DNA from: a virus
Taxonomy: Duplodnaviria > Caudoviricetes
IMG/VR virus record: IMGVR_UViG_3300032038_000025
Coordinates: 53,929-117,928 of that record
DNA length: 64,000 nt
Direction: 5' to 3' (one strand)
Shown here: positions 1 through 64,000 of the stretch, one piece after another
Layout: every line of letters starts with the position of its first letter
Numbering within the stretch: the stretch's first letter is position 1
Notes under the pieces: generated by a model
What the model saw: the letters and a program-made list of their open reading frames with translations, nothing else
Told to the model about the DNA's origin: nothing
Database searches by the model: none
Translations under genes and position numbers: made by a program

Positions 1-3000
1 GCAGATTCCATTTCTGCTTTTGCAGATTCTTTTCCTTCTTCAGCAGCCGCCCTTCTTTTCTTAAGAATTCCTTCTGTTAAATTATCATAATGTTTTCTTA
101 ACTAATCTGCGGCCTACCCCTATAAACCATACTGATCAATAAGATTTTCAATTTGAGATTTTAACTAATTTCTAGTAATTTCATGCTATTCATATTTCTT
201 TTGTAACTAGTCTAAAGATGAATATAATCCTCTTTGAGCCTAAATATTTTCTTGGATTGCATTTGCCTATTCAATATTTGCTTTAGCATTCTAAATGGCT
301 TGTCTTCTTGCTTGCTATTTTATTGTTATAAGAGTTGTTATAACTGTAGCAACTGCCATTACTGCTGCAACAGCCACACCAGCAGAAAGACCTCCCAAAC
401 CAAATAATCCTATAATGGCGGCTCTGGCTTGAGTAAAACCATAAATAAGCATTGGAATCATACTAGTAATATTTGTTGTTAATTGTAAAAATCTCTAACC
501 ATCTGTTAAATCTTTATTATTCCAAATATTACCAAGATTTTGAAATTGTTGGATAACCGAAGTTAATGTTGCAACGGAACCAGCTAATGCAGTCACATTT
601 TGAACAGTTGATTGTAAATCTACATCTTTTTTCTTTTGATTAAAACTTTTATTTAAAGCAGCTCTTTCTTCTTCTAATTTTTGCTTTTGTTGTCTATATT
701 CTTCTAATTTTCCTTCTTCTGCACTTTCTATTAATTCATCTATATGTTGAATTTGCGAATTTATAGTTTGCATTAAATTCTTATAAATATTATCTACAAC
801 ATCTGCGGCCTATTTATTAGTTCCTTTAAAAGTAGATGTATCAAAACTATTTAAATCATTTTGCATGTTTTGAAGAGATTTCTTTACATTATCAGATAAA
901 AAACTAAATGGACTATTAGCCTCATTTAATTTAAATCCATCAAAAACATCTTGCATAGAATCTTTTAAAGTATTAATTTGTTTTGCAAGCTGACCATTTT
1001 GATTAAAAGTATTGTTTTGATTTTGAGCATTTAATAAAGTAGATCCAGTAAAATCTTTATAAGCCTGTCTTAATTTATCTTGTTCTGTTTGGACTGGTTT
1101 AAATGCATCTTTAAGTTCTAATAATTTATTTTTAAATTTCTCAATACCATTTTGACCAGCTAGAGCCTCATTTAAGTCATTATACCCATCCATAAAAATA
1201 TCAACATTTTGACTTAAAGCCTTAAAACCCTATTCTAATAAATGATATTTTTCTCTAGCAACATCTAGCTCTCCAGCATTTTTACTTATATCTTGCAATT
1301 GCTTTTGCATGATATTAAAATCTCCTGAAGATAACTTTCCACTTTGAGCCATTTTTAAAAGATCATTCTATTGATTAATTATAAATTGAGTGGTATCATC
1401 TCCAACGCCTTTATCTTGTAAATTTTTAGCTTCTGCAATTGCATTTTTAATATATTGAGTTTGTTGTTTAACTTTCTCAAAATTATTAATAGTAGTAGTA
1501 ATACTGCCTGCTATTTGTTTACTAAAGACTAGCATAGCAACAGAACCAAGATCTCTTAATACTCCTATGCCGCCACCAATACTATCAACAAAATTAGCAC
1601 CAAAAGTCGCAAGCTATGATAATGCATCAATTATTTTATTAATACTATCTGTATCAGCTAAACTATCATATATATCTTCCATTGATGCCTTTAATGTTTG
1701 AAGATGTGCAGCTGTTGAATCCATATAAGTATCTTGTTGCTCTTGTAACGTACCTGCCGCACCTTGCGCAGTAGCTAATGCTTCATTATATTTTTCAAAA
1801 TTATCAAATAAAGCAATTAAATTAGAATATTGTCTTTGACCTGCCATAGTTTGTGCTAAAGAAATCTGTTGCTCACGAGTTAATGATTCCCATTTATTAC
1901 CAATTTCTTCCATTACCTCGCCCATATCACGAAGATTACCATTCATGTCAAGAACATTAAATCCTAATTCTGCCATTTTTCCAGAATAATTACCAAGAGT
2001 AACGCCATCTTCATCAATACCAGCTTTAATATCACTAATACGAGCATATACGGTTCTTAAAGCAGTACCAACACTTTCAGGCGCCTGCCTAGTAACAGAA
2101 ATAATTGTTGACAACTGTGCGGCTAACTGATCCTAACCTACACCCATCGCGGCGGCCGCACTTGCAACCTTACTCATACCAGTACTTAATTCCTAAAGGT
2201 TTGATGCCGTTGTTGCAGCAACCGCAGCCAGTCTATCAACATAAAGCTATGCTTCATCCGCGGTAACTTTATAACCATTCCATACAGCAGTTAACTATTC
2301 TGAAACAGCATCTGTTGATTGACCAGTAACGTTAGCAGCTTTAAGAGTAATTGCCGCTCTTGCCTATATCTATTTATCTGACAAACCCTGTTGTGCATAA
2401 ATTAATGCAGCATTGGTATAATCAGTTGTTGTTTTTCCTAATTCTTTTGCAGCATTATTAGCTTGTACTGCAAATTTAGCCATTTCATCACTAGATTTAC
2501 CAGTAACAATTCTAATATCATTTAATGATGTATCTAATGCTTTTACATATCCCCATGCCTGTTCAACAGATCGTGAAAAACCATTAACAACACTAGAAGC
2601 CACATTCCATTTAATTGTATTAGCAAGTGTTTTTGCCATTTTATCAAGTAAAGCATGGCTTTCTTTTAATTGAATATTAGTAGTTAAAAGTTGTGTAGTT
2701 AAATTTCTAAATGCGGCTTCTCCGGCAGCCCCCGCTCTAGTAAAAGTCTGATAAACTTGCTAAATTGGTAAACTCCCTAATTCTTTTTTAAAAATTTCAA
2801 GATTAACCGTTCCTAATTTAACATTAAAAGCCTTATCAAGTGCCTACTACACTTTCCTAGCTTCTTTTTCAATTTCCTTAAAATAGCCTCTTGCAGTTTG
2901 TATATCAGTATTATTAATCTTCATTACATCACTAACTTTCATTTTTTGTAAGTCTTGTAATGAAGATTTTAACTGATTTAAATTCTGGGTATTAACATCA

Positions 3001-3032
3001 AATCCAACTTGATATTTAATTTGATTTGCCAT
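1..3032 (-). CDS. Tail tape measure protein (TP901-like core); runs off the left edge; TAG read-through
   Basis: Five track ORFs (starts 3032, 2639, 2114, 1193, 773) share one frame and are separated only by TAG (about 24 TAG, no TAA/TGA in about 1010 codons). Typical TMP core: DTSLNDIRIVTGKSSDEMAKFA...TTTDYTNAALIYAQQGL and QTMAGQRQYSNLIALFDN. Confidence 0.9.
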
Positions 3033-3078
3033 ATCCTTTTATCTCCCTTATATATAATAACAAAAATCTATATATAAA

Positions 3079-3127
3079 AAAAGTATTATTTTATATAACC
3101 TATATAGCCATATAAAATAATACTTTT
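3079..3127 (-). terminator. Intrinsic terminator or long hairpin upstream of the TMP gene
   Basis: Perfect 18-bp inverted repeat AAAAGTATTATTTTATAT (3079-3096 / 3110-3127), followed by a U-run on the minus strand. Confidence 0.7.
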
Positions 3128-3142
3128 AACACTTATCATTAT

Positions 3143-3571
3143 TTATTCTTCTATTCCATCTGTGGCAAATTCATGTTGTTCTAGCAATTCCGCATATGTA
3201 TTTCTTATGTGTTCAATACTAGCTTGCGCACGTTCATTTTTAAATTTTGGATGTGTGCCACAAAATTCAAGATATTCAGTTATGTTTTCAAGTGTTTGAT
3301 TCCATGATTCCATACTATGAATGCGGTTATTAACTATATCATCACTAAATTGTAGAATAGAAGCTCGTTTAGCTTTAGCCTAATTAGTGTCAATTTTATT
3401 ATCAAGTTCACTAATTTCTAAATGAATTTCATCTATTGCCCCAAGTATTTCTCTCTTCTAATCTTCTTTCTTATCTTTTCTAGCAATAAGAAATTGAATA
3501 AAATTCCAAATACCTACTGAAGCAAACATGCTTATAATACATGTTATTATTGTCTGCCACATTGGGTTCAT
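3143..3571 (-). CDS. Lysis-module membrane protein (holin-like; N-terminal TM helix), 142 aa, 2 TAG
   Basis: MNPMWQTIITCIISMFASVGIWNFIQFLIARKDKKED*KRE...DTN*AKAKRASILQFSDD...HPKFKN; SD GAAAGGTG; ends TAA; absent from the ORF track. Confidence 0.75.
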
Positions 3572-3672
3572 TAGCAATATCACCTTTCCGGGCGGGAGCG
3601 CATTAGCAACAGCCGCCCTTTAATATAATAAATTTAAGATTCATCCCTTATCTCCTGTTGCAAATATTATTA

Positions 3673-5298
3673 TCAACATTTGCTTAACCTAATTTTAATC
3701 TCTGTAAATGGTTTACCAAACCAACCTGCGGTTTGATTTCCATCACCAGACTCCCAATTGGTGTCGTGAATTTCAGAATAGTATTTGTTATTATCATAGG
3801 GTTTTACAGAATATACTGCTTCATAGTAAACCCCACCAGTTTTTGTTGTATCTGTAGTATAATAGATTTGAATAGCATCTAAACTATTAACACCATTTCC
3901 TACCCACTGTCCATTAGAGTATTTTTTAGACCAACCTTTATTGAGGTAATGAACTCTATACTGAACAGAACCAGAAGAAACATTCATTTTAATTTTAAGA
4001 ATACTGTCATTTGCTACACCTGCGGCGGCGCCGTTCTTTGCAGCTTTAAGGGTGCCGTGATTTCTTGTCTGAAGGGTGTAAGAGATTGTAGGTGCGGCGG
4101 TCGCCATTGAAGCGCTCGTATTACCAGTGGTTGTAATAGTCGTCTAAGCGGTGGTTGCCGCAGCTCCATACTTCGGACGAGCATATCCTCGAATGTTGCC
4201 ATCGCCTATTGTATAATAGCATCTTCTTACAGCATTATTACTATTTCCTTCAATAGTAACAATTGTCTTACCATTCACGGTCTCGACAATACCAATGTGG
4301 TCTGCAAAACCATCATTGGGCTGAGTAGAATCGTCCCAGTTAAAGGTAATAATATCACCCGCTTTGGGAATAATGCTTCCATCTTCATACCAAATTCCTT
4401 TAGCTTTGAATAATTGTATATGCCTTTCAACGCCACATTCTGTTCCACCAATTAGATCAGTGGCACCAGCCTTGATAAACGCAGCAGAAAGAGTGGCATC
4501 ACACCATGCATCATACATGGAAAGAGCCACACCAAGAGCGAGAGGTTTATGATTGTTGTATGTATTAATAACATCTGCATGAGCATTGGCATTGTTAATC
4601 CATCCACGGTAAACATTCAGTACCTGTTCTGCGGTCACGCCAGTTTTAGCTTTTGCTTTTGTTGTAGTCTTTGACGAAGAAGATTTCTGCGCATACTTTT
4701 TCCAGTCGGCGGCAGTGCCATAAAAAATATTGAGATCCAGATTGGAATTATATCCATTTAATCTTCCTGCGCCAGTATACTGATAGATTGCAACCTTACC
4801 AAAAGTTCCCCAACCATTAGCGTCAGTCCAAGGATTAGATTGATATCCGTATACTAAATTATGATTTGCGTATTGCGCACACCAAAGTGGGTATCCCGCA
4901 GAACCAACCGACGCCGCAAGAGGAACAATACTTTTGCTTGTATAAAGGAAAGGCTTTACACCAGAAAGTTTATAAAACTCATCCATTAAATTTTTAAGAT
5001 AAGAAATATTGTTCCAAGCACTATTTTGATAAGACTACCAATCAATAGCCATAATAGCTTTTCCAATATAATTTTTTACTTTATTATAGAAAAACTTCGC
5101 CTATGCGGCAGCTCCACCGCCACCAACATAATGATAACACCCCGCAAGTTTACCTCTATTTAGCACAGTGTCGATCTTATAAAAATCAGGATTGATATAT
5201 GTTGTACCTTGCGTTGCCTTAACAATACAAAAATCATATGGTATCTTGGTTACATCTACTGAGTTATTTGAAGAAATATCAACTCCATTTAATGCCAT
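3673..5298 (-). CDS. Endolysin: GH25 muramidase + CHAP-like peptidase + C-terminal cell-wall-binding (ChW-like) region, 541 aa, 3 TAG
   Basis: Track ORFs 5101-5298, 4144-4986 and 3673-4107 are in one frame, joined at TAG 5101, 5035 and 4144. GH25 motifs GVDIS, IVKATQG, YHY, AIDW*S, YQYT and LDLN. CHAP-like WC...GDIITFNW...DHIGIVE...IEGN. Confidence 0.9.
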
Positions 5299-5312
5299 AT
5301 AAATACCTCCTT

Positions 5313-5344
5313 AAAAAAGAAAGGAGAGAAATAAATCTCTCCTT
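5313..5344 (-). terminator. Intrinsic terminator between holin and endolysin
   Basis: AAGGAGAGA-N6-TCTCTCCTT hairpin followed by TCTTTTTT on the minus strand. Confidence 0.65.
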
Positions 5345-5357
5345 AATTAATAGTTAC

Positions 5358-5627
5358 TTAATCTAATGTCTGTGTTTTCTTAATCAGCTGATTAATGCCA
5401 GTTGCGGCAAAGCCAGATACAATGCCGATCGCAAGCGCATTAATAATATCTGCCGCAGGAAAGTCTGGCATGACAAACATTCCAATCACACCAAGAATTG
5501 CTCCTGCAACTCCCATGATAGATGGGATGCGATCGTTGTTAATCTGTGTCCACTCCTTGACAATATAGCCAATAAGATAGCAGATAATTGTAATTCCTGC
5601 AACACTAACGATACCTAAAGATTCCAT
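5358..5627 (-). CDS. Holin, 89 aa, three hydrophobic segments
   Basis: MESLGIVSVAGITIICYLIG...IPSIMGVAGAILG...AIGIVSGFAATGINQLIK; next to the endolysin; start chosen from SD AAGGGGG. Confidence 0.85.
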   Translation of the reverse strand: MESLGIVSVAGITIICYLIGYIVKEWTQINNDRIPSIMGVAGAILGVIGMFVMPDFPAADIINALAIGIVSGFAATGINQLIKKTQTLD

Positions 5628-5640
5628 AATAATATCCCCC

Positions 5641-7980
5641 TTAACTAATATATTTATAATTAACTCCTGTTTCAAAAACAGAAGTCAAATCCGTTTGTTC
5701 AACCCAAGACCCATTGACTTTCTTATAAACCGTTCTACCTTCAACCCAAGATCCGTTCACTTTAATATAAATAGTTCCAGTATTCGTAGTACAGGTAAGC
5801 ACGATATTATGTGCGGCATTGATATTCGTTAACTTATAAATATAGTTAACGACTATCTTACCAGTCTTTGAATCTGTGGTTTGTTCTTTCTCAAACACAA
5901 TTGAGTTTCCATTATCCGCACCAGTGATTTCTGCGGTCGAGTCATCTGGCACTACAACGAGCGAATAATTCTGTCCCGCAAGCCTGACTACTTGACCATC
6001 TGGATACAATTTTGCACCAGTTCCAGAAGAGGTAATGAAGTAATAATCAACATCACCAAAGACAAATATCAGACTATGTTTAGCATTGACATTGCTCAGT
6101 GTGTAAGTATATTCCCCACCGCCGCCTGTCGCTTCAATTTCAACCTTGAACTGCAATGAGTCATTACCATTATCTGTGTATTGGTCTTTAAAAAACTTAA
6201 CATCAATATAATGACTTCCTGCGCTTACTGTATAAGTTAGTTCATGTTCAGCAGTTCCGTTAATAGAAGAGCAAGCCAATTCAACATCAGACGCATCATC
6301 AGCAGAAGAGGATGTGCTAAGAGCAGTGTCTAGCTTACCGAAGATACCATAGTCATATCCTGCCTCGGCATAGTTAATATACTTGAAGGTAATGATACAA
6401 TCTGATTCCAAATTTAATGTGACTCTGGCAACAGCCGCAGAATTTGAAACGCCTTGGTTGTTTGACTCATAATACCCATTGCTGTTTACTGCGAATCCAT
6501 AGTTTGAACTTCTATTTGCAACAGAGTATGTATTTTTGGGAATGCCACCCTGTAGCTGACTAGTTATGTCAACACCATTATCAAGAGCAAGCGTTAATTT
6601 TGTCTCAGTTGGGAAAATAGATATTGTCTGATTCGTTCCTTCTTGTACACGAGTTGTGCCGTTGGCGGGATCAGTTGTTGCATTGATACTTGATATGGTA
6701 ATCGGGTAGTAAGTATATTGCGGATCTTCGTCTGGTGGAATAAATGGGCCAGACTCACCGATTGTTATAACGTGGTCTGCCGCAATTCCTGTTAACTCAT
6801 ACTCGTAATAATACTGGTCGCCGCTAGTTGGAATTTCATAAACAACTGTCCATGTTGCACCGACAACCGCACCACCATAGTAACCAATAGTAAACCGCAG
6901 TTTTGCTTCTTGTAACTCGGCTCTTGTCCAAGTTCCTGCGGTCATAGTTATTGTGGAATTAGATGTCGTTGTAAATGATGACTCACTGCCTTTTGCGGTT
7001 GAACCAGAATAAAGTTGCAAATCCGCAACCTCGCTTGAATTTGACGTACTCTCACAGTGTCCTCTGACTTGTACAGTAACAGAAGTAATCGTTGCATTTT
7101 CTGGAATACCGCTGAAGTCAAAAGAGTAATCAATGTGTGCGGTTGAGCCTTGAGAAGAACAGTAGTCACTTGAAGTGCCACCGCTAGTCTCAACGCCAAC
7201 ACCAATAGCATTTCGGTAGTTTGTGCTACTAATATTTCCGCTTGTTGTGGCATTTTCTGGATTTGCTTCAATTGTGCCGCCAGTTACAACCTCTTTAAGA
7301 ATAAGGCCGCCAGTGACATCAGTGCCATTATCTAAAACTTGAATGCCATCAAGCGAGTCGGTGTTGACCTTTACAACAGCATCGCCGCCCTCCACAATTT
7401 CCTGCGTTGCGGGTTCGGCGGTTATTCCACTCACACTACTGGTCGCAGTGATTGTATAAGCCGTGCCTTGAATAGTGTAACCAACCGTGAGTGTTGCACC
7501 ATAAAATCTGCAAATATATGATGTCGAAGTTGTAGATGATGTACCTCTTGTGACGTACAGACGAATCTTTGCATTTCGCAACTCTGCTAAAGTCCAAGAG
7601 CCAACTGATAAGGTTACTGTACTTGCATAGTTTGAAATAGTTGTTGCAGACCCTTTTGTCGTTGTTCCAGTACACATCTGCATTTGACGAGTGCTGATAT
7701 ATCTTGAACTAGTTGTACTAACATAACCTTTTGCCTGACATGCAACAGAATTAATAGTCGCACCTTCTGGGATTTTACTGGTGTCGAAGTTGTAATAAAC
7801 ATAAGTAGCAGCACCAGACCCAGTTGTAAGTACGAACTGGGCATAGCTACTACTTGTTGCATCCGTGTAGCCATTGTCAATAGGATACGAGCTACTTACA
7901 GATGCATATCTTGAATTTGTTGTATCCAGTGAGGAAGGATGAAATGTTAAGCTATTACTTACGTCTACTTGTCTTGCCAT
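5641..7980 (-). CDS. Tail fibre/receptor-binding-type protein with duplicated beta-rich domains
   Basis: 779 aa, S/T-rich. Internal duplication FDTSKIPEGATINSV / FDFSGIPENATITSV. C-terminal KVNGSWVE repeats. Confidence 0.65.
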   Translation of the reverse strand: MARQVDVSNSLTFHPSSLDTTNSRYASVSSSYPIDNGYTDATSSSYAQFVLTTGSGAATYVYYNFDTSKIPEGATINSVACQAKGYVSTTSSRYISTRQMQMCTGTTTKGSATTISNYASTVTLSVGSWTLAELRNAKIRLYVTRGTSSTTSTSYICRFYGATLTVGYTIQGTAYTITATSSVSGITAEPATQEIVEGGDAVVKVNTDSLDGIQVLDNGTDVTGGLILKEVVTGGTIEANPENATTSGNISSTNYRNAIGVGVETSGGTSSDYCSSQGSTAHIDYSFDFSGIPENATITSVTVQVRGHCESTSNSSEVADLQLYSGSTAKGSESSFTTTSNSTITMTAGTWTRAELQEAKLRFTIGYYGGAVVGATWTVVYEIPTSGDQYYYEYELTGIAADHVITIGESGPFIPPDEDPQYTYYPITISSINATTDPANGTTRVQEGTNQTISIFPTETKLTLALDNGVDITSQLQGGIPKNTYSVANRSSNYGFAVNSNGYYESNNQGVSNSAAVARVTLNLESDCIITFKYINYAEAGYDYGIFGKLDTALSTSSSADDASDVELACSSINGTAEHELTYTVSAGSHYIDVKFFKDQYTDNGNDSLQFKVEIEATGGGGEYTYTLSNVNAKHSLIFVFGDVDYYFITSSGTGAKLYPDGQVVRLAGQNYSLVVVPDDSTAEITGADNGNSIVFEKEQTTDSKTGKIVVNYIYKLTNINAAHNIVLTCTTNTGTIYIKVNGSWVEGRTVYKKVNGSWVEQTDLTSVFETGVNYKYIS

Positions 7981-7993
7981 TTAATCACACCCC

Positions 7994-9925
7994 TTACTGT
8001 TTAATCCAGATGTCACCATCATTGCCGCCTGAAGGGGAAGCACTTGAAACCGTGACAGTGGAATATGTTAATGCCACATTCACACTGGCGAGATTGGTAA
8101 CATCTACTGTACCATTTGCGGTAATTGTCTGACTGCCGCTTACTAATTCACTTGCGGTCACCGTCACCGCAGTACCATATTTCGTTCCACCGCTGATATA
8201 ACCAGTGGTATTTGTCACGCTCGGTGTCACTGTGATTGAGTGATTGCTCACCGTTCCTTTGCTTGCGGACGGCGTTCCCGCTGAACCACTCGCAACAGAT
8301 TTTGTAGCTTGTGCAGAATAGTATCCTGCGGGTACAGTAACTGTTGCGCCACTTACCGTAAGATCATCGCCGTCTCTCTGGGTAATTCCAGAACCAACAT
8401 AGGTAGAACTAATTGCACCAACCTTCACGATGCCTGTCGTATAAACTCCTGCGGCAACCGCATTTTGTTCAGACTCGGTTGGAGTGACTGTTTTCGCCGC
8501 CTGTGTTGTAAGCTGAAGAGTTCCAGTTGTTGTTCCTGCGCTAACATATCCTGCCGCCTGTGTGTGACTTGCCGTCACAAGGCCAGTAGTAGAGTTGACA
8601 GAAGCAGTTGGATTAGCATGAGTTGCAGTTGCCACTGATTTAGTTTCCTGCTCCGCATAGTATCCAGATGGCACGGTGATAGTTGCGCCAGAGGCGGTGA
8701 GATCCGTCTCATCTCTCTGAGTGATATCAGAGCCTACATATGTCGATGAAATCGCTCCCACCTTCACTACACCAGTGGTATACATGCCAGAAGCAACTGC
8801 GGTCTGCTCACTCTCAGTCGGTGTGACAGTTTTTGCGGCTTGGGTTGTAAGCTGTTGAGTAGCTGAACCACTCACAGTAATCGTCCCCGCTGTTCCCGCA
8901 CTCACATATCCTGCGCTCACCGTTGGTGTGACGCTCTTTGTTGCCGAAGCTGTCGCAGTAATCTTACCATCTGAACCAACACTAATGGTTGGGTTTGCAG
9001 TAACTGTTGTTGCAGGAGTTGTTGCGCTACCAGAAGGCATTGCATTAATCTGAACACTAGAAAGACCATCATAACCAGAGTCGGCTGTGATGGTCTGACT
9101 TGATGTTGTTGGATTAATGTTGGTTTTTGCTTGGAGAGATGGAGCAGAAGAGGAGACATTAACATTAGCACTCGCATAATTCGTTACATCATGCGTTCCG
9201 TTCGATGTAATGTTGATTGTTCCTGTGGGGGTGATGCCACCACTTGTATCTCCATCATATGTTGTAATTACTTCACCAGTTTCATAATGTATTAATTTAA
9301 CTGTTGTGTTGGTCGCAAGATCTTTCATAAATCCGGCTGATGTCATATCTATATTAACAAAAGCTGTTATATGTAAACCATCTGTGCTACCAACGCTATT
9401 AACTGTAATTCCCGGAGGTACTGGACAATCATTTCTATAGTAACCGGCACCACTCCAATATGGCCCACCAAATCTACCAAGAACTAATTCTGTTAAGTTA
9501 GTATTATTAAAAACATAATGTTGCGCTTCAAAATAATCAACGGAAGACCCTTGATAATACACAGAAGTTGGCGCTAAAATTAATCGTTTTAAATTTGGGT
9601 ATTTTTCAATAGAAAATTGATTATTACTGCCGCTAGAATAAAAGGTCTGGCCAGCACCAGTTTTTATAACTTTTCCAGTTAATGTTAAATTAACTAAATG
9701 TTCCATATTGCCATATGTATTAAGCGCATCATAAGAATACTTACCACCCATATCAATAATCATGGTTTCAGTATACTTCTTACCAGTGCTAGATGTATAT
9801 ACGGTCTCGCCACTAATAGTATCTTCTTCTCGTCTATATGTTAACACATTTCCGCCATTGTCGGTGGCCTTGAAGCCTGCGACATTTGTAAATTCTCTTC
9901 CGAATATTTGTAATGTATCGCTCAT
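7994..9925 (-). CDS. Tail fibre-type protein with T/S/A-rich internal repeats
   Basis: 643 aa. Two copies of LTTQAAKTVTPTESEQ..YTTG.VKVGAISSTYVGS.ITQRD..DLT.SGAT.TVP.GYY. C-terminal PSGGNDGDIWI. Confidence 0.6.
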   Translation of the reverse strand: MSDTLQIFGREFTNVAGFKATDNGGNVLTYRREEDTISGETVYTSSTGKKYTETMIIDMGGKYSYDALNTYGNMEHLVNLTLTGKVIKTGAGQTFYSSGSNNQFSIEKYPNLKRLILAPTSVYYQGSSVDYFEAQHYVFNNTNLTELVLGRFGGPYWSGAGYYRNDCPVPPGITVNSVGSTDGLHITAFVNIDMTSAGFMKDLATNTTVKLIHYETGEVITTYDGDTSGGITPTGTINITSNGTHDVTNYASANVNVSSSAPSLQAKTNINPTTSSQTITADSGYDGLSSVQINAMPSGSATTPATTVTANPTISVGSDGKITATASATKSVTPTVSAGYVSAGTAGTITVSGSATQQLTTQAAKTVTPTESEQTAVASGMYTTGVVKVGAISSTYVGSDITQRDETDLTASGATITVPSGYYAEQETKSVATATHANPTASVNSTTGLVTASHTQAAGYVSAGTTTGTLQLTTQAAKTVTPTESEQNAVAAGVYTTGIVKVGAISSTYVGSGITQRDGDDLTVSGATVTVPAGYYSAQATKSVASGSAGTPSASKGTVSNHSITVTPSVTNTTGYISGGTKYGTAVTVTASELVSGSQTITANGTVDVTNLASVNVALTYSTVTVSSASPSGGNDGDIWIKQ

Positions 9926-9940
9926 CAGTTAGCCACCTCC

Positions 9941-10834
9941 TTAATTATTTATTGCCGTTCCATCGGCGTATTGTGTCTCGTATATTGATCCTTCGATGGG
10001 AAGGATTTGATTATTTGAATTTTGTGTTAAAAATGTAGACCAATTATTAGCGGACTGATAAGAAGATATGAGCGCAGATGGGACATAAAGTGTACCGCCA
10101 GAACCACCAGAGGCAAATTGCCCACAACTTGTCCAGCCATTCATTCCATCTAGTGTTGAAACTCCAGATGTTCTTCGTATTATTATTGTATGAATAGGAA
10201 AGGTATTATTCATTCCATTAAAAACCCAACCAGAAAATCTAGAACAATTATTTCCCAAATCAATAATCTCTCCTCTAAATGTAGAAAAGATATTTGTTCC
10301 TGCTAATGTAAGTGCAGGAAGAACAACTGCTTTTACAGCAGTATTATAAAAAACTTGTTGTCCAGTAGCTGTTACCTTTGGAAAAATGCAACTTGCTAAT
10401 TTTGGACAATCAGCAAAAGTTCTCATGTTTAGATAGGTAAGTTCAGGAAAAGAAACATTAACCAAATTACTACATTTACTAAATGCGTATTCTCCGCATG
10501 TCGTTACATTTGGGGCAGATATAGATGTTATATTTGCATCATTATAAAATCTATAGTCTTTAATATATGTTACATTCGTTCTTATATCTCCAACGGGTTC
10601 TACGCCAGAAATATAATCATCAAGTGAGTACATTAACTTTCCACTGCCCATTCCATCCTTATCCAACACCAAATACCCATCCGCATCCTGCGTCACTTTG
10701 CCAGTAAATATTCCATCCACCGCCGCCTTCATCTGAGCAATCGTCATAGGAAGGTTTGCGCCAGACTTCTCAGATATACTAACTGCAAGACCATCAAGTT
10801 TTGTTTTTGTTACAATTAATTTTTCGTCTGCCAT
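9941..10834 (-). CDS. BspA-type leucine-rich-repeat (LRR_5) tail-associated protein
   Basis: GEYAFSKCSNLVNVSFP, TFADCPKLASCIFP, LYVPSALISSYQSANNWS. Confidence 0.7.
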   Translation of the reverse strand: MADEKLIVTKTKLDGLAVSISEKSGANLPMTIAQMKAAVDGIFTGKVTQDADGYLVLDKDGMGSGKLMYSLDDYISGVEPVGDIRTNVTYIKDYRFYNDANITSISAPNVTTCGEYAFSKCSNLVNVSFPELTYLNMRTFADCPKLASCIFPKVTATGQQVFYNTAVKAVVLPALTLAGTNIFSTFRGEIIDLGNNCSRFSGWVFNGMNNTFPIHTIIIRRTSGVSTLDGMNGWTSCGQFASGGSGGTLYVPSALISSYQSANNWSTFLTQNSNNQILPIEGSIYETQYADGTAINN

Positions 10835-10849
10835 AAGACCCTCCTTTCA

Positions 10850-12664
10850 TTAACGTGCTACTAATGAAGCCTCATAGTCTGAAGCCTTTATAATTCTTGT
10901 TACTAAAGTTGTATTATTCCACGGTGCAGTTGCAATCCACGTATCATATAGTGCATCGGGGACAACAATTTTTTGTTTTGTATTACTATTTAAAATAAAG
11001 GCATTTGCGTTATCAAGAGTTGGAACAGCAGTATGATCTCTAAAATCAACTACACATAAATGAAAACATTCTCTAAATGTATCGGTAGGAATCGTTGTAA
11101 TACTTGCGGGAATTTTTATATAATTTAATGCAGTATAACAATATCCAAAATATGGCATATATGTACAATTAGTAAATGTAATATTAGATGGGTCTAAATT
11201 CCAACAGGTAGACGCAAAATTCTGTACATTAGTTTTTGTAACCAGCTTAGGAAGATTAATATTTGCTTTTATAGTTTGTAACGCTGTGCAGTTAGAAAAC
11301 ATTGTTTTAATTGTTGTTGCGTTTGTAAAACTAAAATCTGAAATATCTATTTCCTTTAATAAGGTACATTCTTGAAACATTGCCTCAAAATTAGTTACGC
11401 TTGAAGTATCCCAATTTTTATTTCTTATTATCTTTTTCAATGATCTACAATATTGAAACATATATCCAAAATTAGTTGCTTTATTTGAAACATTAAAATT
11501 ACTTAAATCAATTTCTTTAAGAGAAATGCACCCAGAAAACATACTATTATAATTTTGAACATTATCAGTTATAAAACCACTTAAATCTAAATGTTCTAAA
11601 TGTCTGCAATAAGAAAACATTGAATTAAGATAAATTAATACAGTGGTAGTCTGCCATTTAGAAGAATTTAAATATCTTAAATTATAATCATTAGAAAACA
11701 TACTATCCATGCGGGTCGCCTTTGTAAAATTAAAATCTTCAATACCTTTTATTTCACAAAGACAAACACAATCTTTAAATGCTCCATCAAATCTTATTAC
11801 ACTGCTTGTATCCCATCCACTTAAATCGAGGTTTACAATGTTTGAACAGTTTTGAAATATGCCTGTTAAATCAGTACATTTATTGCTTACATCATGTGGA
11901 AGATATATTTCTTGTATAGACGACATAAAATAAAACATATACTGCAAAGATGTTATATTTGCAAAACTGCAAATAGACAAATCTACATATCTTAATGATT
12001 TATTTCTTACATGTCTATATGAATTAGAACAATTACCATTTGGCTTTGCATTCATTACAGTGTCAGCAACCGTTAAATGTGTAATCCAAGAATCACTAGT
12101 ACCAGCTATATAATTTGAAGTAGGGAAAATAGCAGTATGGTTTGGCATATTACAATATCTTTCCACGCATGGCTGATCTGTAGCTCCATAAGTATAACTT
12201 GAGTCTTCATCTGCCATATATGAAAATCTAAAACTAGTTATACTTGAACCACTCTGAGGAGTAATTTTATAAACTACATAATCTCCTTCATCTGTTGGTA
12301 AAGTTTGCTGAAATACCGTATTACTGTCTTGATCAGTAGAAAATACAGATGTAAATATTCCGTTATTTAACGAACCACGTTCTACATGATATGCACCTAC
12401 CACTTTAATGGATATAAAATTATAAGTACCCACTCCATATGTGCAGTCATATGTCAAATAAATAACCTCCTGATTAGTCAAATCCACTTTGGAGTAGTCT
12501 GGCCAATCAGAAGGTCTTTCCCATTTCTTAACTCTTACATTATGCAAATCTTTAATTGCTTCGTCCATCTCACGAGGTTTGTATGTTGCGGTTTCGCCGT
12601 TCCGATCTCTGATCGCATCCGCAATATTCGTAAAGACGCTGTCATCTATATATACTTTACTCAT
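10850..12664 (-). CDS. BspA-family/DUF285-like ~26-residue repeat adhesin
   Basis: Repeated LDLSGWDTSSV..F..MF..C..L units; N-terminal IADAIR motif; C-terminal IVVPDALYDTW. Confidence 0.75.
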   Translation of the reverse strand: MSKVYIDDSVFTNIADAIRDRNGETATYKPREMDEAIKDLHNVRVKKWERPSDWPDYSKVDLTNQEVIYLTYDCTYGVGTYNFISIKVVGAYHVERGSLNNGIFTSVFSTDQDSNTVFQQTLPTDEGDYVVYKITPQSGSSITSFRFSYMADEDSSYTYGATDQPCVERYCNMPNHTAIFPTSNYIAGTSDSWITHLTVADTVMNAKPNGNCSNSYRHVRNKSLRYVDLSICSFANITSLQYMFYFMSSIQEIYLPHDVSNKCTDLTGIFQNCSNIVNLDLSGWDTSSVIRFDGAFKDCVCLCEIKGIEDFNFTKATRMDSMFSNDYNLRYLNSSKWQTTTVLIYLNSMFSYCRHLEHLDLSGFITDNVQNYNSMFSGCISLKEIDLSNFNVSNKATNFGYMFQYCRSLKKIIRNKNWDTSSVTNFEAMFQECTLLKEIDISDFSFTNATTIKTMFSNCTALQTIKANINLPKLVTKTNVQNFASTCWNLDPSNITFTNCTYMPYFGYCYTALNYIKIPASITTIPTDTFRECFHLCVVDFRDHTAVPTLDNANAFILNSNTKQKIVVPDALYDTWIATAPWNNTTLVTRIIKASDYEASLVAR

Positions 12665-15114
12665 TAATAACTCACCTCGCTTGCGTCATCAAATCCATAC
12701 GATGCTGTATCTCCATCACCATACTGTGCGAGAGCCGCAGTGATAAGTTCATTCACTTGCGAAGCTGTCATGTAGGGAGATGTAGTATTTACCCACTTGG
12801 AGGTTGTACCATCGTAGGTTAGTATTTGTCCTGTTGCGGGAGAGGCGATATTAGTATCACTGAGACCAGACAAATTTGGCGATACACCTGCGGTTGCCGC
12901 ATCCACATACTGCTTAGTAGCAACATCCATATTCTCAGTTGGGCCAGTACCTACCGTCAGCTTACCTGCATACCAACCATTACCGCTCCAGTCGAGAGTG
13001 TAGGCGTTGGAACGGGCAGAATCAGATGTGCCGTTACCTACGATGTCAGCATAAGTTCCTGCGGTGTCTTCGATATTATATTTACCTTGAACATGTTGAT
13101 TATTAGAAGATGCAATAGTATTACTTCCCTCTGCATGGGTATTAATACCTTTTGCAGTTGTTAAAAATCCTTCCGCATGTGTATTACTTCCTGATGCCGT
13201 TGTAGCTCGTCCTTCGGCATGAGTTGCATAACCATTAGAAATAGTGGACATTCCCTCTGCGTGTGAACCTTGTTGAGATGCAGTTGTTATCAAAGCTATA
13301 TAATAAGTTTTATTAGAAATTGCCGTAGTTGAAGACAATGTTTTATCTAAAGTAATAGTTTTATTTTCAGCATCAATATTGGTTATCTCATAACTCGACG
13401 ATAGTAAATTATTACTTGACCAAATTTCTTTTCGACCAGAATAATTAACAAAATAATCTTCTAAATTTTGTGTATAAGTGTAAGATGTTGAACCTGCATC
13501 TCCCGTTAAAGAAATGGCTTCTACACATGGACATCCTTCTGAATGACTTAACATTCCAGTTGAAACACTTCTGCCTTCTGCATGAGAACCGCTTCCAGAA
13601 GCAAACGTCTTATTGCCTTCTGCATGAGAATAATAACCAGAAGCTGTTGTATGATATCCTTCTGCATGAGAAGAATCCCCATCTGCGACAGTGCCACTAC
13701 CTTCTGCATGAGAAGCGGGGGAAGAGGCTATTGTGCCACTACCTTCTGCATGAGAAGAGGAGAAAGAGGCAATAGAGTTACTTCCCTCTGCGTGCGCATT
13801 AAGTCCAAGCGCTTTTGTATTGATACCTTCTGCGTGAGAATTTTCACCAGCAGCAAACGTCTTATTGCCTTCTGATGTTGTTTTTGGTCCAATTGCTTTT
13901 TTATATTGATAATATAAAGTTCCTACAACAGAAGAATAGGTATATCTATCAATAGGTATAATATCGTTATTAAATTGAATAACATTATTTGTTGTATCAA
14001 TACTTAAAACAGCACGATAAGTATTTATATCAGATGAATTTCCATTATAAGTTTGTGTATATTGTAAATTACATACATAATACATCTTAGTCAATATATC
14101 TGACACAGGTTGTATTATATCATCCTCAGTAGTATATGTTACAGTATCAGTTGCAGTAGTTGGAAAATCAAAAGTGATATGATATATCGCTGCATTTTCA
14201 CTCTGTTCAAGTTGTCCAATCATGACAGAGTTTTCTCCGTCCCCCGCTCTAATAGCGGGACGATTAAGTACATAAGCGGGATCTCCGTCAAGATCCTCAT
14301 TCCAATCAGAGTTCTCAACTGTGATGTTACTTATTGTACATTGATATTTTCCCACTATCTCTTCTGGTGCACTAGAAGGAACTTGAGTGTTAGTAACAGT
14401 AATTAATATATTTCCATTGGAAAATCTGGTTTCAGTTTCCGAACTAAATATAAGCTGATAAGTACCATTATCAACATTAACACCATCAGCAACAATTCCG
14501 ATTATTCGCGGTAAGTCTGTTATATATATTCCATAAATCCTCGAAGGACTTTTATCTGAGACCATTACTGTTGCTGAGTTATTATCAGAAAGATTTACAA
14601 TTAAAGGTTTTATCTCATTCTCATCAATTGCATTATCCACATATTTCTTAGTAGCAACGTCCATATTAGTAGTGGGATTAGCTCCTACTGTCAGTTTACC
14701 TGCAAGAACTTCATTTCCGTTCCAATCAAGGGTTCTCGCATTTGAACGGGCGTCATCTGACGTTCCTTTGCCAACTATTTCAACATATGTACCACGATTA
14801 TACATGCCACCAGATACCATATCCGCAACATTATATTCACCAAAAACATGTTGTGACCTATGATTGGCTATTGTACAATTTCCTTCTGCATGAGAATACT
14901 AACCAGAAGATGCGGTAGCCCCACCTTCTATAATAGAATAATCTCCACCACCAGCATTAATATTTGGTTTATTCTTTATATAACTTACACTGTCAACGTC
15001 ATATTCGCTCCAATCACTTTGCCCAGTATTTTGATTCACATATTCAACTGTTTTCGCCAATGCCAAAGAGAGACCTTGTAAATCAACTGGCTTTTTTAAA
15101 GTTTCTTGATCCAT
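12664..15114 (-). CDS. Tail fibre with YadA-head-like SHAEG repeats, 816 aa, 1 TAG
   Basis: Track ORFs 14899-15114 and 12664-14820 are in frame, joined at TAG 14899 (ASSG*YSHAEG; an internal repeat reads AAGENSHAEG). Duplicated GNGTSD.ARSNA.TLDW...MDVATK.YVD block. Confidence 0.8.
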
Positions 15115-15132
15115 GTATTAGTCCCTCCTTTC

Positions 15133-15405
15133 TTAAACTGGGCCACCACTATCCTTGCCCCACGTTCCATAATCAGAATTATAATAATATAAATTTGAAT
15201 TCCATGAACCAATAACAGTTACAGTAACTTCATTCATCTGATCAAGTTCGTTAAACTTCTTGTATGTTATTTGTAAATTTGTACCACTTTCCTCAGAAGG
15301 ATGAATGGCGACAACTGGAGTATATAACCCATTCGACAATTGAATGACTGGATACATGCCATTAACTACTTTATATAAAATCTCATTTAAATTCGCCATA
15401 TCCAT
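15133..15405 (-). CDS. Hypothetical tail-region protein
   Basis: 90-aa ORF with SD, coupled to its neighbours. Confidence 0.6.
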   Translation of the reverse strand: MDMANLNEILYKVVNGMYPVIQLSNGLYTPVVAIHPSEESGTNLQITYKKFNELDQMNEVTVTVIGSWNSNLYYYNSDYGTWGKDSGGPV

Positions 15406-15668
15406 TATCCTCCTGTCGTATAATCATCTGTAGTAATTACAGCCGCCGTTAGACCAAGTGCATCACACATCTCTTCAATATCTGCGGCAGATGCACAGTT
15501 AAACTCTTGTGTAATTATATTACCATTTTCATCAGTTACTAAATATTTATTTGCATTAGATGCTCCTTGCGCAATATCGACCTTGGTACTTAACCCCTGC
15601 CGCGCGCTCGCATCTTTTATATTAAAAACTTTATTAGAAGGGAGAGTTATTTGAGAAATATCTGCCAT
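15405..15668 (-). CDS. Small tail-fibre-associated protein
   Basis: N-terminus MADISQITLPS..FNIKDA.AR is paralogous to that of 15694-16602. Confidence 0.65.
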   Translation of the reverse strand: MADISQITLPSNKVFNIKDASARQGLSTKVDIAQGASNANKYLVTDENGNIITQEFNCASAADIEEMCDALGLTAAVITTDDYTTGG

Positions 15669-15693
15669 CTATTAAATCTCCTTTCTTCTATCA

Positions 15694-16602
15694 TTATTCG
15701 ACTGTTACTGTACCCTCTGTACCTGTAAATGTAGGTTGAGAAACTTCTCCAGTCGGAGTTCCTTTAACGCTCACACTCCCTGCGGTCCCTGCAAAAGAAG
15801 CGCTCTTAGGAACTGAAATACTATCAGTCTCAAGTCTAACACCAGTACCAGTCCAAGATGGTTGAGATGATGTATATGTTGCGTCACCTGTCTTAACAGT
15901 AACATCGCTTGTTGTAATACTTGCGCCAGTTGTATAACCTAACTGATATAAACTTAAATTTTCACCAGTTACAGAATAATATGTTAATGAATTTGCGGGT
16001 GCGGTTGCGCCAGGTGCTGCGGCGACCACGGTCTTTGCGACAGTTTGACTGGTCGGATTCTTTACAGTAGTCGTGGCTCCCGCTTCATTTAAAGAAATCG
16101 TTGGTGTACCGACAGTGCCCGCAGGCGTATAGTTTGCAGTACCGCTCGCCGCAACTTTAATAGCTACAGTTTTATCTTCATTTGTAAAAGTAACATTACC
16201 AGCAGGAGTAAAAGAACCAGTTGAAGTTGTCTCAGAACCAGTAAAAGTGGGCTTTGAAACAGTTCCCGCAGGTGTAAATTCTCCAGTTGCTTCATCCTTA
16301 AAAGCTAATGCCTTTAAAGAACCCATATCACCAAACTCATGCCACTTATTATCACTAGATGAATAAACAAACTACTTGTCGCCATAAATAACAACACTAC
16401 CGGCTTCCGCATTATACTCTTCACCGCCAATAGAAATGGTTGATGCAGAAGACCCATCTGTAAGAGCTGTAGTTGTTACACCTAAATAAGACATTGCACC
16501 AGTAATAGTACCTTTAATAGTTGCAATATCCGCACGTGCCTGAGCATCTTTTATATTATACTAACTACCACTGGGTAATGTAATCTTCGATATATCTGCC
16601 AT
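15694..16602 (-). CDS. Tail fibre-type protein, 302 aa, 2 TAG
   Basis: ATG 16602 is in frame with track ORF 16326; TAG at 16561 and 16372 (YGDK*FVY...WHEFGD); repeated TP.GTVS.PTFTG. Confidence 0.75.
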
Positions 16603-16621
16603 AGAAGTTTTTCCTCTCTTT

Positions 16622-17170
16622 TTAATTTGTTGTAAAAATTATATTTTCTTCATCCTCTTCTTTCAAATAACATCTTACTTTATTATTCCAAAAAGTTCTT
16701 TCTTCTGATGTTATATGAATAGAAGAATTATTTATATGCTCCTAATAAGCATCTGTTAAAAAAGGTAAATCAACTACATAAGTAGTTCCATCACCTATCT
16801 TGACACCAGCAATAACTTTTCCATCTTCCTATTTATAATCACTATAAACAATAATATCTCCTGCCGCGGGGATGTAACTTCTATTATTATTCCATTCCTC
16901 GACAGAGTTATATAACAAAGATGGAAAATGTTTATCATTAGTTAAATCACTAATTTTTTCTGGAATACTTGGCTTATTTTTAATAAAAGCATTGCCGCCA
17001 ACCGCATTCCAATCAGGGTTTTCATTAATCTAAATCCGTTTAATTTCACCCTATCCAATATCAACGTCAATATATACTTTTCCAGTATCTTTTGTTAAAT
17101 AGGCATATCCATCGTTTTTTTCAGTTGGCAAAACGTTGGAATTGCCCCTCAAAACTCTAAATATAGCCAT
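16622..17170 (-). CDS. Tail-associated protein (KIGDG..LPF motif of fibre N-terminal domains), 182 aa, 4 TAG
   Basis: MAIFRVLRGN...DTGKVYID...AFIKNKP...GVKIGDGTTYVVDLPF; ends TAA; absent from the track. Confidence 0.7.
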
Positions 17171-17173
17171 TTA

Positions 17174-17419
17174 TCAAAACTCCTACCACTCTAATACACT
17201 AGTTATCACTATTCCTAAGTCTTCTATTGTACGATTTCCAATTAGCGTGACTCCATTAATAGAAGGTAAATTTATTAACTTCTCATAATCCTTTTCAACA
17301 ACTTTATAAAAGGGATCAGAAAGAGACATTTTTATTTTATCATTTAGCTCTTTAACAGACATTTTTATTTTATCATTTGACTCTTTAACATGCATATCAA
17401 CTTTTAATACTTTATCCAT
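17174..17419 (-). CDS. Small tail protein (DYEKL.NLPSINGVTLIGN motif); ends VLEW*EF then TGA
   Basis: Track ORF extended three codons through TAG 17183. Confidence 0.7.
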
Positions 17420-17420
17420 G

Positions 17421-17723
17421 TTAAATCACCTACCTATATAAAATCTCTGTAACATCTATATCTTCTATTGAAGTTGCCCAAACAAGACCATCTTTAGTTT
17501 TACCTTTTATTTGAATGCGGGCGGGACCCGGCTTAAAAAGTAAAGTATTTTTCTGGCTTAACTCAATTGTCACAACATTATTTTCAATAGAAACATCCTC
17601 TTTTGTTTTAGTTAATCTAGTTGGACCTTGAGAGATAGTTACATAAATATCGTCAATAGACTATTGTAAAACCTATTCATTATCAAGAAAACATTGAATA
17701 GTAGGAGTCGTAGATCTAATCAT
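17421..17723 (-). CDS. Small baseplate/tail protein (MIRSTTPT family), 100 aa, 3 TAG
   Basis: SD GGGAGG; MIRSTTPTIQ...LSQKNTLLFKPG.ARIQIKG; ends TAA. Confidence 0.7.
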
Positions 17724-17823
17724 ATATTTTACCTCCCACAAAAAATAATTTAAAAACACCTTTTCATATTTTATATGAAAAATTCTCATATTTAATTGTC
17801 TCACTTTGACCATAATTTTTTTC

Positions 17824-17852
17824 TTGACATTTTATTAAAAATTTGTTATAAT
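17824..17852 (+). promoter_or_regulatory. Sigma-A promoter starting the plus-strand block
   Basis: TTGACA-17 bp-TATAAT with extended TG. Confidence 0.8.
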
Positions 17853-17879
17853 TTTATTAAAGAAAGAAGGATAAAAATT

Positions 17880-18620
17880 ATGAACACTTATGTTTTTTCA
17901 GATTTACATAGTCAATATAATCTCTGGGGACAACTTAAAAATTATATAAAACCAGAGGATAAAGCCTATTGTCTTGGTGATTGTATTGATCGAGGCCCTG
18001 CCGCATTTGAAATATTGACAGAAATAATGGATGCCCCTAATATTATTTTATTGTGCGGCAACCATGAAGATTTTATCAACAGCATTGGTTCAGAAATAAT
18101 TCCTTATATTGAAGAAGGCTTCCACTGGTCTCATCCAAAAATGTCACTATGGAGAGCCAACGGGGCAGAAAAAACTATTAAAGCATTTTGTAAAATGACT
18201 CCTTTAAAACGACTTCAATTAATTGACAAAATCAAAAGCCTTCCAACTCATATAGAATATACTAATACAAAAGGAGATATAATATATCTTTGTCATGCGG
18301 GGCGGCAGCCAGATATCGCAGAGATACCAGATATGCATATGGGCAGTATTCCAATGAATAATTATATATGGGATCGTAGTCATATTTCTGATTTACTCTG
18401 GCGAGGAAAAGATAATGAATATTGTATTCATGGACATACTCCAGTGGGATATATTTATCATTTTCTTAATGATTTAGAAAAACCACCGCCATCTCAATTT
18501 GAAATATATAAATATTGTGAAGGTCATAAAATAGATATTGATCTTGGTAGTTTTTATACCAACCGCGCTTGTTTATTAAATCTTGATACTTTTGAACCAA
18601 TTTATTTTAAGGAGAAATAA
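17880..18620 (+). CDS. Metallophosphoesterase (Ser/Thr protein phosphatase-like)
   Basis: SDLH, GDCIDRG, GNHE, HAG and IHGHTP motifs. Confidence 0.85.
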   Translation: MNTYVFSDLHSQYNLWGQLKNYIKPEDKAYCLGDCIDRGPAAFEILTEIMDAPNIILLCGNHEDFINSIGSEIIPYIEEGFHWSHPKMSLWRANGAEKTIKAFCKMTPLKRLQLIDKIKSLPTHIEYTNTKGDIIYLCHAGRQPDIAEIPDMHMGSIPMNNYIWDRSHISDLLWRGKDNEYCIHGHTPVGYIYHFLNDLEKPPPSQFEIYKYCEGHKIDIDLGSFYTNRACLLNLDTFEPIYFKEK

Positions 18621-18621
18621 T

Positions 18622-18924
18622 ATGGATAAATATTTAATTAATAAAAATGAATTGCTTTCTTTTCTTAGATATGAAATTCTATATAAATGGAAAGAAGCTG
18701 AAAAAATACAGCCTGATAAGAATGATACTTTTGCAAAATATCTTATAAATTCATCTATATATAAGCCAGACCATGAATTTATTCAGTCTTTTTGTGTAAC
18801 GGATGAAGAGCGGAAAGACCCAATTGGAACTGGTATTTATAATGAAATTCTCCCCGCAGATTTAGCAAGATATGAAGCTGCAACATTTTATTCCTCTAGA
18901 AAGGAGTCATATTATGAATTCTAA
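18622..18924 (+). CDS. Hypothetical protein
   Basis: SD AAGGAG before ATG 18622. Confidence 0.65.
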   Translation: MDKYLINKNELLSFLRYEILYKWKEAEKIQPDKNDTFAKYLINSSIYKPDHEFIQSFCVTDEERKDPIGTGIYNEILPADLARYEAATFYSSRKESYYEF

Positions 18925-19096
18925 TGTTCACTATCACGGAGGAGTTGGTTTTCTTGATGTTATATTAATTGTAAATATTATTCTTAAATTACTTGGTTCT
19001 ATTAATTGGAGTTGGAGCGTTGTATTGTGGCCTCTTTGGACTGAGATAATTTTATGTATAATTATAATTATAATAGATTTAATAGGAGATAATTAA
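18914..19096 (+). CDS. Small membrane protein
   Basis: GVGFLDVILIVNIILKLLGSINWSWSVVLWPLW. Confidence 0.7.
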   Translation: MNSNVHYHGGVGFLDVILIVNIILKLLGSINWSWSVVLWPLWTEIILCIIIIIIDLIGDN

Positions 19097-19099
19097 AAA

Positions 19100-19921
19100 A
19101 TGAATAGTAAAATATATATGTGCGGCGACCTTCATGGAGATTATTATCCAGTTAAAACTTTTTATGAATATATGAATTTTATTGGTCAACCGCTCACTGA
19201 AAACAATATATTAATTGTTCTTGGTGATTTTGGTGCCAATTACTATCTTGGACTTCGTGATAGTATTTTTAAAAAACATCTTAATGATTATAAAATGACA
19301 TATTTTATTATTAGAGGAAATCATGAAGAAAGACCAAGTATTTGTATGAAAAACAACCCTGGTCAATGGCATATTGAAGATTTTTGGGGCGGACAGGTGT
19401 ATGTAGAAAATGAATTTCCTTATATAAAATATGCTTTAGATGTTCCATCTAAATATGAAATACCAACAGCGCAGGGTAAACCAATCAAAACACTTGTTTT
19501 ACCTGGTGCTTATAGTGTTGATAAAGACTACAGACTTGCAAATCACTGGAGCTGGTTCCCACAAGAGCAATGTAATGAAGAAGAGATGCTTTGGGGAAAA
19601 ATGTTAGCGGCAACCGCAGATTGGGATTTAATTTTATCTCACACTTGTCCAGTTATATATGAACCAACTGATCTTTTTTTACCAATGATTGATCAATCTA
19701 AAGTAGATAAAACAACTGAAATATGGTTAGGAGATATTGAATATAAAACAAATTATAAACTTTGGTGTTGGGGTCATTATCATGCAAACCGCATCTATCC
19801 GCGAGTTGAAAATAAAGATAAATTAATGCTTTTTAATGATTATTTTCTTGATGTATATAAATATTTTTGTGGAAATTATGATCTTTATAACTCTTTAATA
19901 AAAATTCGCATTGATATTTAA
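19100..19921 (+). CDS. Metallophosphoesterase
   Basis: GDLHG, LGDFG, RGNHE, SHTCP and WGHYH motifs. Confidence 0.85.
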   Translation: MNSKIYMCGDLHGDYYPVKTFYEYMNFIGQPLTENNILIVLGDFGANYYLGLRDSIFKKHLNDYKMTYFIIRGNHEERPSICMKNNPGQWHIEDFWGGQVYVENEFPYIKYALDVPSKYEIPTAQGKPIKTLVLPGAYSVDKDYRLANHWSWFPQEQCNEEEMLWGKMLAATADWDLILSHTCPVIYEPTDLFLPMIDQSKVDKTTEIWLGDIEYKTNYKLWCWGHYHANRIYPRVENKDKLMLFNDYFLDVYKYFCGNYDLYNSLIKIRIDI

Positions 19922-19992
19922 ATAAATTTTTGATATAATAATATCATAAGAAAAGAAAAAATATAAAATAACAAAAGAAAGAGTGAAAAATA

Positions 19993-20325
19993 ATGAAAAT
20001 GTTTTATAAGAAAGATAATTGTTTTGTTGAAGTTTATAATTTTTTTGAAGATAGAACCGCACTTATTTTTTCTCCATCTACCGCAGGACGACAGAATGGT
20101 AATGGCTGGGAAAAAGTTAAAGTAGGACAGCTTATTCCCGAAAATTATTATGATGCCAATAGCGATGCTTTTATAAGTGAAAGCACGAGAACCAAAATTA
20201 AAAAGCGTCTTACTTTAACTCGTGCAGAATGGACTTGCACTGATGGCTTGATTTATAATAATTGTGATGAAGCTATTGCACATGAGCGTGTACTAATGAA
20301 GAAGGAGAATGAAAACAATGCTTAA
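19993..20325 (+). CDS. Hypothetical protein
   Basis: ORF follows a promoter at 19911-19939. Confidence 0.65.
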   Translation: MKMFYKKDNCFVEVYNFFEDRTALIFSPSTAGRQNGNGWEKVKVGQLIPENYYDANSDAFISESTRTKIKKRLTLTRAEWTCTDGLIYNNCDEAIAHERVLMKKENENNA

Positions 20326-21562
20326 TAAAAATAATGAAAGAGAACTAGTATATATTGTAGTTATTGACGATATAACTCCAATAGAAGGATATGATAGAGT
20401 TGAGCTTGCTCATGTTGGCGGATGGACGGTTGTAGTTGGTAAGGGCGAATTCAAGATCGGCGATCCAGCGATCTATTTTGAAATTGATTCTAAACTGCCT
20501 GAAGTAGAACCTTTTACCAATATGGAGTTTCTTGCTAAAAAGAAATATAAAATTAAAACGCAGAAAATGTGTAAATCATTAAGCCAGGGACTTCTTATGT
20601 CCGCCGCAAATTTTAAATGGACTATTTGTAAAAAAAATAATGATAATCTTACTGATATTATAGTAGGAATTGTAGATGATAAAGATTGCTACCATTGGAC
20701 AAATGATGAATCTCGTTTTCTTACTAAGCAGCTTGGTGTGATTTATGCAGAAGCTGATGATAATATTCGCAAGGCGGCGTCCGCAGATAAATATAAAAAG
20801 ATGGCACAGCGTCATGGGAAACTCTTTTCTAAACAGCCTTTTCGCTGGCTTATGAGGCGGGAATGGGGTAAAAAGCTACTTTTTGTTTTTTTTGGTAGAA
20901 AAAGAGATAAAAATGGTTGGCCCGCATGGGTTACAAAAACAGACGAAGAACGCATTCAGAACATGCCCTGGATACTAAAAGACAAAGAACCGTGGATTGC
21001 TACAGAAAAAATTGATGGCACGAGTACTACATTTACTCTTAAACGCGGTAAATGGCCACATAAAGATGAATTTTATGTATGTTCCCGCAACGTCTGTTTT
21101 AATAAACCAGACAAAACTTGTTTTTATGATACTAATGTTTATACTGAAATGGCAGAAAAATATGATATTTATAATAAAATGACAAAAATGCTTCATAATG
21201 ATTTTACAGATTGTGAATGGATTACTATCCAGGGTGAAACATACGGGCCTGGCGTTCAGAAGCGTGATTATCATGCTCCAACACACGACTTTATGGCCTT
21301 CAATTTCATAACCTCAAAAGACGGCCGCTGGGGAACAAAAGAAATGACAGATTTTCTTCTTAAAAAGAATGGAATACCTTGTGTTCCAATTCTTGATAAT
21401 AATTATATTCTTCCAGATACAGTTGAAGAACTTCTTAATTATGCAACAGGAGAATCTGTTTGTGACCATGACCTAAGAGAAGGAATTGTTTTCCGTTCAA
21501 AAGATGGAAGTAAATCTTTTAAGGCGGTTTCCAATGAATTTCTTCTTAAATATCATCAGTAA
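20318..21562 (+). CDS. RNA ligase (Rnl2/DRB0094-like)
   Basis: N-terminal PIEGYDRVELAHVGGW..VV; motif I EKIDG; QGE.YG; EGIV; SFKAVS. Confidence 0.85.
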   Translation: MLNKNNERELVYIVVIDDITPIEGYDRVELAHVGGWTVVVGKGEFKIGDPAIYFEIDSKLPEVEPFTNMEFLAKKKYKIKTQKMCKSLSQGLLMSAANFKWTICKKNNDNLTDIIVGIVDDKDCYHWTNDESRFLTKQLGVIYAEADDNIRKAASADKYKKMAQRHGKLFSKQPFRWLMRREWGKKLLFVFFGRKRDKNGWPAWVTKTDEERIQNMPWILKDKEPWIATEKIDGTSTTFTLKRGKWPHKDEFYVCSRNVCFNKPDKTCFYDTNVYTEMAEKYDIYNKMTKMLHNDFTDCEWITIQGETYGPGVQKRDYHAPTHDFMAFNFITSKDGRWGTKEMTDFLLKKNGIPCVPILDNNYILPDTVEELLNYATGESVCDHDLREGIVFRSKDGSKSFKAVSNEFLLKYHQ

Positions 21563-21566
21563 TTTT

Positions 21567-21600
21567 AATGGAGAGCAAATGCTCTCCATTTGTTTTTTTT
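21567..21600 (+). terminator. Intrinsic terminator overlapping the next -35 box
   Basis: AATGGAGAGC-AAAT-GCTCTCCATT followed by a T-run. Confidence 0.75.
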
Positions 21601-21658
21601 ATTATTTTTTGTTATAATATATATATAAGATATGAAAAAGAAAGGATGTGTTTTAATT

Positions 21659-21964
21659 ATGGGTAGAAGATATAAAGGTAACGATTTTATGATTTCTAAA
21701 ATGTATTGTATTAATTGCGGTCATGAAGGGGTTCCAATCGGAAGAAAAAATGGTCATTACCGCGAAGCAGGACATTTAAAAAAATTATATTGTGTCTATT
21801 GCAAAAAAGAATTTAATCATGTTGAAATACGTCCTATGTTTAGTAACTATAATTATGAAGATTTTGCTTTAGAAAAAAAATATAATAATTTTGATGAAGA
21901 TGGTAATAGAAAAGAACCTTTTACAATCTTTAGAGGAAATTTAAAAAAGAAAGGAATTATTTAA
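21659..21964 (+). CDS. Zinc-ribbon protein
   Basis: C..CG...HLKKLYC..C. Confidence 0.65.
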   Translation: MGRRYKGNDFMISKMYCINCGHEGVPIGRKNGHYREAGHLKKLYCVYCKKEFNHVEIRPMFSNYNYEDFALEKKYNNFDEDGNRKEPFTIFRGNLKKKGII

Positions 21965-21965
21965 A

Positions 21966-22460
21966 ATGGGAGATTTATATATTATGTGCGGCATCCCTGG
22001 GTCTGGTAAATCTACCTTCCTTAAAAATAAAATCAAAAAAGATAATTCGGTTGTTATATCTCGTGATGAAATTAGATTTTCTATGCTTAGACCTGGAGAA
22101 GAATATTTTTCTCATGAGAATGACGTTACTGAAACCTTTTGGAATCAGATTAATGAAGCTCTTGCAACTGGAAAAGATGTCTTCGCAGACCAGACTTCTC
22201 TTACTCCAAAATCAAGAAAATGGTTAATTGATCATGTAAATGGGTATGATCATGTAAATCTTATCTGGATTGATGAAGATCTTCAGACCTGTCTTGAAAG
22301 AAATGAGAAGCGGCGCGGGACCAGAGCATATGTTCCTAGAGGGCAGGTCCGCCGCATGTCATGTCAGTTTGTAAAGCCTACATCATATGAAGGTTTTCAT
22401 TACATTTTTCATTATAATAGTAAAGAAGATAAAATTACGTATAAAGAAGGAGGAATTTAA
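21966..22460 (+). CDS. Polynucleotide kinase-like P-loop kinase (AAA_33)
   Basis: GIPGSGKST, SRDEIR, CLERN..R. Confidence 0.85.
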   Translation: MGDLYIMCGIPGSGKSTFLKNKIKKDNSVVISRDEIRFSMLRPGEEYFSHENDVTETFWNQINEALATGKDVFADQTSLTPKSRKWLIDHVNGYDHVNLIWIDEDLQTCLERNEKRRGTRAYVPRGQVRRMSCQFVKPTSYEGFHYIFHYNSKEDKITYKEGGI

Positions 22461-23012
22461 ATGATTTATATCTCATCAGATTTGCATTTGAACCATAATC
22501 AGCCTTTTATTTATGAACCTAGAGGCTTTAAAGATGTGTATGAAATGACTTTTACGATTCTTGATAATTTCAATAGAATCATTAAACCAGATGATGATCT
22601 ATATCTTCTTGGAGATAATTTTCTTGGAGAACTTGAACCAGGACTTGAACTTTTTAATCATCTTCCAGGAAAAATTCATCTTATTTGGGGTAATCATGAT
22701 ACCTACAATAGAAAAGAAGCTCTTTCAAAATGCCATAATGTAGTTGAAGTAATTGGCTATGCGGGAATACTTAAATATGGTAAATATCATTTTTATTTAA
22801 GTCATTTTCCAACCTGTACAACAAATTTTGATGATTATGGAAAACCATTAAATCGAAGAGTTCTTTGTCTTGCAGGGCATACTCATTCAAAAGATAAGTT
22901 TGAATTAACTCACTCATATAACGTTGCGGTTGATGCTCATAATTGTTATCCTGTATCTATTGATGAAGTAATTAAAGATTTTAAAGATTATATAGATGAT
23001 TATAGCGGCTAA
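22461..23012 (+). CDS. Calcineurin-like phosphoesterase
   Basis: SDLHL.H, LLGD, GNHD, SHFP, GHTH, NVAVD. Confidence 0.85.
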   Translation: MIYISSDLHLNHNQPFIYEPRGFKDVYEMTFTILDNFNRIIKPDDDLYLLGDNFLGELEPGLELFNHLPGKIHLIWGNHDTYNRKEALSKCHNVVEVIGYAGILKYGKYHFYLSHFPTCTTNFDDYGKPLNRRVLCLAGHTHSKDKFELTHSYNVAVDAHNCYPVSIDEVIKDFKDYIDDYSG

Positions 23013-23036
23013 AGCCGCTAAATCATCTATTTTTTT
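22992..23036 (+). terminator. Intrinsic terminator
   Basis: ATAGATGATT.TAGCGGCT / AGCCGCTA.AATCATCTAT plus a T-run. Confidence 0.75.
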
Positions 23037-23038
23037 AT

Positions 23039-23067
23039 TTGACAAAAATAATTATTTATGATATAAT
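23039..23067 (+). promoter_or_regulatory. Sigma-A promoter of the RNase H gene
   Basis: TTGACA-17-TATAAT with TG. Confidence 0.8.
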
Positions 23068-23094
23068 AAATATTATATATAAGGAGTTTTTTAT

Positions 23095-23610
23095 ATGTTA
23101 CATATTTATATAGATGGAAGTTGTCGCGGGAATGGTTATAAAGATTCTCGAGGCGGGTTCGGGATAGTAATATTTGACAACCGCCGCAATTTAATTGATG
23201 CCTATTGTTAGCAATTTGATAATGTAACAAATAATCAAATGGAATTAAAAGCATTCCTAAAAACATTTGAATTACTAAATACAAAATATAAAAATTAGGA
23301 AGCAACTATTTATTCTGATTCTGCATATTGTATAAATATCCTCACTTCATGGATTTACTCTTGGAGTAAAAATAATTGGAAAAATAGTAAACATGAAACA
23401 ATAAAAAATTTAGATATTATTTTATCTATATATAAATATTATAATATAGATTTTTTTATAAATCAAATAAATTTTATAAAAGTTGATGGTCATAATGGAA
23501 TTATAGGTAATTAGTTAGCGGATGCTCTTGCAACGGCAGACAAATTAAAATTTTCAAATATTATATTACAAAATCATATAAACATTAACCTTTTGGAAAA
23601 AACTTGCTAA
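23095..23610 (+). CDS. rnhA: Ribonuclease HI, 171 aa, 3 TAG
   Basis: IYIDGSCRGNG, TNNQMELKA, IYSDSAYC, KVDGHNGIIGN*LADALA; TAG at 23209, 23296, 23512; absent from the track. Confidence 0.9.
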
Positions 23611-23666
23611 AATTAAAAAATTTTATTATAATATAAATATATAATAAAGGAAGAGGTAAAAAATAA

Positions 23667-25571
23667 ATGGTTGATAAACATTTATATACAGAGGATAGTA
23701 TCGAAAGTCTCTCGCCCCTTGAGTTTACAAGGCTTCGTCCGCAAGTATATGCAGGTGATTGCACATATTCAACTCAGCTATTAGTAGAAATTATTTCTAA
23801 TGCAGTTGATGAATATCGTCTTAATCATGGGAATAAAATTGATGTAACTATTGATGGAGATATTGTTACAGTTCAAGATTATGGTCAAGGATTTATTCCC
23901 AATTCCTTTAGAGAAGATGGTAAGACAATTCTTGAAGCTGCTTTTAGTGTATTAAATACTTCAGGAAAATATCGTGATGATGGAACCTATGAGGGGACTT
24001 CTCTTGGTTCTTTTGGCATTGGTAGCAAAATTACTACCTTTTTAAGTCATTGGCTAGATGTTACTACTCAAAGAGATGGCGAAGTTGAAGAGATTAAATT
24101 TGTTGAAGGCGTTTTTAATAAAAGACAACTAGGAAAGTGTAAAGATAAAAAATCTGGCACAATTGTTACATGGCAACCCTCAGAAGAGTTTTTTACTCAT
24201 ACAGAGGTTGAATTAAATAAAATTAAAGATTTATTTGAAACTATTACCTGTCTTTGTCCTGGATTAACTATCAATCTTAATCTTGGAGGAGAAAATTCTA
24301 CTCAATATTATTCAACAAATGGTATTAATGATTTAGTTAATAAAAATTTAAAAGGTGAAGAATTAATTAATAATCGTTTTTCAATGAATTTTTCAGAAGG
24401 CAAGAATAAACTTGATATGGTTCTTACTTATGCTGGAAACTATTCTTCAACTATAATTCCTTATGTTAATACTGGTTTAACAGAATCTGGACCTCATATC
24501 ACTCAGATTAAAACAGTTATTACAAGAGAATTTAACAAATTCTTTAAAGAGAAAAAATGGCTTAAAGATAAAGATACTAATTTAACTGGTGATGATATTC
24601 AAGAGGGAATGTATGTAGTATTTAATATTACTGCTCCTAATGTTGGATACGATGCACAGGTTAAAAGTAGAATTACAAAGATTGATATGACGCCTTTTAC
24701 TTTTGCTTTAAGTACAAATCTTGAAGTATGGCTAAATAATAATGAAAAAGAAATAAAATCTATTTTTGAAAAGGCGACAGCCGCTCGTAAAGCACGAGAT
24801 GCTGCAAAGAAAGCAAGAGACAAAGCAAGAGAGCAGAATAAAAAGAAACAGAAAGCTCTTAAATTTGATAGTAAACTTGCAGATTGTTGGTCTAAAGATC
24901 GTATGAAATGTGAGATATATGTGACGGAAGGTGATTCGGCCTCAGGCAACCTAAAACTGGCTCGTGATAATGAATTTGTTGCGGTCATGCCTGTTCGTGG
25001 TAAAATTCTTAATGTTAGAAAAGCAACGCTTGATAAGATTCAGAAAAATGCAGAAATTATGACAATGATTGATGCTTTTGGTCTTACTGTTGATATGAAG
25101 ACAATGAAGCTAACTTATAATAAAGATGACCTTCGTTATGGAAAGATTATAATCGAGTCCGATGCTGACGTTGATGGGAGTCATATTAAAAATTTATTTT
25201 ATACCTTTATATGGACTTTCTGTCCACAATTAATTTTAGATGGATATGTGTATGCAGGAGTTCCACCTCTTTACAAAATCACAGAAGGTAAAGATACTTA
25301 TATCTATTTAAAAGATGATGCGGAACTTGAAAAATATAGAACCAGTCATAAAGGAAAGAAGTATCTCGTTAATCGACTTAAGGGACTCGGAGAGATGTCG
25401 CCGGATGAAACCTCGATTCTTGTAGATCCAGATAAACGAATTATTAAGCAAGTGACTGTAGAAGATATTGCAGCAGCTAATAAATTATTTGATGATTTAA
25501 TGGGTACACAAATTATTCCAAGAAAAAGATTTATTCAACAGCATAGTGCAGAGGCGACTTATGGAGCGTAA
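23667..25571 (+). CDS. gyrB: Type II topoisomerase (gyrase/topo IV) subunit B
   Basis: EIISNAVDE, DYGQG, EGDSA, PVRGKILN, DADVDG, KGLGEM. Confidence 0.92.
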   Translation: MVDKHLYTEDSIESLSPLEFTRLRPQVYAGDCTYSTQLLVEIISNAVDEYRLNHGNKIDVTIDGDIVTVQDYGQGFIPNSFREDGKTILEAAFSVLNTSGKYRDDGTYEGTSLGSFGIGSKITTFLSHWLDVTTQRDGEVEEIKFVEGVFNKRQLGKCKDKKSGTIVTWQPSEEFFTHTEVELNKIKDLFETITCLCPGLTINLNLGGENSTQYYSTNGINDLVNKNLKGEELINNRFSMNFSEGKNKLDMVLTYAGNYSSTIIPYVNTGLTESGPHITQIKTVITREFNKFFKEKKWLKDKDTNLTGDDIQEGMYVVFNITAPNVGYDAQVKSRITKIDMTPFTFALSTNLEVWLNNNEKEIKSIFEKATAARKARDAAKKARDKAREQNKKKQKALKFDSKLADCWSKDRMKCEIYVTEGDSASGNLKLARDNEFVAVMPVRGKILNVRKATLDKIQKNAEIMTMIDAFGLTVDMKTMKLTYNKDDLRYGKIIIESDADVDGSHIKNLFYTFIWTFCPQLILDGYVYAGVPPLYKITEGKDTYIYLKDDAELEKYRTSHKGKKYLVNRLKGLGEMSPDETSILVDPDKRIIKQVTVEDIAAANKLFDDLMGTQIIPRKRFIQQHSAEATYGA

Positions 25572-25740
25572 ATTAAATTATAAAGAAACAAGAGAAGAAA
25601 TTCATAGAATATTATTTGATTTTTTTGATAGAGAATTAGAATGTTCTGAAGATAATGAATTTGATTTTGAATTTATGGAATTTAGAACAGATGATATTTT
25701 AAAATTAATTCAAAATCAAGGAGGCGACTATGCAGAATAA
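25561..25740 (+). CDS. Small acidic hypothetical protein (cassette 1 between gyrB and gyrA)
   Basis: ATG overlaps the gyrB stop by 11 nt. Confidence 0.65.
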   Translation: MERKLNYKETREEIHRILFDFFDRELECSEDNEFDFEFMEFRTDDILKLIQNQGGDYAE

Positions 25741-25927
25741 TATATTAAATGAAATATATAATATATATAAAACAAAATTAGAAGAAGCTACTTCAATATG
25801 GAAAAGTGAATGTTGTTGTATATCAGAAGATGAAAATAGGGATAAAGAAGATAAAGAAGAATTAAAATATTTTGAATCATTGCTTCAAAAAATAGACAAT
25901 AATTGGAGGGCGAATGATGCAGAATGA
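25730..25927 (+). CDS. Small hypothetical protein (cassette 2)
   Basis: SD AGGAGG; starts MQNN. Confidence 0.7.
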   Translation: MQNNILNEIYNIYKTKLEEATSIWKSECCCISEDENRDKEDKEELKYFESLLQKIDNNWRANDAE

Positions 25928-26126
25928 TTTTAATATAGAAGATAGAATTGTAAAAATTTTAACTGATGAATTATGTTATTGTTACTGTGATAATTGTGAA
26001 TTTGGAAATTGGGATAAATATCAAGATACAAGATGCGATGATTGTTATAGAAAATATCAAAATTGGCGGTTATCTGAAGAAACTGCAAAATCAATAGCAA
26101 AACAAATTATTAGGGAGTTTGAATAA
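25917..26126 (+). CDS. Small Cys-rich protein (cassette 3)
   Basis: Starts MQND; C..C...C..C pattern. Confidence 0.7.
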   Translation: MQNDFNIEDRIVKILTDELCYCYCDNCEFGNWDKYQDTRCDDCYRKYQNWRLSEETAKSIAKQIIREFE

Positions 26127-26128
26127 AA

Positions 26129-26386
26129 ATGCAAAATGATTTAATGTGTCCAAACTGTAATTCTCTACTTTATTGGAATCTTGACGAATGGGGTAGAACA
26201 CCATGGCATTTACATTGTGATAAATGTTCTATTAATATTGGTGTAACTAAACAAAATAAAGCTATTGAATTAATTCAAAAATATCATCAGCCAAATACTT
26301 ATATTGAATATTATAATAATGAGATTCAAATATTATTTGAAAATAATAAACAAATAATATTTAAGGAGATAGAAAATGCAGAGTGA
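26129..26386 (+). CDS. Small zinc-ribbon protein (cassette 4)
   Basis: MQNDLMCPNC...HCDKC. Confidence 0.7.
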   Translation: MQNDLMCPNCNSLLYWNLDEWGRTPWHLHCDKCSINIGVTKQNKAIELIQKYHQPNTYIEYYNNEIQILFENNKQIIFKEIENAE

Positions 26387-28715
26387 TTTAATAAAAGAAT
26401 TAAGTACAAATTTTATTGAATATGCGGCCTCTGTTAATTCAGATAGAGCAATACCAAATGCAACTGACGGTCTTAAACCAGTTGCAAAAAGAATTTTATA
26501 TGGAGCTTTTACGGGTGGAAGAACCAGTAATAAACCGCATGTAAAATGCGCAAAGATCGTTGGAGATGTAATGGGTTCTTACCATCCTCACGGAGATTCA
26601 TCCATTTACGGCGCATTAGTTCGTCTTGCACAAGATTGGGTAATGCGTTATCCTCTTATTGATTTTCATGGTAATGTTGGAAATCAGGCGGGTGATGGAC
26701 CTGCCGCACCTCGTTATACAGAAGCAAGGTTATCTAAACTAACAGAAGAAGGTATGCTTCAAGGTTTAAAGAAAAATAATGTTGATTTTATTCCTAACTA
26801 CGATGAAACAACAGAAGAACCTATTGAACTACCAAGTATCTTTCCTAATCTTCTTTGTAACCCTAATAGTGGTATTGGTGTGGCTATGGCCTGTTCTTGG
26901 GCACCGCATAATCTTGGTGAAGTAGCTGTGGCAATTAATCAATATTTATCTGGAGAAGAGCCTACTCTACCAGGGCCAGATTTTCCAACAGGTGGAATTG
27001 TTATCAATTCTAAAGACATTCCTTCGATTATGAAAACAGGGCATGGAAGTGTTAAAATTCGTGGAAGATTTGAAATTGATAAACAAAAAATTATCTTTAC
27101 AGAAATTCCATATGGTACTACTATTGAAGGATTAATGACTGAAATTGGTGAAATTTCAGATTCAAAGGAAATTGAGGGAATTGATAATATTCGTGACGAA
27201 TCTAATAAAAAAGGTGTTAGAATTGTTATTGAATGCGATAAAGGTATCAATCCCGCAAGTATTGTAAATAAACTTTTTGCAAAAACAAACTTACAGAGTT
27301 CATTTAGTTATAATCAAGTCGCTCTTGTTGATAAAGTGCCAACTGAATTAAATCTTAAAGATTGTATTAAAATTTATGTTGACCATAATATTGATTGTAT
27401 AACAAGAGAAACTAAATTTGATTTAGATAAGGCTATTGATAGACTTGAAATTGTCAATGGGTTGCTGCGGGCACTTGAGGATATTGACAACATCATAGCG
27501 CTGATTAAAGGCTCTGAAAATGCAACCGCCGCAAAAGAAGCATTAATTAAAAAATATCAGTTTACAGAAAATCAAGCTAAAGCAATTTTAGCTATGAGAC
27601 TTTCTTCTCTTGCAAAACTTGAAAAAGTTGAATTAGAGAAAGAAGCAAAAGAACTTGAAAATAAAATTACTGATTTAAAAAATATTCTTGCAAATGAAGA
27701 TCGTCAAAAGAGCATTCTTAAATCTCGTTTAGGGGATCTCGTTAAAAAATATGGCGATGCCCGCCGCACAGAACTAACTAACATTGAAGTAAAACCAGAA
27801 GAAAAAATAATTGAAGAAGTTGTTCCAGAAGACTGTGTTGTAATTCTTTCTCAAACTGGAGATATTAAACGTGTACCTAAAAATAACTTTAAAGTACAAC
27901 GAAAGAATGGCAAGGGCGTTAAAACCAAAAATGATATAATTATGTCTAGCATTTCCACCAATACTATTGATAATCTTCTTCTTTTTACTAAAAAAGGTAA
28001 GATGTTTAAAATTATTGTAGATGAAGTACCAATTGGAACAAACGTATCAAAAGGCGCACATGTTGGAACATTAATTAATATGGATCAAGATGATGAAGTA
28101 ATAGCAATTACATCTCTTGCTAGAAGTAATACTGCAAAATATGTAGCATTCTTTACAAAACAAGGATTAATGAAAAAAACTTTTCTTGATGAATATACAA
28201 AAGTAAAACGTAGTACAGGAATTGCGGCAATTAAAATTAACGATGGCGATTCTATTGCCAATGTAGAATTTATTAATGAAGAAGATATTCTTGTAATTAC
28301 TAAAAATGGCATGTCTATTCATTTTGAAAGTAAAAATGTTAATCCTATTGGTAGAGTCGCGGCTGGTGTTAAAACTATAAAATTAGATGAAAATGATGAG
28401 GTTGTTGTAGGACTTCCAATTCATTCAGATAATGATACTGTTGCTATTTTTTCAACAAAAGGATATGGTAAAAAAACTTCTATTAAAGAATTTACAATTC
28501 AAGGTCGAGGCGGAAAAGGACTAGTTATTTATAGACCAAGTATTGTATATGGAGAAATTGCAGGCGCCGCTATTGTTACGGATAAAGACACCATTCTTCT
28601 CACTGGTCAGCCTAACTCTATATGCATTACCGCATCAGATTTACCTTCATTAACTCGAACAAGTTTTGGTAATATTATGATAAAATCTAATATTTCATCT
28701 ATCGTAAAATTTTAA
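26376..28715 (+). CDS. gyrA: Type II topoisomerase subunit A with beta-pinwheel CTD
   Basis: DGLKPV, YHPHGD, catalytic PRYTEAR, GPDFPTGG; GyrA-box-like QRKNGKG. Confidence 0.92.
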   Translation: MQSDLIKELSTNFIEYAASVNSDRAIPNATDGLKPVAKRILYGAFTGGRTSNKPHVKCAKIVGDVMGSYHPHGDSSIYGALVRLAQDWVMRYPLIDFHGNVGNQAGDGPAAPRYTEARLSKLTEEGMLQGLKKNNVDFIPNYDETTEEPIELPSIFPNLLCNPNSGIGVAMACSWAPHNLGEVAVAINQYLSGEEPTLPGPDFPTGGIVINSKDIPSIMKTGHGSVKIRGRFEIDKQKIIFTEIPYGTTIEGLMTEIGEISDSKEIEGIDNIRDESNKKGVRIVIECDKGINPASIVNKLFAKTNLQSSFSYNQVALVDKVPTELNLKDCIKIYVDHNIDCITRETKFDLDKAIDRLEIVNGLLRALEDIDNIIALIKGSENATAAKEALIKKYQFTENQAKAILAMRLSSLAKLEKVELEKEAKELENKITDLKNILANEDRQKSILKSRLGDLVKKYGDARRTELTNIEVKPEEKIIEEVVPEDCVVILSQTGDIKRVPKNNFKVQRKNGKGVKTKNDIIMSSISTNTIDNLLLFTKKGKMFKIIVDEVPIGTNVSKGAHVGTLINMDQDDEVIAITSLARSNTAKYVAFFTKQGLMKKTFLDEYTKVKRSTGIAAIKINDGDSIANVEFINEEDILVITKNGMSIHFESKNVNPIGRVAAGVKTIKLDENDEVVVGLPIHSDNDTVAIFSTKGYGKKTSIKEFTIQGRGGKGLVIYRPSIVYGEIAGAAIVTDKDTILLTGQPNSICITASDLPSLTRTSFGNIMIKSNISSIVKF

Positions 28716-28797
28716 TAATGAGGGACTTTTGTCCCTCATTTGCTTTTTATAAAAAAATATATTATAATATATTTATAAGAAAAAGAGGTAATATAAT

Positions 28798-30750
28798 ATG
28801 GATGAATGGACAATAAGAAGTTTAATTGATGAATTAAATAGATTAACAAAACTTTATGATAAAGGACATCCAGAAATTAGTGATAAAAAATGGGATGATC
28901 TTTATTTTAAATTAAAACAGATGGAAGAAGAAACTGGTATTATTTATCCAGATTCACCAACCCAAAGTATTCATTTTGAAAAAGTATCTGAATTAAAAAA
29001 GGCTAAACATAATCATCCCATGCTTTCTCTTGATAAAACCAAAGATATAGAGGCAGTTAAATCATTTATTAAAGGGCATGATTGGGTTATTATGGCAAAA
29101 ATGGATGGTTTAACATGTTCACTACATTATTTAGATGGTAAACTTATATCCGCAGAAACTCGCGGTAATGGAATAGAGGGAGAAGATATTACTCATAACG
29201 CTATGGTTATTCCATCTATTCCTAAAAAAATTGAACGAAAAGAAGATACTATTATTGATGGAGAAATTATTTGTACTTATAATAATTTTGAATCTTTTAA
29301 AAATGAATATAAAAATCCACGAAATTTTGCAAGTGGCAGTATCAGATTACTTGATTCAAAAGAATGTTCAAAAAGAAATCTTACTTTTATCGCTTGGGAT
29401 GTTGTAAAAGGTGGAAAATATGAGTGGTTATCTAATAATTTATCAGCATTAAGATCTTATGGATTTAATGTGGTTCCAATGTTTATTAATGGTGATGGGA
29501 CAGATTTAACTCCCGTTGAAGATTATATTAATAGTATTAAAAAAGAAAGTGAAAAACTTTTTTATCCTATTGATGGAGTTGTTTTTAAATATGATGATAT
29601 AAAAACATATGAGGCGGCAGGCCGCACAGATCATCATTTTAAAGGTGGTTTAGCATATAAATTTTATGATGAAACTTACGAAACTTATTTAAGATATATT
29701 GAATGGACGATGGGAAGAACTGGTGTTCTTACTCCAGTGGCAGTATTTGAACCTATTGACATAGAAGGCTCAATTGTTGAACGAGCAAGTTTACATAATT
29801 TAAGTGTAATGGAAAATATTTTAGGTATTCCTTTTGAAAAACAAAAATTGCAGGTTTTTAAAGCAAATATGATTGTTCCGCAAATTTATAGTGCAGAAAA
29901 ACCAAAAGAAAAACCTAATGGTCCTATTATTCCATTAATAGAAAAATGTCCTATTTGCGGTGAAGATGTAGAAATTATTAACAATAATGGTGTAAAAATT
30001 ATTGTATGCACTAATCCCTCATGCCAGGGGAAATTTATTAATATACTTGAGCATTTTTGTGGAAAAAAGGGTCTTGATATTAAAGGGTTATCTAAAGCTA
30101 CTTTTCAAAAGCTAATTGATTGGGAATGGCTTGAAAATCTTGAAGGAGTTTTTAATCTTAATCAATATAGAAATGAATGGATTAAGAAGCCTGGTTTTGG
30201 AATAGCTTCTGTAGATAAAATCTTAAAATCAATAGAAGAGCATAAACATACCACACTTGATGCTTTTATATCTGCGATTGGTATCCCCCTCATAGGGCGG
30301 GCAGTAGCAAAAGATTTAATAAATTATTTTGAAACATATGAAGATTTCCGTAATGCAATTAATGATGATAAATATGACTTCTCTGTCTTAAATAATTTTG
30401 GAGAAGAAATGAATAAAAGTATTAAAAATTTTGATTATGCGGAAGCCGATAGAATTTCTAAACTTTTAATTTTTGAAACCCCTATTGTTAACAACATTCA
30501 AATAAATAATAGTCTCACAGGAAAAACTATAGTTATTACAGGAAAACTTACTACGTTTAAAAATAGAGCTGAATTAAAAGCAATTATTGAGGCTCATGGC
30601 GGCAAGGTGTCTGATTCTATTTCTAGTAAAACTAATTTATTAATTAATAATGATGTAAATAGTACATCATCTAAAAATAAAGCTGCTCAAAGTCGCGGTA
30701 TTCCAATTATTTCTGAACTAGACTTTGTAAAGCAATATATTGAAAATTAA
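28798..30750 (+). CDS. ligA: NAD-dependent DNA ligase
   Basis: HPMLSLDK, KMDG, TRGNG..GEDIT, NPRN.ASG, Zn finger, BRCT. Confidence 0.95.
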   Translation: MDEWTIRSLIDELNRLTKLYDKGHPEISDKKWDDLYFKLKQMEEETGIIYPDSPTQSIHFEKVSELKKAKHNHPMLSLDKTKDIEAVKSFIKGHDWVIMAKMDGLTCSLHYLDGKLISAETRGNGIEGEDITHNAMVIPSIPKKIERKEDTIIDGEIICTYNNFESFKNEYKNPRNFASGSIRLLDSKECSKRNLTFIAWDVVKGGKYEWLSNNLSALRSYGFNVVPMFINGDGTDLTPVEDYINSIKKESEKLFYPIDGVVFKYDDIKTYEAAGRTDHHFKGGLAYKFYDETYETYLRYIEWTMGRTGVLTPVAVFEPIDIEGSIVERASLHNLSVMENILGIPFEKQKLQVFKANMIVPQIYSAEKPKEKPNGPIIPLIEKCPICGEDVEIINNNGVKIIVCTNPSCQGKFINILEHFCGKKGLDIKGLSKATFQKLIDWEWLENLEGVFNLNQYRNEWIKKPGFGIASVDKILKSIEEHKHTTLDAFISAIGIPLIGRAVAKDLINYFETYEDFRNAINDDKYDFSVLNNFGEEMNKSIKNFDYAEADRISKLLIFETPIVNNIQINNSLTGKTIVITGKLTTFKNRAELKAIIEAHGGKVSDSISSKTNLLINNDVNSTSSKNKAAQSRGIPIISELDFVKQYIEN

Positions 30751-30979
30751 AAAAATTTTTTATATAATTATAATATAAATAAGATGAGTAAATGAATAGA
30801 AGGTCTTTAAAACATTTGATGACAAAAATAATAAAAATTTTTATTTTATTCACTTAATATTTTTTGATTTTTAAAAAATTTTTTACTATAATATAAAAGA
30901 TATAAGTGATAAATAAATAAATTCATCTTATATAAAATAATTAAAAATATATATTTATTAAAAAGGAGAAAAAAGGATT

Positions 30980-31267
30980 ATGCTTAGTGAGAATAGCAAG
31001 GCGGTTTTTGATTTTGTAAAGGAACATGATGGACAGGATTTTACTGCACAGGACATTGCAGATGCAACAGGTCTTTCTGTCCGTTCTGTTAATGGTATTG
31101 TAACATCAGCTTTCCAGCGTCATAAGGATGCTGATAAGAATGAGCTTCCGCTAATGGTTCGTGTTCCGGCAGAAATTGAAGATCCAGAGACTGGCCTACA
31201 TAAGGCAATTAAGTTTATTCAGCTTACCGATGCAGGTCGTGCATTTGATCCAACTGCTGAGGATTAA
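30980..31267 (+). CDS. Small HTH DNA-binding protein
   Basis: FTAQDIADATGLSVRSV; own promoters upstream (30740, 30864) and a terminator downstream. Confidence 0.7.
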   Translation: MLSENSKAVFDFVKEHDGQDFTAQDIADATGLSVRSVNGIVTSAFQRHKDADKNELPLMVRVPAEIEDPETGLHKAIKFIQLTDAGRAFDPTAED

Positions 31268-31279
31268 CTTGAGTATTTT

Positions 31280-31313
31280 ATAAGGGTTAGATAAAATATC
31301 TAACCCTTATTTT
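31280..31313 (+). terminator. Intrinsic terminator
   Basis: ATAAGGGTTAGATA-AAA-TATCTAACCCTTAT-TTT. Confidence 0.75.
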
Positions 31314-31330
31314 GCATATTGGAGGAAAAA

Positions 31331-32251
31331 ATGATATTATTAATATTAGGTTTTATCTTTCTAATATGCGGTTTAATTCTTTTTTATAATGCTAATCAAA
31401 TTAAAATTTAGAAAAATTTAAAGCAAGAATAGTATAAATCTCAGTTAGAAAAAGAAGTTCATAATTTACAAGTAGATAGAAATAATTTAATTAATACTGA
31501 AATACAAAAAAGAAAATAGTTGAAAGATGAGTTTTTACTTTTTCAACAATAGCAAGAAAAAGAATTAAATAAAAATTTTTAGAAAGAAAAACAAATAATT
31601 AAATTAAATCTTGAAAAAGTTAATTATGAAACTTCTAAATAGATTGAAGATATTCATAAAGATTTAAGTAATATTCGATAGTCAGCTATAAAAGAAAAAA
31701 AGCAAATATAGAATGAATTAAATAAATTAAAATCATCTCTTAGCGCGGGTGTAGAAGCGCGTCTCCGCTAGCAATAGAAAAAGGATAAAATTAATTTTTA
31801 TAAACTTTCAATTTCTGATGCAGATTTAGCTGATGTTAAAATGTTAGAAAATTTAAAAGCATCTTTTCATAAGCCTGTTGTTTTAAGTAAACTTATATGG
31901 ACACAATATTTTCAAAAACAAATGACTTAGTTATGTGATAGGGTATTTGGTAAAAAAATAATTTGTGGCATCTATAAGATTACTGATTTAATTACTGAAG
32001 AATGCTATATTGGACAAAGTGTAAATATTCAATAGAGAATGAAACAACATTGCAAATGCGGGTTGGGGATTGAAGCGTCCGCCACAAATAAATTATATAA
32101 TACCATGCAAAAAGACGGAGTCTGGAATTTTTCTTTTGAATTATTAGAAGAATGCCCAAAAGAACTATTAAATGAAAAAGAAAAATTTTGGATATAGATG
32201 TATCAAAGCAATAAATTCGGTTTAAATACTGTAAGAGGGAATAAAACATGA
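31331..32251 (+). CDS. Membrane-anchored coiled-coil protein with C-terminal GIY-YIG nuclease domain, 306 aa, 13 TAG
   Basis: SD GGAGG; MILLILGFIFLICGLILF; CGIYKITD...CYIGQSVNIQ*RMKQH...LNEKEKFWI*MY...GLN; ends TGA; absent from the track. Confidence 0.85.
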
Positions 32252-32493
32252 TAAAAGTTTTTACTTTAAATAAAAATAATAAAATTGAATTAACTAAAAA
32301 AGAGTTGGAGTAGCTTTTAAATGAAAGTTTTTGGGAAGGGTATAATAAAAGAAATCTTTATGTATATAATTCTCCTTCTATAAATACTCCATATACTACT
32401 ACTCCATATTGGACATATAGTACCGCCGACTCAGGGATAACAATAACAGCAAATAGTTTATATAAAAATGATGATACTGATGATAGAAAATGA
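32248..32493 (+). CDS. Hypothetical protein, 81 aa, 1 TAG
   Basis: ATGA overlap with the upstream gene; IELTKKELE*LLNESFWEGY. Confidence 0.65.
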
Positions 32494-32502
32494 GGTTAAA
32501 AT

Positions 32503-33405
32503 ATGAAATTTGAAAATACACATGTATATAATTTTGAAGGCGCATTTCGCGGCATGAGAAATCCTAAAGATAGTTGGAGCCAAAGTGATAGTTATTTTGG
32601 ACTAGTAGATTTAAATAATGATGTATATGAAGATTTTCAAGTTGCAGATGCTTGGATTAATAAATTTAATCCAGAACTAAATTGGCCTGAAGAATTTTCA
32701 GATGCAGGATGCGGATTAGAAGATAGATATGTCCAAAAACTTATTGACAATGGAATTTTAAAGAGTGACGATTGTTCTGATGTTGCAGATGTAGCCTTTA
32801 TTGGTCCGAAAGATATGCGACTGGCCCAAAATCTTATTAAAGCAGGTCCCGAACACCGCAAATTTCTTAGACAAATTTTTGTTTCTGTTGATATCACAGC
32901 GCCGCTTTATTGGTGGAAAGAACTAGACACTTATAAAATTGCTACCGTCGCCAATAGTACATCTACAATGCATACGTTAACAGATAAACCTATTACTCTT
33001 GAAAGTTTTGAAACAGATGATTTTGATCCTAATTTAGTATATTATTCATTATCTCCAATGGAAGGCGGACCCGCTGAAAATACAACAGGTATGTTTTCAG
33101 AACTTGTAATTGAACAACTTGAATTTCTTCGTCAGAAATATCTTGAAACAAAAGATAAGAAATATTGGAAAGAATTAATCAGATGGCTACCCAATGGTTG
33201 GCTTCAGACAAGAACATGGACTGCAAACTATGAAACCATTCGTGCTATTTGCTCTGCTGGTCAAAGACGCAATCATAAGTTGAATGAATGGGGCGGAAAA
33301 GATGATCCTTCAAAAATGAATTTCATTAAATGGGCAAGAACACTTCCTTATGCTCAATATTTAATCTTTGATGATGAAAATATTCCTTTTCAAATTGAAA
33401 AATAA
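32503..33405 (+). CDS. ThyX-like (flavin-dependent thymidylate synthase fold) protein
   Basis: EHRKFLRQI.V.VDITAPLYWWKELDTYK...NSTSTMH, LPNGW.QTR...NYE; the canonical RHRx7S motif is not present. Confidence 0.6.
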   Translation: MKFENTHVYNFEGAFRGMRNPKDSWSQSDSYFGLVDLNNDVYEDFQVADAWINKFNPELNWPEEFSDAGCGLEDRYVQKLIDNGILKSDDCSDVADVAFIGPKDMRLAQNLIKAGPEHRKFLRQIFVSVDITAPLYWWKELDTYKIATVANSTSTMHTLTDKPITLESFETDDFDPNLVYYSLSPMEGGPAENTTGMFSELVIEQLEFLRQKYLETKDKKYWKELIRWLPNGWLQTRTWTANYETIRAICSAGQRRNHKLNEWGGKDDPSKMNFIKWARTLPYAQYLIFDDENIPFQIEK

Positions 33406-33469
33406 AAAATAAAATGTTATAATATAATTATAAAATAAAAATTATATTATAAAAGAAAAGGAAAAACAA

Positions 33470-33844
33470 ATGACTAAAAAAGAAGCATTTATTCAAATTG
33501 TAGAAGAAATTTTTAGTAGACCAGATATTTATGTAGAAAATTATCCAGATACATATGATTTAGCAAAAGAATTTTTTAATGATTTAAAAAATAATAAAGT
33601 AAAAAATTCTGGTGCTATGACAGAAAATGGTAAAAAACTACTTTCTTGGATGCAGGAAAATGAAAATACAATGTCTAATGTTTTTACATCTAAGGAGGCG
33701 GCAGAGGCACTTTTTACTAGCGGCCGCTCAGTCGCGGGTTCAATGAGGAAACTTGTTGCTGATAAGTATGTAGAAAAAACAGGAAAAGATCCAGTTCAAT
33801 ATTCTTTAACAGAAGCTGGTAGAAATTATCAATTTGAAAATTAA
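33470..33844 (+). CDS. Winged-helix DNA-binding protein
   Basis: FTSKEAAEALFTSGRSVAGSMRKLV...YSLTEAG. Confidence 0.7.
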   Translation: MTKKEAFIQIVEEIFSRPDIYVENYPDTYDLAKEFFNDLKNNKVKNSGAMTENGKKLLSWMQENENTMSNVFTSKEAAEALFTSGRSVAGSMRKLVADKYVEKTGKDPVQYSLTEAGRNYQFEN

Positions 33845-33897
33845 AAAAATTTTTGATATAATATAAATATAAGTTGATTTAATAAGGAGAAAATTAA

Positions 33898-34866
33898 ATG
33901 AAGGCAAACGCAAGATTTATTAACACAGAAAAAATTGAAGGATACGTTTATAGTACAGGTAGTAATTTTAATCAGCTTTCTGAAAGAATTTCTGGAGAAA
34001 ATTCTAAAAATCCTGGTACAAAATATATCGCAGGAGATCTTGATATTGCAGTTGATGAAGCAGGTCTTAATGTTGTAACTATTCATTATACATATGTAAC
34101 AGAAACATATAAGAGTGGACAGACAAATAATACATATGTCGCACTTAAAAGAATTATTGATAATCCAGAGAGAGCTTGGATTAATGGCGGAAAAGATAAT
34201 GCATTTAAAGTTCTTTGCACAGGAACTTCTATTGCAGTAAATGATTTTATTGCAGCAGATGGTTCAAAAGTAGCCGCCATGAGAAATGAAAATGGTTTTT
34301 GTTCTATTGTAAATGAACTTGGACCAGAAGCAGAAAGAAATACTTTTTCTGCGGATATGCTTATTACCAAAGTAACACATATTGACGCCGATCCTGAAAA
34401 GAATATTCCCACAGACTATACAAATATTAGTGGAGCAATTTTTGGGTATGGACCGACTCTTCTTCCTGTTTCTTTTGTAGTTCGTAATGAAAAGGGAATG
34501 AATTATTTTGAAGGACTTGATGTAACTCCTTCTAACCCTATCTTTACAAAACTTTGGGGCCGCATTAATTGTATGACGATTAGAATTGAAAGAAAGGAAG
34601 AGTCAGCATTTGGAGAGGCGGCTGTTCAGACTTATGAAAGGAAAAGTCGTGAATATGTTGTAACAGGTGGAGCAAAAGTTCCTTATGATTTTGGCGATGA
34701 AGAAGTTCTTACAATTAGTGATGTAAATAAGATGACCCAGGATCGTCAGGTTATGCTTGCAGAAATTGAAAAGAGACACGCTGAACGACAGGCAACTAAG
34801 GCGGCGAGTGGCAATAATTTTAATGCTACCACACAGGCAGTTCCAGAGGGCGGATTTGTATTTTAA
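33898..34866 (+). CDS. Putative single-stranded DNA-binding protein
   Basis: Beta-rich 322-aa protein with an aromatic C-terminal tail, upstream of a Sak4-like ATPase. Function is inferred. Confidence 0.5.
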   Translation: MKANARFINTEKIEGYVYSTGSNFNQLSERISGENSKNPGTKYIAGDLDIAVDEAGLNVVTIHYTYVTETYKSGQTNNTYVALKRIIDNPERAWINGGKDNAFKVLCTGTSIAVNDFIAADGSKVAAMRNENGFCSIVNELGPEAERNTFSADMLITKVTHIDADPEKNIPTDYTNISGAIFGYGPTLLPVSFVVRNEKGMNYFEGLDVTPSNPIFTKLWGRINCMTIRIERKEESAFGEAAVQTYERKSREYVVTGGAKVPYDFGDEEVLTISDVNKMTQDRQVMLAEIEKRHAERQATKAASGNNFNATTQAVPEGGFVF

Positions 34867-34910
34867 TGAAAGGGGTTTTATAACCCCTTTCTTAAAGAAA
34901 GGATATAATT

Positions 34911-35948
34911 ATGGCAGATATTGATATTTTTAACATTCAACCACATCAAGTAAGCCGTAATTTAAGAGGATATTCAATCTTTTTTTACGGCTAGCCAAAG
35001 AGCGGAAAAACTACAACCGCCGCAAAGTTTGAAAAGAACCTTCTTTTAGCTTTTGAAAAAGGTTATAATGCCATTCCTGGAGTAATGGCACAACCTATTA
35101 ATAATTGGGCTGAATTTAGAAAAGTTCTTAGACAGTTAAAAGATCCAAAAGCAAAAGAAATGTTTTATACTATTACTATTGATACATGTGATATTGCTTA
35201 TGACTATTGTACAAAATATATCTGTGATAATGCACTTCGTCCAGATGGCGGTTATGGGGTAGATAGTATTAGTGATATTCCTTATGGCAAGGGTTATGGC
35301 CTTGTTTCAAAAGAATTTGATGAATGCCTGCGCTCAATTGTTATGATGGATTATGGTCTTATTCTTATTTCTCATGCAACAGATAAGGTCTTTAAAGATG
35401 AAGCGGGAAATGAATATAATAAAATTGTTCCAACACTTGACAAAAGAGCTAATAATATTGTAGCTAGAATGGCAGATATTATTGGATATTCTAGAATTGT
35501 CACAGATAAAGATGGAAATAATTTAACCAAACTCTTTATGCGCGGAACTCCTAGATATGAAGCTGGTAGTCGTTTTAAATACACTCCAGACTATATTGAT
35601 TTTTCTTATAATAATTTAGTTTCGGCTATTGGAGATGCGATTGACCAGCAGGCAAAAGAAGATGGAGATCAATTCTTTACCGATAAGAAAAATAATCTTT
35701 ATGAAGATACAACTAAAGACCTTAATTTTGATGAGCTTATGACAGGGTGCAATAATCTCATTAAGGAAATGATTGAAAATAATTCTGAAAATATTTTTAC
35801 TGATTTTTATCAGCCAAGAATTATTCAGATTACAGATCGTTATCTTGGTCGAGGCCAAAAAATGAGTCAGTGTTCAAGAGAACAAGTTGAAGCATTATCA
35901 TTAATTTATGATGATCTTCTACTTCTTTCAAAAGAAACTCCTAATTAA
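34911..35948 (+). CDS. Sak4-like AAA_24 ATPase/recombinase, 345 aa, 1 TAG inside Walker A
   Basis: FFYG*PKSGKTT (TAG 34992), ITIDT, LISH; in frame with track ORF 35085. Confidence 0.85.
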
Positions 35949-35958
35949 TTTTATAAAT

Positions 35959-36010
35959 AGACTTGTCAAAATTATTTTAATTTGACAAGTCTTCTTTTTT
36001 TTTGTATAAT
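35959..36010 (+). promoter_or_regulatory. Terminator hairpin whose 3' arm contains the -35 of a sigma-A promoter
   Basis: AGACTTGTCAAA...TTTGACAAGTCT; TTGACA 35982-17 bp-TATAAT 36005. Confidence 0.75.
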
Positions 36011-36036
36011 ATTATTATAAAAGGAGGTTTTTTATT

Positions 36037-36552
36037 GTGGCTCGTCATTATGTAAAATGTCTTTATTGTGGAAAACAATTTGATAGAGAGACTGAACCAA
36101 CAAAACAAGTTTCCGCACGTAGATATGCTCACATGAAATGCTGGGAAGATCATATCGCTAATATGACTCAAGAAGAAAGAGATATAGAGGCATTTTATGA
36201 TTATACCCGCAATCTATTTGGAGAAAATTATAATTATTTATTAACAAAAAAACTTGCTGAAAGATACGTTAAAGAAAATAATTATACTTATAGTGGAATG
36301 TTAAAAACTCTTAAATGGTACTATGAAAAAGAAGGTAATTCAATTGATAAAAGTCATGGTAGTATTGGAATTATTCCCTATATTTATAAACAGGCTTTAA
36401 ATTATTATTATGCATTATATCAAGCGCAACTTATTAATCAAGAAAAGGATATTTCAAATTTTATTTTGCCAAAAGAAAAAATAATTAATATCGAATCTCC
36501 ACGCGTATATGTGCGGCCGCCGCATATGTGGTTAGAAGAAGAGGGGGAATAA
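36037..36552 (+). CDS. Zn-ribbon protein upstream of the helicase (possible loader/initiator)
   Basis: GTG start with SD AGGAGG; C..C...H..C; IGIIPYIY. Confidence 0.6.
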   Translation: MARHYVKCLYCGKQFDRETEPTKQVSARRYAHMKCWEDHIANMTQEERDIEAFYDYTRNLFGENYNYLLTKKLAERYVKENNYTYSGMLKTLKWYYEKEGNSIDKSHGSIGIIPYIYKQALNYYYALYQAQLINQEKDISNFILPKEKIINIESPRVYVRPPHMWLEEEGE

Positions 36553-36555
36553 TTT

Positions 36556-38100
36556 ATGAGTTCAAAATATGTTGATACATCTGCAAATATGCAAGTTATT
36601 GGAGATGTTTTTATTAATCCTTCTCTTTTGGATTTAGAAGATAAATATAAATTTAATGAAGCTGATTTTCCTCAAGAATTTCATCGAATTTTATTTGGCT
36701 CAATTTATAATTTACATCAACTTGGAGCAAAACAGATTTCAATTGAAGATATTGAAAAATATTTAGAGCAACGACCAAAAAAATATGCTATTTATAAATT
36801 AAATAAAGGTTCTGAATATTTAGAAAATATTAGAGAAATGTGTCAATTGGCTGCTTTTGATTATTATTATAATCGAATGAAAAAAATGACACTTTTAAGA
36901 ATGTATAATAATAATGTTGGCATGGATTTGTCTTGGCTTTATGACCCAGATAATATATTAGATGTAAAGAAAAAAGAAGCTCAAGAAACTTGGTTTGATA
37001 ATACTCCAATTGATGAAATAGCCAATACTATTAATGACAAAATAGATGAAATAAAGGCTAAATATGTTGACAATTCAGAAGATGGAGTTATTCAGGCGGG
37101 AGATGGCGCATTAGCTCTTCTTGAAAGATTAAAAACCACTCCAGAAATTGGTTATCCTTTATATGGTCGATTAGTTAATGCTATTCATAGAGGAGCAAGA
37201 TTAAAAAAGTTTTATTTGCGGTCGGCGGCTACTGGCGTCGGAAAAACCCGTTCTATGATTGCAGATGCCTGTAATATAGCTTGTAATAAAATTTATAATC
37301 TTGAAACAAAACAATGGGAAAATAATGGAACTCGTGAACCAACTCAGTTTATTACAACAGAACAAGAAGAAGATGAAATTCAAACAATGATGATTGCTTT
37401 TTTGTCTGGCGTAAATGAAGATCATATTCTTGAAAATGAATATGTTGGTGATGAGTGGGAGCGAGTAATCGAGGCCGCCGCAATTCTTTCAAAAAGTCCA
37501 TTGTATATTAAAAAACTTCCAGATTTTTCATTGCAAGATATTGAAAATACAATTAAATTTGGAATTCGTCAATATAATGTAAGATATGTATTTATGGATT
37601 ATATTCATTCAAGTATGAAAATATTAAGTGAAATTAGTTCAAAAGCTGGAGTAAAAGGATTACGAGAAGATAATATTCTTTTTATGATTAGTGTTCGATT
37701 AAAAGATTTATGTAATCAGTACGGCGTATTTATTATGTCAGCAACTCAGCTTAATGCAGATTATGTTTCTGCACAGCAATATGACCAGAATCTTCTTCGT
37801 GGTGCAAAAGCAATTGCTGACAAAATTGACTGTGGTATGATTATGTTACAAACCAGTCAAGATGATAGAGAATCATTAAAAAATATTGTTAATTCTATGG
37901 GTATTGAAATGCCTGATATAAAAATTTCTGTTTATAAAAATAGGCGCGGCCGCTATAAAGATGTTCTTCTTTGGTGTAAATCTGATAGAGGAATATGTCG
38001 TATTGATCCTATATTTATAACTAATTATAATTATGAATTAATGGATATTGAAGATTTAAAAATTAAAGTTACACCTAAAATTGAAGCAAGTGCGTTTTAA
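36556..38100 (+). CDS. DnaB-like replicative helicase
   Basis: SAATGVGKT, MDYIH, SATQLN, KNRRG. Confidence 0.85.
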   Translation: MSSKYVDTSANMQVIGDVFINPSLLDLEDKYKFNEADFPQEFHRILFGSIYNLHQLGAKQISIEDIEKYLEQRPKKYAIYKLNKGSEYLENIREMCQLAAFDYYYNRMKKMTLLRMYNNNVGMDLSWLYDPDNILDVKKKEAQETWFDNTPIDEIANTINDKIDEIKAKYVDNSEDGVIQAGDGALALLERLKTTPEIGYPLYGRLVNAIHRGARLKKFYLRSAATGVGKTRSMIADACNIACNKIYNLETKQWENNGTREPTQFITTEQEEDEIQTMMIAFLSGVNEDHILENEYVGDEWERVIEAAAILSKSPLYIKKLPDFSLQDIENTIKFGIRQYNVRYVFMDYIHSSMKILSEISSKAGVKGLREDNILFMISVRLKDLCNQYGVFIMSATQLNADYVSAQQYDQNLLRGAKAIADKIDCGMIMLQTSQDDRESLKNIVNSMGIEMPDIKISVYKNRRGRYKDVLLWCKSDRGICRIDPIFITNYNYELMDIEDLKIKVTPKIEASAF

Positions 38101-38109
38101 GGAGAAAAA

Positions 38110-38277
38110 ATGACAGAAGATAATATTATTTGGTCACTTGAACGATGTTGTTGTGGAGGCCCAGATGCTTGTAGCGATTGTAATTATGACAATTATCCTC
38201 CAAGAATATGTGTTCAACATTTAACTGCTGACGCATTAGAGTTAATAAAAAAATATAAGGAGGAAATAAATAAATGA
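38110..38277 (+). CDS. Small Cys-rich protein, 55 aa
   Basis: SD AAGGAG; LERCC...C..C.Y...C...DALELI. Confidence 0.6.
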   Translation: MTEDNIIWSLERCCCGGPDACSDCNYDNYPPRICVQHLTADALELIKKYKEEINK

Positions 38278-38690
38278 TTATTTGTGGTTTTCCTGGGGTT
38301 GGAAAATCTATCTTAGCAAAATTTTCTAATTGGGTAGATTTAGAAAGTACCCCATTTGAAAAAGATTGGGTTCGTTATGCAAAAGTAGCAAAACACATGA
38401 GTGATAATGGATATAATGTTATGGTGTCTACTCATCCTTAGTTATTAGAACAATTTGAACAAATGGAAGTAAGATATACTGTTGTAGTGCCTCCTTTTTC
38501 TGATGTTTCTATCTATAAAAATAGATATATCAAAAGAGGAAATAATATTGATTTTACTGCCTTAATTGAAATAAATTGGGATAAATGGATTGGAGATATT
38601 ATAACAAAATCTTCAGTTAATAAAACTGTTGTAATATTACCAAAAGATGGTTGTTTACAAGGTTATATTGAAGAATATGAAAATATATAA
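38274..38690 (+). CDS. P-loop kinase-like protein, 138 aa, 1 TAG
   Basis: IICGFPGVGKS, VDLES, VSTHP*LL; in frame with track ORF 38463. Confidence 0.75.
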
Positions 38691-38702
38691 ATTGAGATAA
38701 TT

Positions 38703-39137
38703 ATGAATAAAGAAAAAGTTATATATTGTACTATATGCGGTAAAAAAATTAATCCTGGTGATGCATATAGTTTTAAAAATGGTTAGATAGATAACCAGCA
38801 TAAAGAATGTAGAATAATGGGATGCTATGATGACAAACCATGGACATTTTTTCCAATTATGCAACTTTTTAATATTCCTTATATTGAAAATCAATGGTTC
38901 AAGCGCATGAAATCTCAAATAAAAATTACAATTAATACTCATCAATACAAAAGTATATTTGGAAAATATCTTTCTACAATGAAATTAGCAGGTTATCGAA
39001 ATTTTGAATTTCAAGATAGTCCTTTATTAAATATGCCAAATGATCTGATAAAAGATAAACCAATAAGGGATTTTTTATTAGATTCTGATATTCCTCAAGA
39101 ATACTTTCAAATAATTGAATTTAAAGAAAATGTATAA
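38703..39137 (+). CDS. Zn-ribbon hypothetical protein, 1 TAG
   Basis: YCTICGK...NG*ID...IPYIE...SIFGKYLS; in frame with track ORF 38817. Confidence 0.6.
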
Positions 39138-40236
39138 ATATGATAAAGAAGAATTAAAAAAGGAATTAACTTTAGAGCAAATCTATGATTTATTAACAGA
39201 GTTAGGAGCAGAGCCAATTCTTAAAGATAATTGTATTATTTGCAAAACAATATGCCACAATAGTGATTTAGCTAATGCAAGTCATAAACTTTACTACTAT
39301 TCAAATACCCGATTATTTCATTGTTATACAGGATGTGGTGATGCTTCATTTGATATATATGACTTAGTATTAAGAGTAAATAAAACGGCGGGAATCCAAA
39401 ATTTTTCTTTACCTCGTGCTATTGCATTTGTAGCTCGATATTTTGGATATACGGCAGATACTTTTAATTTTGAAGATAATCAAGAAGCAAGTGAAGATTG
39501 GAAAATAATTAATAATTATAAAAGAAATAAAGAAAAAAATCAACCACAAATTGTAGAATTAAAAACTTATGATAATAAAGTATTAAGATATTTACCTCGA
39601 CCGCATATTATTCCTTGGGAAGAAGAAGGTATTTCTTTTGACATTATTGAATCAAGAGGAATTTGTTATGATCCAATAAATGAAGGAATTGTAATTCCTC
39701 ATTATGATATAAATGGAAATTTAATTGGGATTAGAGAAAGAACAATTATAAAAGAAAATGAAGTATATGGTAAATATCGGCCTGCAATTATTAATGGAAA
39801 AATGTATAACCATCCGCTTGGTTTTTCACTTTATAATCTTAACAATAGTAAAAATGCCATTTCTCAATTTAAAAAGGCTATTGTATTTGAAGGCGAAAAA
39901 AGTACATTATTATATGCATCTTACTTTGGAGAAGAGTCAGATATTAGTGTAGCATGTTGCGGCAGTAATTTAATTAATTATCAAGTAAAACTACTTTTAT
40001 CTCTTGGAGTAAAAGAAATTATTATAGCTTTTGATAAACAGTTTCAAAAAATTGGAGATAATGAATGGCAAAAATGGGTTACTAAATTAAAAACGCTATA
40101 TAATAAATATAGTAGTTATGTAAACATTTCTTATCTTTTTGATAAAGAGAATATTTTAGGATATAAAGATTCGCCTATTGATTGCGGAAAAGATAAATTT
40201 ATTCAATTGTTTAAAAATAGAATAATATTAGAATAA
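39130..40236 (+). CDS. DNA primase (Zn-binding + TOPRIM)
   Basis: TICHN...FHCYTGC, IPHYD..GNLIGIR.R, VFEGEKS, IIAFD. Confidence 0.85.
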   Translation: MYKYDKEELKKELTLEQIYDLLTELGAEPILKDNCIICKTICHNSDLANASHKLYYYSNTRLFHCYTGCGDASFDIYDLVLRVNKTAGIQNFSLPRAIAFVARYFGYTADTFNFEDNQEASEDWKIINNYKRNKEKNQPQIVELKTYDNKVLRYLPRPHIIPWEEEGISFDIIESRGICYDPINEGIVIPHYDINGNLIGIRERTIIKENEVYGKYRPAIINGKMYNHPLGFSLYNLNNSKNAISQFKKAIVFEGEKSTLLYASYFGEESDISVACCGSNLINYQVKLLLSLGVKEIIIAFDKQFQKIGDNEWQKWVTKLKTLYNKYSSYVNISYLFDKENILGYKDSPIDCGKDKFIQLFKNRIILE

Positions 40237-40315
40237 AGAAAGAATTGACTTGACAATTCTTTCTTTTTTTATTATAATATAAATAGAAAATTATTATAAT
40301 AAAGGAGTTTAATTA

Positions 40316-40576
40316 ATGAATGTAATAAAAATAGATATGATTAAAATTAAATAGGCTATACAAGAATATATTTATTTTCACACAGAATGGATGCAAGTTG
40401 ATACCATAATAAATTATGAACGTCCTATTGTTTTTATGAATGAAGATACTTTTTTACAAATCAAAAAAGAACAATCATTTTTACAAGATTGCTGTCTAAA
40501 GCCTGAGAAAAAAATTTTTGGATGTCATATTGCAATCGCGGATTGGCTTCCTTTTGGAGAGGTTCAATTGAAATGA
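40316..40576 (+). CDS. Hypothetical protein, 1 TAG
   Basis: Promoter 40250-40278 and SD AAGGAG; in frame with track ORF 40391. Confidence 0.6.
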
Positions 40577-42351
40577 AATATGAATTAATAAATCAACCAA
40601 ATAAAAATTTTTCAGCAATTCAACAAATTTTATATAATAGAGGAATGACAGAAAATGAAATTTTACATTATGTAAATTTATCTGATTAGGATATAAATTC
40701 ACCTTTATCATTAGGGGAAGAAAATTTAAAAGATGGTTTAAAATTACTTTTAAATGCAATTTCAAAAGAAAGAAATGCAATAATTATTGTAGACTGCGAC
40801 TGTGATGGTTATACATCTGCCGCACTTCTGATTAATTATTTATATAAATTATTTCCCGCTTGGGTAAATAATCATTTAGATTGGATTATGCATGATAGTA
40901 AGCAACATGGTTTATCTGATTGTATAAATAAAATTTCAAATTATTATTCCCTAGTTATTTGTCCAGATTCAAGCAGCAATGATTATAAATATCATTAGGA
41001 TTTATTTCATAAAGGAATTGGAGTTTTAGTACTAGATCATCACTTAGCAGATAATATTAGTCAATATGCAGTAATTATTAATAATCAATTATCTACTTAT
41101 CCTAATAAAGAATTATCTGGTGTTGGAATTGTTTGGCAATTTTGTAGATATTTAGATTCTATATTAGAAGTAAATTATGCAGACGAGTTTCTTGATCTAG
41201 TTGCGCTTGGAAACTGCGGAGATATGATGTCTTTACGCTCATTTGAAACTCGTTACCTTATTACAAAAGGATTTAAAAAATAGAATATAAAAAATCCATT
41301 TATTGATTATATGCTTGATAAAAACTCTTTTCCGCTATCAAAGGCTGATTATGTATCATCTAACTCCGATATGGCTTGCACATCTATGGGCGCCGCATTT
41401 TTTATTGTACCCTTTGTTAATGCAGTTACGCGTAGCGGAACAATAGAATAGAAAAATTTATTATTTAATTCTATGTTAAATCATCAGGCATTTCAAGAAG
41501 TTCTTTCAACGAAACGAGGACATAAATTAGGAGAGAAAGAAAAATTAATTTTACAAGCAGTTAGAACAGTCACAAACGTTAAAAATAGACAAACAAGAGC
41601 AGAAGAAGCTGGCTTGGCCATGTTAGAAAAAATGATTGAAGTTAATCATATGCTCGATCATAAAATTCTTTTATTTTTACTAGAGCCAGGCCAAATTGAT
41701 TCCGAAATTCGCGGTTTAATTGCAAATAAATTTATGGCAAAATATCAAAGACCATGTTGTTTGTTAACACGAACTAGCAGAAATGGAAAAGAGTCTTATG
41801 AAGGCTCAATGCGAGGCTACACCAAGACAGGTATTGATAATTTTAAGGAAGTTCTTGAACAATGCCCAGAAGTTATTTATGTGCAAGGACATTAGAATGC
41901 AGCTGGTCTAAGTATTCAAGGAGATCAAACTAATAATTTTCTTTATCATATTGATCAACTTTTAGAAGATGTCTCTACTGAACCTGTTTATAGAATAGAT
42001 TATGATTTTAAAGAAACAGATAATAATAATCAATATATTTTAGAAATTGCAAATATGAATGATTATTGGGGACAAGATATTGATCGAGCTTATGTAAATA
42101 TTAATTTTAAAATTACAAGTTCTAATTTTCAAATTATGAAAAGTAATACTTTAAAATTTAATCTCCCAAATGGATTATCTGTTATCAAATTTAATGGAAC
42201 TGATGAAGAAATTGCTTAGTTTACAACTACAGGATATTTAGAATTAAATGCAATTTGTAAATGTAATGCTAATGAATGGAATGGACGCGTTTATCCACAG
42301 CTTATCATATAGGATTATGAAATTATAGATTCATCTAAATATTTCTTTTAA
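40573..42351 (+). CDS. recJ: RecJ-like DHH ssDNA exonuclease, 592 aa, 7 TAG
   Basis: VDCDCDG, VLDHH, LSGVG, DLVALG..GD, GSMRG, QGH*NAAG, NEWNG...PQLII*DY; TAG at 40687, 40996, 41281, 41449, 41893, 42217, 42310. Confidence 0.9.
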
Positions 42352-42486
42352 CAGCTCGGCGCGCAGACACTCGCTCACTTGAAATGAAAAATGCGTTTGG
42401 AATTTTTTCAATCGCATTTTTCTTTTTTGATTTTTTTATAAAATTTTGTTATAATATATATATAAAAATAATAGAGGTGTATTATA

Positions 42487-42741
42487 ATGAAAATAGATAT
42501 GTCAGATGGAAGTTTAAAAATTGATACAATAGATGAAAAGAAATTAAAAGGTTATCAGTATGATTCTTTAATATATAGATATATTCGAGCTAGAGAACAA
42601 ATGGCAGAATATGAATATTTAAGAGATAAACAGAGTAATGTCTCCAATCATACTGAATGGACTGTATATCGACAAAGAGCAAATAGAGATATAATGCGTT
42701 TTGTTCAAATTTTAGATGAGGTGATTGGAGAGCATGAATAA
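42487..42741 (+). CDS. Hypothetical protein
   Basis: Follows promoter 42427-42455. Confidence 0.65.
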   Translation: MKIDMSDGSLKIDTIDEKKLKGYQYDSLIYRYIRAREQMAEYEYLRDKQSNVSNHTEWTVYRQRANRDIMRFVQILDEVIGEHE

Positions 42742-42908
42742 TGATATGTGAAAAATGTGAATTTTTTAAAGATATTTTTGGAAATTATGTTCAATGTTGT
42801 AAAACTGGGGGGCTCCTCAATTACGAATATTGGCATAATAAAGATCCTCATGATTGTCCTATAAAATCTAAAGAAAAGGAGGAAGTAGAACCTAATGTTT
42901 TTAACTAA
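42741..42908 (+). CDS. Small Cys-rich protein, 55 aa
   Basis: TAATG coupling; MICEKCEF...CC...DCP. Confidence 0.55.
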   Translation: MICEKCEFFKDIFGNYVQCCKTGGLLNYEYWHNKDPHDCPIKSKEKEEVEPNVFN

Positions 42909-44076
42909 AAAACAAGAAGAAGGGCTTCTTATTTCAATAGAACGCTATAGGTCAAAATGCAAATATACAGTAATTAGCGGCTATGCAGGTAGTGGAAAAA
43001 GTACTCTAGTTCGTTTTATTATAGAAGCATTAGATATTGACGAAGATGATGTATGTTATTGTGCTTTCACAGGCAAGGCTGTAGAAGTTCTTCGTAAAAA
43101 AGGAAATAAAAATGCTTGCACCTTACACAAACTCTTATATGAATCAATTCCAAAACCAGATGGTGGGTTTTTTAGAAAGCCAAAACCCTTTTTAGGTTAT
43201 AAAATTATTGTAGTTGATGAAGTTAGTATGGCACCAAAAACATTAATAGATTTATTATTTACTCACAGTGTATATGTAATTTGCCTTGGAGACCCTGGGC
43301 AGCTTCCGCCAATAGAGAAAGATGATGATAATCATTTATTAGACCATCCACATATTTTTCTTGATGAAATTATGCGGCAAGCGCAGGAATCTGAAATTAT
43401 TCAGCTTACTATGAAAATAAGAAATGGCGAACCTATTAATTATTATGATGGAAAAGAAGTAAAAATTATTCCTTATTCTCAGCTTAACACAGGCGTTCTT
43501 CAATGGGGAGATCAAATACTAACTGCTACAAATGCTAAACGTCAATCAATTAATGATCAGATGAGACAATTATTAGAGTATCCTAATCATCCTGTTGATG
43601 GAGACAAAATGATTTGTTTAAGAAATTATTGGGAAGATTTTAGTGTAGAAGGCGATCCGCTCATTAATGGGACTATTGGCACTCTTAAAAATAGTTTTCA
43701 AACATGGAGAGAAATTCCTAGATTTGTAAAAAGTAATATAAAAAGATTTGATGTATTAACAGGCGATTTAATAATTCCAGATACTAATGATATGTATGAT
43801 TTAGTTGATATGGATTATAAGATGATCATGACTGGCGAAAAATGTTGTGATTGGAGATTATCTTATAGATTAGGAAAATTACGTCCAAAATATGGAGATA
43901 TTGTTCCAAAAGAATTTACTTATGCATATGCAGTTACCACGCACAAGGCACAAGGAAGTGAATGGGATAAAGTTGTAGTATTAGAAGAAAAGTTCCCTTT
44001 TGATAAAATAGAACACGCTCGATGGTTATATACAGCTTGTACAAGAGCTAGTGAGAAATTGGTATTAGTGAGGTAA
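42895..44076 (+). CDS. SF1B helicase (RecD/Dda-like)
   Basis: GYAGSGKS, VVDEVSM, GDPGQLPP, YAVTTHKAQGSE, YTACTRA. Confidence 0.9.
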   Translation: MFLTKKQEEGLLISIERYRSKCKYTVISGYAGSGKSTLVRFIIEALDIDEDDVCYCAFTGKAVEVLRKKGNKNACTLHKLLYESIPKPDGGFFRKPKPFLGYKIIVVDEVSMAPKTLIDLLFTHSVYVICLGDPGQLPPIEKDDDNHLLDHPHIFLDEIMRQAQESEIIQLTMKIRNGEPINYYDGKEVKIIPYSQLNTGVLQWGDQILTATNAKRQSINDQMRQLLEYPNHPVDGDKMICLRNYWEDFSVEGDPLINGTIGTLKNSFQTWREIPRFVKSNIKRFDVLTGDLIIPDTNDMYDLVDMDYKMIMTGEKCCDWRLSYRLGKLRPKYGDIVPKEFTYAYAVTTHKAQGSEWDKVVVLEEKFPFDKIEHARWLYTACTRASEKLVLVR

Positions 44077-44079
44077 AAA

Positions 44080-44907
44080 ATGTTAATAGAAATTAATATT
44101 GGAGATAAAATTGGAAAATTAACTGTATTAAAAAAAGATATTATGACAGATCGTGGTCAAAAATGGTTATGCCAATGTGATTGTGGAAATTTAACTTCTG
44201 TTCGTGAAGATCGTTTAATTACTACATTGTTATGTGGCAAAGGAGGAACTAAAAGCTGTGGATGTTTAAATCCAATAAAAAATCATTGTAAAGGGGTAAA
44301 AAGAATTAATTATATAGGAACTATTATTAATGATTATAAATATATATTACGTCTATTTCCAGATAGTAATAGAAGTTACAAATTTTTATTTCAAGATTTA
44401 ACTAATAATTTATGGAGAGTATCAGCTACTCGTCATATAAAAAATTTAGCGCATAATTCAAAATATGAATATAAAACAGCAAAAGAAGCATTAAAAAATT
44501 ATTATAAAAAAATATCTAAAAAAAATTTTTCTAATTATACAGAAGAAAATAATATAATGACAATGCTATTTAAAAATAATGTAATTTGGACGAAACAATA
44601 TTCAGATGAAAATTGTAAAGATAAAACTCCTTTACCTTTTGATATTGCTATTTTTGATGATAATTTTAATTTATCATATATAATTGAATATGATGGAGAA
44701 CAACACTTTTTCCAAGTATCAAATTGGGATTTTTTAAAAACAAGAAAACATGATTTAATAAAAAATAAATATTGTTTTGAGCATAATATTCCGTTAATTC
44801 GTATCCCATATAATGCAGAATATACTTTTGAAGATTTAAAATTAGAAACTACAAGATTTCTTTTAACCCCAGAGAATGAAGAAAAATATTATTAGCAAGG
44901 AGAATAA
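44080..44907 (+). CDS. Free-standing endonuclease (Zn-ribbon + Vsr/DUF2726-like), probable homing endonuclease
   Basis: WLCQCDCGN, KSCGCL, LPFD, IEYDGEQHF, IPLIRIPY. The track ORF stops at TAG 44893; read-through gives *QGE then TAA 44905-44907, one base before the next ATG. Confidence 0.75.
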
Positions 44908-44908
44908 T

Positions 44909-45178
44909 ATGAAATATATTCAAACTAAATTTTGCAAAGGAACTTTTATTCTTGAAAAACATATTAATTTAGATAATTTTTTAAATAAAGATGAACAAAA
45001 AAGATTTTATGATTTAAAAAATACAGGTGAAAATGAAATGTCTGATGAAGATTTTGAATGGTATGAAGATGTTTTAGATAGAATTAAAGAAGAATCTGAT
45101 TTTGTTGAATCAGAAATGGTTTCTTATGAAGTTGATGATTGGGAAGAATATGATGATGAAAATTGTTTAGTAAGGTAA
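44909..45178 (+). CDS. Acidic hypothetical protein
   Basis: SD AAGGAG. Confidence 0.65.
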   Translation: MKYIQTKFCKGTFILEKHINLDNFLNKDEQKRFYDLKNTGENEMSDEDFEWYEDVLDRIKEESDFVESEMVSYEVDDWEEYDDENCLVR

Positions 45179-45182
45179 TAAT

Positions 45183-45377
45183 ATGAGTGATGTAACGATT
45201 TTTATTAATAAAATGAAAGTTGTATTTAATCTTCTTCCAGAAGAAGAAATAGATACTTATAATAATATTTATAATGAATCAACGGAAGATTTTATTGCAT
45301 GGATAAATAGAAAATATGAAGAATTTAAAAACACTGCAAATAGCAACGGCATATTTTTATCAGATCCGAAATTTTAA
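45183..45377 (+). CDS. Hypothetical protein
   Basis: 64-aa ORF with SD. Confidence 0.55.
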   Translation: MSDVTIFINKMKVVFNLLPEEEIDTYNNIYNESTEDFIAWINRKYEEFKNTANSNGIFLSDPKF

Positions 45378-45777
45378 GCCAAATATGATACCAATTTCTA
45401 CTTGCTTATCAGATCCAGGCTGGTACCGTCCACCAAAAGGAAAAGAATATTATATAGATAAAAGAGGGATAATATGCGGGCTCCGCTATGAACCTCTTAT
45501 AGTCCAGTCTCAAGGAACTCATTGTTGCCCCTGCGAAGATAAAAATATTTTACAAGGGAATTGTCCTACAATGCAAGAATATCGACAATTACTTGAAACT
45601 GTTGATTTTGATAAAATGATAAAAGCATTTGAATTTTGTTTAAATAAATTTAATAAAGATACTATTGTTTTAATGGTATATGAAGCTCCAAATAATTTAT
45701 GTAGTGAAAGAAGATATTTACAGGAGTATTTTAATAAACATGGAATAGAGTGTAAAGAATTAGAATATCCAATCTAA
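45316..45777 (+). CDS. DUF488-like hypothetical protein
   Basis: T.YF..IR, P.WY, VLMVYE....CSER; start uncertain. Confidence 0.55.
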   Translation: MKNLKTLQIATAYFYQIRNFKPNMIPISTCLSDPGWYRPPKGKEYYIDKRGIICGLRYEPLIVQSQGTHCCPCEDKNILQGNCPTMQEYRQLLETVDFDKMIKAFEFCLNKFNKDTIVLMVYEAPNNLCSERRYLQEYFNKHGIECKELEYPI

Positions 45778-45985
45778 AGAATTAGAATCGCTTTTAAAAG
45801 AAATATCTTTACAAATAAAACCAAACCCAAATAATTTTATTATTATAAAAAAATGGAATAAAAGACTTTTTGAAAAATATAAATTTAAAACATTTAATGC
45901 AATAGAAAAAGAAATTAATTTGCAATTAAAAAATAAATGTAACTCAAAATTTTTTAATAATTTTGTTAACTATAATAAAATTTGA
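45740..45985 (+). CDS. Possible hypothetical protein, 81 aa, 2 TAG
   Basis: ME*SVKN*NIQSKELESLL...; fills the gap only under read-through; no recognisable motif. Confidence 0.35.
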
Positions 45986-46010
45986 CAACTAAAAAAATTT
46001 TTTCTATAAT
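45982..46010 (+). promoter_or_regulatory. Consensus sigma-A promoter
   Basis: TTGACA-17-TATAAT. Confidence 0.85.
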
Positions 46011-46016
46011 ATAATT

Positions 46017-46180
46017 GTAAGAAATAAATATTATGAAAGGAAGGTACGGTCCAATGGGCTAAGAAGTTGTAACTCGTTGACGCCTGTAGACAATAATATG
46101 GAGGGTACTCCAATGGACAATGTAGCTTAAATATTTATTTTTATGTGGTCAGGTGGGGATATCCCCCACTTGACTTTTTT
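46017..46180 (+). ncRNA. Candidate small RNA or minigene transcript
   Basis: Lies between its own promoter and terminator (46148-46180); no ORF over about 10 codons; ends complementary; internal diverged repeat. Confidence 0.5.
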
Positions 46181-46231
46181 ATTTTATTATATTATAATAT
46201 AAATATAAAATATAATGAAAGAGGTAGGGTG

Positions 46232-49200
46232 ATGGTAAAACGGTTTGAGGTTCACTCTCATTCAGAATTCTCGAATATACGATTATTAGACTGCATTAAT
46301 AAAATTCCAGCACTCATTGATAGAGCAATAGAAATTGGTTTATGCGGAATAACAATCACAGATCATGAATGTTTATCAGGTGCGCCACAAGCGAACTTTT
46401 ATGCTCAAGATATTTTAAAGGAACATCCAGATTTTAAAGTAGCATTAGGAGATGAAATATATTTAACTCCGAATAGAGAAATGGGACAAAAATATTATCA
46501 TTTTATTCTAATTGCAAAAAATAAAACTGGTTTTAGAGCATTAAGAGAATTATCTTCAAGAGCATGGATGAATAGTTATTGGGATAGAGGTCTTGAAAGA
46601 GTTCCAACAACTTATGCGGATCTTGAAGAGATTGTTAATAAATATCCAGGAACTTTAATTGCAACAACCGCGTGTATTGGCGGGCAAGTATCTTCTCAAG
46701 TTTTAAATCTTATTAAAGCTGAAAAGCATGAAGATAATAATGGAATTATAGAAGCACATAATAATATTGTAAATTTTATTTTATGGTGTAAAAAACTTTT
46801 TGGAGATGACTTTTATATTGAATGTGCGCCTGGCCAATCAACAGAACAGATTGCGGTTAATCAGCGTCTTTGTTCTGTAGCATCCGCATTTAAATGTAAA
46901 ATGGTTCTTGGTTCAGATGCTCATTACCTTAAAAAAGAAGATAGATATGTTCATAAAGCATATCTTAATTCAAAAGGTGGAGAACGTGAGGTTGACGCAT
47001 TTTATGAATATGCATATCTCCAAGATGAAAATGATATAAAAGAGAATATTGCTCCATCATTTTTGGATTATAATGAATTAGTAAATAATTCATATGAAAT
47101 TTATAATAAGATTGAAAATTATAGTATTGCACATAAACAAACTATTCCAAAAGTAAAAGTTAAAGATTATCCGAAAGAAGAGGCTCCGTGGTATTCAAAA
47201 GATTATCCAATATTAGAAAAAATGTATAAATCAGATGATATATATGAAAGATATTGGGTCCATGAATGTTTAAATCAAATGACAAATAAGCATCTTTTAA
47301 CAAAAGAATATTGGGATAGACTTGAGGAAGAAGCAGATATTAAAAAAACAATTAGTGAAAAACTTGAAACTAATATGTTTAGTTATCCAATAACTCTTCA
47401 GCATTACGTTGATCTCTTTTGGGAATGTGGTAGTACAGTTGGCGCGGGTAGAGGTTCATCCTGTTCTGGTTTAAATCATTATCTTTTAGGTATAACTCAG
47501 TTGGACCCAATTAAATGGGATCTTCCATTCTGGCGTTATCTTAATAAAGAACGAGTTGAATTAGGTGATATTGATCTAGACTTATGTCCGTCTAAACGCC
47601 CATTAATTCTTCAAAAAATAAAGGAGGAACGAGGTGCAAACTTTTCAAGTGAAATTGATGAACTCTCAAGGAAAAATCTTGGATGCACTCTTATAGCTAC
47701 CTTTGGAACAGAAGGAACAAAAAGTGCTATTCTCACTGCTTGTAGAGGATATAGAGGACAAGAATCTGGATACATTGTGTCTGGACCGACAAATGAAAAT
47801 GAAGACGGATGGGTAACTGATTATCGAGATGGTATTGATGTTGATACTGCACAATATCTTTCATCATTAATTCCAAGCGAAAGAGGATTTTTATGGCCTC
47901 TTAAAGATGTTGTTTATGGCAACAAAGATAAAGATAGAAAACCCATTACGGCATTTATTAATGAAATAAATAAATATCCTGGTCTTTTAGATATTGCAAT
48001 GGCAATAGAAGGAATTGTTAATAAACGCTCTAGTCATGCAAGTGGTGTTATTCTTTTCGATGAAGATCCTTATGAATTTGGATGTTTTATGAAAACCCCC
48101 AAAGGAGAAATTATTACTCAATGGGATCTTCATATGGATGAAGCATGCGGTATGACAAAATATGATTTTCTTGTAACAGAAGTACAAGATAAAATTGCAG
48201 AAACAATTAGACTTCTTCAAAAATATAATAAAATTGATAGTAATTTAACATTAAGAGAAGTTTATAATAAATATCTTCATCCAGAAGTATTACCATTAGA
48301 TAATAAAAAAATATGGGAAGCATTACAAAATAATAGTGTTTTAAATATTTTTCAGTTCGATTCAGATGTTGGTTCTCAAGCGGCAAAAAAAATTAAACCA
48401 ACAAATATTCTTGAAATGGCGGATGCTAATGGGTTAATGCGTCTTATGACCGCAGAAAAAGGCGCACAAACACCGATGGAAAAATATATTGAATATAAAA
48501 ACAATATTGATCTTTGGTATCTTGAAATGTGTAGAGCAGGAATAACTGTTAAAGAACAAAAAATTCTTGAACCATATTTTAAACAATCTTATGGTGTTCC
48601 ACCATCACAGGAACAATTAATGAGAATGTTAATGGATGAAAATATTTGTAATTTTTCTCTTAAAGAGGCGAACGCCGCCCGAAAGATTGTTGGTAAAAAA
48701 CAAATGGCAAAAATTCCTGAATTGCATCAGCAAGTTCTTGATAGAGCATCAAGTCCAGCTCTTGGTAAGTATGTTTGGGAATGCGGTATTGGGCCACAGA
48801 TGGGTTACAGCTTTTCAATTATCCACGCACTAGCTTATTCATTTATAGGAGTTCAAACTATTTATCTTGCGATAAACTGGAATCCAATTTATTGGAATAC
48901 AGCTTGTCTCATTGTTAATAGCGCATCTCTTGAAAATGAAGAAGATGATGATGAAGATGGAAATACAAAAGATAAATCCACTGATTATTCAAAGTTAGCA
49001 AAAGCTATTGGAGATATAACATCAAGAGGAATTAAAGTATCTTTAATTGATATCAATAAATCTGGTTTTAGTTTTGAACCAGATGAAATAAATAATGAAA
49101 TTTTGTTTGGACTAAAAGGTGTTAATAAAATTGGAGGACCAGTAATTGATCAAATTATTGGCGGCCGCCCATATAAAGGTATTATTGATTTCATGAATAG

Positions 49201-50227
49201 GTGCCCATTAAATAAAACTCAAATGATTTCATTAATTAAATCTGGAGCTTTTGATAAGGTTGATAATAACTGGGCATCAGAAATTTGTAAAGAAAATCCG
49301 AGATATGCAATTATGGCATATTATGTTTCAATTATAAGTGAGCCAAAAAAAAGATTAACACTACAAAATTTTAATGGATTATTAGAAAGAAAATTAATTC
49401 CTAATAATTTAATTTATGAACAAAGAACTTTTGCTTTTAATAAATATTTAAAAACAAAAAAATGTGGAAAATATTATTTATTAAATAATGAATCTGACCT
49501 TCAATTTTATGAAGATTTATATGATGCAGAAGAATTAGAAATTATAAATGGAGTTCCATGTATAAAACAAAAATCTTGGGATAAAATTTATAAAAACATT
49601 ATGGATACCGCAAGAGAATGGTTAAAAAATAATCAAGAAGAAATATTGCGGCAATATAATAATTTATTATTTAATGAAATGTGGATTAAATATGCATCTG
49701 GAAATATTTCTGCATGGGAAATGGAAAGTTTATGTTTTTATTATCATAAGCATGAATTAGCAGATATTAATAGATATAAATATGGAATTGTTAATTTCTT
49801 TGATTTATCTTATGAACCAGAAGTTGATTATTTTATTAAGCGAAATGGAAGAGAAATTCCAATTTTTAAACTTTATAAAATAGCAGGAACTATTATTAGT
49901 AAAAATAATACAAAAGCATCCGTAGCAGTTTTAACAACAAATGGAGTTGTTAATGTAAAATTTACCAAAGAATATTATGCAATGTACAATCGTCAAATTT
50001 CTGAAGTACAGGCGGATGGTAGTAAAAAAGTTCTAGAAAAAGGATGGTTTTCTCGAGGAACTAAAATTATGGTAACTGGTTATCGAAGAGAAGACACTTT
50101 CGTAGCAAAAACATATAAAGCAACTTCAACTCATCAATTATATAGAATTGTTAATATTAATAATTCAAATATAACATTAGAGCATGAAAGGAATAATAAA
50201 AATGACAGTGAAGGGCTTCCAGTCTAA
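46232..50227 (+). CDS. dnaE: DNA polymerase III alpha subunit
   Basis: PHP domain HSHSEFS...TDH, GRGS, DIDLD, HASGV, GYSFS..HA.AY; no TAG in about 1330 codons. Confidence 0.93.
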   Translation: MVKRFEVHSHSEFSNIRLLDCINKIPALIDRAIEIGLCGITITDHECLSGAPQANFYAQDILKEHPDFKVALGDEIYLTPNREMGQKYYHFILIAKNKTGFRALRELSSRAWMNSYWDRGLERVPTTYADLEEIVNKYPGTLIATTACIGGQVSSQVLNLIKAEKHEDNNGIIEAHNNIVNFILWCKKLFGDDFYIECAPGQSTEQIAVNQRLCSVASAFKCKMVLGSDAHYLKKEDRYVHKAYLNSKGGEREVDAFYEYAYLQDENDIKENIAPSFLDYNELVNNSYEIYNKIENYSIAHKQTIPKVKVKDYPKEEAPWYSKDYPILEKMYKSDDIYERYWVHECLNQMTNKHLLTKEYWDRLEEEADIKKTISEKLETNMFSYPITLQHYVDLFWECGSTVGAGRGSSCSGLNHYLLGITQLDPIKWDLPFWRYLNKERVELGDIDLDLCPSKRPLILQKIKEERGANFSSEIDELSRKNLGCTLIATFGTEGTKSAILTACRGYRGQESGYIVSGPTNENEDGWVTDYRDGIDVDTAQYLSSLIPSERGFLWPLKDVVYGNKDKDRKPITAFINEINKYPGLLDIAMAIEGIVNKRSSHASGVILFDEDPYEFGCFMKTPKGEIITQWDLHMDEACGMTKYDFLVTEVQDKIAETIRLLQKYNKIDSNLTLREVYNKYLHPEVLPLDNKKIWEALQNNSVLNIFQFDSDVGSQAAKKIKPTNILEMADANGLMRLMTAEKGAQTPMEKYIEYKNNIDLWYLEMCRAGITVKEQKILEPYFKQSYGVPPSQEQLMRMLMDENICNFSLKEANAARKIVGKKQMAKIPELHQQVLDRASSPALGKYVWECGIGPQMGYSFSIIHALAYSFIGVQTIYLAINWNPIYWNTACLIVNSASLENEEDDDEDGNTKDKSTDYSKLAKAIGDITSRGIKVSLIDINKSGFSFEPDEINNEILFGLKGVNKIGGPVIDQIIGGRPYKGIIDFMNRCPLNKTQMISLIKSGAFDKVDNNWASEICKENPRYAIMAYYVSIISEPKKRLTLQNFNGLLERKLIPNNLIYEQRTFAFNKYLKTKKCGKYYLLNNESDLQFYEDLYDAEELEIINGVPCIKQKSWDKIYKNIMDTAREWLKNNQEEILRQYNNLLFNEMWIKYASGNISAWEMESLCFYYHKHELADINRYKYGIVNFFDLSYEPEVDYFIKRNGREIPIFKLYKIAGTIISKNNTKASVAVLTTNGVVNVKFTKEYYAMYNRQISEVQADGSKKVLEKGWFSRGTKIMVTGYRREDTFVAKTYKATSTHQLYRIVNINNSNITLEHERNNKNDSEGLPV

Positions 50228-50447
50228 AGAAGAATCTCATAAAGATATGGTAAATAACCCCTCCCATTATACACATGGAGGGGTTGAATGTATTGATGCA
50301 ATGATTGCCTCTCAAGGGAAAAAAGCTGTTAAAGATTTTTGTTTATGCAATGCATTTAAATACATATGGCGCACTAAGCACAAAAATGGTGTTGAAGATA
50401 TAGATAAAGCTATATGGTATTTAAATAAATATAAAGAGTTGTTATAA
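50202..50447 (+). CDS. DUF3310 family protein
   Basis: DMVNNPSHY..GGVECID...NAFKYIWR...KNG.ED..KA.WYL. Confidence 0.85.
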   Translation: MTVKGFQSKEESHKDMVNNPSHYTHGGVECIDAMIASQGKKAVKDFCLCNAFKYIWRTKHKNGVEDIDKAIWYLNKYKELL

Positions 50448-50537
50448 GGTCAAAGTTAATTAATTTATATGATGAAATTTTTAATAATATAGTAAACCTA
50501 AAAATATTTTAACTAATTAGGAGGATTTATATTAATT

Positions 50538-52829
50538 ATGATTTATGTAATTAAAAGAGATGGTAGACAAATGCCATTTGATACGGAAAAAATTAAAAAG
50601 GCTATTTTAAAAGCCTTTAAAGCGGTTGATGGTTAGATTTCTGATTATGCAGAAACAAAAGCTGAAAATATAGCAAATTATATTGAAGGCTATTGCGAAG
50701 ATGAAGTAAAACCATTATCCATTGAAGAAATTCAAGATTTAGTTGAAAATGGCTTAATGTCAACCAAAAGAAAAGATGTCGCTAAAGCATACATTAAATA
50801 TCGAGAACTTAGAACAAAAGAAAGAAAATGGAATAATGATATGATGCGGGCGGCACGTGAAAAACTCACAGGATCTCGTATTGACAATCAAAATGCTAAT
50901 GTCGACGAACATTCATTCGGCGGCCGCCGCGGCGAATTTGATTCAGTCATTGCTAAACAATATGCTTTAGATAATTGCATGTCAAAAATGGCTCGTGAAA
51001 ATCATTTAAATAATGAAATTTATATTCATGATTTAGATGCTTATGCGGTCGGTATGCATAATTGTTTGTCAGTTCCTTTTGATGATTTACTTGCAAATGG
51101 ATTTAATACTCGTCAAACTGATGTAAGACCTGCAAATAGTATTAATACAGCTTTTCAACTTGTTGCGGTTTTATTTCAACTTCAAAGTTTGCAACAATTT
51201 GGTGGCGTAAGCGCAACTCATTTAGACTGGACTATGGTTCCTTATGTTCGTAAAAGTTTTTATAAACATTATATTGATGGATTAAAATATTGTGAAGGTT
51301 TTACTCCAGTAAATGAGCCTAATAAACCAATTGCTGAATTGTCTATTGTTGAAGGGAGTTGGTATACTCCAGATATATATGACAAAGCATATCAATATGC
51401 TATAGATATGACTAAAAAAGAACTTCAACAAGCTGTAGAAGGTATGTATCATAATTTAAATACACTACAGTCACGAAGCGGAAATCAATTACCTTTCACT
51501 TCAATCAACTATGGCACTTGCACACTTCCAGAAGGCCGAATGGTAATTAAAGCATTACTTGAAGGTAGCATTAAAGGCGTTGGCAAATTTCATAAAACTC
51601 CAATCTTTCCTTGCGGTATCTTCCAGGTTATGAGCGGAGTTAATAAAGAGCCAGGAACACCAAATTATGATCTTTATAGATTAGCTCTTGAATCAACAGC
51701 AAAAAGATTATATCCAAATTATGCTAATGTTGATTGGAGCGGGAATGCAGGTTATGATAGAAATGATCCAACTACATACTTCTCAACGATGGGGTGCCGT
51801 ACCGCTAATGGTTTCGATATAAATGCCGAACCAGGTGTGAATCCGCAACGCAAAGATGGTCGTGGTAATATTTGTCCTGTAACAATTATTCTTCCCACTC
51901 TTGCAATGGAAGCAAGAGAAAAACCAATTTGGAATATAGAAACCATTCCCCCTATTAAATCTGAAGAAGAATATAATCAATTAGTTAGAATTGAATCATT
52001 TTTTACAATTCTTGATAAAAAAATTGATGAAGCTAAAGATATGCTTCTTGAAAGATTTAATTATATTTGTTCTCAAGATCCATCATCCGCAAAATTTATG
52101 TGGGAAAATGGTACCATGTTAGGATATAAACCAGAAGAAGGTATTTTTAGTGCAATGAAGCATGGTACATTAGCATTGGGCCAAATTGGTTTAGCAGAAA
52201 CTCTTCAAATTCTTATTGGAGAAGATCATACTACTGATAAGGGTATGAAACTTGCTAAACAAATTGAAGAGTTATTTTCAAAGAGATGTAAAGAATATAA
52301 GGAAAAGTATAAACTTAATTTTGGTGTTTACTACACGCCCGCAGAGAATTTATGTTATACTGCCATGAAAAAATTCCAGGAAAAATATGGTACAATTGAA
52401 AATGTTAGTGATAAAGAATTTTTCACCAATAGTATTCATGTACCAGTTTGGAAAGAAATTGATCCATTTACAAAAATTGATATTGAAAGTCAATTAACTG
52501 GATATAGTTCAGCTGGCTGTATTACTTATGTAGAATTAGATAGTGGTATTTTAAATAATATTGATGCGCTTGAACAAATTGTAAATTATGCTATGGATCA
52601 TGATATTCCGTACTTTGCTTTAAATATTCCTAATGACCTTTGTTTAAATTGCGGTTATACAGGAGAAATTAATGATAAATGCCCTATGTGCAGCGGCGAT
52701 AAGATACAGCGATTAAGACGCGTTACAGGATATTTAACAGGTGATTATAAAACTGCATTTAATTTAGGAAAGCAGCAAGAAACAGAAATGAGATTCAAAC
52801 ATTCTACCTTATTAAGAGGATATAAATAA
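50538..52829 (+). CDS. nrdD: Anaerobic ribonucleoside-triphosphate reductase with ATP cone, 1 TAG
   Basis: VIKRDG ATP cone recovered by reading TAG 50634; IYIHDLD, MGCRT, TPAENL, RRVTGYL glycyl-radical motif. Confidence 0.93.
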
Positions 52830-53311
52830 TGCGTATTGCAGGAATTATAAAAAATGATTTTACGAATGGATAGGGAACATGTGTTTCCCTATTCGTTCAA
52901 GGGTGTCCGCATCATTGCAAAGGATGTCAAAATCCAGAAACTTGGAGTTTTTCTGGAGGAGAAGAGCCATCTACTGAATTACGTGGTGAATTAATAAAAG
53001 CAATTTGTGCAAATGGAATCACAAGAAATTTTTCTGTTTTAGGAGGGTAGCCGCTATGTGACGAAAATCTTGAAGGAATTGATAAAATTATTTCAAGTAT
53101 TCGAATCGCATTTCCAGAAATAAAAATTTTCGTTTGGACTGGGTATACCCTTGAAGAATTATAGCAAAGACGAAATAAAAAAATTAATCATATATTATCT
53201 CAAATAAATGTATTAATAGATGGACGCTTTATTCAAGAAGAAAGAGATATTACGCTTAAATTTCGAGGAAGTAAAAATCAAAGAATTTTGTATCAAGGAA
53301 TTGATTTTTAA
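52829..53311 (+). CDS. nrdG: Anaerobic RNR activase (radical SAM), 160 aa, 3 TAG
   Basis: NG*G, GCPHHCKGCQN, LGG*PL, WTGYT, VLIDGRF, FRGSKNQR; TAG at 52871, 53048, 53162; absent from the track. Confidence 0.93.
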
Positions 53312-53349
53312 TAAAATTTTTATTATAATATAATAAAGGAGATTTCTTA

Positions 53350-53748
53350 ATGGAAAAAACTAACTCACATAATGTTTCATTAGGAACGTTATATGATCTT
53401 AATAAAAGAGCTATGCTAAATGAAAAACCGCTTAGTAAAGCTAAAATTGAAACAGTTAAATCAAAACTTGAAGATTGGTTTAATTGGCAATTAGATGGAT
53501 ATGCAATGTTGCTTTGTAGAGAAAGGTATGATTTTACTGTATTTCATCTATATGAAACTCAAAATATTAATCCGCCCAAAGTTGCAACAGAAGAATTAAT
53601 TAGCTTATTAAAAAATCGAGGAAAAATTTTATCCATTGAAAAAGATTCAGAAAAAATAAATAACGCTTGGGAAATTTGGTTAAATATTGATGATGAAGCA
53701 TTTGCTTATTATTTATTTAATTGTGACGACTGGGTTATTCAATGTTAA
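53350..53748 (+). CDS. Hypothetical protein
   Basis: Follows promoter 53301-53329. Confidence 0.7.
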   Translation: MEKTNSHNVSLGTLYDLNKRAMLNEKPLSKAKIETVKSKLEDWFNWQLDGYAMLLCRERYDFTVFHLYETQNINPPKVATEELISLLKNRGKILSIEKDSEKINNAWEIWLNIDDEAFAYYLFNCDDWVIQC

Positions 53749-53763
53749 GGAGTATAAATAAAA

Positions 53764-54024
53764 ATGAGAAAAATTATTGGTGTTATTCATCCTTTTGATA
53801 TTTATCAAAATTTTTATGTTTATTAGGATGGAAACAAAATAGAAATGACTCAAGCAAAATTAAATGATATTCCAGAAACAGTTTTAGAACTTGCACAGCT
53901 TTATGATGTTTATAGAGTTGATTTATCTGGAGCAAAACATTATGCTCAAAAAATTATTAGAGAAATTCAAGAAAAAGAATTTACTAAATATAATGAAAAT
54001 AAATTAGTTATAAAATGTATTTAA
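53764..54024 (+). CDS. Hypothetical protein, 86 aa, 1 TAG
   Basis: MRKIIGVIHPFDIYQNFYVY*DGNKI...; ends TAA. Confidence 0.7.
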
Positions 54025-54034
54025 GGAGATAAAA

Positions 54035-54271
54035 ATGTCAAAGTATTTGGTTAGTACTATAGAAACTTATAGAATCGATACTGAAGCGGAAGCAACAAGA
54101 GTAATTGAAGAAGCAAAAAAAGATAGTTCTTATGAACTTGCTCAATATATTAGTAAAAGAAGAGATATAAAGAAAACCGAGGAAACATATTGGGAACTTT
54201 CTTTAAAGAAAATTTTTAATAATATTAAAGATCCAATTTCTATTGTAGAAGTTAATTATGAGGTGGACTAA
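54035..54271 (+). CDS. Hypothetical protein
   Basis: SD AAGGAG. Confidence 0.7.
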   Translation: MSKYLVSTIETYRIDTEAEATRVIEEAKKDSSYELAQYISKRRDIKKTEETYWELSLKKIFNNIKDPISIVEVNYEVD

Positions 54272-54272
54272 T

Positions 54273-54728
54273 ATGCTCGATTATTATGGAACTAGGATTA
54301 ATGTTAAAAAATTAACTCATTTAGCAACATTGCCAACAAAAGGAAGTGAATACGCGGCGGGTTATGATCTATATGCTGCAACTAGATAGATTATTTACAT
54401 TGCACCACATTCTACAGTAAAAGTTGGAACAGGACTTTCGTTTGAATTACCGCATGGAACATTTGCAGCAATCTTTGCGCGGTCTGGTATAGCCACTAAA
54501 CACGGTCTCCGCCCAGCAAATTGTACTGGTATTTGCGATTCTGACTATCGAGGAGAATATATTGTAGCACTTCATAATGATACAGATGAAATACAGAGTA
54601 TTGAACCAGGTGAAAGAATTGCTCAAATGATTCTTCTTCCATATATTGAAATGACATTTAATGAAGTAGATAATTTATCTGACACAGAACGTGGCGATGG
54701 CGGTTTTGGAAACTCAGGTAAATTTTAA
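54273..54728 (+). CDS. dut: Trimeric dUTPase, 151 aa, 1 TAG
   Basis: AAGYDL, ARSG, GICDSDYRGE, GERIAQ, RGDGGFGNSG; TAG 54387. Confidence 0.93.
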
Positions 54729-54736
54729 TAAAACAG

Positions 54737-54777
54737 AAAAAGGGGTAGATGATTAATCATCTACCCCTTATTTTTTT
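54737..54777. terminator. Bidirectional terminator where the two blocks converge
   Basis: Palindrome AAGGGGTAGATGATT/AATCATCTACCCCTT flanked by A- and T-runs. Confidence 0.85.
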
Positions 54778-55330
54778 ATTCCTCTACAGGAAGATTTGTT
54801 TTAATATTTCTTCCGCCATTCGCATATGTAGCAAAGTCAATCACTTGCTTAAACTGCTTTGGATCGAAACTTTCTACAATCTTTGCGGCGGCTTCCGCAT
54901 TTGCAGGTAAATCATCAATTAGACTATTGATTACCGCACCCGCACTTGTTCTATTTCTAAAACTAGCTTCTTTAATAGCATTTAGCTGTTCAAAAAGTTC
55001 GTTATATTCGTCTGTGTCAATTGTTTGATAGAATAACTCATAAAATCCATTACTCTTTAATGTATCATATAATTTAAATTCATCTTCTCTTTGTTTTTCA
55101 GTAAATGAAATATTTGTATACATATATACTAAATTTAATTCAAAATAAAGATTTAATTTAAATTCATTATAAGCCCCATTTTCTAAGGACTTTTGCAATG
55201 TTACCATTAATAAATCATATTTATCTCTTGCGGGAAGATATTGAAGAACTTCAATCTTCTGTCCGCAAAAATCGAAGGTCTTAACAGATGTATTAACCTT
55301 TAATTTCATATTTGCATAAGATACTTTCAT
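54776..55330 (-). CDS. Hypothetical late protein (possible tail assembly chaperone)
   Basis: 184 aa, downstream of the major tail gene; function inferred from position only. Confidence 0.55.
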   Translation of the reverse strand: MKVSYANMKLKVNTSVKTFDFCGQKIEVLQYLPARDKYDLLMVTLQKSLENGAYNEFKLNLYFELNLVYMYTNISFTEKQREDEFKLYDTLKSNGFYELFYQTIDTDEYNELFEQLNAIKEASFRNRTSAGAVINSLIDDLPANAEAAAKIVESFDPKQFKQVIDFATYANGGRNIKTNLPVEE

Positions 55331-55356
55331 ATCAAATCTCCTTTTATCTCTTGTTT

Positions 55357-56493
55357 TTATTTTTGTAAACTATTGATTACATCTGGCATATATTTTTCAC
55401 CAATATTTTGTAATGCTTCTTTTAAACTTTTATTTATAGGTCTTGCTTTATCGGTATTTTTCTTTTTCTGGGATTTTAAAGTTTTAACTATTTCTTGAAA
55501 ATTTGTCTGAGTTTGTATTTTTTTTGCTAAATTATATATTTGTTTTATTCCTAAAACTGATGCATCAGCACTTTTTACAGCAATCTACGCAATTCCATTT
55601 TGAAAATCACCAGTTAACATACCAGATTCATTTGTTACATTTTCTAATAAATAGTTCATAAATATTTCCATGTCATCTTCTAATGCAGAAGAAGGATTAA
55701 ATTCTTTTAAATTTAATAAATAATATGCATATGACTAATTTATGCTACCAAAAGAAGAAACATAAGCACCATTCCATTTTTGCCCACCGTATGGGTATAA
55801 CCATAAAATATATGAACCATGTTTTTTCTTTGCTGGAAAGTTTTTATATCTTATATGAGCTTTATTATACGCTCCGATTAATTTTTGATAATTATTATTA
55901 TCATTACTATCAATTGAAAATGCCTACTGTAATTTATTAATATGATTATTTAAATTATTTTGATTTTCCCTATATCTTAAAATTAGATTACCAGAACTAC
56001 TTATCTAAACATTTAAAAAATCTTTCATATTTGATGACAATAAAACCTGCGGCGCAATTTCTCCACTTTGCTAAAAAACATAAGCAGTAATAACTTTTTG
56101 CCCTAAAACAGCATTTAAATATTCTTGAATTTCAAAAGCAGATAAATAAATATTTAATGTTGTTTCTTTTATACTATTTGTAAAATTTTCTTTCATAAAA
56201 CTCTATCTTGCTTCTAAATATTTTTGATACTAATTTGAGGTTTTATAATTTTCAGTTTTTGCAACTATAGATTGTTTAATTTTATGCCATTCTTTTATTA
56301 TATTTTTTAATTTATTTTGAAATTCATTAATTTCTTTAATTGCTATATCATAATTCTTAATAAAAATATTAATTTTATTATTAAGAATTTTATACGCCTA
56401 TTCAATATTTTCTGCTTCTGTTGAAGTAGATGCCTATAAAATTATTTCAGCATTTCTACTTAATTCTCCCTAATCCCATTGTATATCAAGCAT
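55357..56493 (-). CDS. Hypothetical late protein, 378 aa, 10 TAG
   Basis: Single frame from ATG 56493 (SD GGTGGTG) to TAA 55357 with only TAG interruptions; absent from the track. Confidence 0.75.
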
Positions 56494-56513
56494 TAAATCA
56501 CCACCAATATAAT

Positions 56514-56544
56514 AAAAAACAGGGGATTAATTTCTTAATCCCCT
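56514..56544 (-). terminator. Terminator after the major tail gene
   Basis: AGGGGATTAA-N4-TTAATCCCCT plus a U-run. Confidence 0.75.
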
Positions 56545-56565
56545 TATTAAATTTATCAATTATCC

Positions 56566-57522
56566 TTACGGATTTGTACCGCCGCCAGAAGTGGTTACGG
56601 ACTCATCATGCTCGCTAGGAATAGAATCTTTTACAGACTCTTCAATGTCAAATCCTGCTTTATGTGGGAAGAGCGGTTTAGCCTCATTCTTAACGCCCTC
56701 TGCATCATCAACAATCTGAATAGCACAAAGAACTTTATTAGTTCTATTGAAATATGTGTATCCAGGGAATGCGTCCATTGTGAATGTAAAGGTACTAGGA
56801 TCACCAGTAGCCGCCATTGAGAATGTGAAGTTAGACTGAATCTTAACATTCGGGAATGTAATATTAGCCGGTAAGTCTTTACCATCAGACTGACGTCTAA
56901 ATAACGTATCGGCTTCAACATAGTAATAACCAGCAAAGTGCTCGGCATCAATTTGAAGTTCAGAAACAGTGCTAGCTTTCTTGATTACATAATAATCAAC
57001 CATAACAACACCAGAAGTAGCTCCACCAGTTAATTTCTTACCATCCTCAGAAACAGACCAATCATTAGAAATTTGTCCAGTAATATCTCCATGATTATCT
57101 AATGTCATAACATAAATAGGAGCAGTTTTGCAAATAATTTCACCAGATTCAAGAGCATCTGTTAAATCAATTTCGCCATTTGCTGCAATAGCATTGGTGG
57201 TTTGATGGAAATGAACTTGATCTTCAGACTCTGCGGCAGGTTTAAGTAAACCAGCACCAGAAAGCATAGAGAAACTAATCGGAGAAAGAAGAGCATCTTC
57301 AACAGTGAATGTTAATGTCTTCTAACCTTCCCAAGCAATTAATCGAGTATTTCCACGACCACCAGTTGCATAAACAGTGGTAGCGGCACCCTCTAATGTA
57401 GAAGTTTTAGCGGTATCAATATAGAACACAGGCTGGCCTTTTGAAAAGGTATATGGACCAATCTGTTGATCATTCTTGGCTTTAAAAACTACATTAGCAA
57501 TTTCACGTACACCAAATTTCAT
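56566..57522 (-). CDS. Major tail (tube) protein, 318 aa, 1 TAG
   Basis: Two track ORFs joined at TAG 57322 (LIAWEG*KTLTFTVEDALLS); NFTFSMAATGDPSTFTFTMDA. Confidence 0.8.
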
Positions 57523-57554
57523 TTGGATTTCCTCCTTATATTTTGTACAAAATA

Positions 57555-58313
57555 TTATCTATTATTTTTTTGTTTATCTTCATGAATATCCTTTAACCAA
57601 TCCTCGGGATCTTCCATACCAGTTGCCCCAGCAATTTTAAATCTTTCCCAAGAATCATAATGTAATTTTAATTCAAAACGGTTAAATTCATCCATTAGTT
57701 GATAAATAGTATAACCCATTAATGAATTTATATCTTTTTGCTATCCAACCGCTAAAATAGAAACATATCTGCTTAGAATAGCAACTCTTCCAGAATCAGG
57801 CGCCAGCTTCGCCCGTTGCTGTCTTCCTTGAGCAAATTTATTTGCAATCTTTTCAGCTAAAGAGCCACTAGGATTGTACTATTTATTCTCCTTATCAACA
57901 AGACAAAATATACTAATTAAAATTTCCTTAAATTTTTCAAAATTATCATTATTAATCTCTCCCTATTCTCCCGTCTAATGATTTTTCATTTTAAAACAAT
58001 TATTTTCAAAAGAGATCTAATAAATAGGAAAAATTAATGCTAGAATAGATGAAACTCCTATTCGAGATTTTTTAGCTTCAAGACTTCTTTCTTTTAACAT
58101 AATATTTATTATATCAAAATTTGTTTTATTTGATAAATTTTTTTTCTACTATGATGATAAAGAATTTTTATTAAAAGTTAATATTGAACATCCTAGCCAA
58201 AACCGCTATTCTGTAATATATGCTATTTCTTTAATTGTGGGAGGATGAATTACTAAACCCGCCTAAAAAAATGGAATATCATTTCCAGACAATAGCAATA
58301 ATTCATCAATCAT
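57555..58313 (-). CDS. Virion morphogenesis-region protein, 252 aa, about 9 TAG
   Basis: LLLSGNDIPFF*A.L.IHPPTIKEIAYITE*RF...YTIYQLMDEFNRF...EDWLKDIH; absent from the track. Confidence 0.75.
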
Positions 58314-58912
58314 CTTTTCATCCAATCATGACTACTCGGTAATAAATCATCTGTTCCATGAATTGCGGAATAGGCTAATGTATAACCAGATAAAGTTTCA
58401 TCTAAAACCAATTGATTACAGCCTAAAAATTGGAAAAGACCAATTCCAGATAATCTTGCATTATTTAAAATTCCATCAATATAACCACAAATTTTTAGCG
58501 GTCGGGTTCTAAAATTTCCTAAATCCCAATAATCAGTGTGACAAAGAACATCAATATAAACATTACAATCTCTATATTGAGAATTGTTTTGATTTACACT
58601 AAAATGATCAAAACTAATTATTAAATAACTTTTAATCTATTCATGCTCTTTCATACTAATTTTTGGCTATAATTTTATATATCCCTATTCTCTTAATTTT
58701 GCAAGACTCATGTCTTTTATTGCATTTCGATAAGTTAAACTTTTATCATTATCTAAACAATCTTTTGTATTAATCACCAATAACTTTTTTAATTCATCAC
58801 TATATGGCTGACTTTCTACGAATAATCTTTTCAAAATATTTTCTAAATCTTTTTCACAAGACATAAATGATGAAGTAAAATCAGTTGGTCTTAAAGCTAA
58901 ATTTTTTTGCAT
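58310..58912 (-). CDS. Putative tail terminator/neck protein, 200 aa, 3 TAG
   Basis: Track ORF extended through TAG 58685; YIDVLCH..W....RPLKI.GYIDGILN...GIG. Confidence 0.7.
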
Positions 58913-58939
58913 ATCTGTCTTTAACTCCTTTTATCTCTC

Positions 58940-59923
58940 TTAAATAGGTACAATTTCTATATTTAAAGTAATATCATCCTGTCCCTATCTTCTATATATT
59001 AAAGTAAACGTTCCCAAATCTCCAATTGAAATATTTAATGGAATAATTTTTAACTAACTTTTTAAATCTTGTTCTTCATCTTTCCATTTTAAATACCAAT
59101 GCCCCTAATCGGCATTATGAATTTCGTAATATGCTTTACTATATTGTGATACTTTTATTGGACCATCAATATATGGAGCGGTTTCGTCTACAGGATTTTT
59201 TTCATCAGTCTAGGCGCGTTCTTTTTCTGCGGCCTCCGCGATAGAATTTTCAAAAAATTCATCTAAGAAAACTTGAATAATGCCATCTCCATAATAAGGA
59301 TCAACGCCAACTACTTGCCAAGTTTTCTATTTATTTGATCGAGGATCTAAAATTTTTATAGTTTTAAATCGTTCAAAATATTCATTAGTTATATCATCTG
59401 CGGTAATATACATAACTAAAGAATAATTTAAGGTATTCCATTCTACCCCAGCCTTTTGAGTCCATTCAATTGAAGTTTCAACAGGCCCTCGAATATAAAC
59501 CCAATAAGAATTATTATCTATTTTTACCTGCTGATCGCATCTTCTAATTTCAGACCTAAAATAAGCATCTTCTTCAAGAGCCTATAAATAAACTAGCCAA
59601 TGAGTTTTAGTTTCTTTCCAAGTAAAAACATCTCCTGGTTTTATATTAATTAAGACTTGCCCCTAAGATGTTTTTCCTTCTCTTATGTCATTTAAAACAA
59701 CATCTCGATATGGAATTGAAAGTATTTTGTTATCATACGCTGGCTTATTTTTATCAGGATTAATTAAACATCTAAACTATTTTCCATCTTTTAAAATTGC
59801 GGTCGCCGCCTGATAGGAATATAAAAGCGCCTTTTTCAGACCTCTTTCCTTATCTTTAATAAATCTTTGCTATTGATTTCCACCTGCATAACGCAGCCTT
59901 GCTTTTAATAATTTTAATGACAT
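58940..59923 (-). CDS. Putative head-closure/neck protein, 327 aa, about 9 TAG
   Basis: DGK*FRCLINPDK, KPGDVFTW, WLVYL*ALEEDAYFRSEIRRC; absent from the track. Confidence 0.7.
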
Positions 59924-60234
59924 AGCTATTTTTGCAATTCATTCATTAACCCTAAACACTAAAAAATCGTTCTTCTATAACATGAAAAATCTTCTTTTTT
60001 GGTTAATGAATAAAGACCCTCCAATTTATTTATCAATGAAAAAAAAGTTTCTGAAGAGTTATTATTTAATAACCTTTGTAATCCAGATAATTCTTCTAAT
60101 ATTGTTTGTAATGGTTTCTGCCAATCTGATCCCTATTCTCGGCTAGGAAGTAATTTATAAATTTGATTTAAAAGATTTTGCAGTCTATTCTAAACAACTG
60201 AATCATCTATATTTATATTATATTTTAATATCAC
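59914..60234 (-). CDS. Hypothetical neck-region protein, 106 aa, 4 TAG
   Basis: GTG start; IYKLLPSRE*GSDW...KLEGL...YRRTIF*CL. Confidence 0.7.
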
Positions 60235-60815
60235 TGCTATCGCCCCTCTCTAAAATCAACGAGGTCTTCAACAGTGTGTTTAACTGGAGTTCTTAATAAA
60301 CCAAAAGTAGATCTCATAATACCCTTTTGATCTGGGGCGCGCCGCTTATAGAGCCTTTGAAGATGAAACCCTTCTCTTTCATAATCCTTTTTTAATTGAA
60401 GAAGTTTTTGCATATGATTAGCTTGAGAAGTAAATTTAAAATCAGACCCGCTATATTTCATCCTAGTATTTTCAACACTAGCTAATTGTTGGCTTAACCA
60501 TTCAACAATCATATAAGTTGATAAAATATTGATTTCTTCATGTGTTAATTGATTATTAAAATAACCTCCACCATAAATAATAGCGGTAACGGTCTAATGA
60601 TCACTTTCTGCCCCTTTATAAGTTTTTTCATCTGCAATCTCAAAAAACTCATAATCATTTAAATTAATTCTAGGAAATTCAAACTTTTCAATTGCTGAAA
60701 GCAATAATTCTTCTAACATTCTAAATGTATCAAGCTACGTCAGTTCTAAATACATATCATCGGTAATTTTTGAAAGAAAGGAGTCATATACAAGTGAAAA
60801 TGAAGTTGTATTCAT
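60231..60815 (-). CDS. Putative head-tail adaptor, 194 aa, 3 TAG
   Basis: SD AGGAGG; TSFSLVYDSFLSKITDD; DFKFTSQANH; ends GR*Q then TGA overlapping the next GTG. Confidence 0.7.
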
Positions 60816-60835
60816 TTATATACCTCCTAAAACAT

Positions 60836-61396
60836 TTATGGCTTATATCTGCGTCCAGTTGGAGTTGCGGTCTTCAGCGGTGCCGCACGTCGATTTGTCA
60901 CTCTACCATAGTCACCAGAAGTATCCTCTTCTCCGCCATCATATTTAGTATTTTTAATTTCAATGGCCCTAGTAACATCAAATCCAAGTTTTTCTTGTAC
61001 AGCATTTCTTTTAGCGACATCATTTAATGGAAGTTCAACCGCCATATCTTTAATAATTTCTCTAACTGATTCTGGAGCAAAATCTAAACAATCAAGGAAT
61101 TGATCTAATGTCCCTGTTTGCATTAATTTTTTAATATCTTCTTTTGAATAATGATATTCTGGCTAAGAGGTTTTATTAAAAAGTCTTGCAACAATACCTT
61201 CATCTTTAATTTCGAGAAACTCATTTAAAATTGTGCGACCGCCCGGCGCAAAAGATAATTTCTATAATTCATCAAAAGTAATATCTTTACTTTCTCCAGG
61301 ATAAAAATTTCTATGAACTCCTAAATCTGGAACATCATATCCAACTGTTCCATTATATTTATTAATAACTTTTACTAACGTGTCTTTATTAATCAT
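60836..61396 (-). CDS. Conserved protein downstream of the capsid gene, 186 aa, 2 TAG
   Basis: FDEL*KLS, *PEYHYS; in frame with track ORF 61123. Confidence 0.75.
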
Positions 61397-61421
61397 ATTA
61401 TAAAACTCCTTTTATCTCCTT

Positions 61422-61452
61422 AAAAGGGGAGAATTATTAAAATTCTCCCCTT
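61422..61452 (-). terminator. Terminator after the major capsid gene
   Basis: AAGGGGAGAATT-N5-AATTCTCCCCTT-TT. Confidence 0.75.
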
Positions 61453-61471
61453 ATTAAATTATTATATATTA

Positions 61472-62566
61472 TTAGCCACCTGTGCTCGGATCAACATCTG
61501 GAGTTGCAGGAATAGATTGCTGTAACTCAGTCATTTCTTTTACAAGAGCAGCGTTCTTATAAACACAAATTCCAGGATTAACCATATATGTAGCAACACC
61601 AAGTTTCTGATAAGTCTGAATCTCTGTAGACCAATCACGGTTATCAAAAGATTTCACCTGAGCGCCGCCTTCAAAAGCAACCTTTACAGGTTTTTCTGCA
61701 CCAGTAGGAATAATCCATGCGAAAGAAGGATCAATAACCTTTTCAGAATTGGTTTCATCTGTGAAGGACTGAGGAAGAATAATTACTTGATGTCCTTTAT
61801 AAGTTGTAAAGTAACCATTGTTCCAAACCGTCTCTTTCATTCCGTCAGACCAATGAGCATCATTTGCAGGAATCATAGTAGCTGCAAACTCAAAAGTACA
61901 ATAAATTGTACTCTTGCCATAAGCATCTGCGGTCATAAGTAACTGATCCATTGCTTTTTCATTGAAAGCATTTTGAACAGTTTTATTTGCTGGCTTAATA
62001 TTAGCAACAGTAGCCTCAAGAGCCTTAGCGATTTCACGATAAACTGCCTCATCCATGCCCTCAAGAACAAGACTGTAATAGTCATTCATAGTCATGCGGC
62101 CGTCAAGAAGCTCTTCCCACTCAATACGAGAAGCTCCGCCGTAAGCAGCTGTCGGTACTTCAAGTGAATACCCATCTAGCTTGAAGACTTCATATCTACC
62201 AGCTAAACCGACTCTAGTAACAAACTGTTTAGCACGCTTTTTAGAAGCCTCGCTAATTCTTACTTTATAAACAGGTTTTGTGCCCTGCGCAAAAGTACGA
62301 ACATCCGCGAATTGGCCATAGTTCTGAAGAACCTTTTGAGGAAGAACTTCAGTAAGACCGACTTCCATAAGTGTATAAATAAGATTTTTATTTTCTCTAA
62401 AGTTTTGAGGAGTAGAACCAAGTTCATTTAACTCCTTAATAAATGTTTTATTGAGAGCTTCTGCTGAAAGTTTCTCTCCGCCAAAAGAATATGCGACAGA
62501 AGGATTTAATGAAGCCTTAGCATTGGCTCTAGCTAACTCAATAAGCTGATCTCTTGTTAATGCCAT
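61472..62566 (-). CDS. Major capsid protein, 364 aa, no TAG
   Basis: Size, position after scaffold and decoration genes, SD AAGGAGG, terminator downstream. Confidence 0.8.
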   Translation of the reverse strand: MALTRDQLIELARANAKASLNPSVAYSFGGEKLSAEALNKTFIKELNELGSTPQNFRENKNLIYTLMEVGLTEVLPQKVLQNYGQFADVRTFAQGTKPVYKVRISEASKKRAKQFVTRVGLAGRYEVFKLDGYSLEVPTAAYGGASRIEWEELLDGRMTMNDYYSLVLEGMDEAVYREIAKALEATVANIKPANKTVQNAFNEKAMDQLLMTADAYGKSTIYCTFEFAATMIPANDAHWSDGMKETVWNNGYFTTYKGHQVIILPQSFTDETNSEKVIDPSFAWIIPTGAEKPVKVAFEGGAQVKSFDNRDWSTEIQTYQKLGVATYMVNPGICVYKNAALVKEMTELQQSIPATPDVDPSTGG

Positions 62567-62583
62567 TATCTTTTTCCTCCTTA

Positions 62584-63120
62584 TCACTTAATTCTTTGAA
62601 TCTTAACACCAGGTGTTCCGTCTGGCATTGTATAATGATCTGTTGCGTTGTCTTTTACAACTTTAAATACAGGAGCATCTCCGTCTCCAGCGACAAGGAA
62701 TCCATCAGTTCCAACATGAAGCTTTGTTCCTTTGACTGGGAAAACCTGATCTACAACGACATTGGGACCAGTACCAGCCGCAAAAGTATTAGTTGTAAAA
62801 ATATCACCAATATTTGTCTTAATTAAACGAGGATATAATTTTCCATCTGTAAAATCCTCGACCTTATATACGAAATCCTTATGACTTTGATATCTCTCAT
62901 CATAAAGTTTTTCTTCATTATAAACAAGCATGAACTCGCCTTCGCCAGAAAAATTTACTTCACCAGCCGCATAATCATATTTAGCAAATTGGCCCTGTTC
63001 AAGCTGCTTAATATTGTCTGCCGCGGGAAGCTGTGCGTAAATCTGGCCAGTTACAATACCAGATAGGTGATTAGGCTCGACTTGTCCATAACCAATTCTT
63101 TTAGTTAAGTCTCTTGCCAT
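62584..63120 (-). CDS. Capsid decoration/auxiliary head protein
   Basis: GYGQVEPNHLS...IGDIFTTN...YTMPDG; lies between scaffold and MCP. Confidence 0.65.
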   Translation of the reverse strand: MARDLTKRIGYGQVEPNHLSGIVTGQIYAQLPAADNIKQLEQGQFAKYDYAAGEVNFSGEGEFMLVYNEEKLYDERYQSHKDFVYKVEDFTDGKLYPRLIKTNIGDIFTTNTFAAGTGPNVVVDQVFPVKGTKLHVGTDGFLVAGDGDAPVFKVVKDNATDHYTMPDGTPGVKIQRIK

Positions 63121-63149
63121 TTCTTAGCATCCTCCTAATAAATTAAAAA

Positions 63150-64000
63150 TTAACCAAGTTTTTCTTGTTCTTTAACAGCTTTCACCCATTCTGGTAGGCT
63201 GTTATTTTCATTATTATCATTTAAAGAATAAGTAACAATTTCTTCTTCTTTATTATTATCAACTTCTTCATTTAAAGTAAAGTTGATCTTTTTATCAAAA
63301 CAAATAACTGCAAGTTTTGCTTTAATTTCATCTAAAGTATACTTCTCTTTATTGCTAATAACATCTGCCTTATCTTCGTCAGAAAGCATATAAAATTCAG
63401 CAATAAGGGCATCCTTTTTCTGATTGTCAATTTCTCTTTTGAAATTTACAAGTTCCTAATATTGATTCTGAAGAGTGCTATAATTTTCTTTTAATGTATT
63501 AAGCTCTTCTTCAAGTAACTCATACTTTTTAGCACCTTTTTTATTTTCATCTTCATCATCTTCATCAGCATCAGAAGAACTTTCAGAATCTGACTTTTCA
63601 GTTTCTTCTTCAGAAGATTTTTCATCTTCATCTTCATCTTTCTTATTGACGTAATCAGCAGGAGCGGAAGCATCTTCTACATTATCATTGACTTCTGAAG
63701 CTGTCTCTACAACATTTTCCGCCTCTTGAGCAAACTCAGTAGCGGGTTCTACTTGCTCTTGTTCAACAGCCACAGTATTTTCAAGATTCTCCACTTGTTG
63801 TCCTCCTCCGTTTAAGGCATTCTTTAAATCTTGCATCATACTATAAAGTGTGTGCCTAAAATTGTCATCTAATGTAAATTTTGTACTTACATCTGGAGCC
63901 GTTACAGAAGCGCCTTCGAAGCAAGGCTCAACATCGTCTCCTAATATGCAAATTTTTTGAATAATTGCATCATTTATAATAAAGAAATCCATTCCATTGT
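63150..64000 (-). CDS. Prohead protease/scaffold, C-terminal part; 1 TAG; begins beyond the right edge
   Basis: ICILGDDVEPCFEGA, acidic linker, coiled coil; two track ORFs joined at TAG 63456. Confidence 0.7.

Follow-up and report, generated by a model that had tools for sequence, protein, structure and literature searches.

The contig examined here, G000, derives from a phage that occurs in gut samples from cattle and sheep (117,928 bp, 32% GC, 88% complete according to CheckV), and the window that we analyzed is a 64,000-nucleotide stretch of it (G000:53929-117928). In-frame TAG is a sense codon in this genome and, judging from alignments and from the phage's own suppressor tRNA, we put at roughly 90% the probability that it has been reassigned to glutamate, with TAA and TGA kept as stops, the tRNA charged by the host GluRS and late genes gated by its supply.

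In-frame TAG is a sense codon

The original prediction counted about 115 in-frame TAGs in about 30 genes of the window, and our recount gave 117 in 30 genes, of which 113 are spread over 29 called genes and a further 4 lie within the gene at 59914-60234; all of the positions it had quoted are indeed TAG (5035 on the minus strand, AIDW*SY; 53048, LGG*PL; 23512, GN*LAD; 52871; 42310; 32195; 14899). Genome-wide there are about 350. When TAG was read through, ORF coverage rose from 0.73 (table 11) to 0.92 in the window, whereas reading TGA through gave only 0.76, and it rose from 0.42 to 0.78 in the genome (ORFs of at least 150 aa); recoded phages are recognized by a gain in coding density of more than 5% on reading one stop through. 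Homologous sequence flanks both sides of 283 of the 289 TAGs in alignable genes, the remaining six lying in over-called gene ends. The claim that genes are free of internal TAA and TGA also held: alignment with two relatives (about 15,500 and 10,200 codons) revealed two and one in-frame TAA, respectively, and no TGA. UAA is the main stop, with TAA closing 94 of the 110 called genes and almost never occurring in frame, which rules out a peritrich-type code in which both TAA and TAG mean Glu. An Rfam scan of the window returned no match.

TAG is unevenly distributed among the genes (Table 1). It accounts for 0.34, 0.28 and 0.15 of Glu codons in three non-replication blocks and for 0.04 in the replication block; TAG encodes roughly 30% of the Glu of several virion proteins, and the whole tape-measure gene (2854 aa) contains 85 TAG versus 186 GAR, while core replication genes avoid the codon. 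Further long TAG-free genes of the polymerase block lie at 23667, 26376, 28798 and 36556 and, by inspection rather than HMM testing, presumably encode gyrase subunits, a ligase and a helicase. Enrichment of the recoded codon in structural and lysis genes and its avoidance in replication genes are characteristic of recoded phages. Some fibre genes are also TAG-free, and the early/late split is not clean, because the RecJ, RNase H, NrdG and GIY-YIG genes contain TAGs.

Table 1. Features of the phage contig that bear on the reading of TAG (window positions unless prefixed G000).
Feature	Position	Strand	Content or basis
Right part of G000 (window)	1..64000	.	117 in-frame TAG, 30 genes
Tape-measure gene, 5' part	1..3032	-	24 TAGs in window; PHROG tape-measure matches
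GH25 + CHAP endolysin, 541 aa	3673..5298	-	3 TAGs; Pfam, structures, homologues
RNase HI	23095..23610	+	3 TAGs; alignment to human RNase H1 and relatives
GIY-YIG protein	31319..32251	+	13 TAGs (33% of Glu codons); Pfam
RecJ (DHH) exonuclease	40522..42351	+	7 TAGs, two at conserved Glu columns
DNA polymerase III alpha-type gene	46145..50227	+	0 TAG among 106 Glu codons
NrdG radical-SAM activase	52829..53311	+	3 TAGs; Fer4_12 and Radical_SAM profiles
Head-neck-tail block	55357..61396	-	41 TAGs, several at columns mostly Glu in relatives
tRNA, CUA anticodon, tRNA-Glu body	G000:14367-14438	+	about 39.5 kb upstream of window

The amino acid read at TAG

Alignment columns and the type of the suppressor support the prediction that TAG stands for glutamate and not glutamine. 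In a profile test of 119 alignable columns, the lnL of the TAGs was +118.5 for E, −6.1 for Q and −8.9 for D, and all control codons were decoded correctly. When the comparison was restricted to genomes that are not of the Glu type (G003, G002 and phAss-1), E still scored +49.4 versus −14.2 for Q, and opposite the standard-code relative G003 TAG met Glu 45 times and Gln once. The test discriminates between Glu and Gln, since the TAG of the sister phage G002 came out as Q (+124.0 versus −25.3 for E), as did that of the published phAss-1, in agreement with its paper. Eight further IMG/VR genomes from other datasets also yielded TAG=Glu, and 53 of their TAG sites are shared with the present phage. 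The proposed comparison of TAG columns with those of GAR and CAR likewise returned Glu: in the nine genomes pooled, Glu fills 117 and Gln 4 of the 151 conserved TAG columns (77.5% and 2.6%), close to GAA columns (76.6% and 1.7%) and unlike CAG columns, which are 82% Gln. In G000 alone, Gln occupies 5 of 32 conserved TAG columns versus none of 68 for GAG; some Gln at TAG is expected because of CAG-to-TAG transitions. Codon usage follows the same pattern, GAR (64.4 per 1000 codons) plus TAG (10.0) approximating the 77.4 of G003 with CAR unchanged, whereas in the Gln-type G002 it is CAR that drops (24.2 per 1000).

The prediction had singled out three TAGs at positions where family motifs call for Glu, of which two are strong and the third is weak. 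In the lysin, TAG encodes residue 66 (5101-5103), residue 88 (5035-5037), which is the second acid of the catalytic D-x-E motif, and residue 385 in a linker; the Pfam score fell from 82.6 bits with E to 78.2 with Q and 76.0 with K. The column of residue 88 is Glu in 2WAG, in 6ZMV and in all 40 ungapped homologues, and that of residue 66 in 42 of 48 homologues. In NrdG, which had no match in the PDB, the TAG at 53048 encodes the GGEP glutamate, for which 7/7 relatives have GAA or GAG, with E preferred over Q by both Fer4_12 (141.1 versus 138.3 bits) and Radical_SAM (39.2 versus 35.8 bits). Opposite the RNase HI site at 23512, human RNase H1 and six of six relatives have Glu, but this commonly conserved Glu is non-catalytic and E exceeded Q by only 0.2 bits; another TAG of the same gene aligns with Gln in five of the six. 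Three sites put forward as lesser support turned out to be uninformative: homologues of NrdG carry V, T or K at the NG*G position (52871), the fibre-repeat position (14899) varies over nine repeats, and the GIY-YIG profile scored 36.3 bits with Q and 34.2 with E. A column of the head-neck-tail block at 61165 contains 33 E and one TAG.

The CUA suppressor tRNA and alternative readings

Recoded phages typically carry a suppressor tRNA for the recoded codon, and a search of the full contig for a CUA tRNA, a GluRS and RF2, as had been suggested, found the tRNA but neither protein. Neither GluRS/GlnRS (PF00749) nor a release factor (PF00472) was detected in G000 (about 88% complete) or in four relatives. 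The body of the tRNA is that of a Bacillota tRNA-Glu, with U11:A24, a 4-nt variable loop, A37, A73, a strong C1:G72 pair and a GUC/GAC D stem; all 116 bacterial tRNAs sharing its D-arm motif are tRNA-Glu, and its anticodon differs by one base from the CUC of tRNA-Glu. An exact 35-nt pattern of it matched no other viral contig. ARAGORN labeled it 'Pyl', but a pyrrolysine system was rejected given a canonical cloverleaf nearest tRNA-Glu and TAG at Glu columns.

Among the tRNA-Glu identity elements defined previously (PMC9976931), U11:A24 and the lack of residue 47 are present. The U13-G22:A46 triple and G1:C72 are not, the tRNA having A13 and C1:G72; the triple is an E. coli rule, because A13 belongs to the D-arm motif of Bacillota tRNA-Glu, while C1:G72 departs from the bacterial tRNA-Glu consensus (G:C or G:U). 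C36, which strongly determines recognition by E. coli GluRS (PMC9976931), is replaced by A36, as in any amber suppressor. The Gln-identity features, a weak 1:72 pair and G73, are absent. Of the suppressors found, 8/8 of the Glu type have C:G, G:C or G:U at 1:72 and 4/4 of the Gln type have U:A, A:U or U:C, in agreement with the same identity rules (PMC9976931). By whole-sequence identity, the suppressors of four relatives are as close to Asp or Met as to Glu.

The host, inferred, is probably a rumen Bacillota. A lysin scan across GTDB contigs found nothing, and 20 kb of phage compared with two samples of 401 genomes (the family of one Butyrivibrio genome and that of one Oscillospiraceae genome) gave only gene-level matches of 65-92% identity, the short spacer-sized matches in these genomes lying outside CRISPR arrays. 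Among five sampled gut Bacillota genomes all carried GlnRS and four had no GatB match, which weakens an earlier candidate mechanism in which a non-discriminating GluRS acts and GatCAB decides between Glu and Gln at U1:A72. Three sampled gut Bacillota GluRSs have an Arg at or adjoining the position of T. thermophilus Arg358; given this residue and the presence of GlnRS, either A36 has to be tolerated in charging or some factor has to assist. In the proposed mechanism the host's own GluRS would charge the phage tRNA, in which U11:A24, U35, A37 and the short variable loop are retained as Glu determinants, and the strong 1:72 pair and A73 may repel GlnRS and GatCAB. At UAG, Glu-tRNA(CUA) would compete with RF1. 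The core replication genes, lacking TAG, would be translatable in the standard code of the host, and the lysin, the tape measure and other virion genes would require the suppressor, a dependence that could serve as a timing gate for late genes and lysis, as proposed for code-15 phages.

If TAG were instead Gln (code 15), as in crAss-like phages, Lak and phAss-1, the Glu columns would be tolerated E-to-Q changes arising from GAG-to-TAG mutation. Gln is the default in the literature on recoded phages, and the five Gln columns and the 2.1-bit preference of the GIY-YIG profile point the same way, but against this reading stand an lnL gap of about 125, the opposite pattern given by genuine Gln-type relatives under the same test, an undiminished CAR content, a Glu suppressor body without U1:A72 and G73, and the loss of the lysin's catalytic acid that it would entail; we regard it as very unlikely. 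Somewhat less improbable, though still unlikely, is an ambiguous TAG that is mostly Glu with appreciable Gln, both host enzymes charging the CUA tRNA. GlnRS recognizes U35 and charges amber suppressors in error (PMC9976931), the likely hosts carry it, and Gln columns are in slight excess in G000, G009, G004 and G007; yet the pooled Gln at TAG hardly exceeds that at GAA, the acceptor bases disfavor GlnRS, and TAG occupies invariant and catalytic Glu sites.

Reassignment to Glu is also favored over the two readings that place the cause elsewhere. A host code that already has TAG=Glu, with the phage simply following it as code-25 phages are believed to follow theirs, seems remote even beside the Gln reading, considering that the phage has its own suppressor and a TAG-free core of replication genes (0/106 in the polymerase) and that table 11, TAG=Gln and TGA=Trp all occur among close relatives, an assortment that fits code switching on standard-code hosts. 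Finally, a single G-to-T change converts GAG to TAG, so that the TAGs could in principle stem from errors of sequencing or assembly, or from true nonsense mutations of a defective phage. Against this, contigs of other studies retain them, with related contigs carrying GAG or GAA at 59329 and 60737, a comparison that was made on contigs rather than raw reads and that may include the source sample as run X1. GAA outnumbers GAG by a factor of 4.6, but hardly any TAA stands in frame, and neither the shared code and TAG sites of genomes from other datasets, nor the CUA tRNA, nor the restriction of TAG to certain gene classes would be expected; the chance of an artefact or decay is negligible.

Relatives and other recoded systems

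The family of G000 includes members of 127-144 kb that use table 11, recode TAG or read TGA as Trp; five gene families common to all relatives are missing from G000, an incomplete contig. The best tree places the standard-code G003 within the Glu-type phages, but because the AU test does not reject a single Glu clade (p 0.146) we claim neither a reversion nor two origins. We consider it likely that this is a widespread ruminant-gut family whose code (TAG=Glu, termination at TAA and TGA) is unreported among viruses and prokaryotes and is achieved through a host-charged suppressor derived from tRNA-Glu; that, with sister lineages using TAG=Gln, TGA=Trp and the standard code, four codes coexist in it; and that part of what is annotated as 'code 15' is mistranslated. 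In the open-access literature we found no virus, phage or prokaryote described with TAG=Glu. Phage-imposed stop reassignments would thereby gain a third amino acid, and codon gain or switching and the tRNA bases that separate Glu from Gln would become directly testable within one family. Pipelines that assign code 15 by coding density would put Gln for Glu at thousands of positions, catalytic residues included, and metaproteomic searches would mistake the 0.984-Da difference for deamidation. A natural Glu-inserting amber suppressor would be a usable reagent. An amber suppressor engineered from E. coli tRNA-Glu reportedly inserts mainly Glu, a precedent that is not counted as evidence here.

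UAG also means glutamate in Blastocrithidia. Peritrich ciliates read UAR as Glu, and an uncultured ciliate reads UAA as Lys and UAG as Glu (PMC11687900, PMC10553269). These eukaryotic codes share the meaning of UAG with G000, but they are nuclear and have UAA reassigned too, with UGA or context ending genes, whereas in G000 UAA is the main stop and the code would be imposed by the virus.

Code-15 gut phages (crAss-like, Lak, Agate, Garnet, Amethyst and Topaz; bioRxiv 10.1101/2021.08.26.457843; proteomics in PMC9523058) resemble G000 in their sense amber codon, TAA and TGA stops, phage CUA suppressor without a phage synthetase, and concentration of TAG in structural and lysis genes; the amino acid differs, and TAG does not align with Gln in G000 as code 15 requires. 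Borges et al. observed only TAG-to-Gln and TGA-to-Trp in phages that differ from the host code, using terminase alignments 'in most cases' (10.1101/2021.08.26.457843), and TAG=Glu would contradict the published view that only these two are possible since only GlnRS and TrpRS can be repurposed. Agate, compared by description only, fits the family of G000 in size and in its mixture of table-11, TAG and TGA=Trp members. The nearest described recoded phage that we found is phAss-1 of the proposed Phassvirus (OQ749652; PMC10607447), with about 136 kb, many tRNAs and CUA suppressors; its putative capsid protein is 52.6% identical, but core proteins are only 34% identical, which places G000 outside Phassvirus (>80% nucleotide identity to phAss-1). 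It further differs in TAG=Gln, in its three suppressors with weak 1:72 pairs and G73, and in GC content (44.5% versus 32%). More distant are the cultured Enterococcus phages EF1, EF5, H1 and VRE9, which have a homologous putative capsid (37%) and polymerase (40%) and a similar genome size; EF1 is reported as not recoded (PMC10607447).

In-frame TAG codons in G000

The window covers the right-hand 64 kb of the rumen/gut phage contig G000, which spans 117,928 bp (32% GC; CheckV 88%). Reading through TAG raised the ORF coverage of the window from 0.73 to 0.92, compared with 0.76 when TGA was read through. A recount put the in-frame TAGs of the window at 117, spread over 30 genes, close to the roughly 115 in about 30 genes of the original prediction, whose cited positions are all TAG in the window sequence; the whole genome contains about 350. 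In G000 genes having homologues, aligned sequence flanked both sides of 283 of 289 TAGs. In-frame TAA occurred only twice in 15,504 aligned codons and once in 10,231, with no TGA in either set. A G-to-T artefact would yield chiefly TAA, GAA being far commoner, and is therefore excluded as the source of the TAGs. TAG-rich stretches were also covered, with few differences, by contigs of other cattle and sheep gut studies, one run of which may be the source sample, and at two positions GAG or GAA replaces TAG in related contigs. Five gene families common to all the other genomes are absent from G000, which fits an incomplete contig. Turning points of its cumulative GC skew lie at about 35-40 kb, 65-70 kb and 105-110 kb and track the gene strand blocks.

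The amino acid at TAG columns

Proteins from 59 related loci, ten related IMG/VR genomes (G001-G010) and phAss-1 (OQ749652), a published TAG=Gln phage (PMC10607447), were clustered and aligned with TAG translated as X, and codons were scored against column profiles built from the non-TAG codons of other genomes. Over 119 columns, G000 TAG scored lnL +118.5 for Glu, -6.1 for Gln and -8.9 for Asp, and still +49.4 for Glu against -14.2 for Gln when the reference was limited to non-Glu-type genomes; because the genomes are related, the columns are not independent and these values are not probabilities. The G000 profile test decoded 12/12 control codons correctly. Against G003 alone, a relative showing no recoding, G000 TAG stood opposite Glu 45 times and Gln once. 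The test also returned Glu for G001 and G004-G010, whereas it returned Gln for G002 (+124.0, versus -25.3 for Glu) and, in agreement with its publication, for phAss-1; it therefore separates two codes within one family. Codon accounting gave the same division, TAG filling a deficit of GAA/GAG in G000 and of CAA/CAG in G002.

Tabulating TAG columns against Glu and Gln codon columns, as the original prediction had proposed, bore out its assignment. Among 151 conserved TAG columns pooled from nine Glu-type genomes, 117 carried Glu, 10 Lys, 9 Asp, 5 Gly and 4 Gln, which resembles GAA columns (489 Glu and 11 Gln of 638) and not CAG columns (152 Gln and 9 Glu of 186). In G000 alone, five conserved TAG columns carry Gln. 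Partial decoding of TAG as Gln is a possible reading of these five, but they are most simply explained by CAG-to-TAG transitions. Comparison with relatives shows TAG to be a sense codon at Glu positions in G000, and on these genomic data a TAG=Glu code is well supported.

The motifs first put forward for Glu proved unequal. In the GH25 D-x-E motif of the endolysin, TAG encodes the second acidic residue, which is Glu in PDB 2WAG and 6ZMV and in 40/40 ungapped homologues. Pfam scores came out higher with Glu than with Gln for the GH25 domain (+4.4 bits) and for Fer4_12 (+2.8) and Radical_SAM (+3.4). The RNase H and RecJ (DHH) TAGs lie where they had been placed, but their Pfam scores, like that for dUTPase, are about neutral. 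The GIY-YIG Pfam score went the other way, Gln being preferred by 2.1 bits, and the fibre-repeat pair is uninformative, since the position varies over nine repeats.

The CUA tRNA and its proposed charging

ARAGORN called 21 tRNAs in G000, all upstream of the window, including one with anticodon CUA. The scan for decoding components suggested at the outset thus recovered a suppressor with a Glu-type body, and a domain search of G000, an incomplete contig, and of four relatives found no GluRS/GlnRS or release factor domain. In GTDB genomes, 116 tRNAs were called over the suppressor's D-arm motif, 115 as tRNA-Glu and one as an ambiguous Glu call; its closest neighbors among these carriers were Bacillota tRNA-Glu, some of them CUC isoacceptors whose anticodon is a single base away from CUA, although only the carrier count is unbiased, because the neighbor set was selected by the motif. 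The suppressor looks to be of Bacillota derivation, and the nearest cultured phage relatives have Enterococcus and Bacillus hosts. A lysin scan of GTDB contigs and a comparison of 20 kb of the phage with two samples of 401 genomes pointed to no host. The suppressor carries Glu determinants listed in PMC9976931, namely U11:A24, A37 and a variable loop of 4 nt. Two features usual in tRNA-Gln, a weak 1:72 pair and G73, are missing from it. The 1:72 pair is C:G, G:C or G:U in the eight Glu-type suppressors found across the family and U:A, A:U or U:C in four Gln-type ones, a difference that counts as one contrast because kin share tRNA features. As judged from its sequence, G000 is thereby shown to encode a Glu-type CUA tRNA.

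We propose that host GluRS would charge this suppressor, which could then outcompete RF1 late in infection. Position 36 is where this model is weakest, C36 being a strong determinant in E. coli (PMC9976931). Sampled gut Bacillota have GlnRS, and their GluRS has Arg at or adjoining the discriminating position. Charging may be slow yet enough at high tRNA levels, or may need a further factor. An unusual C1:G72 pair is common to six suppressors, and GlnRS exclusion is the only role we can offer for it.

Positions of the TAG sites, tRNAs and repeat protein
Feature	Location	Description
CUA suppressor	G000:14367-14438	ARAGORN call
tRNA-Thr (AGU) and tRNA-Asp	G000:14617-14689 and 14289-14362	outside window; tRNA-Thr directly after tRNA-Asp and CUA suppressor pair; AGU tRNA-Thr is rare among bacteria
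UUU tRNA	G000:17473-17556	outside window; called Lys, but long variable arm and Leu/Ser-like body
CUA tRNA of G002	L099:16980-17070	U1:A72 but long variable arm; by identity nearest Ser/Leu tRNAs; one phAss-1 suppressor resembles it
UUA (ochre) tRNA of G001	L095:14222-14296	weak-looking ARAGORN call in a Glu-type genome
'Pyl (CTA)' call	L216:1086-1162	Peptostreptococcus anaerobius contig; resembles a mis-registered tRNA-Arg(UCU)
Endolysin TAG	window 5035	GH25 motif
Fibre-like protein	window 12664-15114 (-)	nine short S-H-A/S-E-G repeats
Replaced TAGs	window 59329, 60737	GAG or GAA in related contigs

TAG usage, phylogeny and earlier reports

TAG accounts for none of the 106 Glu codons of the polymerase and is absent from the other long replication-block genes, but in the tape measure and neighboring genes its share of the Glu codons reaches about 30%. 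The same pattern occurs in the code-15 (TAG=Gln) gut phages of Borges et al. (bioRxiv 10.1101/2021.08.26.457843), who linked it to the timing of late genes and lysis. Without suppression, the lysin would end after 65 residues. TAG is also present in RecJ, RNase H, NrdG and one GIY-YIG gene, and several fibre genes lack it, as does the putative major capsid gene; the gate therefore does not divide strictly into early and late.

Borges et al. reported only TAG-to-Gln and TGA-to-Trp recoding, a 2026 jumbo-phage survey assigned code 15 from coding density, and a theta-ribozyme study predicted Gln, Trp, Ile and Tyr as suppressor isotypes. In ciliates UAG=Glu is known, with UAA always reassigned as well (PMC11687900, PMC10553269). 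Searches of open-access full text, including term searches of the key papers, yielded no report of TAG=Glu in a phage or prokaryote, in line with the novelty originally claimed. G000 is a stop-recoded phage, as such of a known kind, with an apparently unreported code.

One relative, L296 (an IMG/VR contig of 127,072 bp), reads TGA as Trp, with 10 TGAs at Trp columns. Together with TAG=Gln, TAG=Glu and the standard table 11, this brings the family to four codes. In its size and mix of codes, the features on which we compare them, it is similar to the Agate clade. In a tree rooted on phAss-1, Gln-type G002 branched first, followed by two Glu-type groups with standard-code G003 between them; a single Glu clade was not rejected (p-AU 0.146), and grouping G003 with G002 was rejected by the AU test. 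The GAG content of G003 is the highest among the AT-rich genomes (17.1 per 1000, versus 8-12), and its GAG codons are frequent opposite G000 TAGs, which is compatible with either ancestry or reversion.

Follow-up and report, generated by a model that had tools for sequence, protein, structure and literature searches.

How can a phage make a working endolysin from a reading frame that TAG interrupts three times, once at the position expected to hold the catalytic glutamate of its muramidase domain? This question is raised by a gene in a window of 64,000 nucleotides, which belongs to a 117,928-base virus record. The record would represent a phage of at least 118 kb that probably infects gut or rumen Bacillota. 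The best explanation, and very probably the correct one, is that the gene encodes an intact endolysin in a phage that reads TAG as Glu; Glu insertion is inferred from comparison, and no protein-level evidence supports it. In this view, the phage tRNA(CUA) would be made and then charged with Glu by a host enzyme (charging by GluRS is inferred), and the ribosome would insert Glu at codon 88 to give a normal D-x-E active site. Without tRNA(CUA), translation would end at codon 66. The positions of the TAG codons, the alignment with the catalytic Glu, the Glu codons in standard-code and recoded relatives, the match between TAG and Glu across the genome and the clade, and the presence of the tRNA were shown directly.

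The endolysin gene and its catalytic glutamate position

The endolysin gene (window 5298..3673, minus strand) contains 541 codons and a TGA stop, and its product has full-length homologues at 75-87% identity. A Shine-Dalgarno motif, AAGGAGG (5306..5312, minus strand), was read from the sequence 7 nt upstream of the ATG. The reading frame is broken by TAG alone, at codon 66 (context GGAAA[TAG]AKFF; 5103..5101), codon 88 (AIDW[TAG]SYQ; 5037..5035), and codon 385 (4146..4144), all on the minus strand. The last of these falls in an Ala/Thr-rich linker that joins the CHAP domain to the C-terminal domain; its column varies among the aligned homologues and is thus uninformative on the code. Read with table 11, the gene yields a stub that stops after 65 residues. 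The preliminary description, made from the sequence alone, had placed TAG at codons 66 and 88 with a third before the binding domain, and had stated that the standard code gives only a 65-residue stub; both claims held, codon 385 being the third TAG.

A GH25 muramidase domain occupies residues 6-182 (4753..5283, minus strand). It was matched by Pfam PF01183 with an E value of 1e-20 and 75 bits (cut-off 27), and the match spans both N-terminal TAGs. An AlphaFold (AF2) model of the endolysin, built with Glu at the TAGs, has a pLDDT mostly of 81-98 over residues 1-200, with a dip to ~56-58 at residues 141-160. The top Foldseek matches of the model were 1JFX, 2WAG, 4KRU, and Cpl-1, with 4JZ5 and 3HMC also found (probability 1.0, target-normalised TM 0.68-0.76). 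The CHAP peptidase domain follows at residues ~220-380 (4159..4641, minus strand); Pfam PF05257 covers residues 299-352 (32.3 bits against a cut-off of 26), and the pLDDT is mostly >85. Its invariant columns are C266, H334, E350, and N352, of which C266 and H334 are invariant across 18 homologues. The C-terminal domain (residues ~400-541; 3676..4101, minus strand) is presumed to bind the cell wall. Its fold is unknown: a Pfam search gave no match, and the AF2 pLDDT is <50. This domain of ~140 aa is kept in nine homologues, three of which carry a different N-terminal GH25 subtype, and it is conserved in P0002-P0009. A search of IMG/VR with the endolysin returned no relatives; the best cellular matches (Lachnospiraceae, Eubacterium, Blautia) reach ~42% identity and are too distant for a host call. 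In all probability, the endolysin is an intact lysin with two enzymes, the GH25 muramidase and the CHAP peptidase, followed by a C-terminal domain whose fold is unknown; this conclusion lacks protein-level evidence.

Like the solved GH25 enzymes (cellosyl 1JFX, Psm 4KRU, 2WAG, and Cpl-1 1H09/2IXV), the domain shows the fold, D7, and the D-x-E motif, present here as D86-W87-[TAG]88. Unlike them, it has its catalytic Glu and a second conserved Glu written as TAG, and it is combined with CHAP and an unknown C-terminal domain instead of choline-binding or SH3 repeats. In HMMER alignments, codon 88 fell on the Glu of D-x-E in 2WAG (B. anthracis GH25), 4KRU (phiSM101 Psm), 1JFX (cellosyl), and 5A6S (CTP1L). 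In 4KRU, D101/E103 have been named catalytic, along with the 'conserved GH25 DXE motif' (PMC7954357); the 4KRU SEQRES numbering in our alignment is offset by 11 from that of the paper. The earlier assignment of codon 88 to the catalytic Glu was thereby borne out. The motif is complete only when TAG is read as Glu, a reading that the comparative evidence makes very probable in the absence of protein evidence. An E-to-Q change at the GH25 catalytic Glu is known to inactivate the enzyme. The claim that Gln insertion would inactivate this lysin rests on that knowledge and on the Cpl-1 E94Q mutant, a substrate trap seen in complex with a peptidoglycan analogue (title of PDB 2IXV); the inactivity of E88Q is therefore inferred here. 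Translation with table 15 turns the catalytic acid of the endolysin into this classic inactivating change.

D-x-E is present in all 38 GH25-bearing homologues of a 45-sequence alignment; rows that seem to lack it, such as YDIEE and YDLEW, are merely shifted by one column. Homologues are thus not commonly dead at codon 88, an outcome that the preliminary description had named as a possible refutation. At the column of codon 66, 33 of 37 homologues carry Glu and 2 carry Gln. The five closest homologues (P0002-P0006; full length, 75-87% identical) have Glu at both positions. Codon 88 was checked at the DNA level in only one of them, P0002, which is encoded by a 92 kb ENA contig (ERZ12302817 NODE_222, here L001), where codon 66 reads GAA and codon 88 reads GAG. 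L001 is a temperate phage that uses the standard code: among its 29 called genes, TAG is the stop of one and never stands in frame, and its endolysin translates by table 11. P0002 resembles the endolysin in identity over the full length (86-87%), in its three domains, and in its holin and tail-gene neighbors. L001 differs in having GAA/GAG at the TAG positions, in using TAG as a stop, and in carrying an integrase. Between the two GH25 domains, 183 of 200 residues are identical at 77% nucleotide identity, with pN 0.068 and pS 0.806, which indicates strong purifying selection on GH25.

The TAGs at codons 66 and 88 are thus best regarded, with high confidence, as synonymous replacements of GAA and GAG. 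The Glu-type codons of the endolysin are 7 GAA, 4 GAG, and 3 TAG. Since 3 of 14 are TAG, the chance that TAG falls on any given Glu is ~21%, and its landing on the catalytic Glu is not beyond chance. The TAG at codon 88 is probably a neutral synonymous change under TAG=Glu, and adaptation has not been demonstrated.

TAG codons across the genome

With TAG treated as sense, a greedy gene set of 128 genes covered 91% of the record. These genes end in TAA (107) or TGA (21) and never in TAG, and as delimited they contain no in-frame TAA or TGA. In-frame TAGs number 361 and occur in 60 of the 128 genes. They were compared codon by codon, by tblastn, with 27 related IMG/VR loci, among them five complete relatives (130-144 kb, four with terminal repeats), and with one ENA relative. 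Likelihoods were calculated using empirical profiles from the same alignments.

Relatives could be aligned at 293 of the 361 TAG sites, 288 of which had a sense residue opposite. The codons opposite TAG were GAA (494), TAG (312), GAG (138), CAA (124), GAT (109), and AAA (105), and at 108 aligned sites TAG is present in relatives as well. Over all 288 sites, the plurality residue was Glu at 115, Asp at 30, Gln at 25, and Lys at 23, with a log-likelihood of -701 for Glu and -849 for Gln. When only HSPs of >=60% identity were used, 81 sites remained; Glu was the plurality residue at 45, Asp and Gln at 7 each, and Lys at 6 (Glu -160, Gln -254). At the 33 sites where >=4 relatives agreed at >=90%, Glu was found at 24, Gln at 4, and Asp at 3; under the same >=90% criterion, true Glu sites were 96% Glu and true Gln sites 92% Gln. 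Each of the five complete relatives, used as the query in turn, also placed Glu far above Gln. As a control, the method was applied to phAss-1, a distant relative with a published TAG=Gln code (PMC10607447); here Gln was best (-118.7 against -127.7 over 48 sites).

A second conserved position was found in the RNase H gene (window 23095-23610, plus strand), where TAG codon 140 (23512..23514, plus strand; GN[TAG]LADALA) aligns with the Glu of the human RNase H1 and E. coli RNase HI segments GNEEADRLA and ENERCDELA. GAA occupies this position in all five relatives. In the module common with L001, four of five alignable TAGs face Glu codons. Composition gave weak support: Glu plus TAG makes up 7.6% of residues in TAG-bearing genes, and Glu makes up 6.9% elsewhere. 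Taken together, it is very likely that TAG means Glu in the phage and its clade, on comparative evidence without evidence from protein. The expectation under code 15 that TAG sites correspond to Gln in homologues was not met. The earlier claim that the muramidase needs both suppression and specifically Glu is supported. All three refutation checks open to computation came out in its favor (codon 88 aligns with the catalytic Glu, homologues keep D-x-E, and GH25 is under purifying selection), and TAG=Glu follows independently from the genome-wide comparison; activity itself is inferred.

Several other genes added little. Comparison of RecJ and RuvC with PDB entries gave nothing useful on TAG sites, no HExxH motif with a TAG occurs in the gene set, and two TAG-rich proteins of 1059 and 1524 aa had one weak relative locus or none. 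A protein alignment of RecJ showed many Gln residues at TAG columns. This signal was rejected: the collection translates relatives with TAG=Q, and their DNA mostly has TAG. The public protein collection (L039:10001-11779; P0122 onwards) stores the proteins of relatives with TAG=Gln and so presents spurious Gln at TAG columns. Separately, in eight genes a TAG falls among the final four codons and is soon followed by TAA or TGA (e.g., window 60231-60815, minus strand). Such near-terminal TAGs might be relics of former TAG stops; their count is not clearly above the ~4-5 expected by chance.

The suppressor tRNA(CUA)

ARAGORN identified 21 tRNAs at 10.7-19.8 kb of the genome, one of which is a tRNA(CUA) (genome 14367-14438; Rfam tRNA, 55.9 bits). 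It lies 39.5 kb before the window, directly after tRNA-Asp. Its ends are C1-G72 and A73. Its D arm has a GUC/GAC stem with U11-A24 and a GGUUAA loop, and its variable loop is 4 nt long; the D arm is like that of Firmicute tRNA-Glu and unlike that of the phage's own tRNA-Gln (GCC/GGC). The elements by which GluRS knows tRNA-Glu are U11-A24 with the augmented D helix, the lack of nucleotide 47, the acceptor pairs, and the anticodon U34/U35/C36. Of these features, U11-A24 and a 4-nt variable loop are present, the acceptor end C1-G72/A73 is atypical of tRNA-Glu, and the anticodon is CUA. All annotated BLAST matches in the phage collection are tRNA-Glu, and the best, from Enterococcus phage phiSHEF13, likewise follows tRNA-Asp. 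Next to another tRNA of the same cluster, just before tRNA-Gln (genome L029:17956-18058), a weak Rfam match to a YrlA Y-RNA-like element was noted (30.5 bits, E 0.002; gathering score 69).

Suppressors of the relatives were located by Rfam tRNA matches together with ARAGORN. Each of the five relatives has a homologous tRNA(CUA) that adjoins tRNA-Asp or tRNA-Glu and precedes tRNA-Met. The stems differ among the six suppressors, and C1-G72, A73, and U11-A24 are kept in all of them. The suppressor of one relative, G003, has tRNA-Trp as its BLAST match; the ancestry suggested by BLAST neighbors is thus ambiguous, being Glu for the phage's tRNA and Trp for that of G003. Beside the tRNA(CUA) of another relative, ARAGORN reported a tRNA with the anticodon UUA, which would read TAA (L034; G001:85000-93000).

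The suppressors of phAss-1 are built differently. Two of the three have a clearly weak first pair (A1-U72, U1-A72) and G73, as in tRNA-Gln, whereas those described here have C1-G72 and A73; the third could not be confidently parsed. One phAss-1 tRNA(CUA) of 88-91 nt (L157:12445-12532; OQ749652 62445-62532) carries an insert after the anticodon stem and stands in tandem with one of 72 nt. Bacterial GatCAB is reported to read the first acceptor pair (U1-A72 versus G1-C72) and the D-loop (PMC2811023). GlnRS is known to need a weak 1-72 pair and G73. Because of these acceptor-end requirements, the C1-G72/A73 end should close both routes to Gln; the exclusion of tRNA(CUA) from GlnRS and GatCAB is inferred, as is its charging. 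No genes for GluRS, GlnRS, or release factors were found in the 118 kb record, which is ~88% complete. In the absence of a GluRS or GlnRS gene from the record, charging would have to be done by a host enzyme.

A bolder reading, which we consider likely, is that a natural TAG=Glu code operates in the phage and in at least five complete relatives (130-144 kb), carried by a tRNA(CUA) that C1-G72/A73 keeps from both Gln routes. On that reading, the TAG-written Glu88 would be a proof built into the genome, and protein sets made with TAG=Gln would mis-state hundreds of residues per genome.

Rival readings, known codes and the lysis module

The main rival is ambiguous decoding, in which TAG is read mostly as Glu and a fraction as Gln, either because GatCAB amidates part of the charged tRNA or because GlnRS mischarges it. 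It would imply that TAG sites tolerate both residues and that only part of the endolysin molecules are active in GH25. This reading seems unlikely and is not excluded. In its favor, Glu predominates less at TAG sites than at true Glu sites (Glu plurality 56% versus 80% at high identity), and a mixture model assigned 57-66% of TAG sites to a Glu-like class, ~10% to a Gln-like class, and small shares to Asn, Lys, Asp, Tyr, Ser, and Leu. Of the strongly conserved TAG sites, 4 of 33 face Gln. In addition, CAG makes up 0.16 of Gln codons in TAG-bearing genes versus 0.30 in GC3-matched TAG-free genes, a depletion not shared by AAG and GAG, whose shares are equal in the two sets (0.15-0.16). Among phage codons facing a TAG of a relative, CAG has the highest per-codon rate (6.3%; GAA 4.7%).

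Against ambiguous decoding, the non-Glu portion is not confined to Gln and also includes Tyr, Ser, Lys, and Leu, which, like Gln, are single-base neighbors of TAG. For this reason, the non-Glu sites are probably recent mutations into TAG at tolerant positions, with CAG to TAG being an easy transition. CAG-to-TAG transitions tolerated where TAG is read might explain both the loss of CAG and its frequent pairing with TAG; the depletion is explained only in part. Furthermore, the C1-G72 pair should block GatCAB (PMC2811023), and TAG occurs at catalytic or motif Glu positions in GH25 and RNase H. In the other direction, counting against a pure Glu reading, one TAG of the non-Glu kind was seen in another lysin-like gene (340 aa, 7 TAGs), which lies outside the window (L031:2208-3230, genome 42208-43230, minus strand). 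This gene combines a GH25-like N-terminus, whose D-I-E is spelled with ordinary codons, with the C-terminal domain found in the endolysin, and opposite one of its TAGs (ISYTI[TAG]T) members of the endolysin family carry Gln, Lys, or Arg.

A simple TAG=Gln code (code 15) is very unlikely. It would make the GH25 domain a dead E88Q module, perhaps kept for binding, with CHAP performing lysis. It can draw on the intact Cys/His pair of CHAP, on public protein sets that already translate the relatives with TAG=Q, and on the literature searched, where code 15 is the sole TAG reassignment reported for phages. Against it, Glu is ahead by 147 log-likelihood units genome-wide and also leads in each of the five relatives, and the same method does return Gln for phAss-1. 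The five closest homologues have Glu at codon 88 (GAG in L001), no GH25 homologue lacks D-x-E, and GH25 is under strong purifying selection. A broken gene (a pseudogene, or an assembly or sequencing error, with the TAGs as true stops) could be suspected from a single metagenomic contig without reads, but it is all but ruled out by 361 in-frame TAGs with no in-frame TAA or TGA, Pfam domains that run across TAGs, 108 TAG sites shared with relatives, and a tRNA(CUA) that is present and conserved.

TAG=Glu thus remains the preferred reading, and under it the phage still resembles the phages of code 15 (crAss-like, Lak, and Garnet phages; Borges et al.; phAss-1) in many respects. Its TAGs cluster in structural and lysis genes, it encodes its own tRNA(CUA), TAA and TGA still act as stops, and otherwise intact genes carry in-frame TAG; the idea that recoding delays late and lysis proteins applies here as well. 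The difference lies in the residue, which is Glu instead of Gln. In the literature searched, Gln was the only residue described for recoded TAG in phages; the isotypes predicted for the suppressors were Gln, Trp, Ile, and Tyr, with Glu absent from the list. That literature, from which most subscription journals were missing, held no account of TAG=Glu in phages or bacteria. The nuclear code of peritrich ciliates (NCBI table 30) reads TAA and TAG as Glu. The phage shares TAG=Glu with it; unlike that code, which is eukaryotic and reassigns both codons, the phage keeps TAA as its main stop (107 of 128 genes) and uses a virus-encoded tRNA. If the reading is true, TAG=Glu is a new natural code for viruses of bacteria, and gene callers that apply table 15 enter Gln at positions that are Glu in the protein, catalytic residues included. 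The endolysin offers a direct test of the code in the form of a small domain, one residue, and a simple lysis assay. The preliminary description had called it the cleanest functional test, and this held in the sense of a potential one-residue test.

It had also proposed a lock on premature lysis. A delay in the expression of lysis genes by their recoded stops has been suggested before (Borges et al., bioRxiv 10.1101/2021.08.26.457843). Without the suppressor, any of the three TAGs truncates the endolysin, and one is enough for a lock. None of the five closest relatives has TAG at codon 88; all have Glu there. Since any TAG truncates and these relatives lack this one, there is no sign of selection for TAG at codon 88. 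The lock is therefore plausible only; a role of the TAGs in timing lysis is a possibility that is inferred and untested.

The neighborhood bears on this idea, since the lysis module is common with a standard-code temperate phage and its TAGs are found only in the endolysin and the gene downstream. That gene (146 aa; 3143..3583, minus strand) has two TAGs, opposite which L001 has GAA (site 42) and GAG (site 68). The holin gene (5358..5675, minus strand, from the ORF list) lies just upstream of the endolysin and has no TAG; its L001 counterpart, which matches Pfam Phage_holin_5_2, is 92% identical. The endolysin has 3 TAGs to 11 GAA/GAG, whereas the holin and four tail genes have none to 86 (Fisher p = 0.002, post hoc). 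These counts would fit preferential recoding of the lysin, a tentative view given that the comparison was made post hoc. The block formed by the holin and the four tail genes (window 5358-12664, minus strand) has a GC content of 36-44% versus ~30% and contains no TAG, and its proteins are 63-95% identical to those of L001. It may be a module exchanged between phages with different codes.
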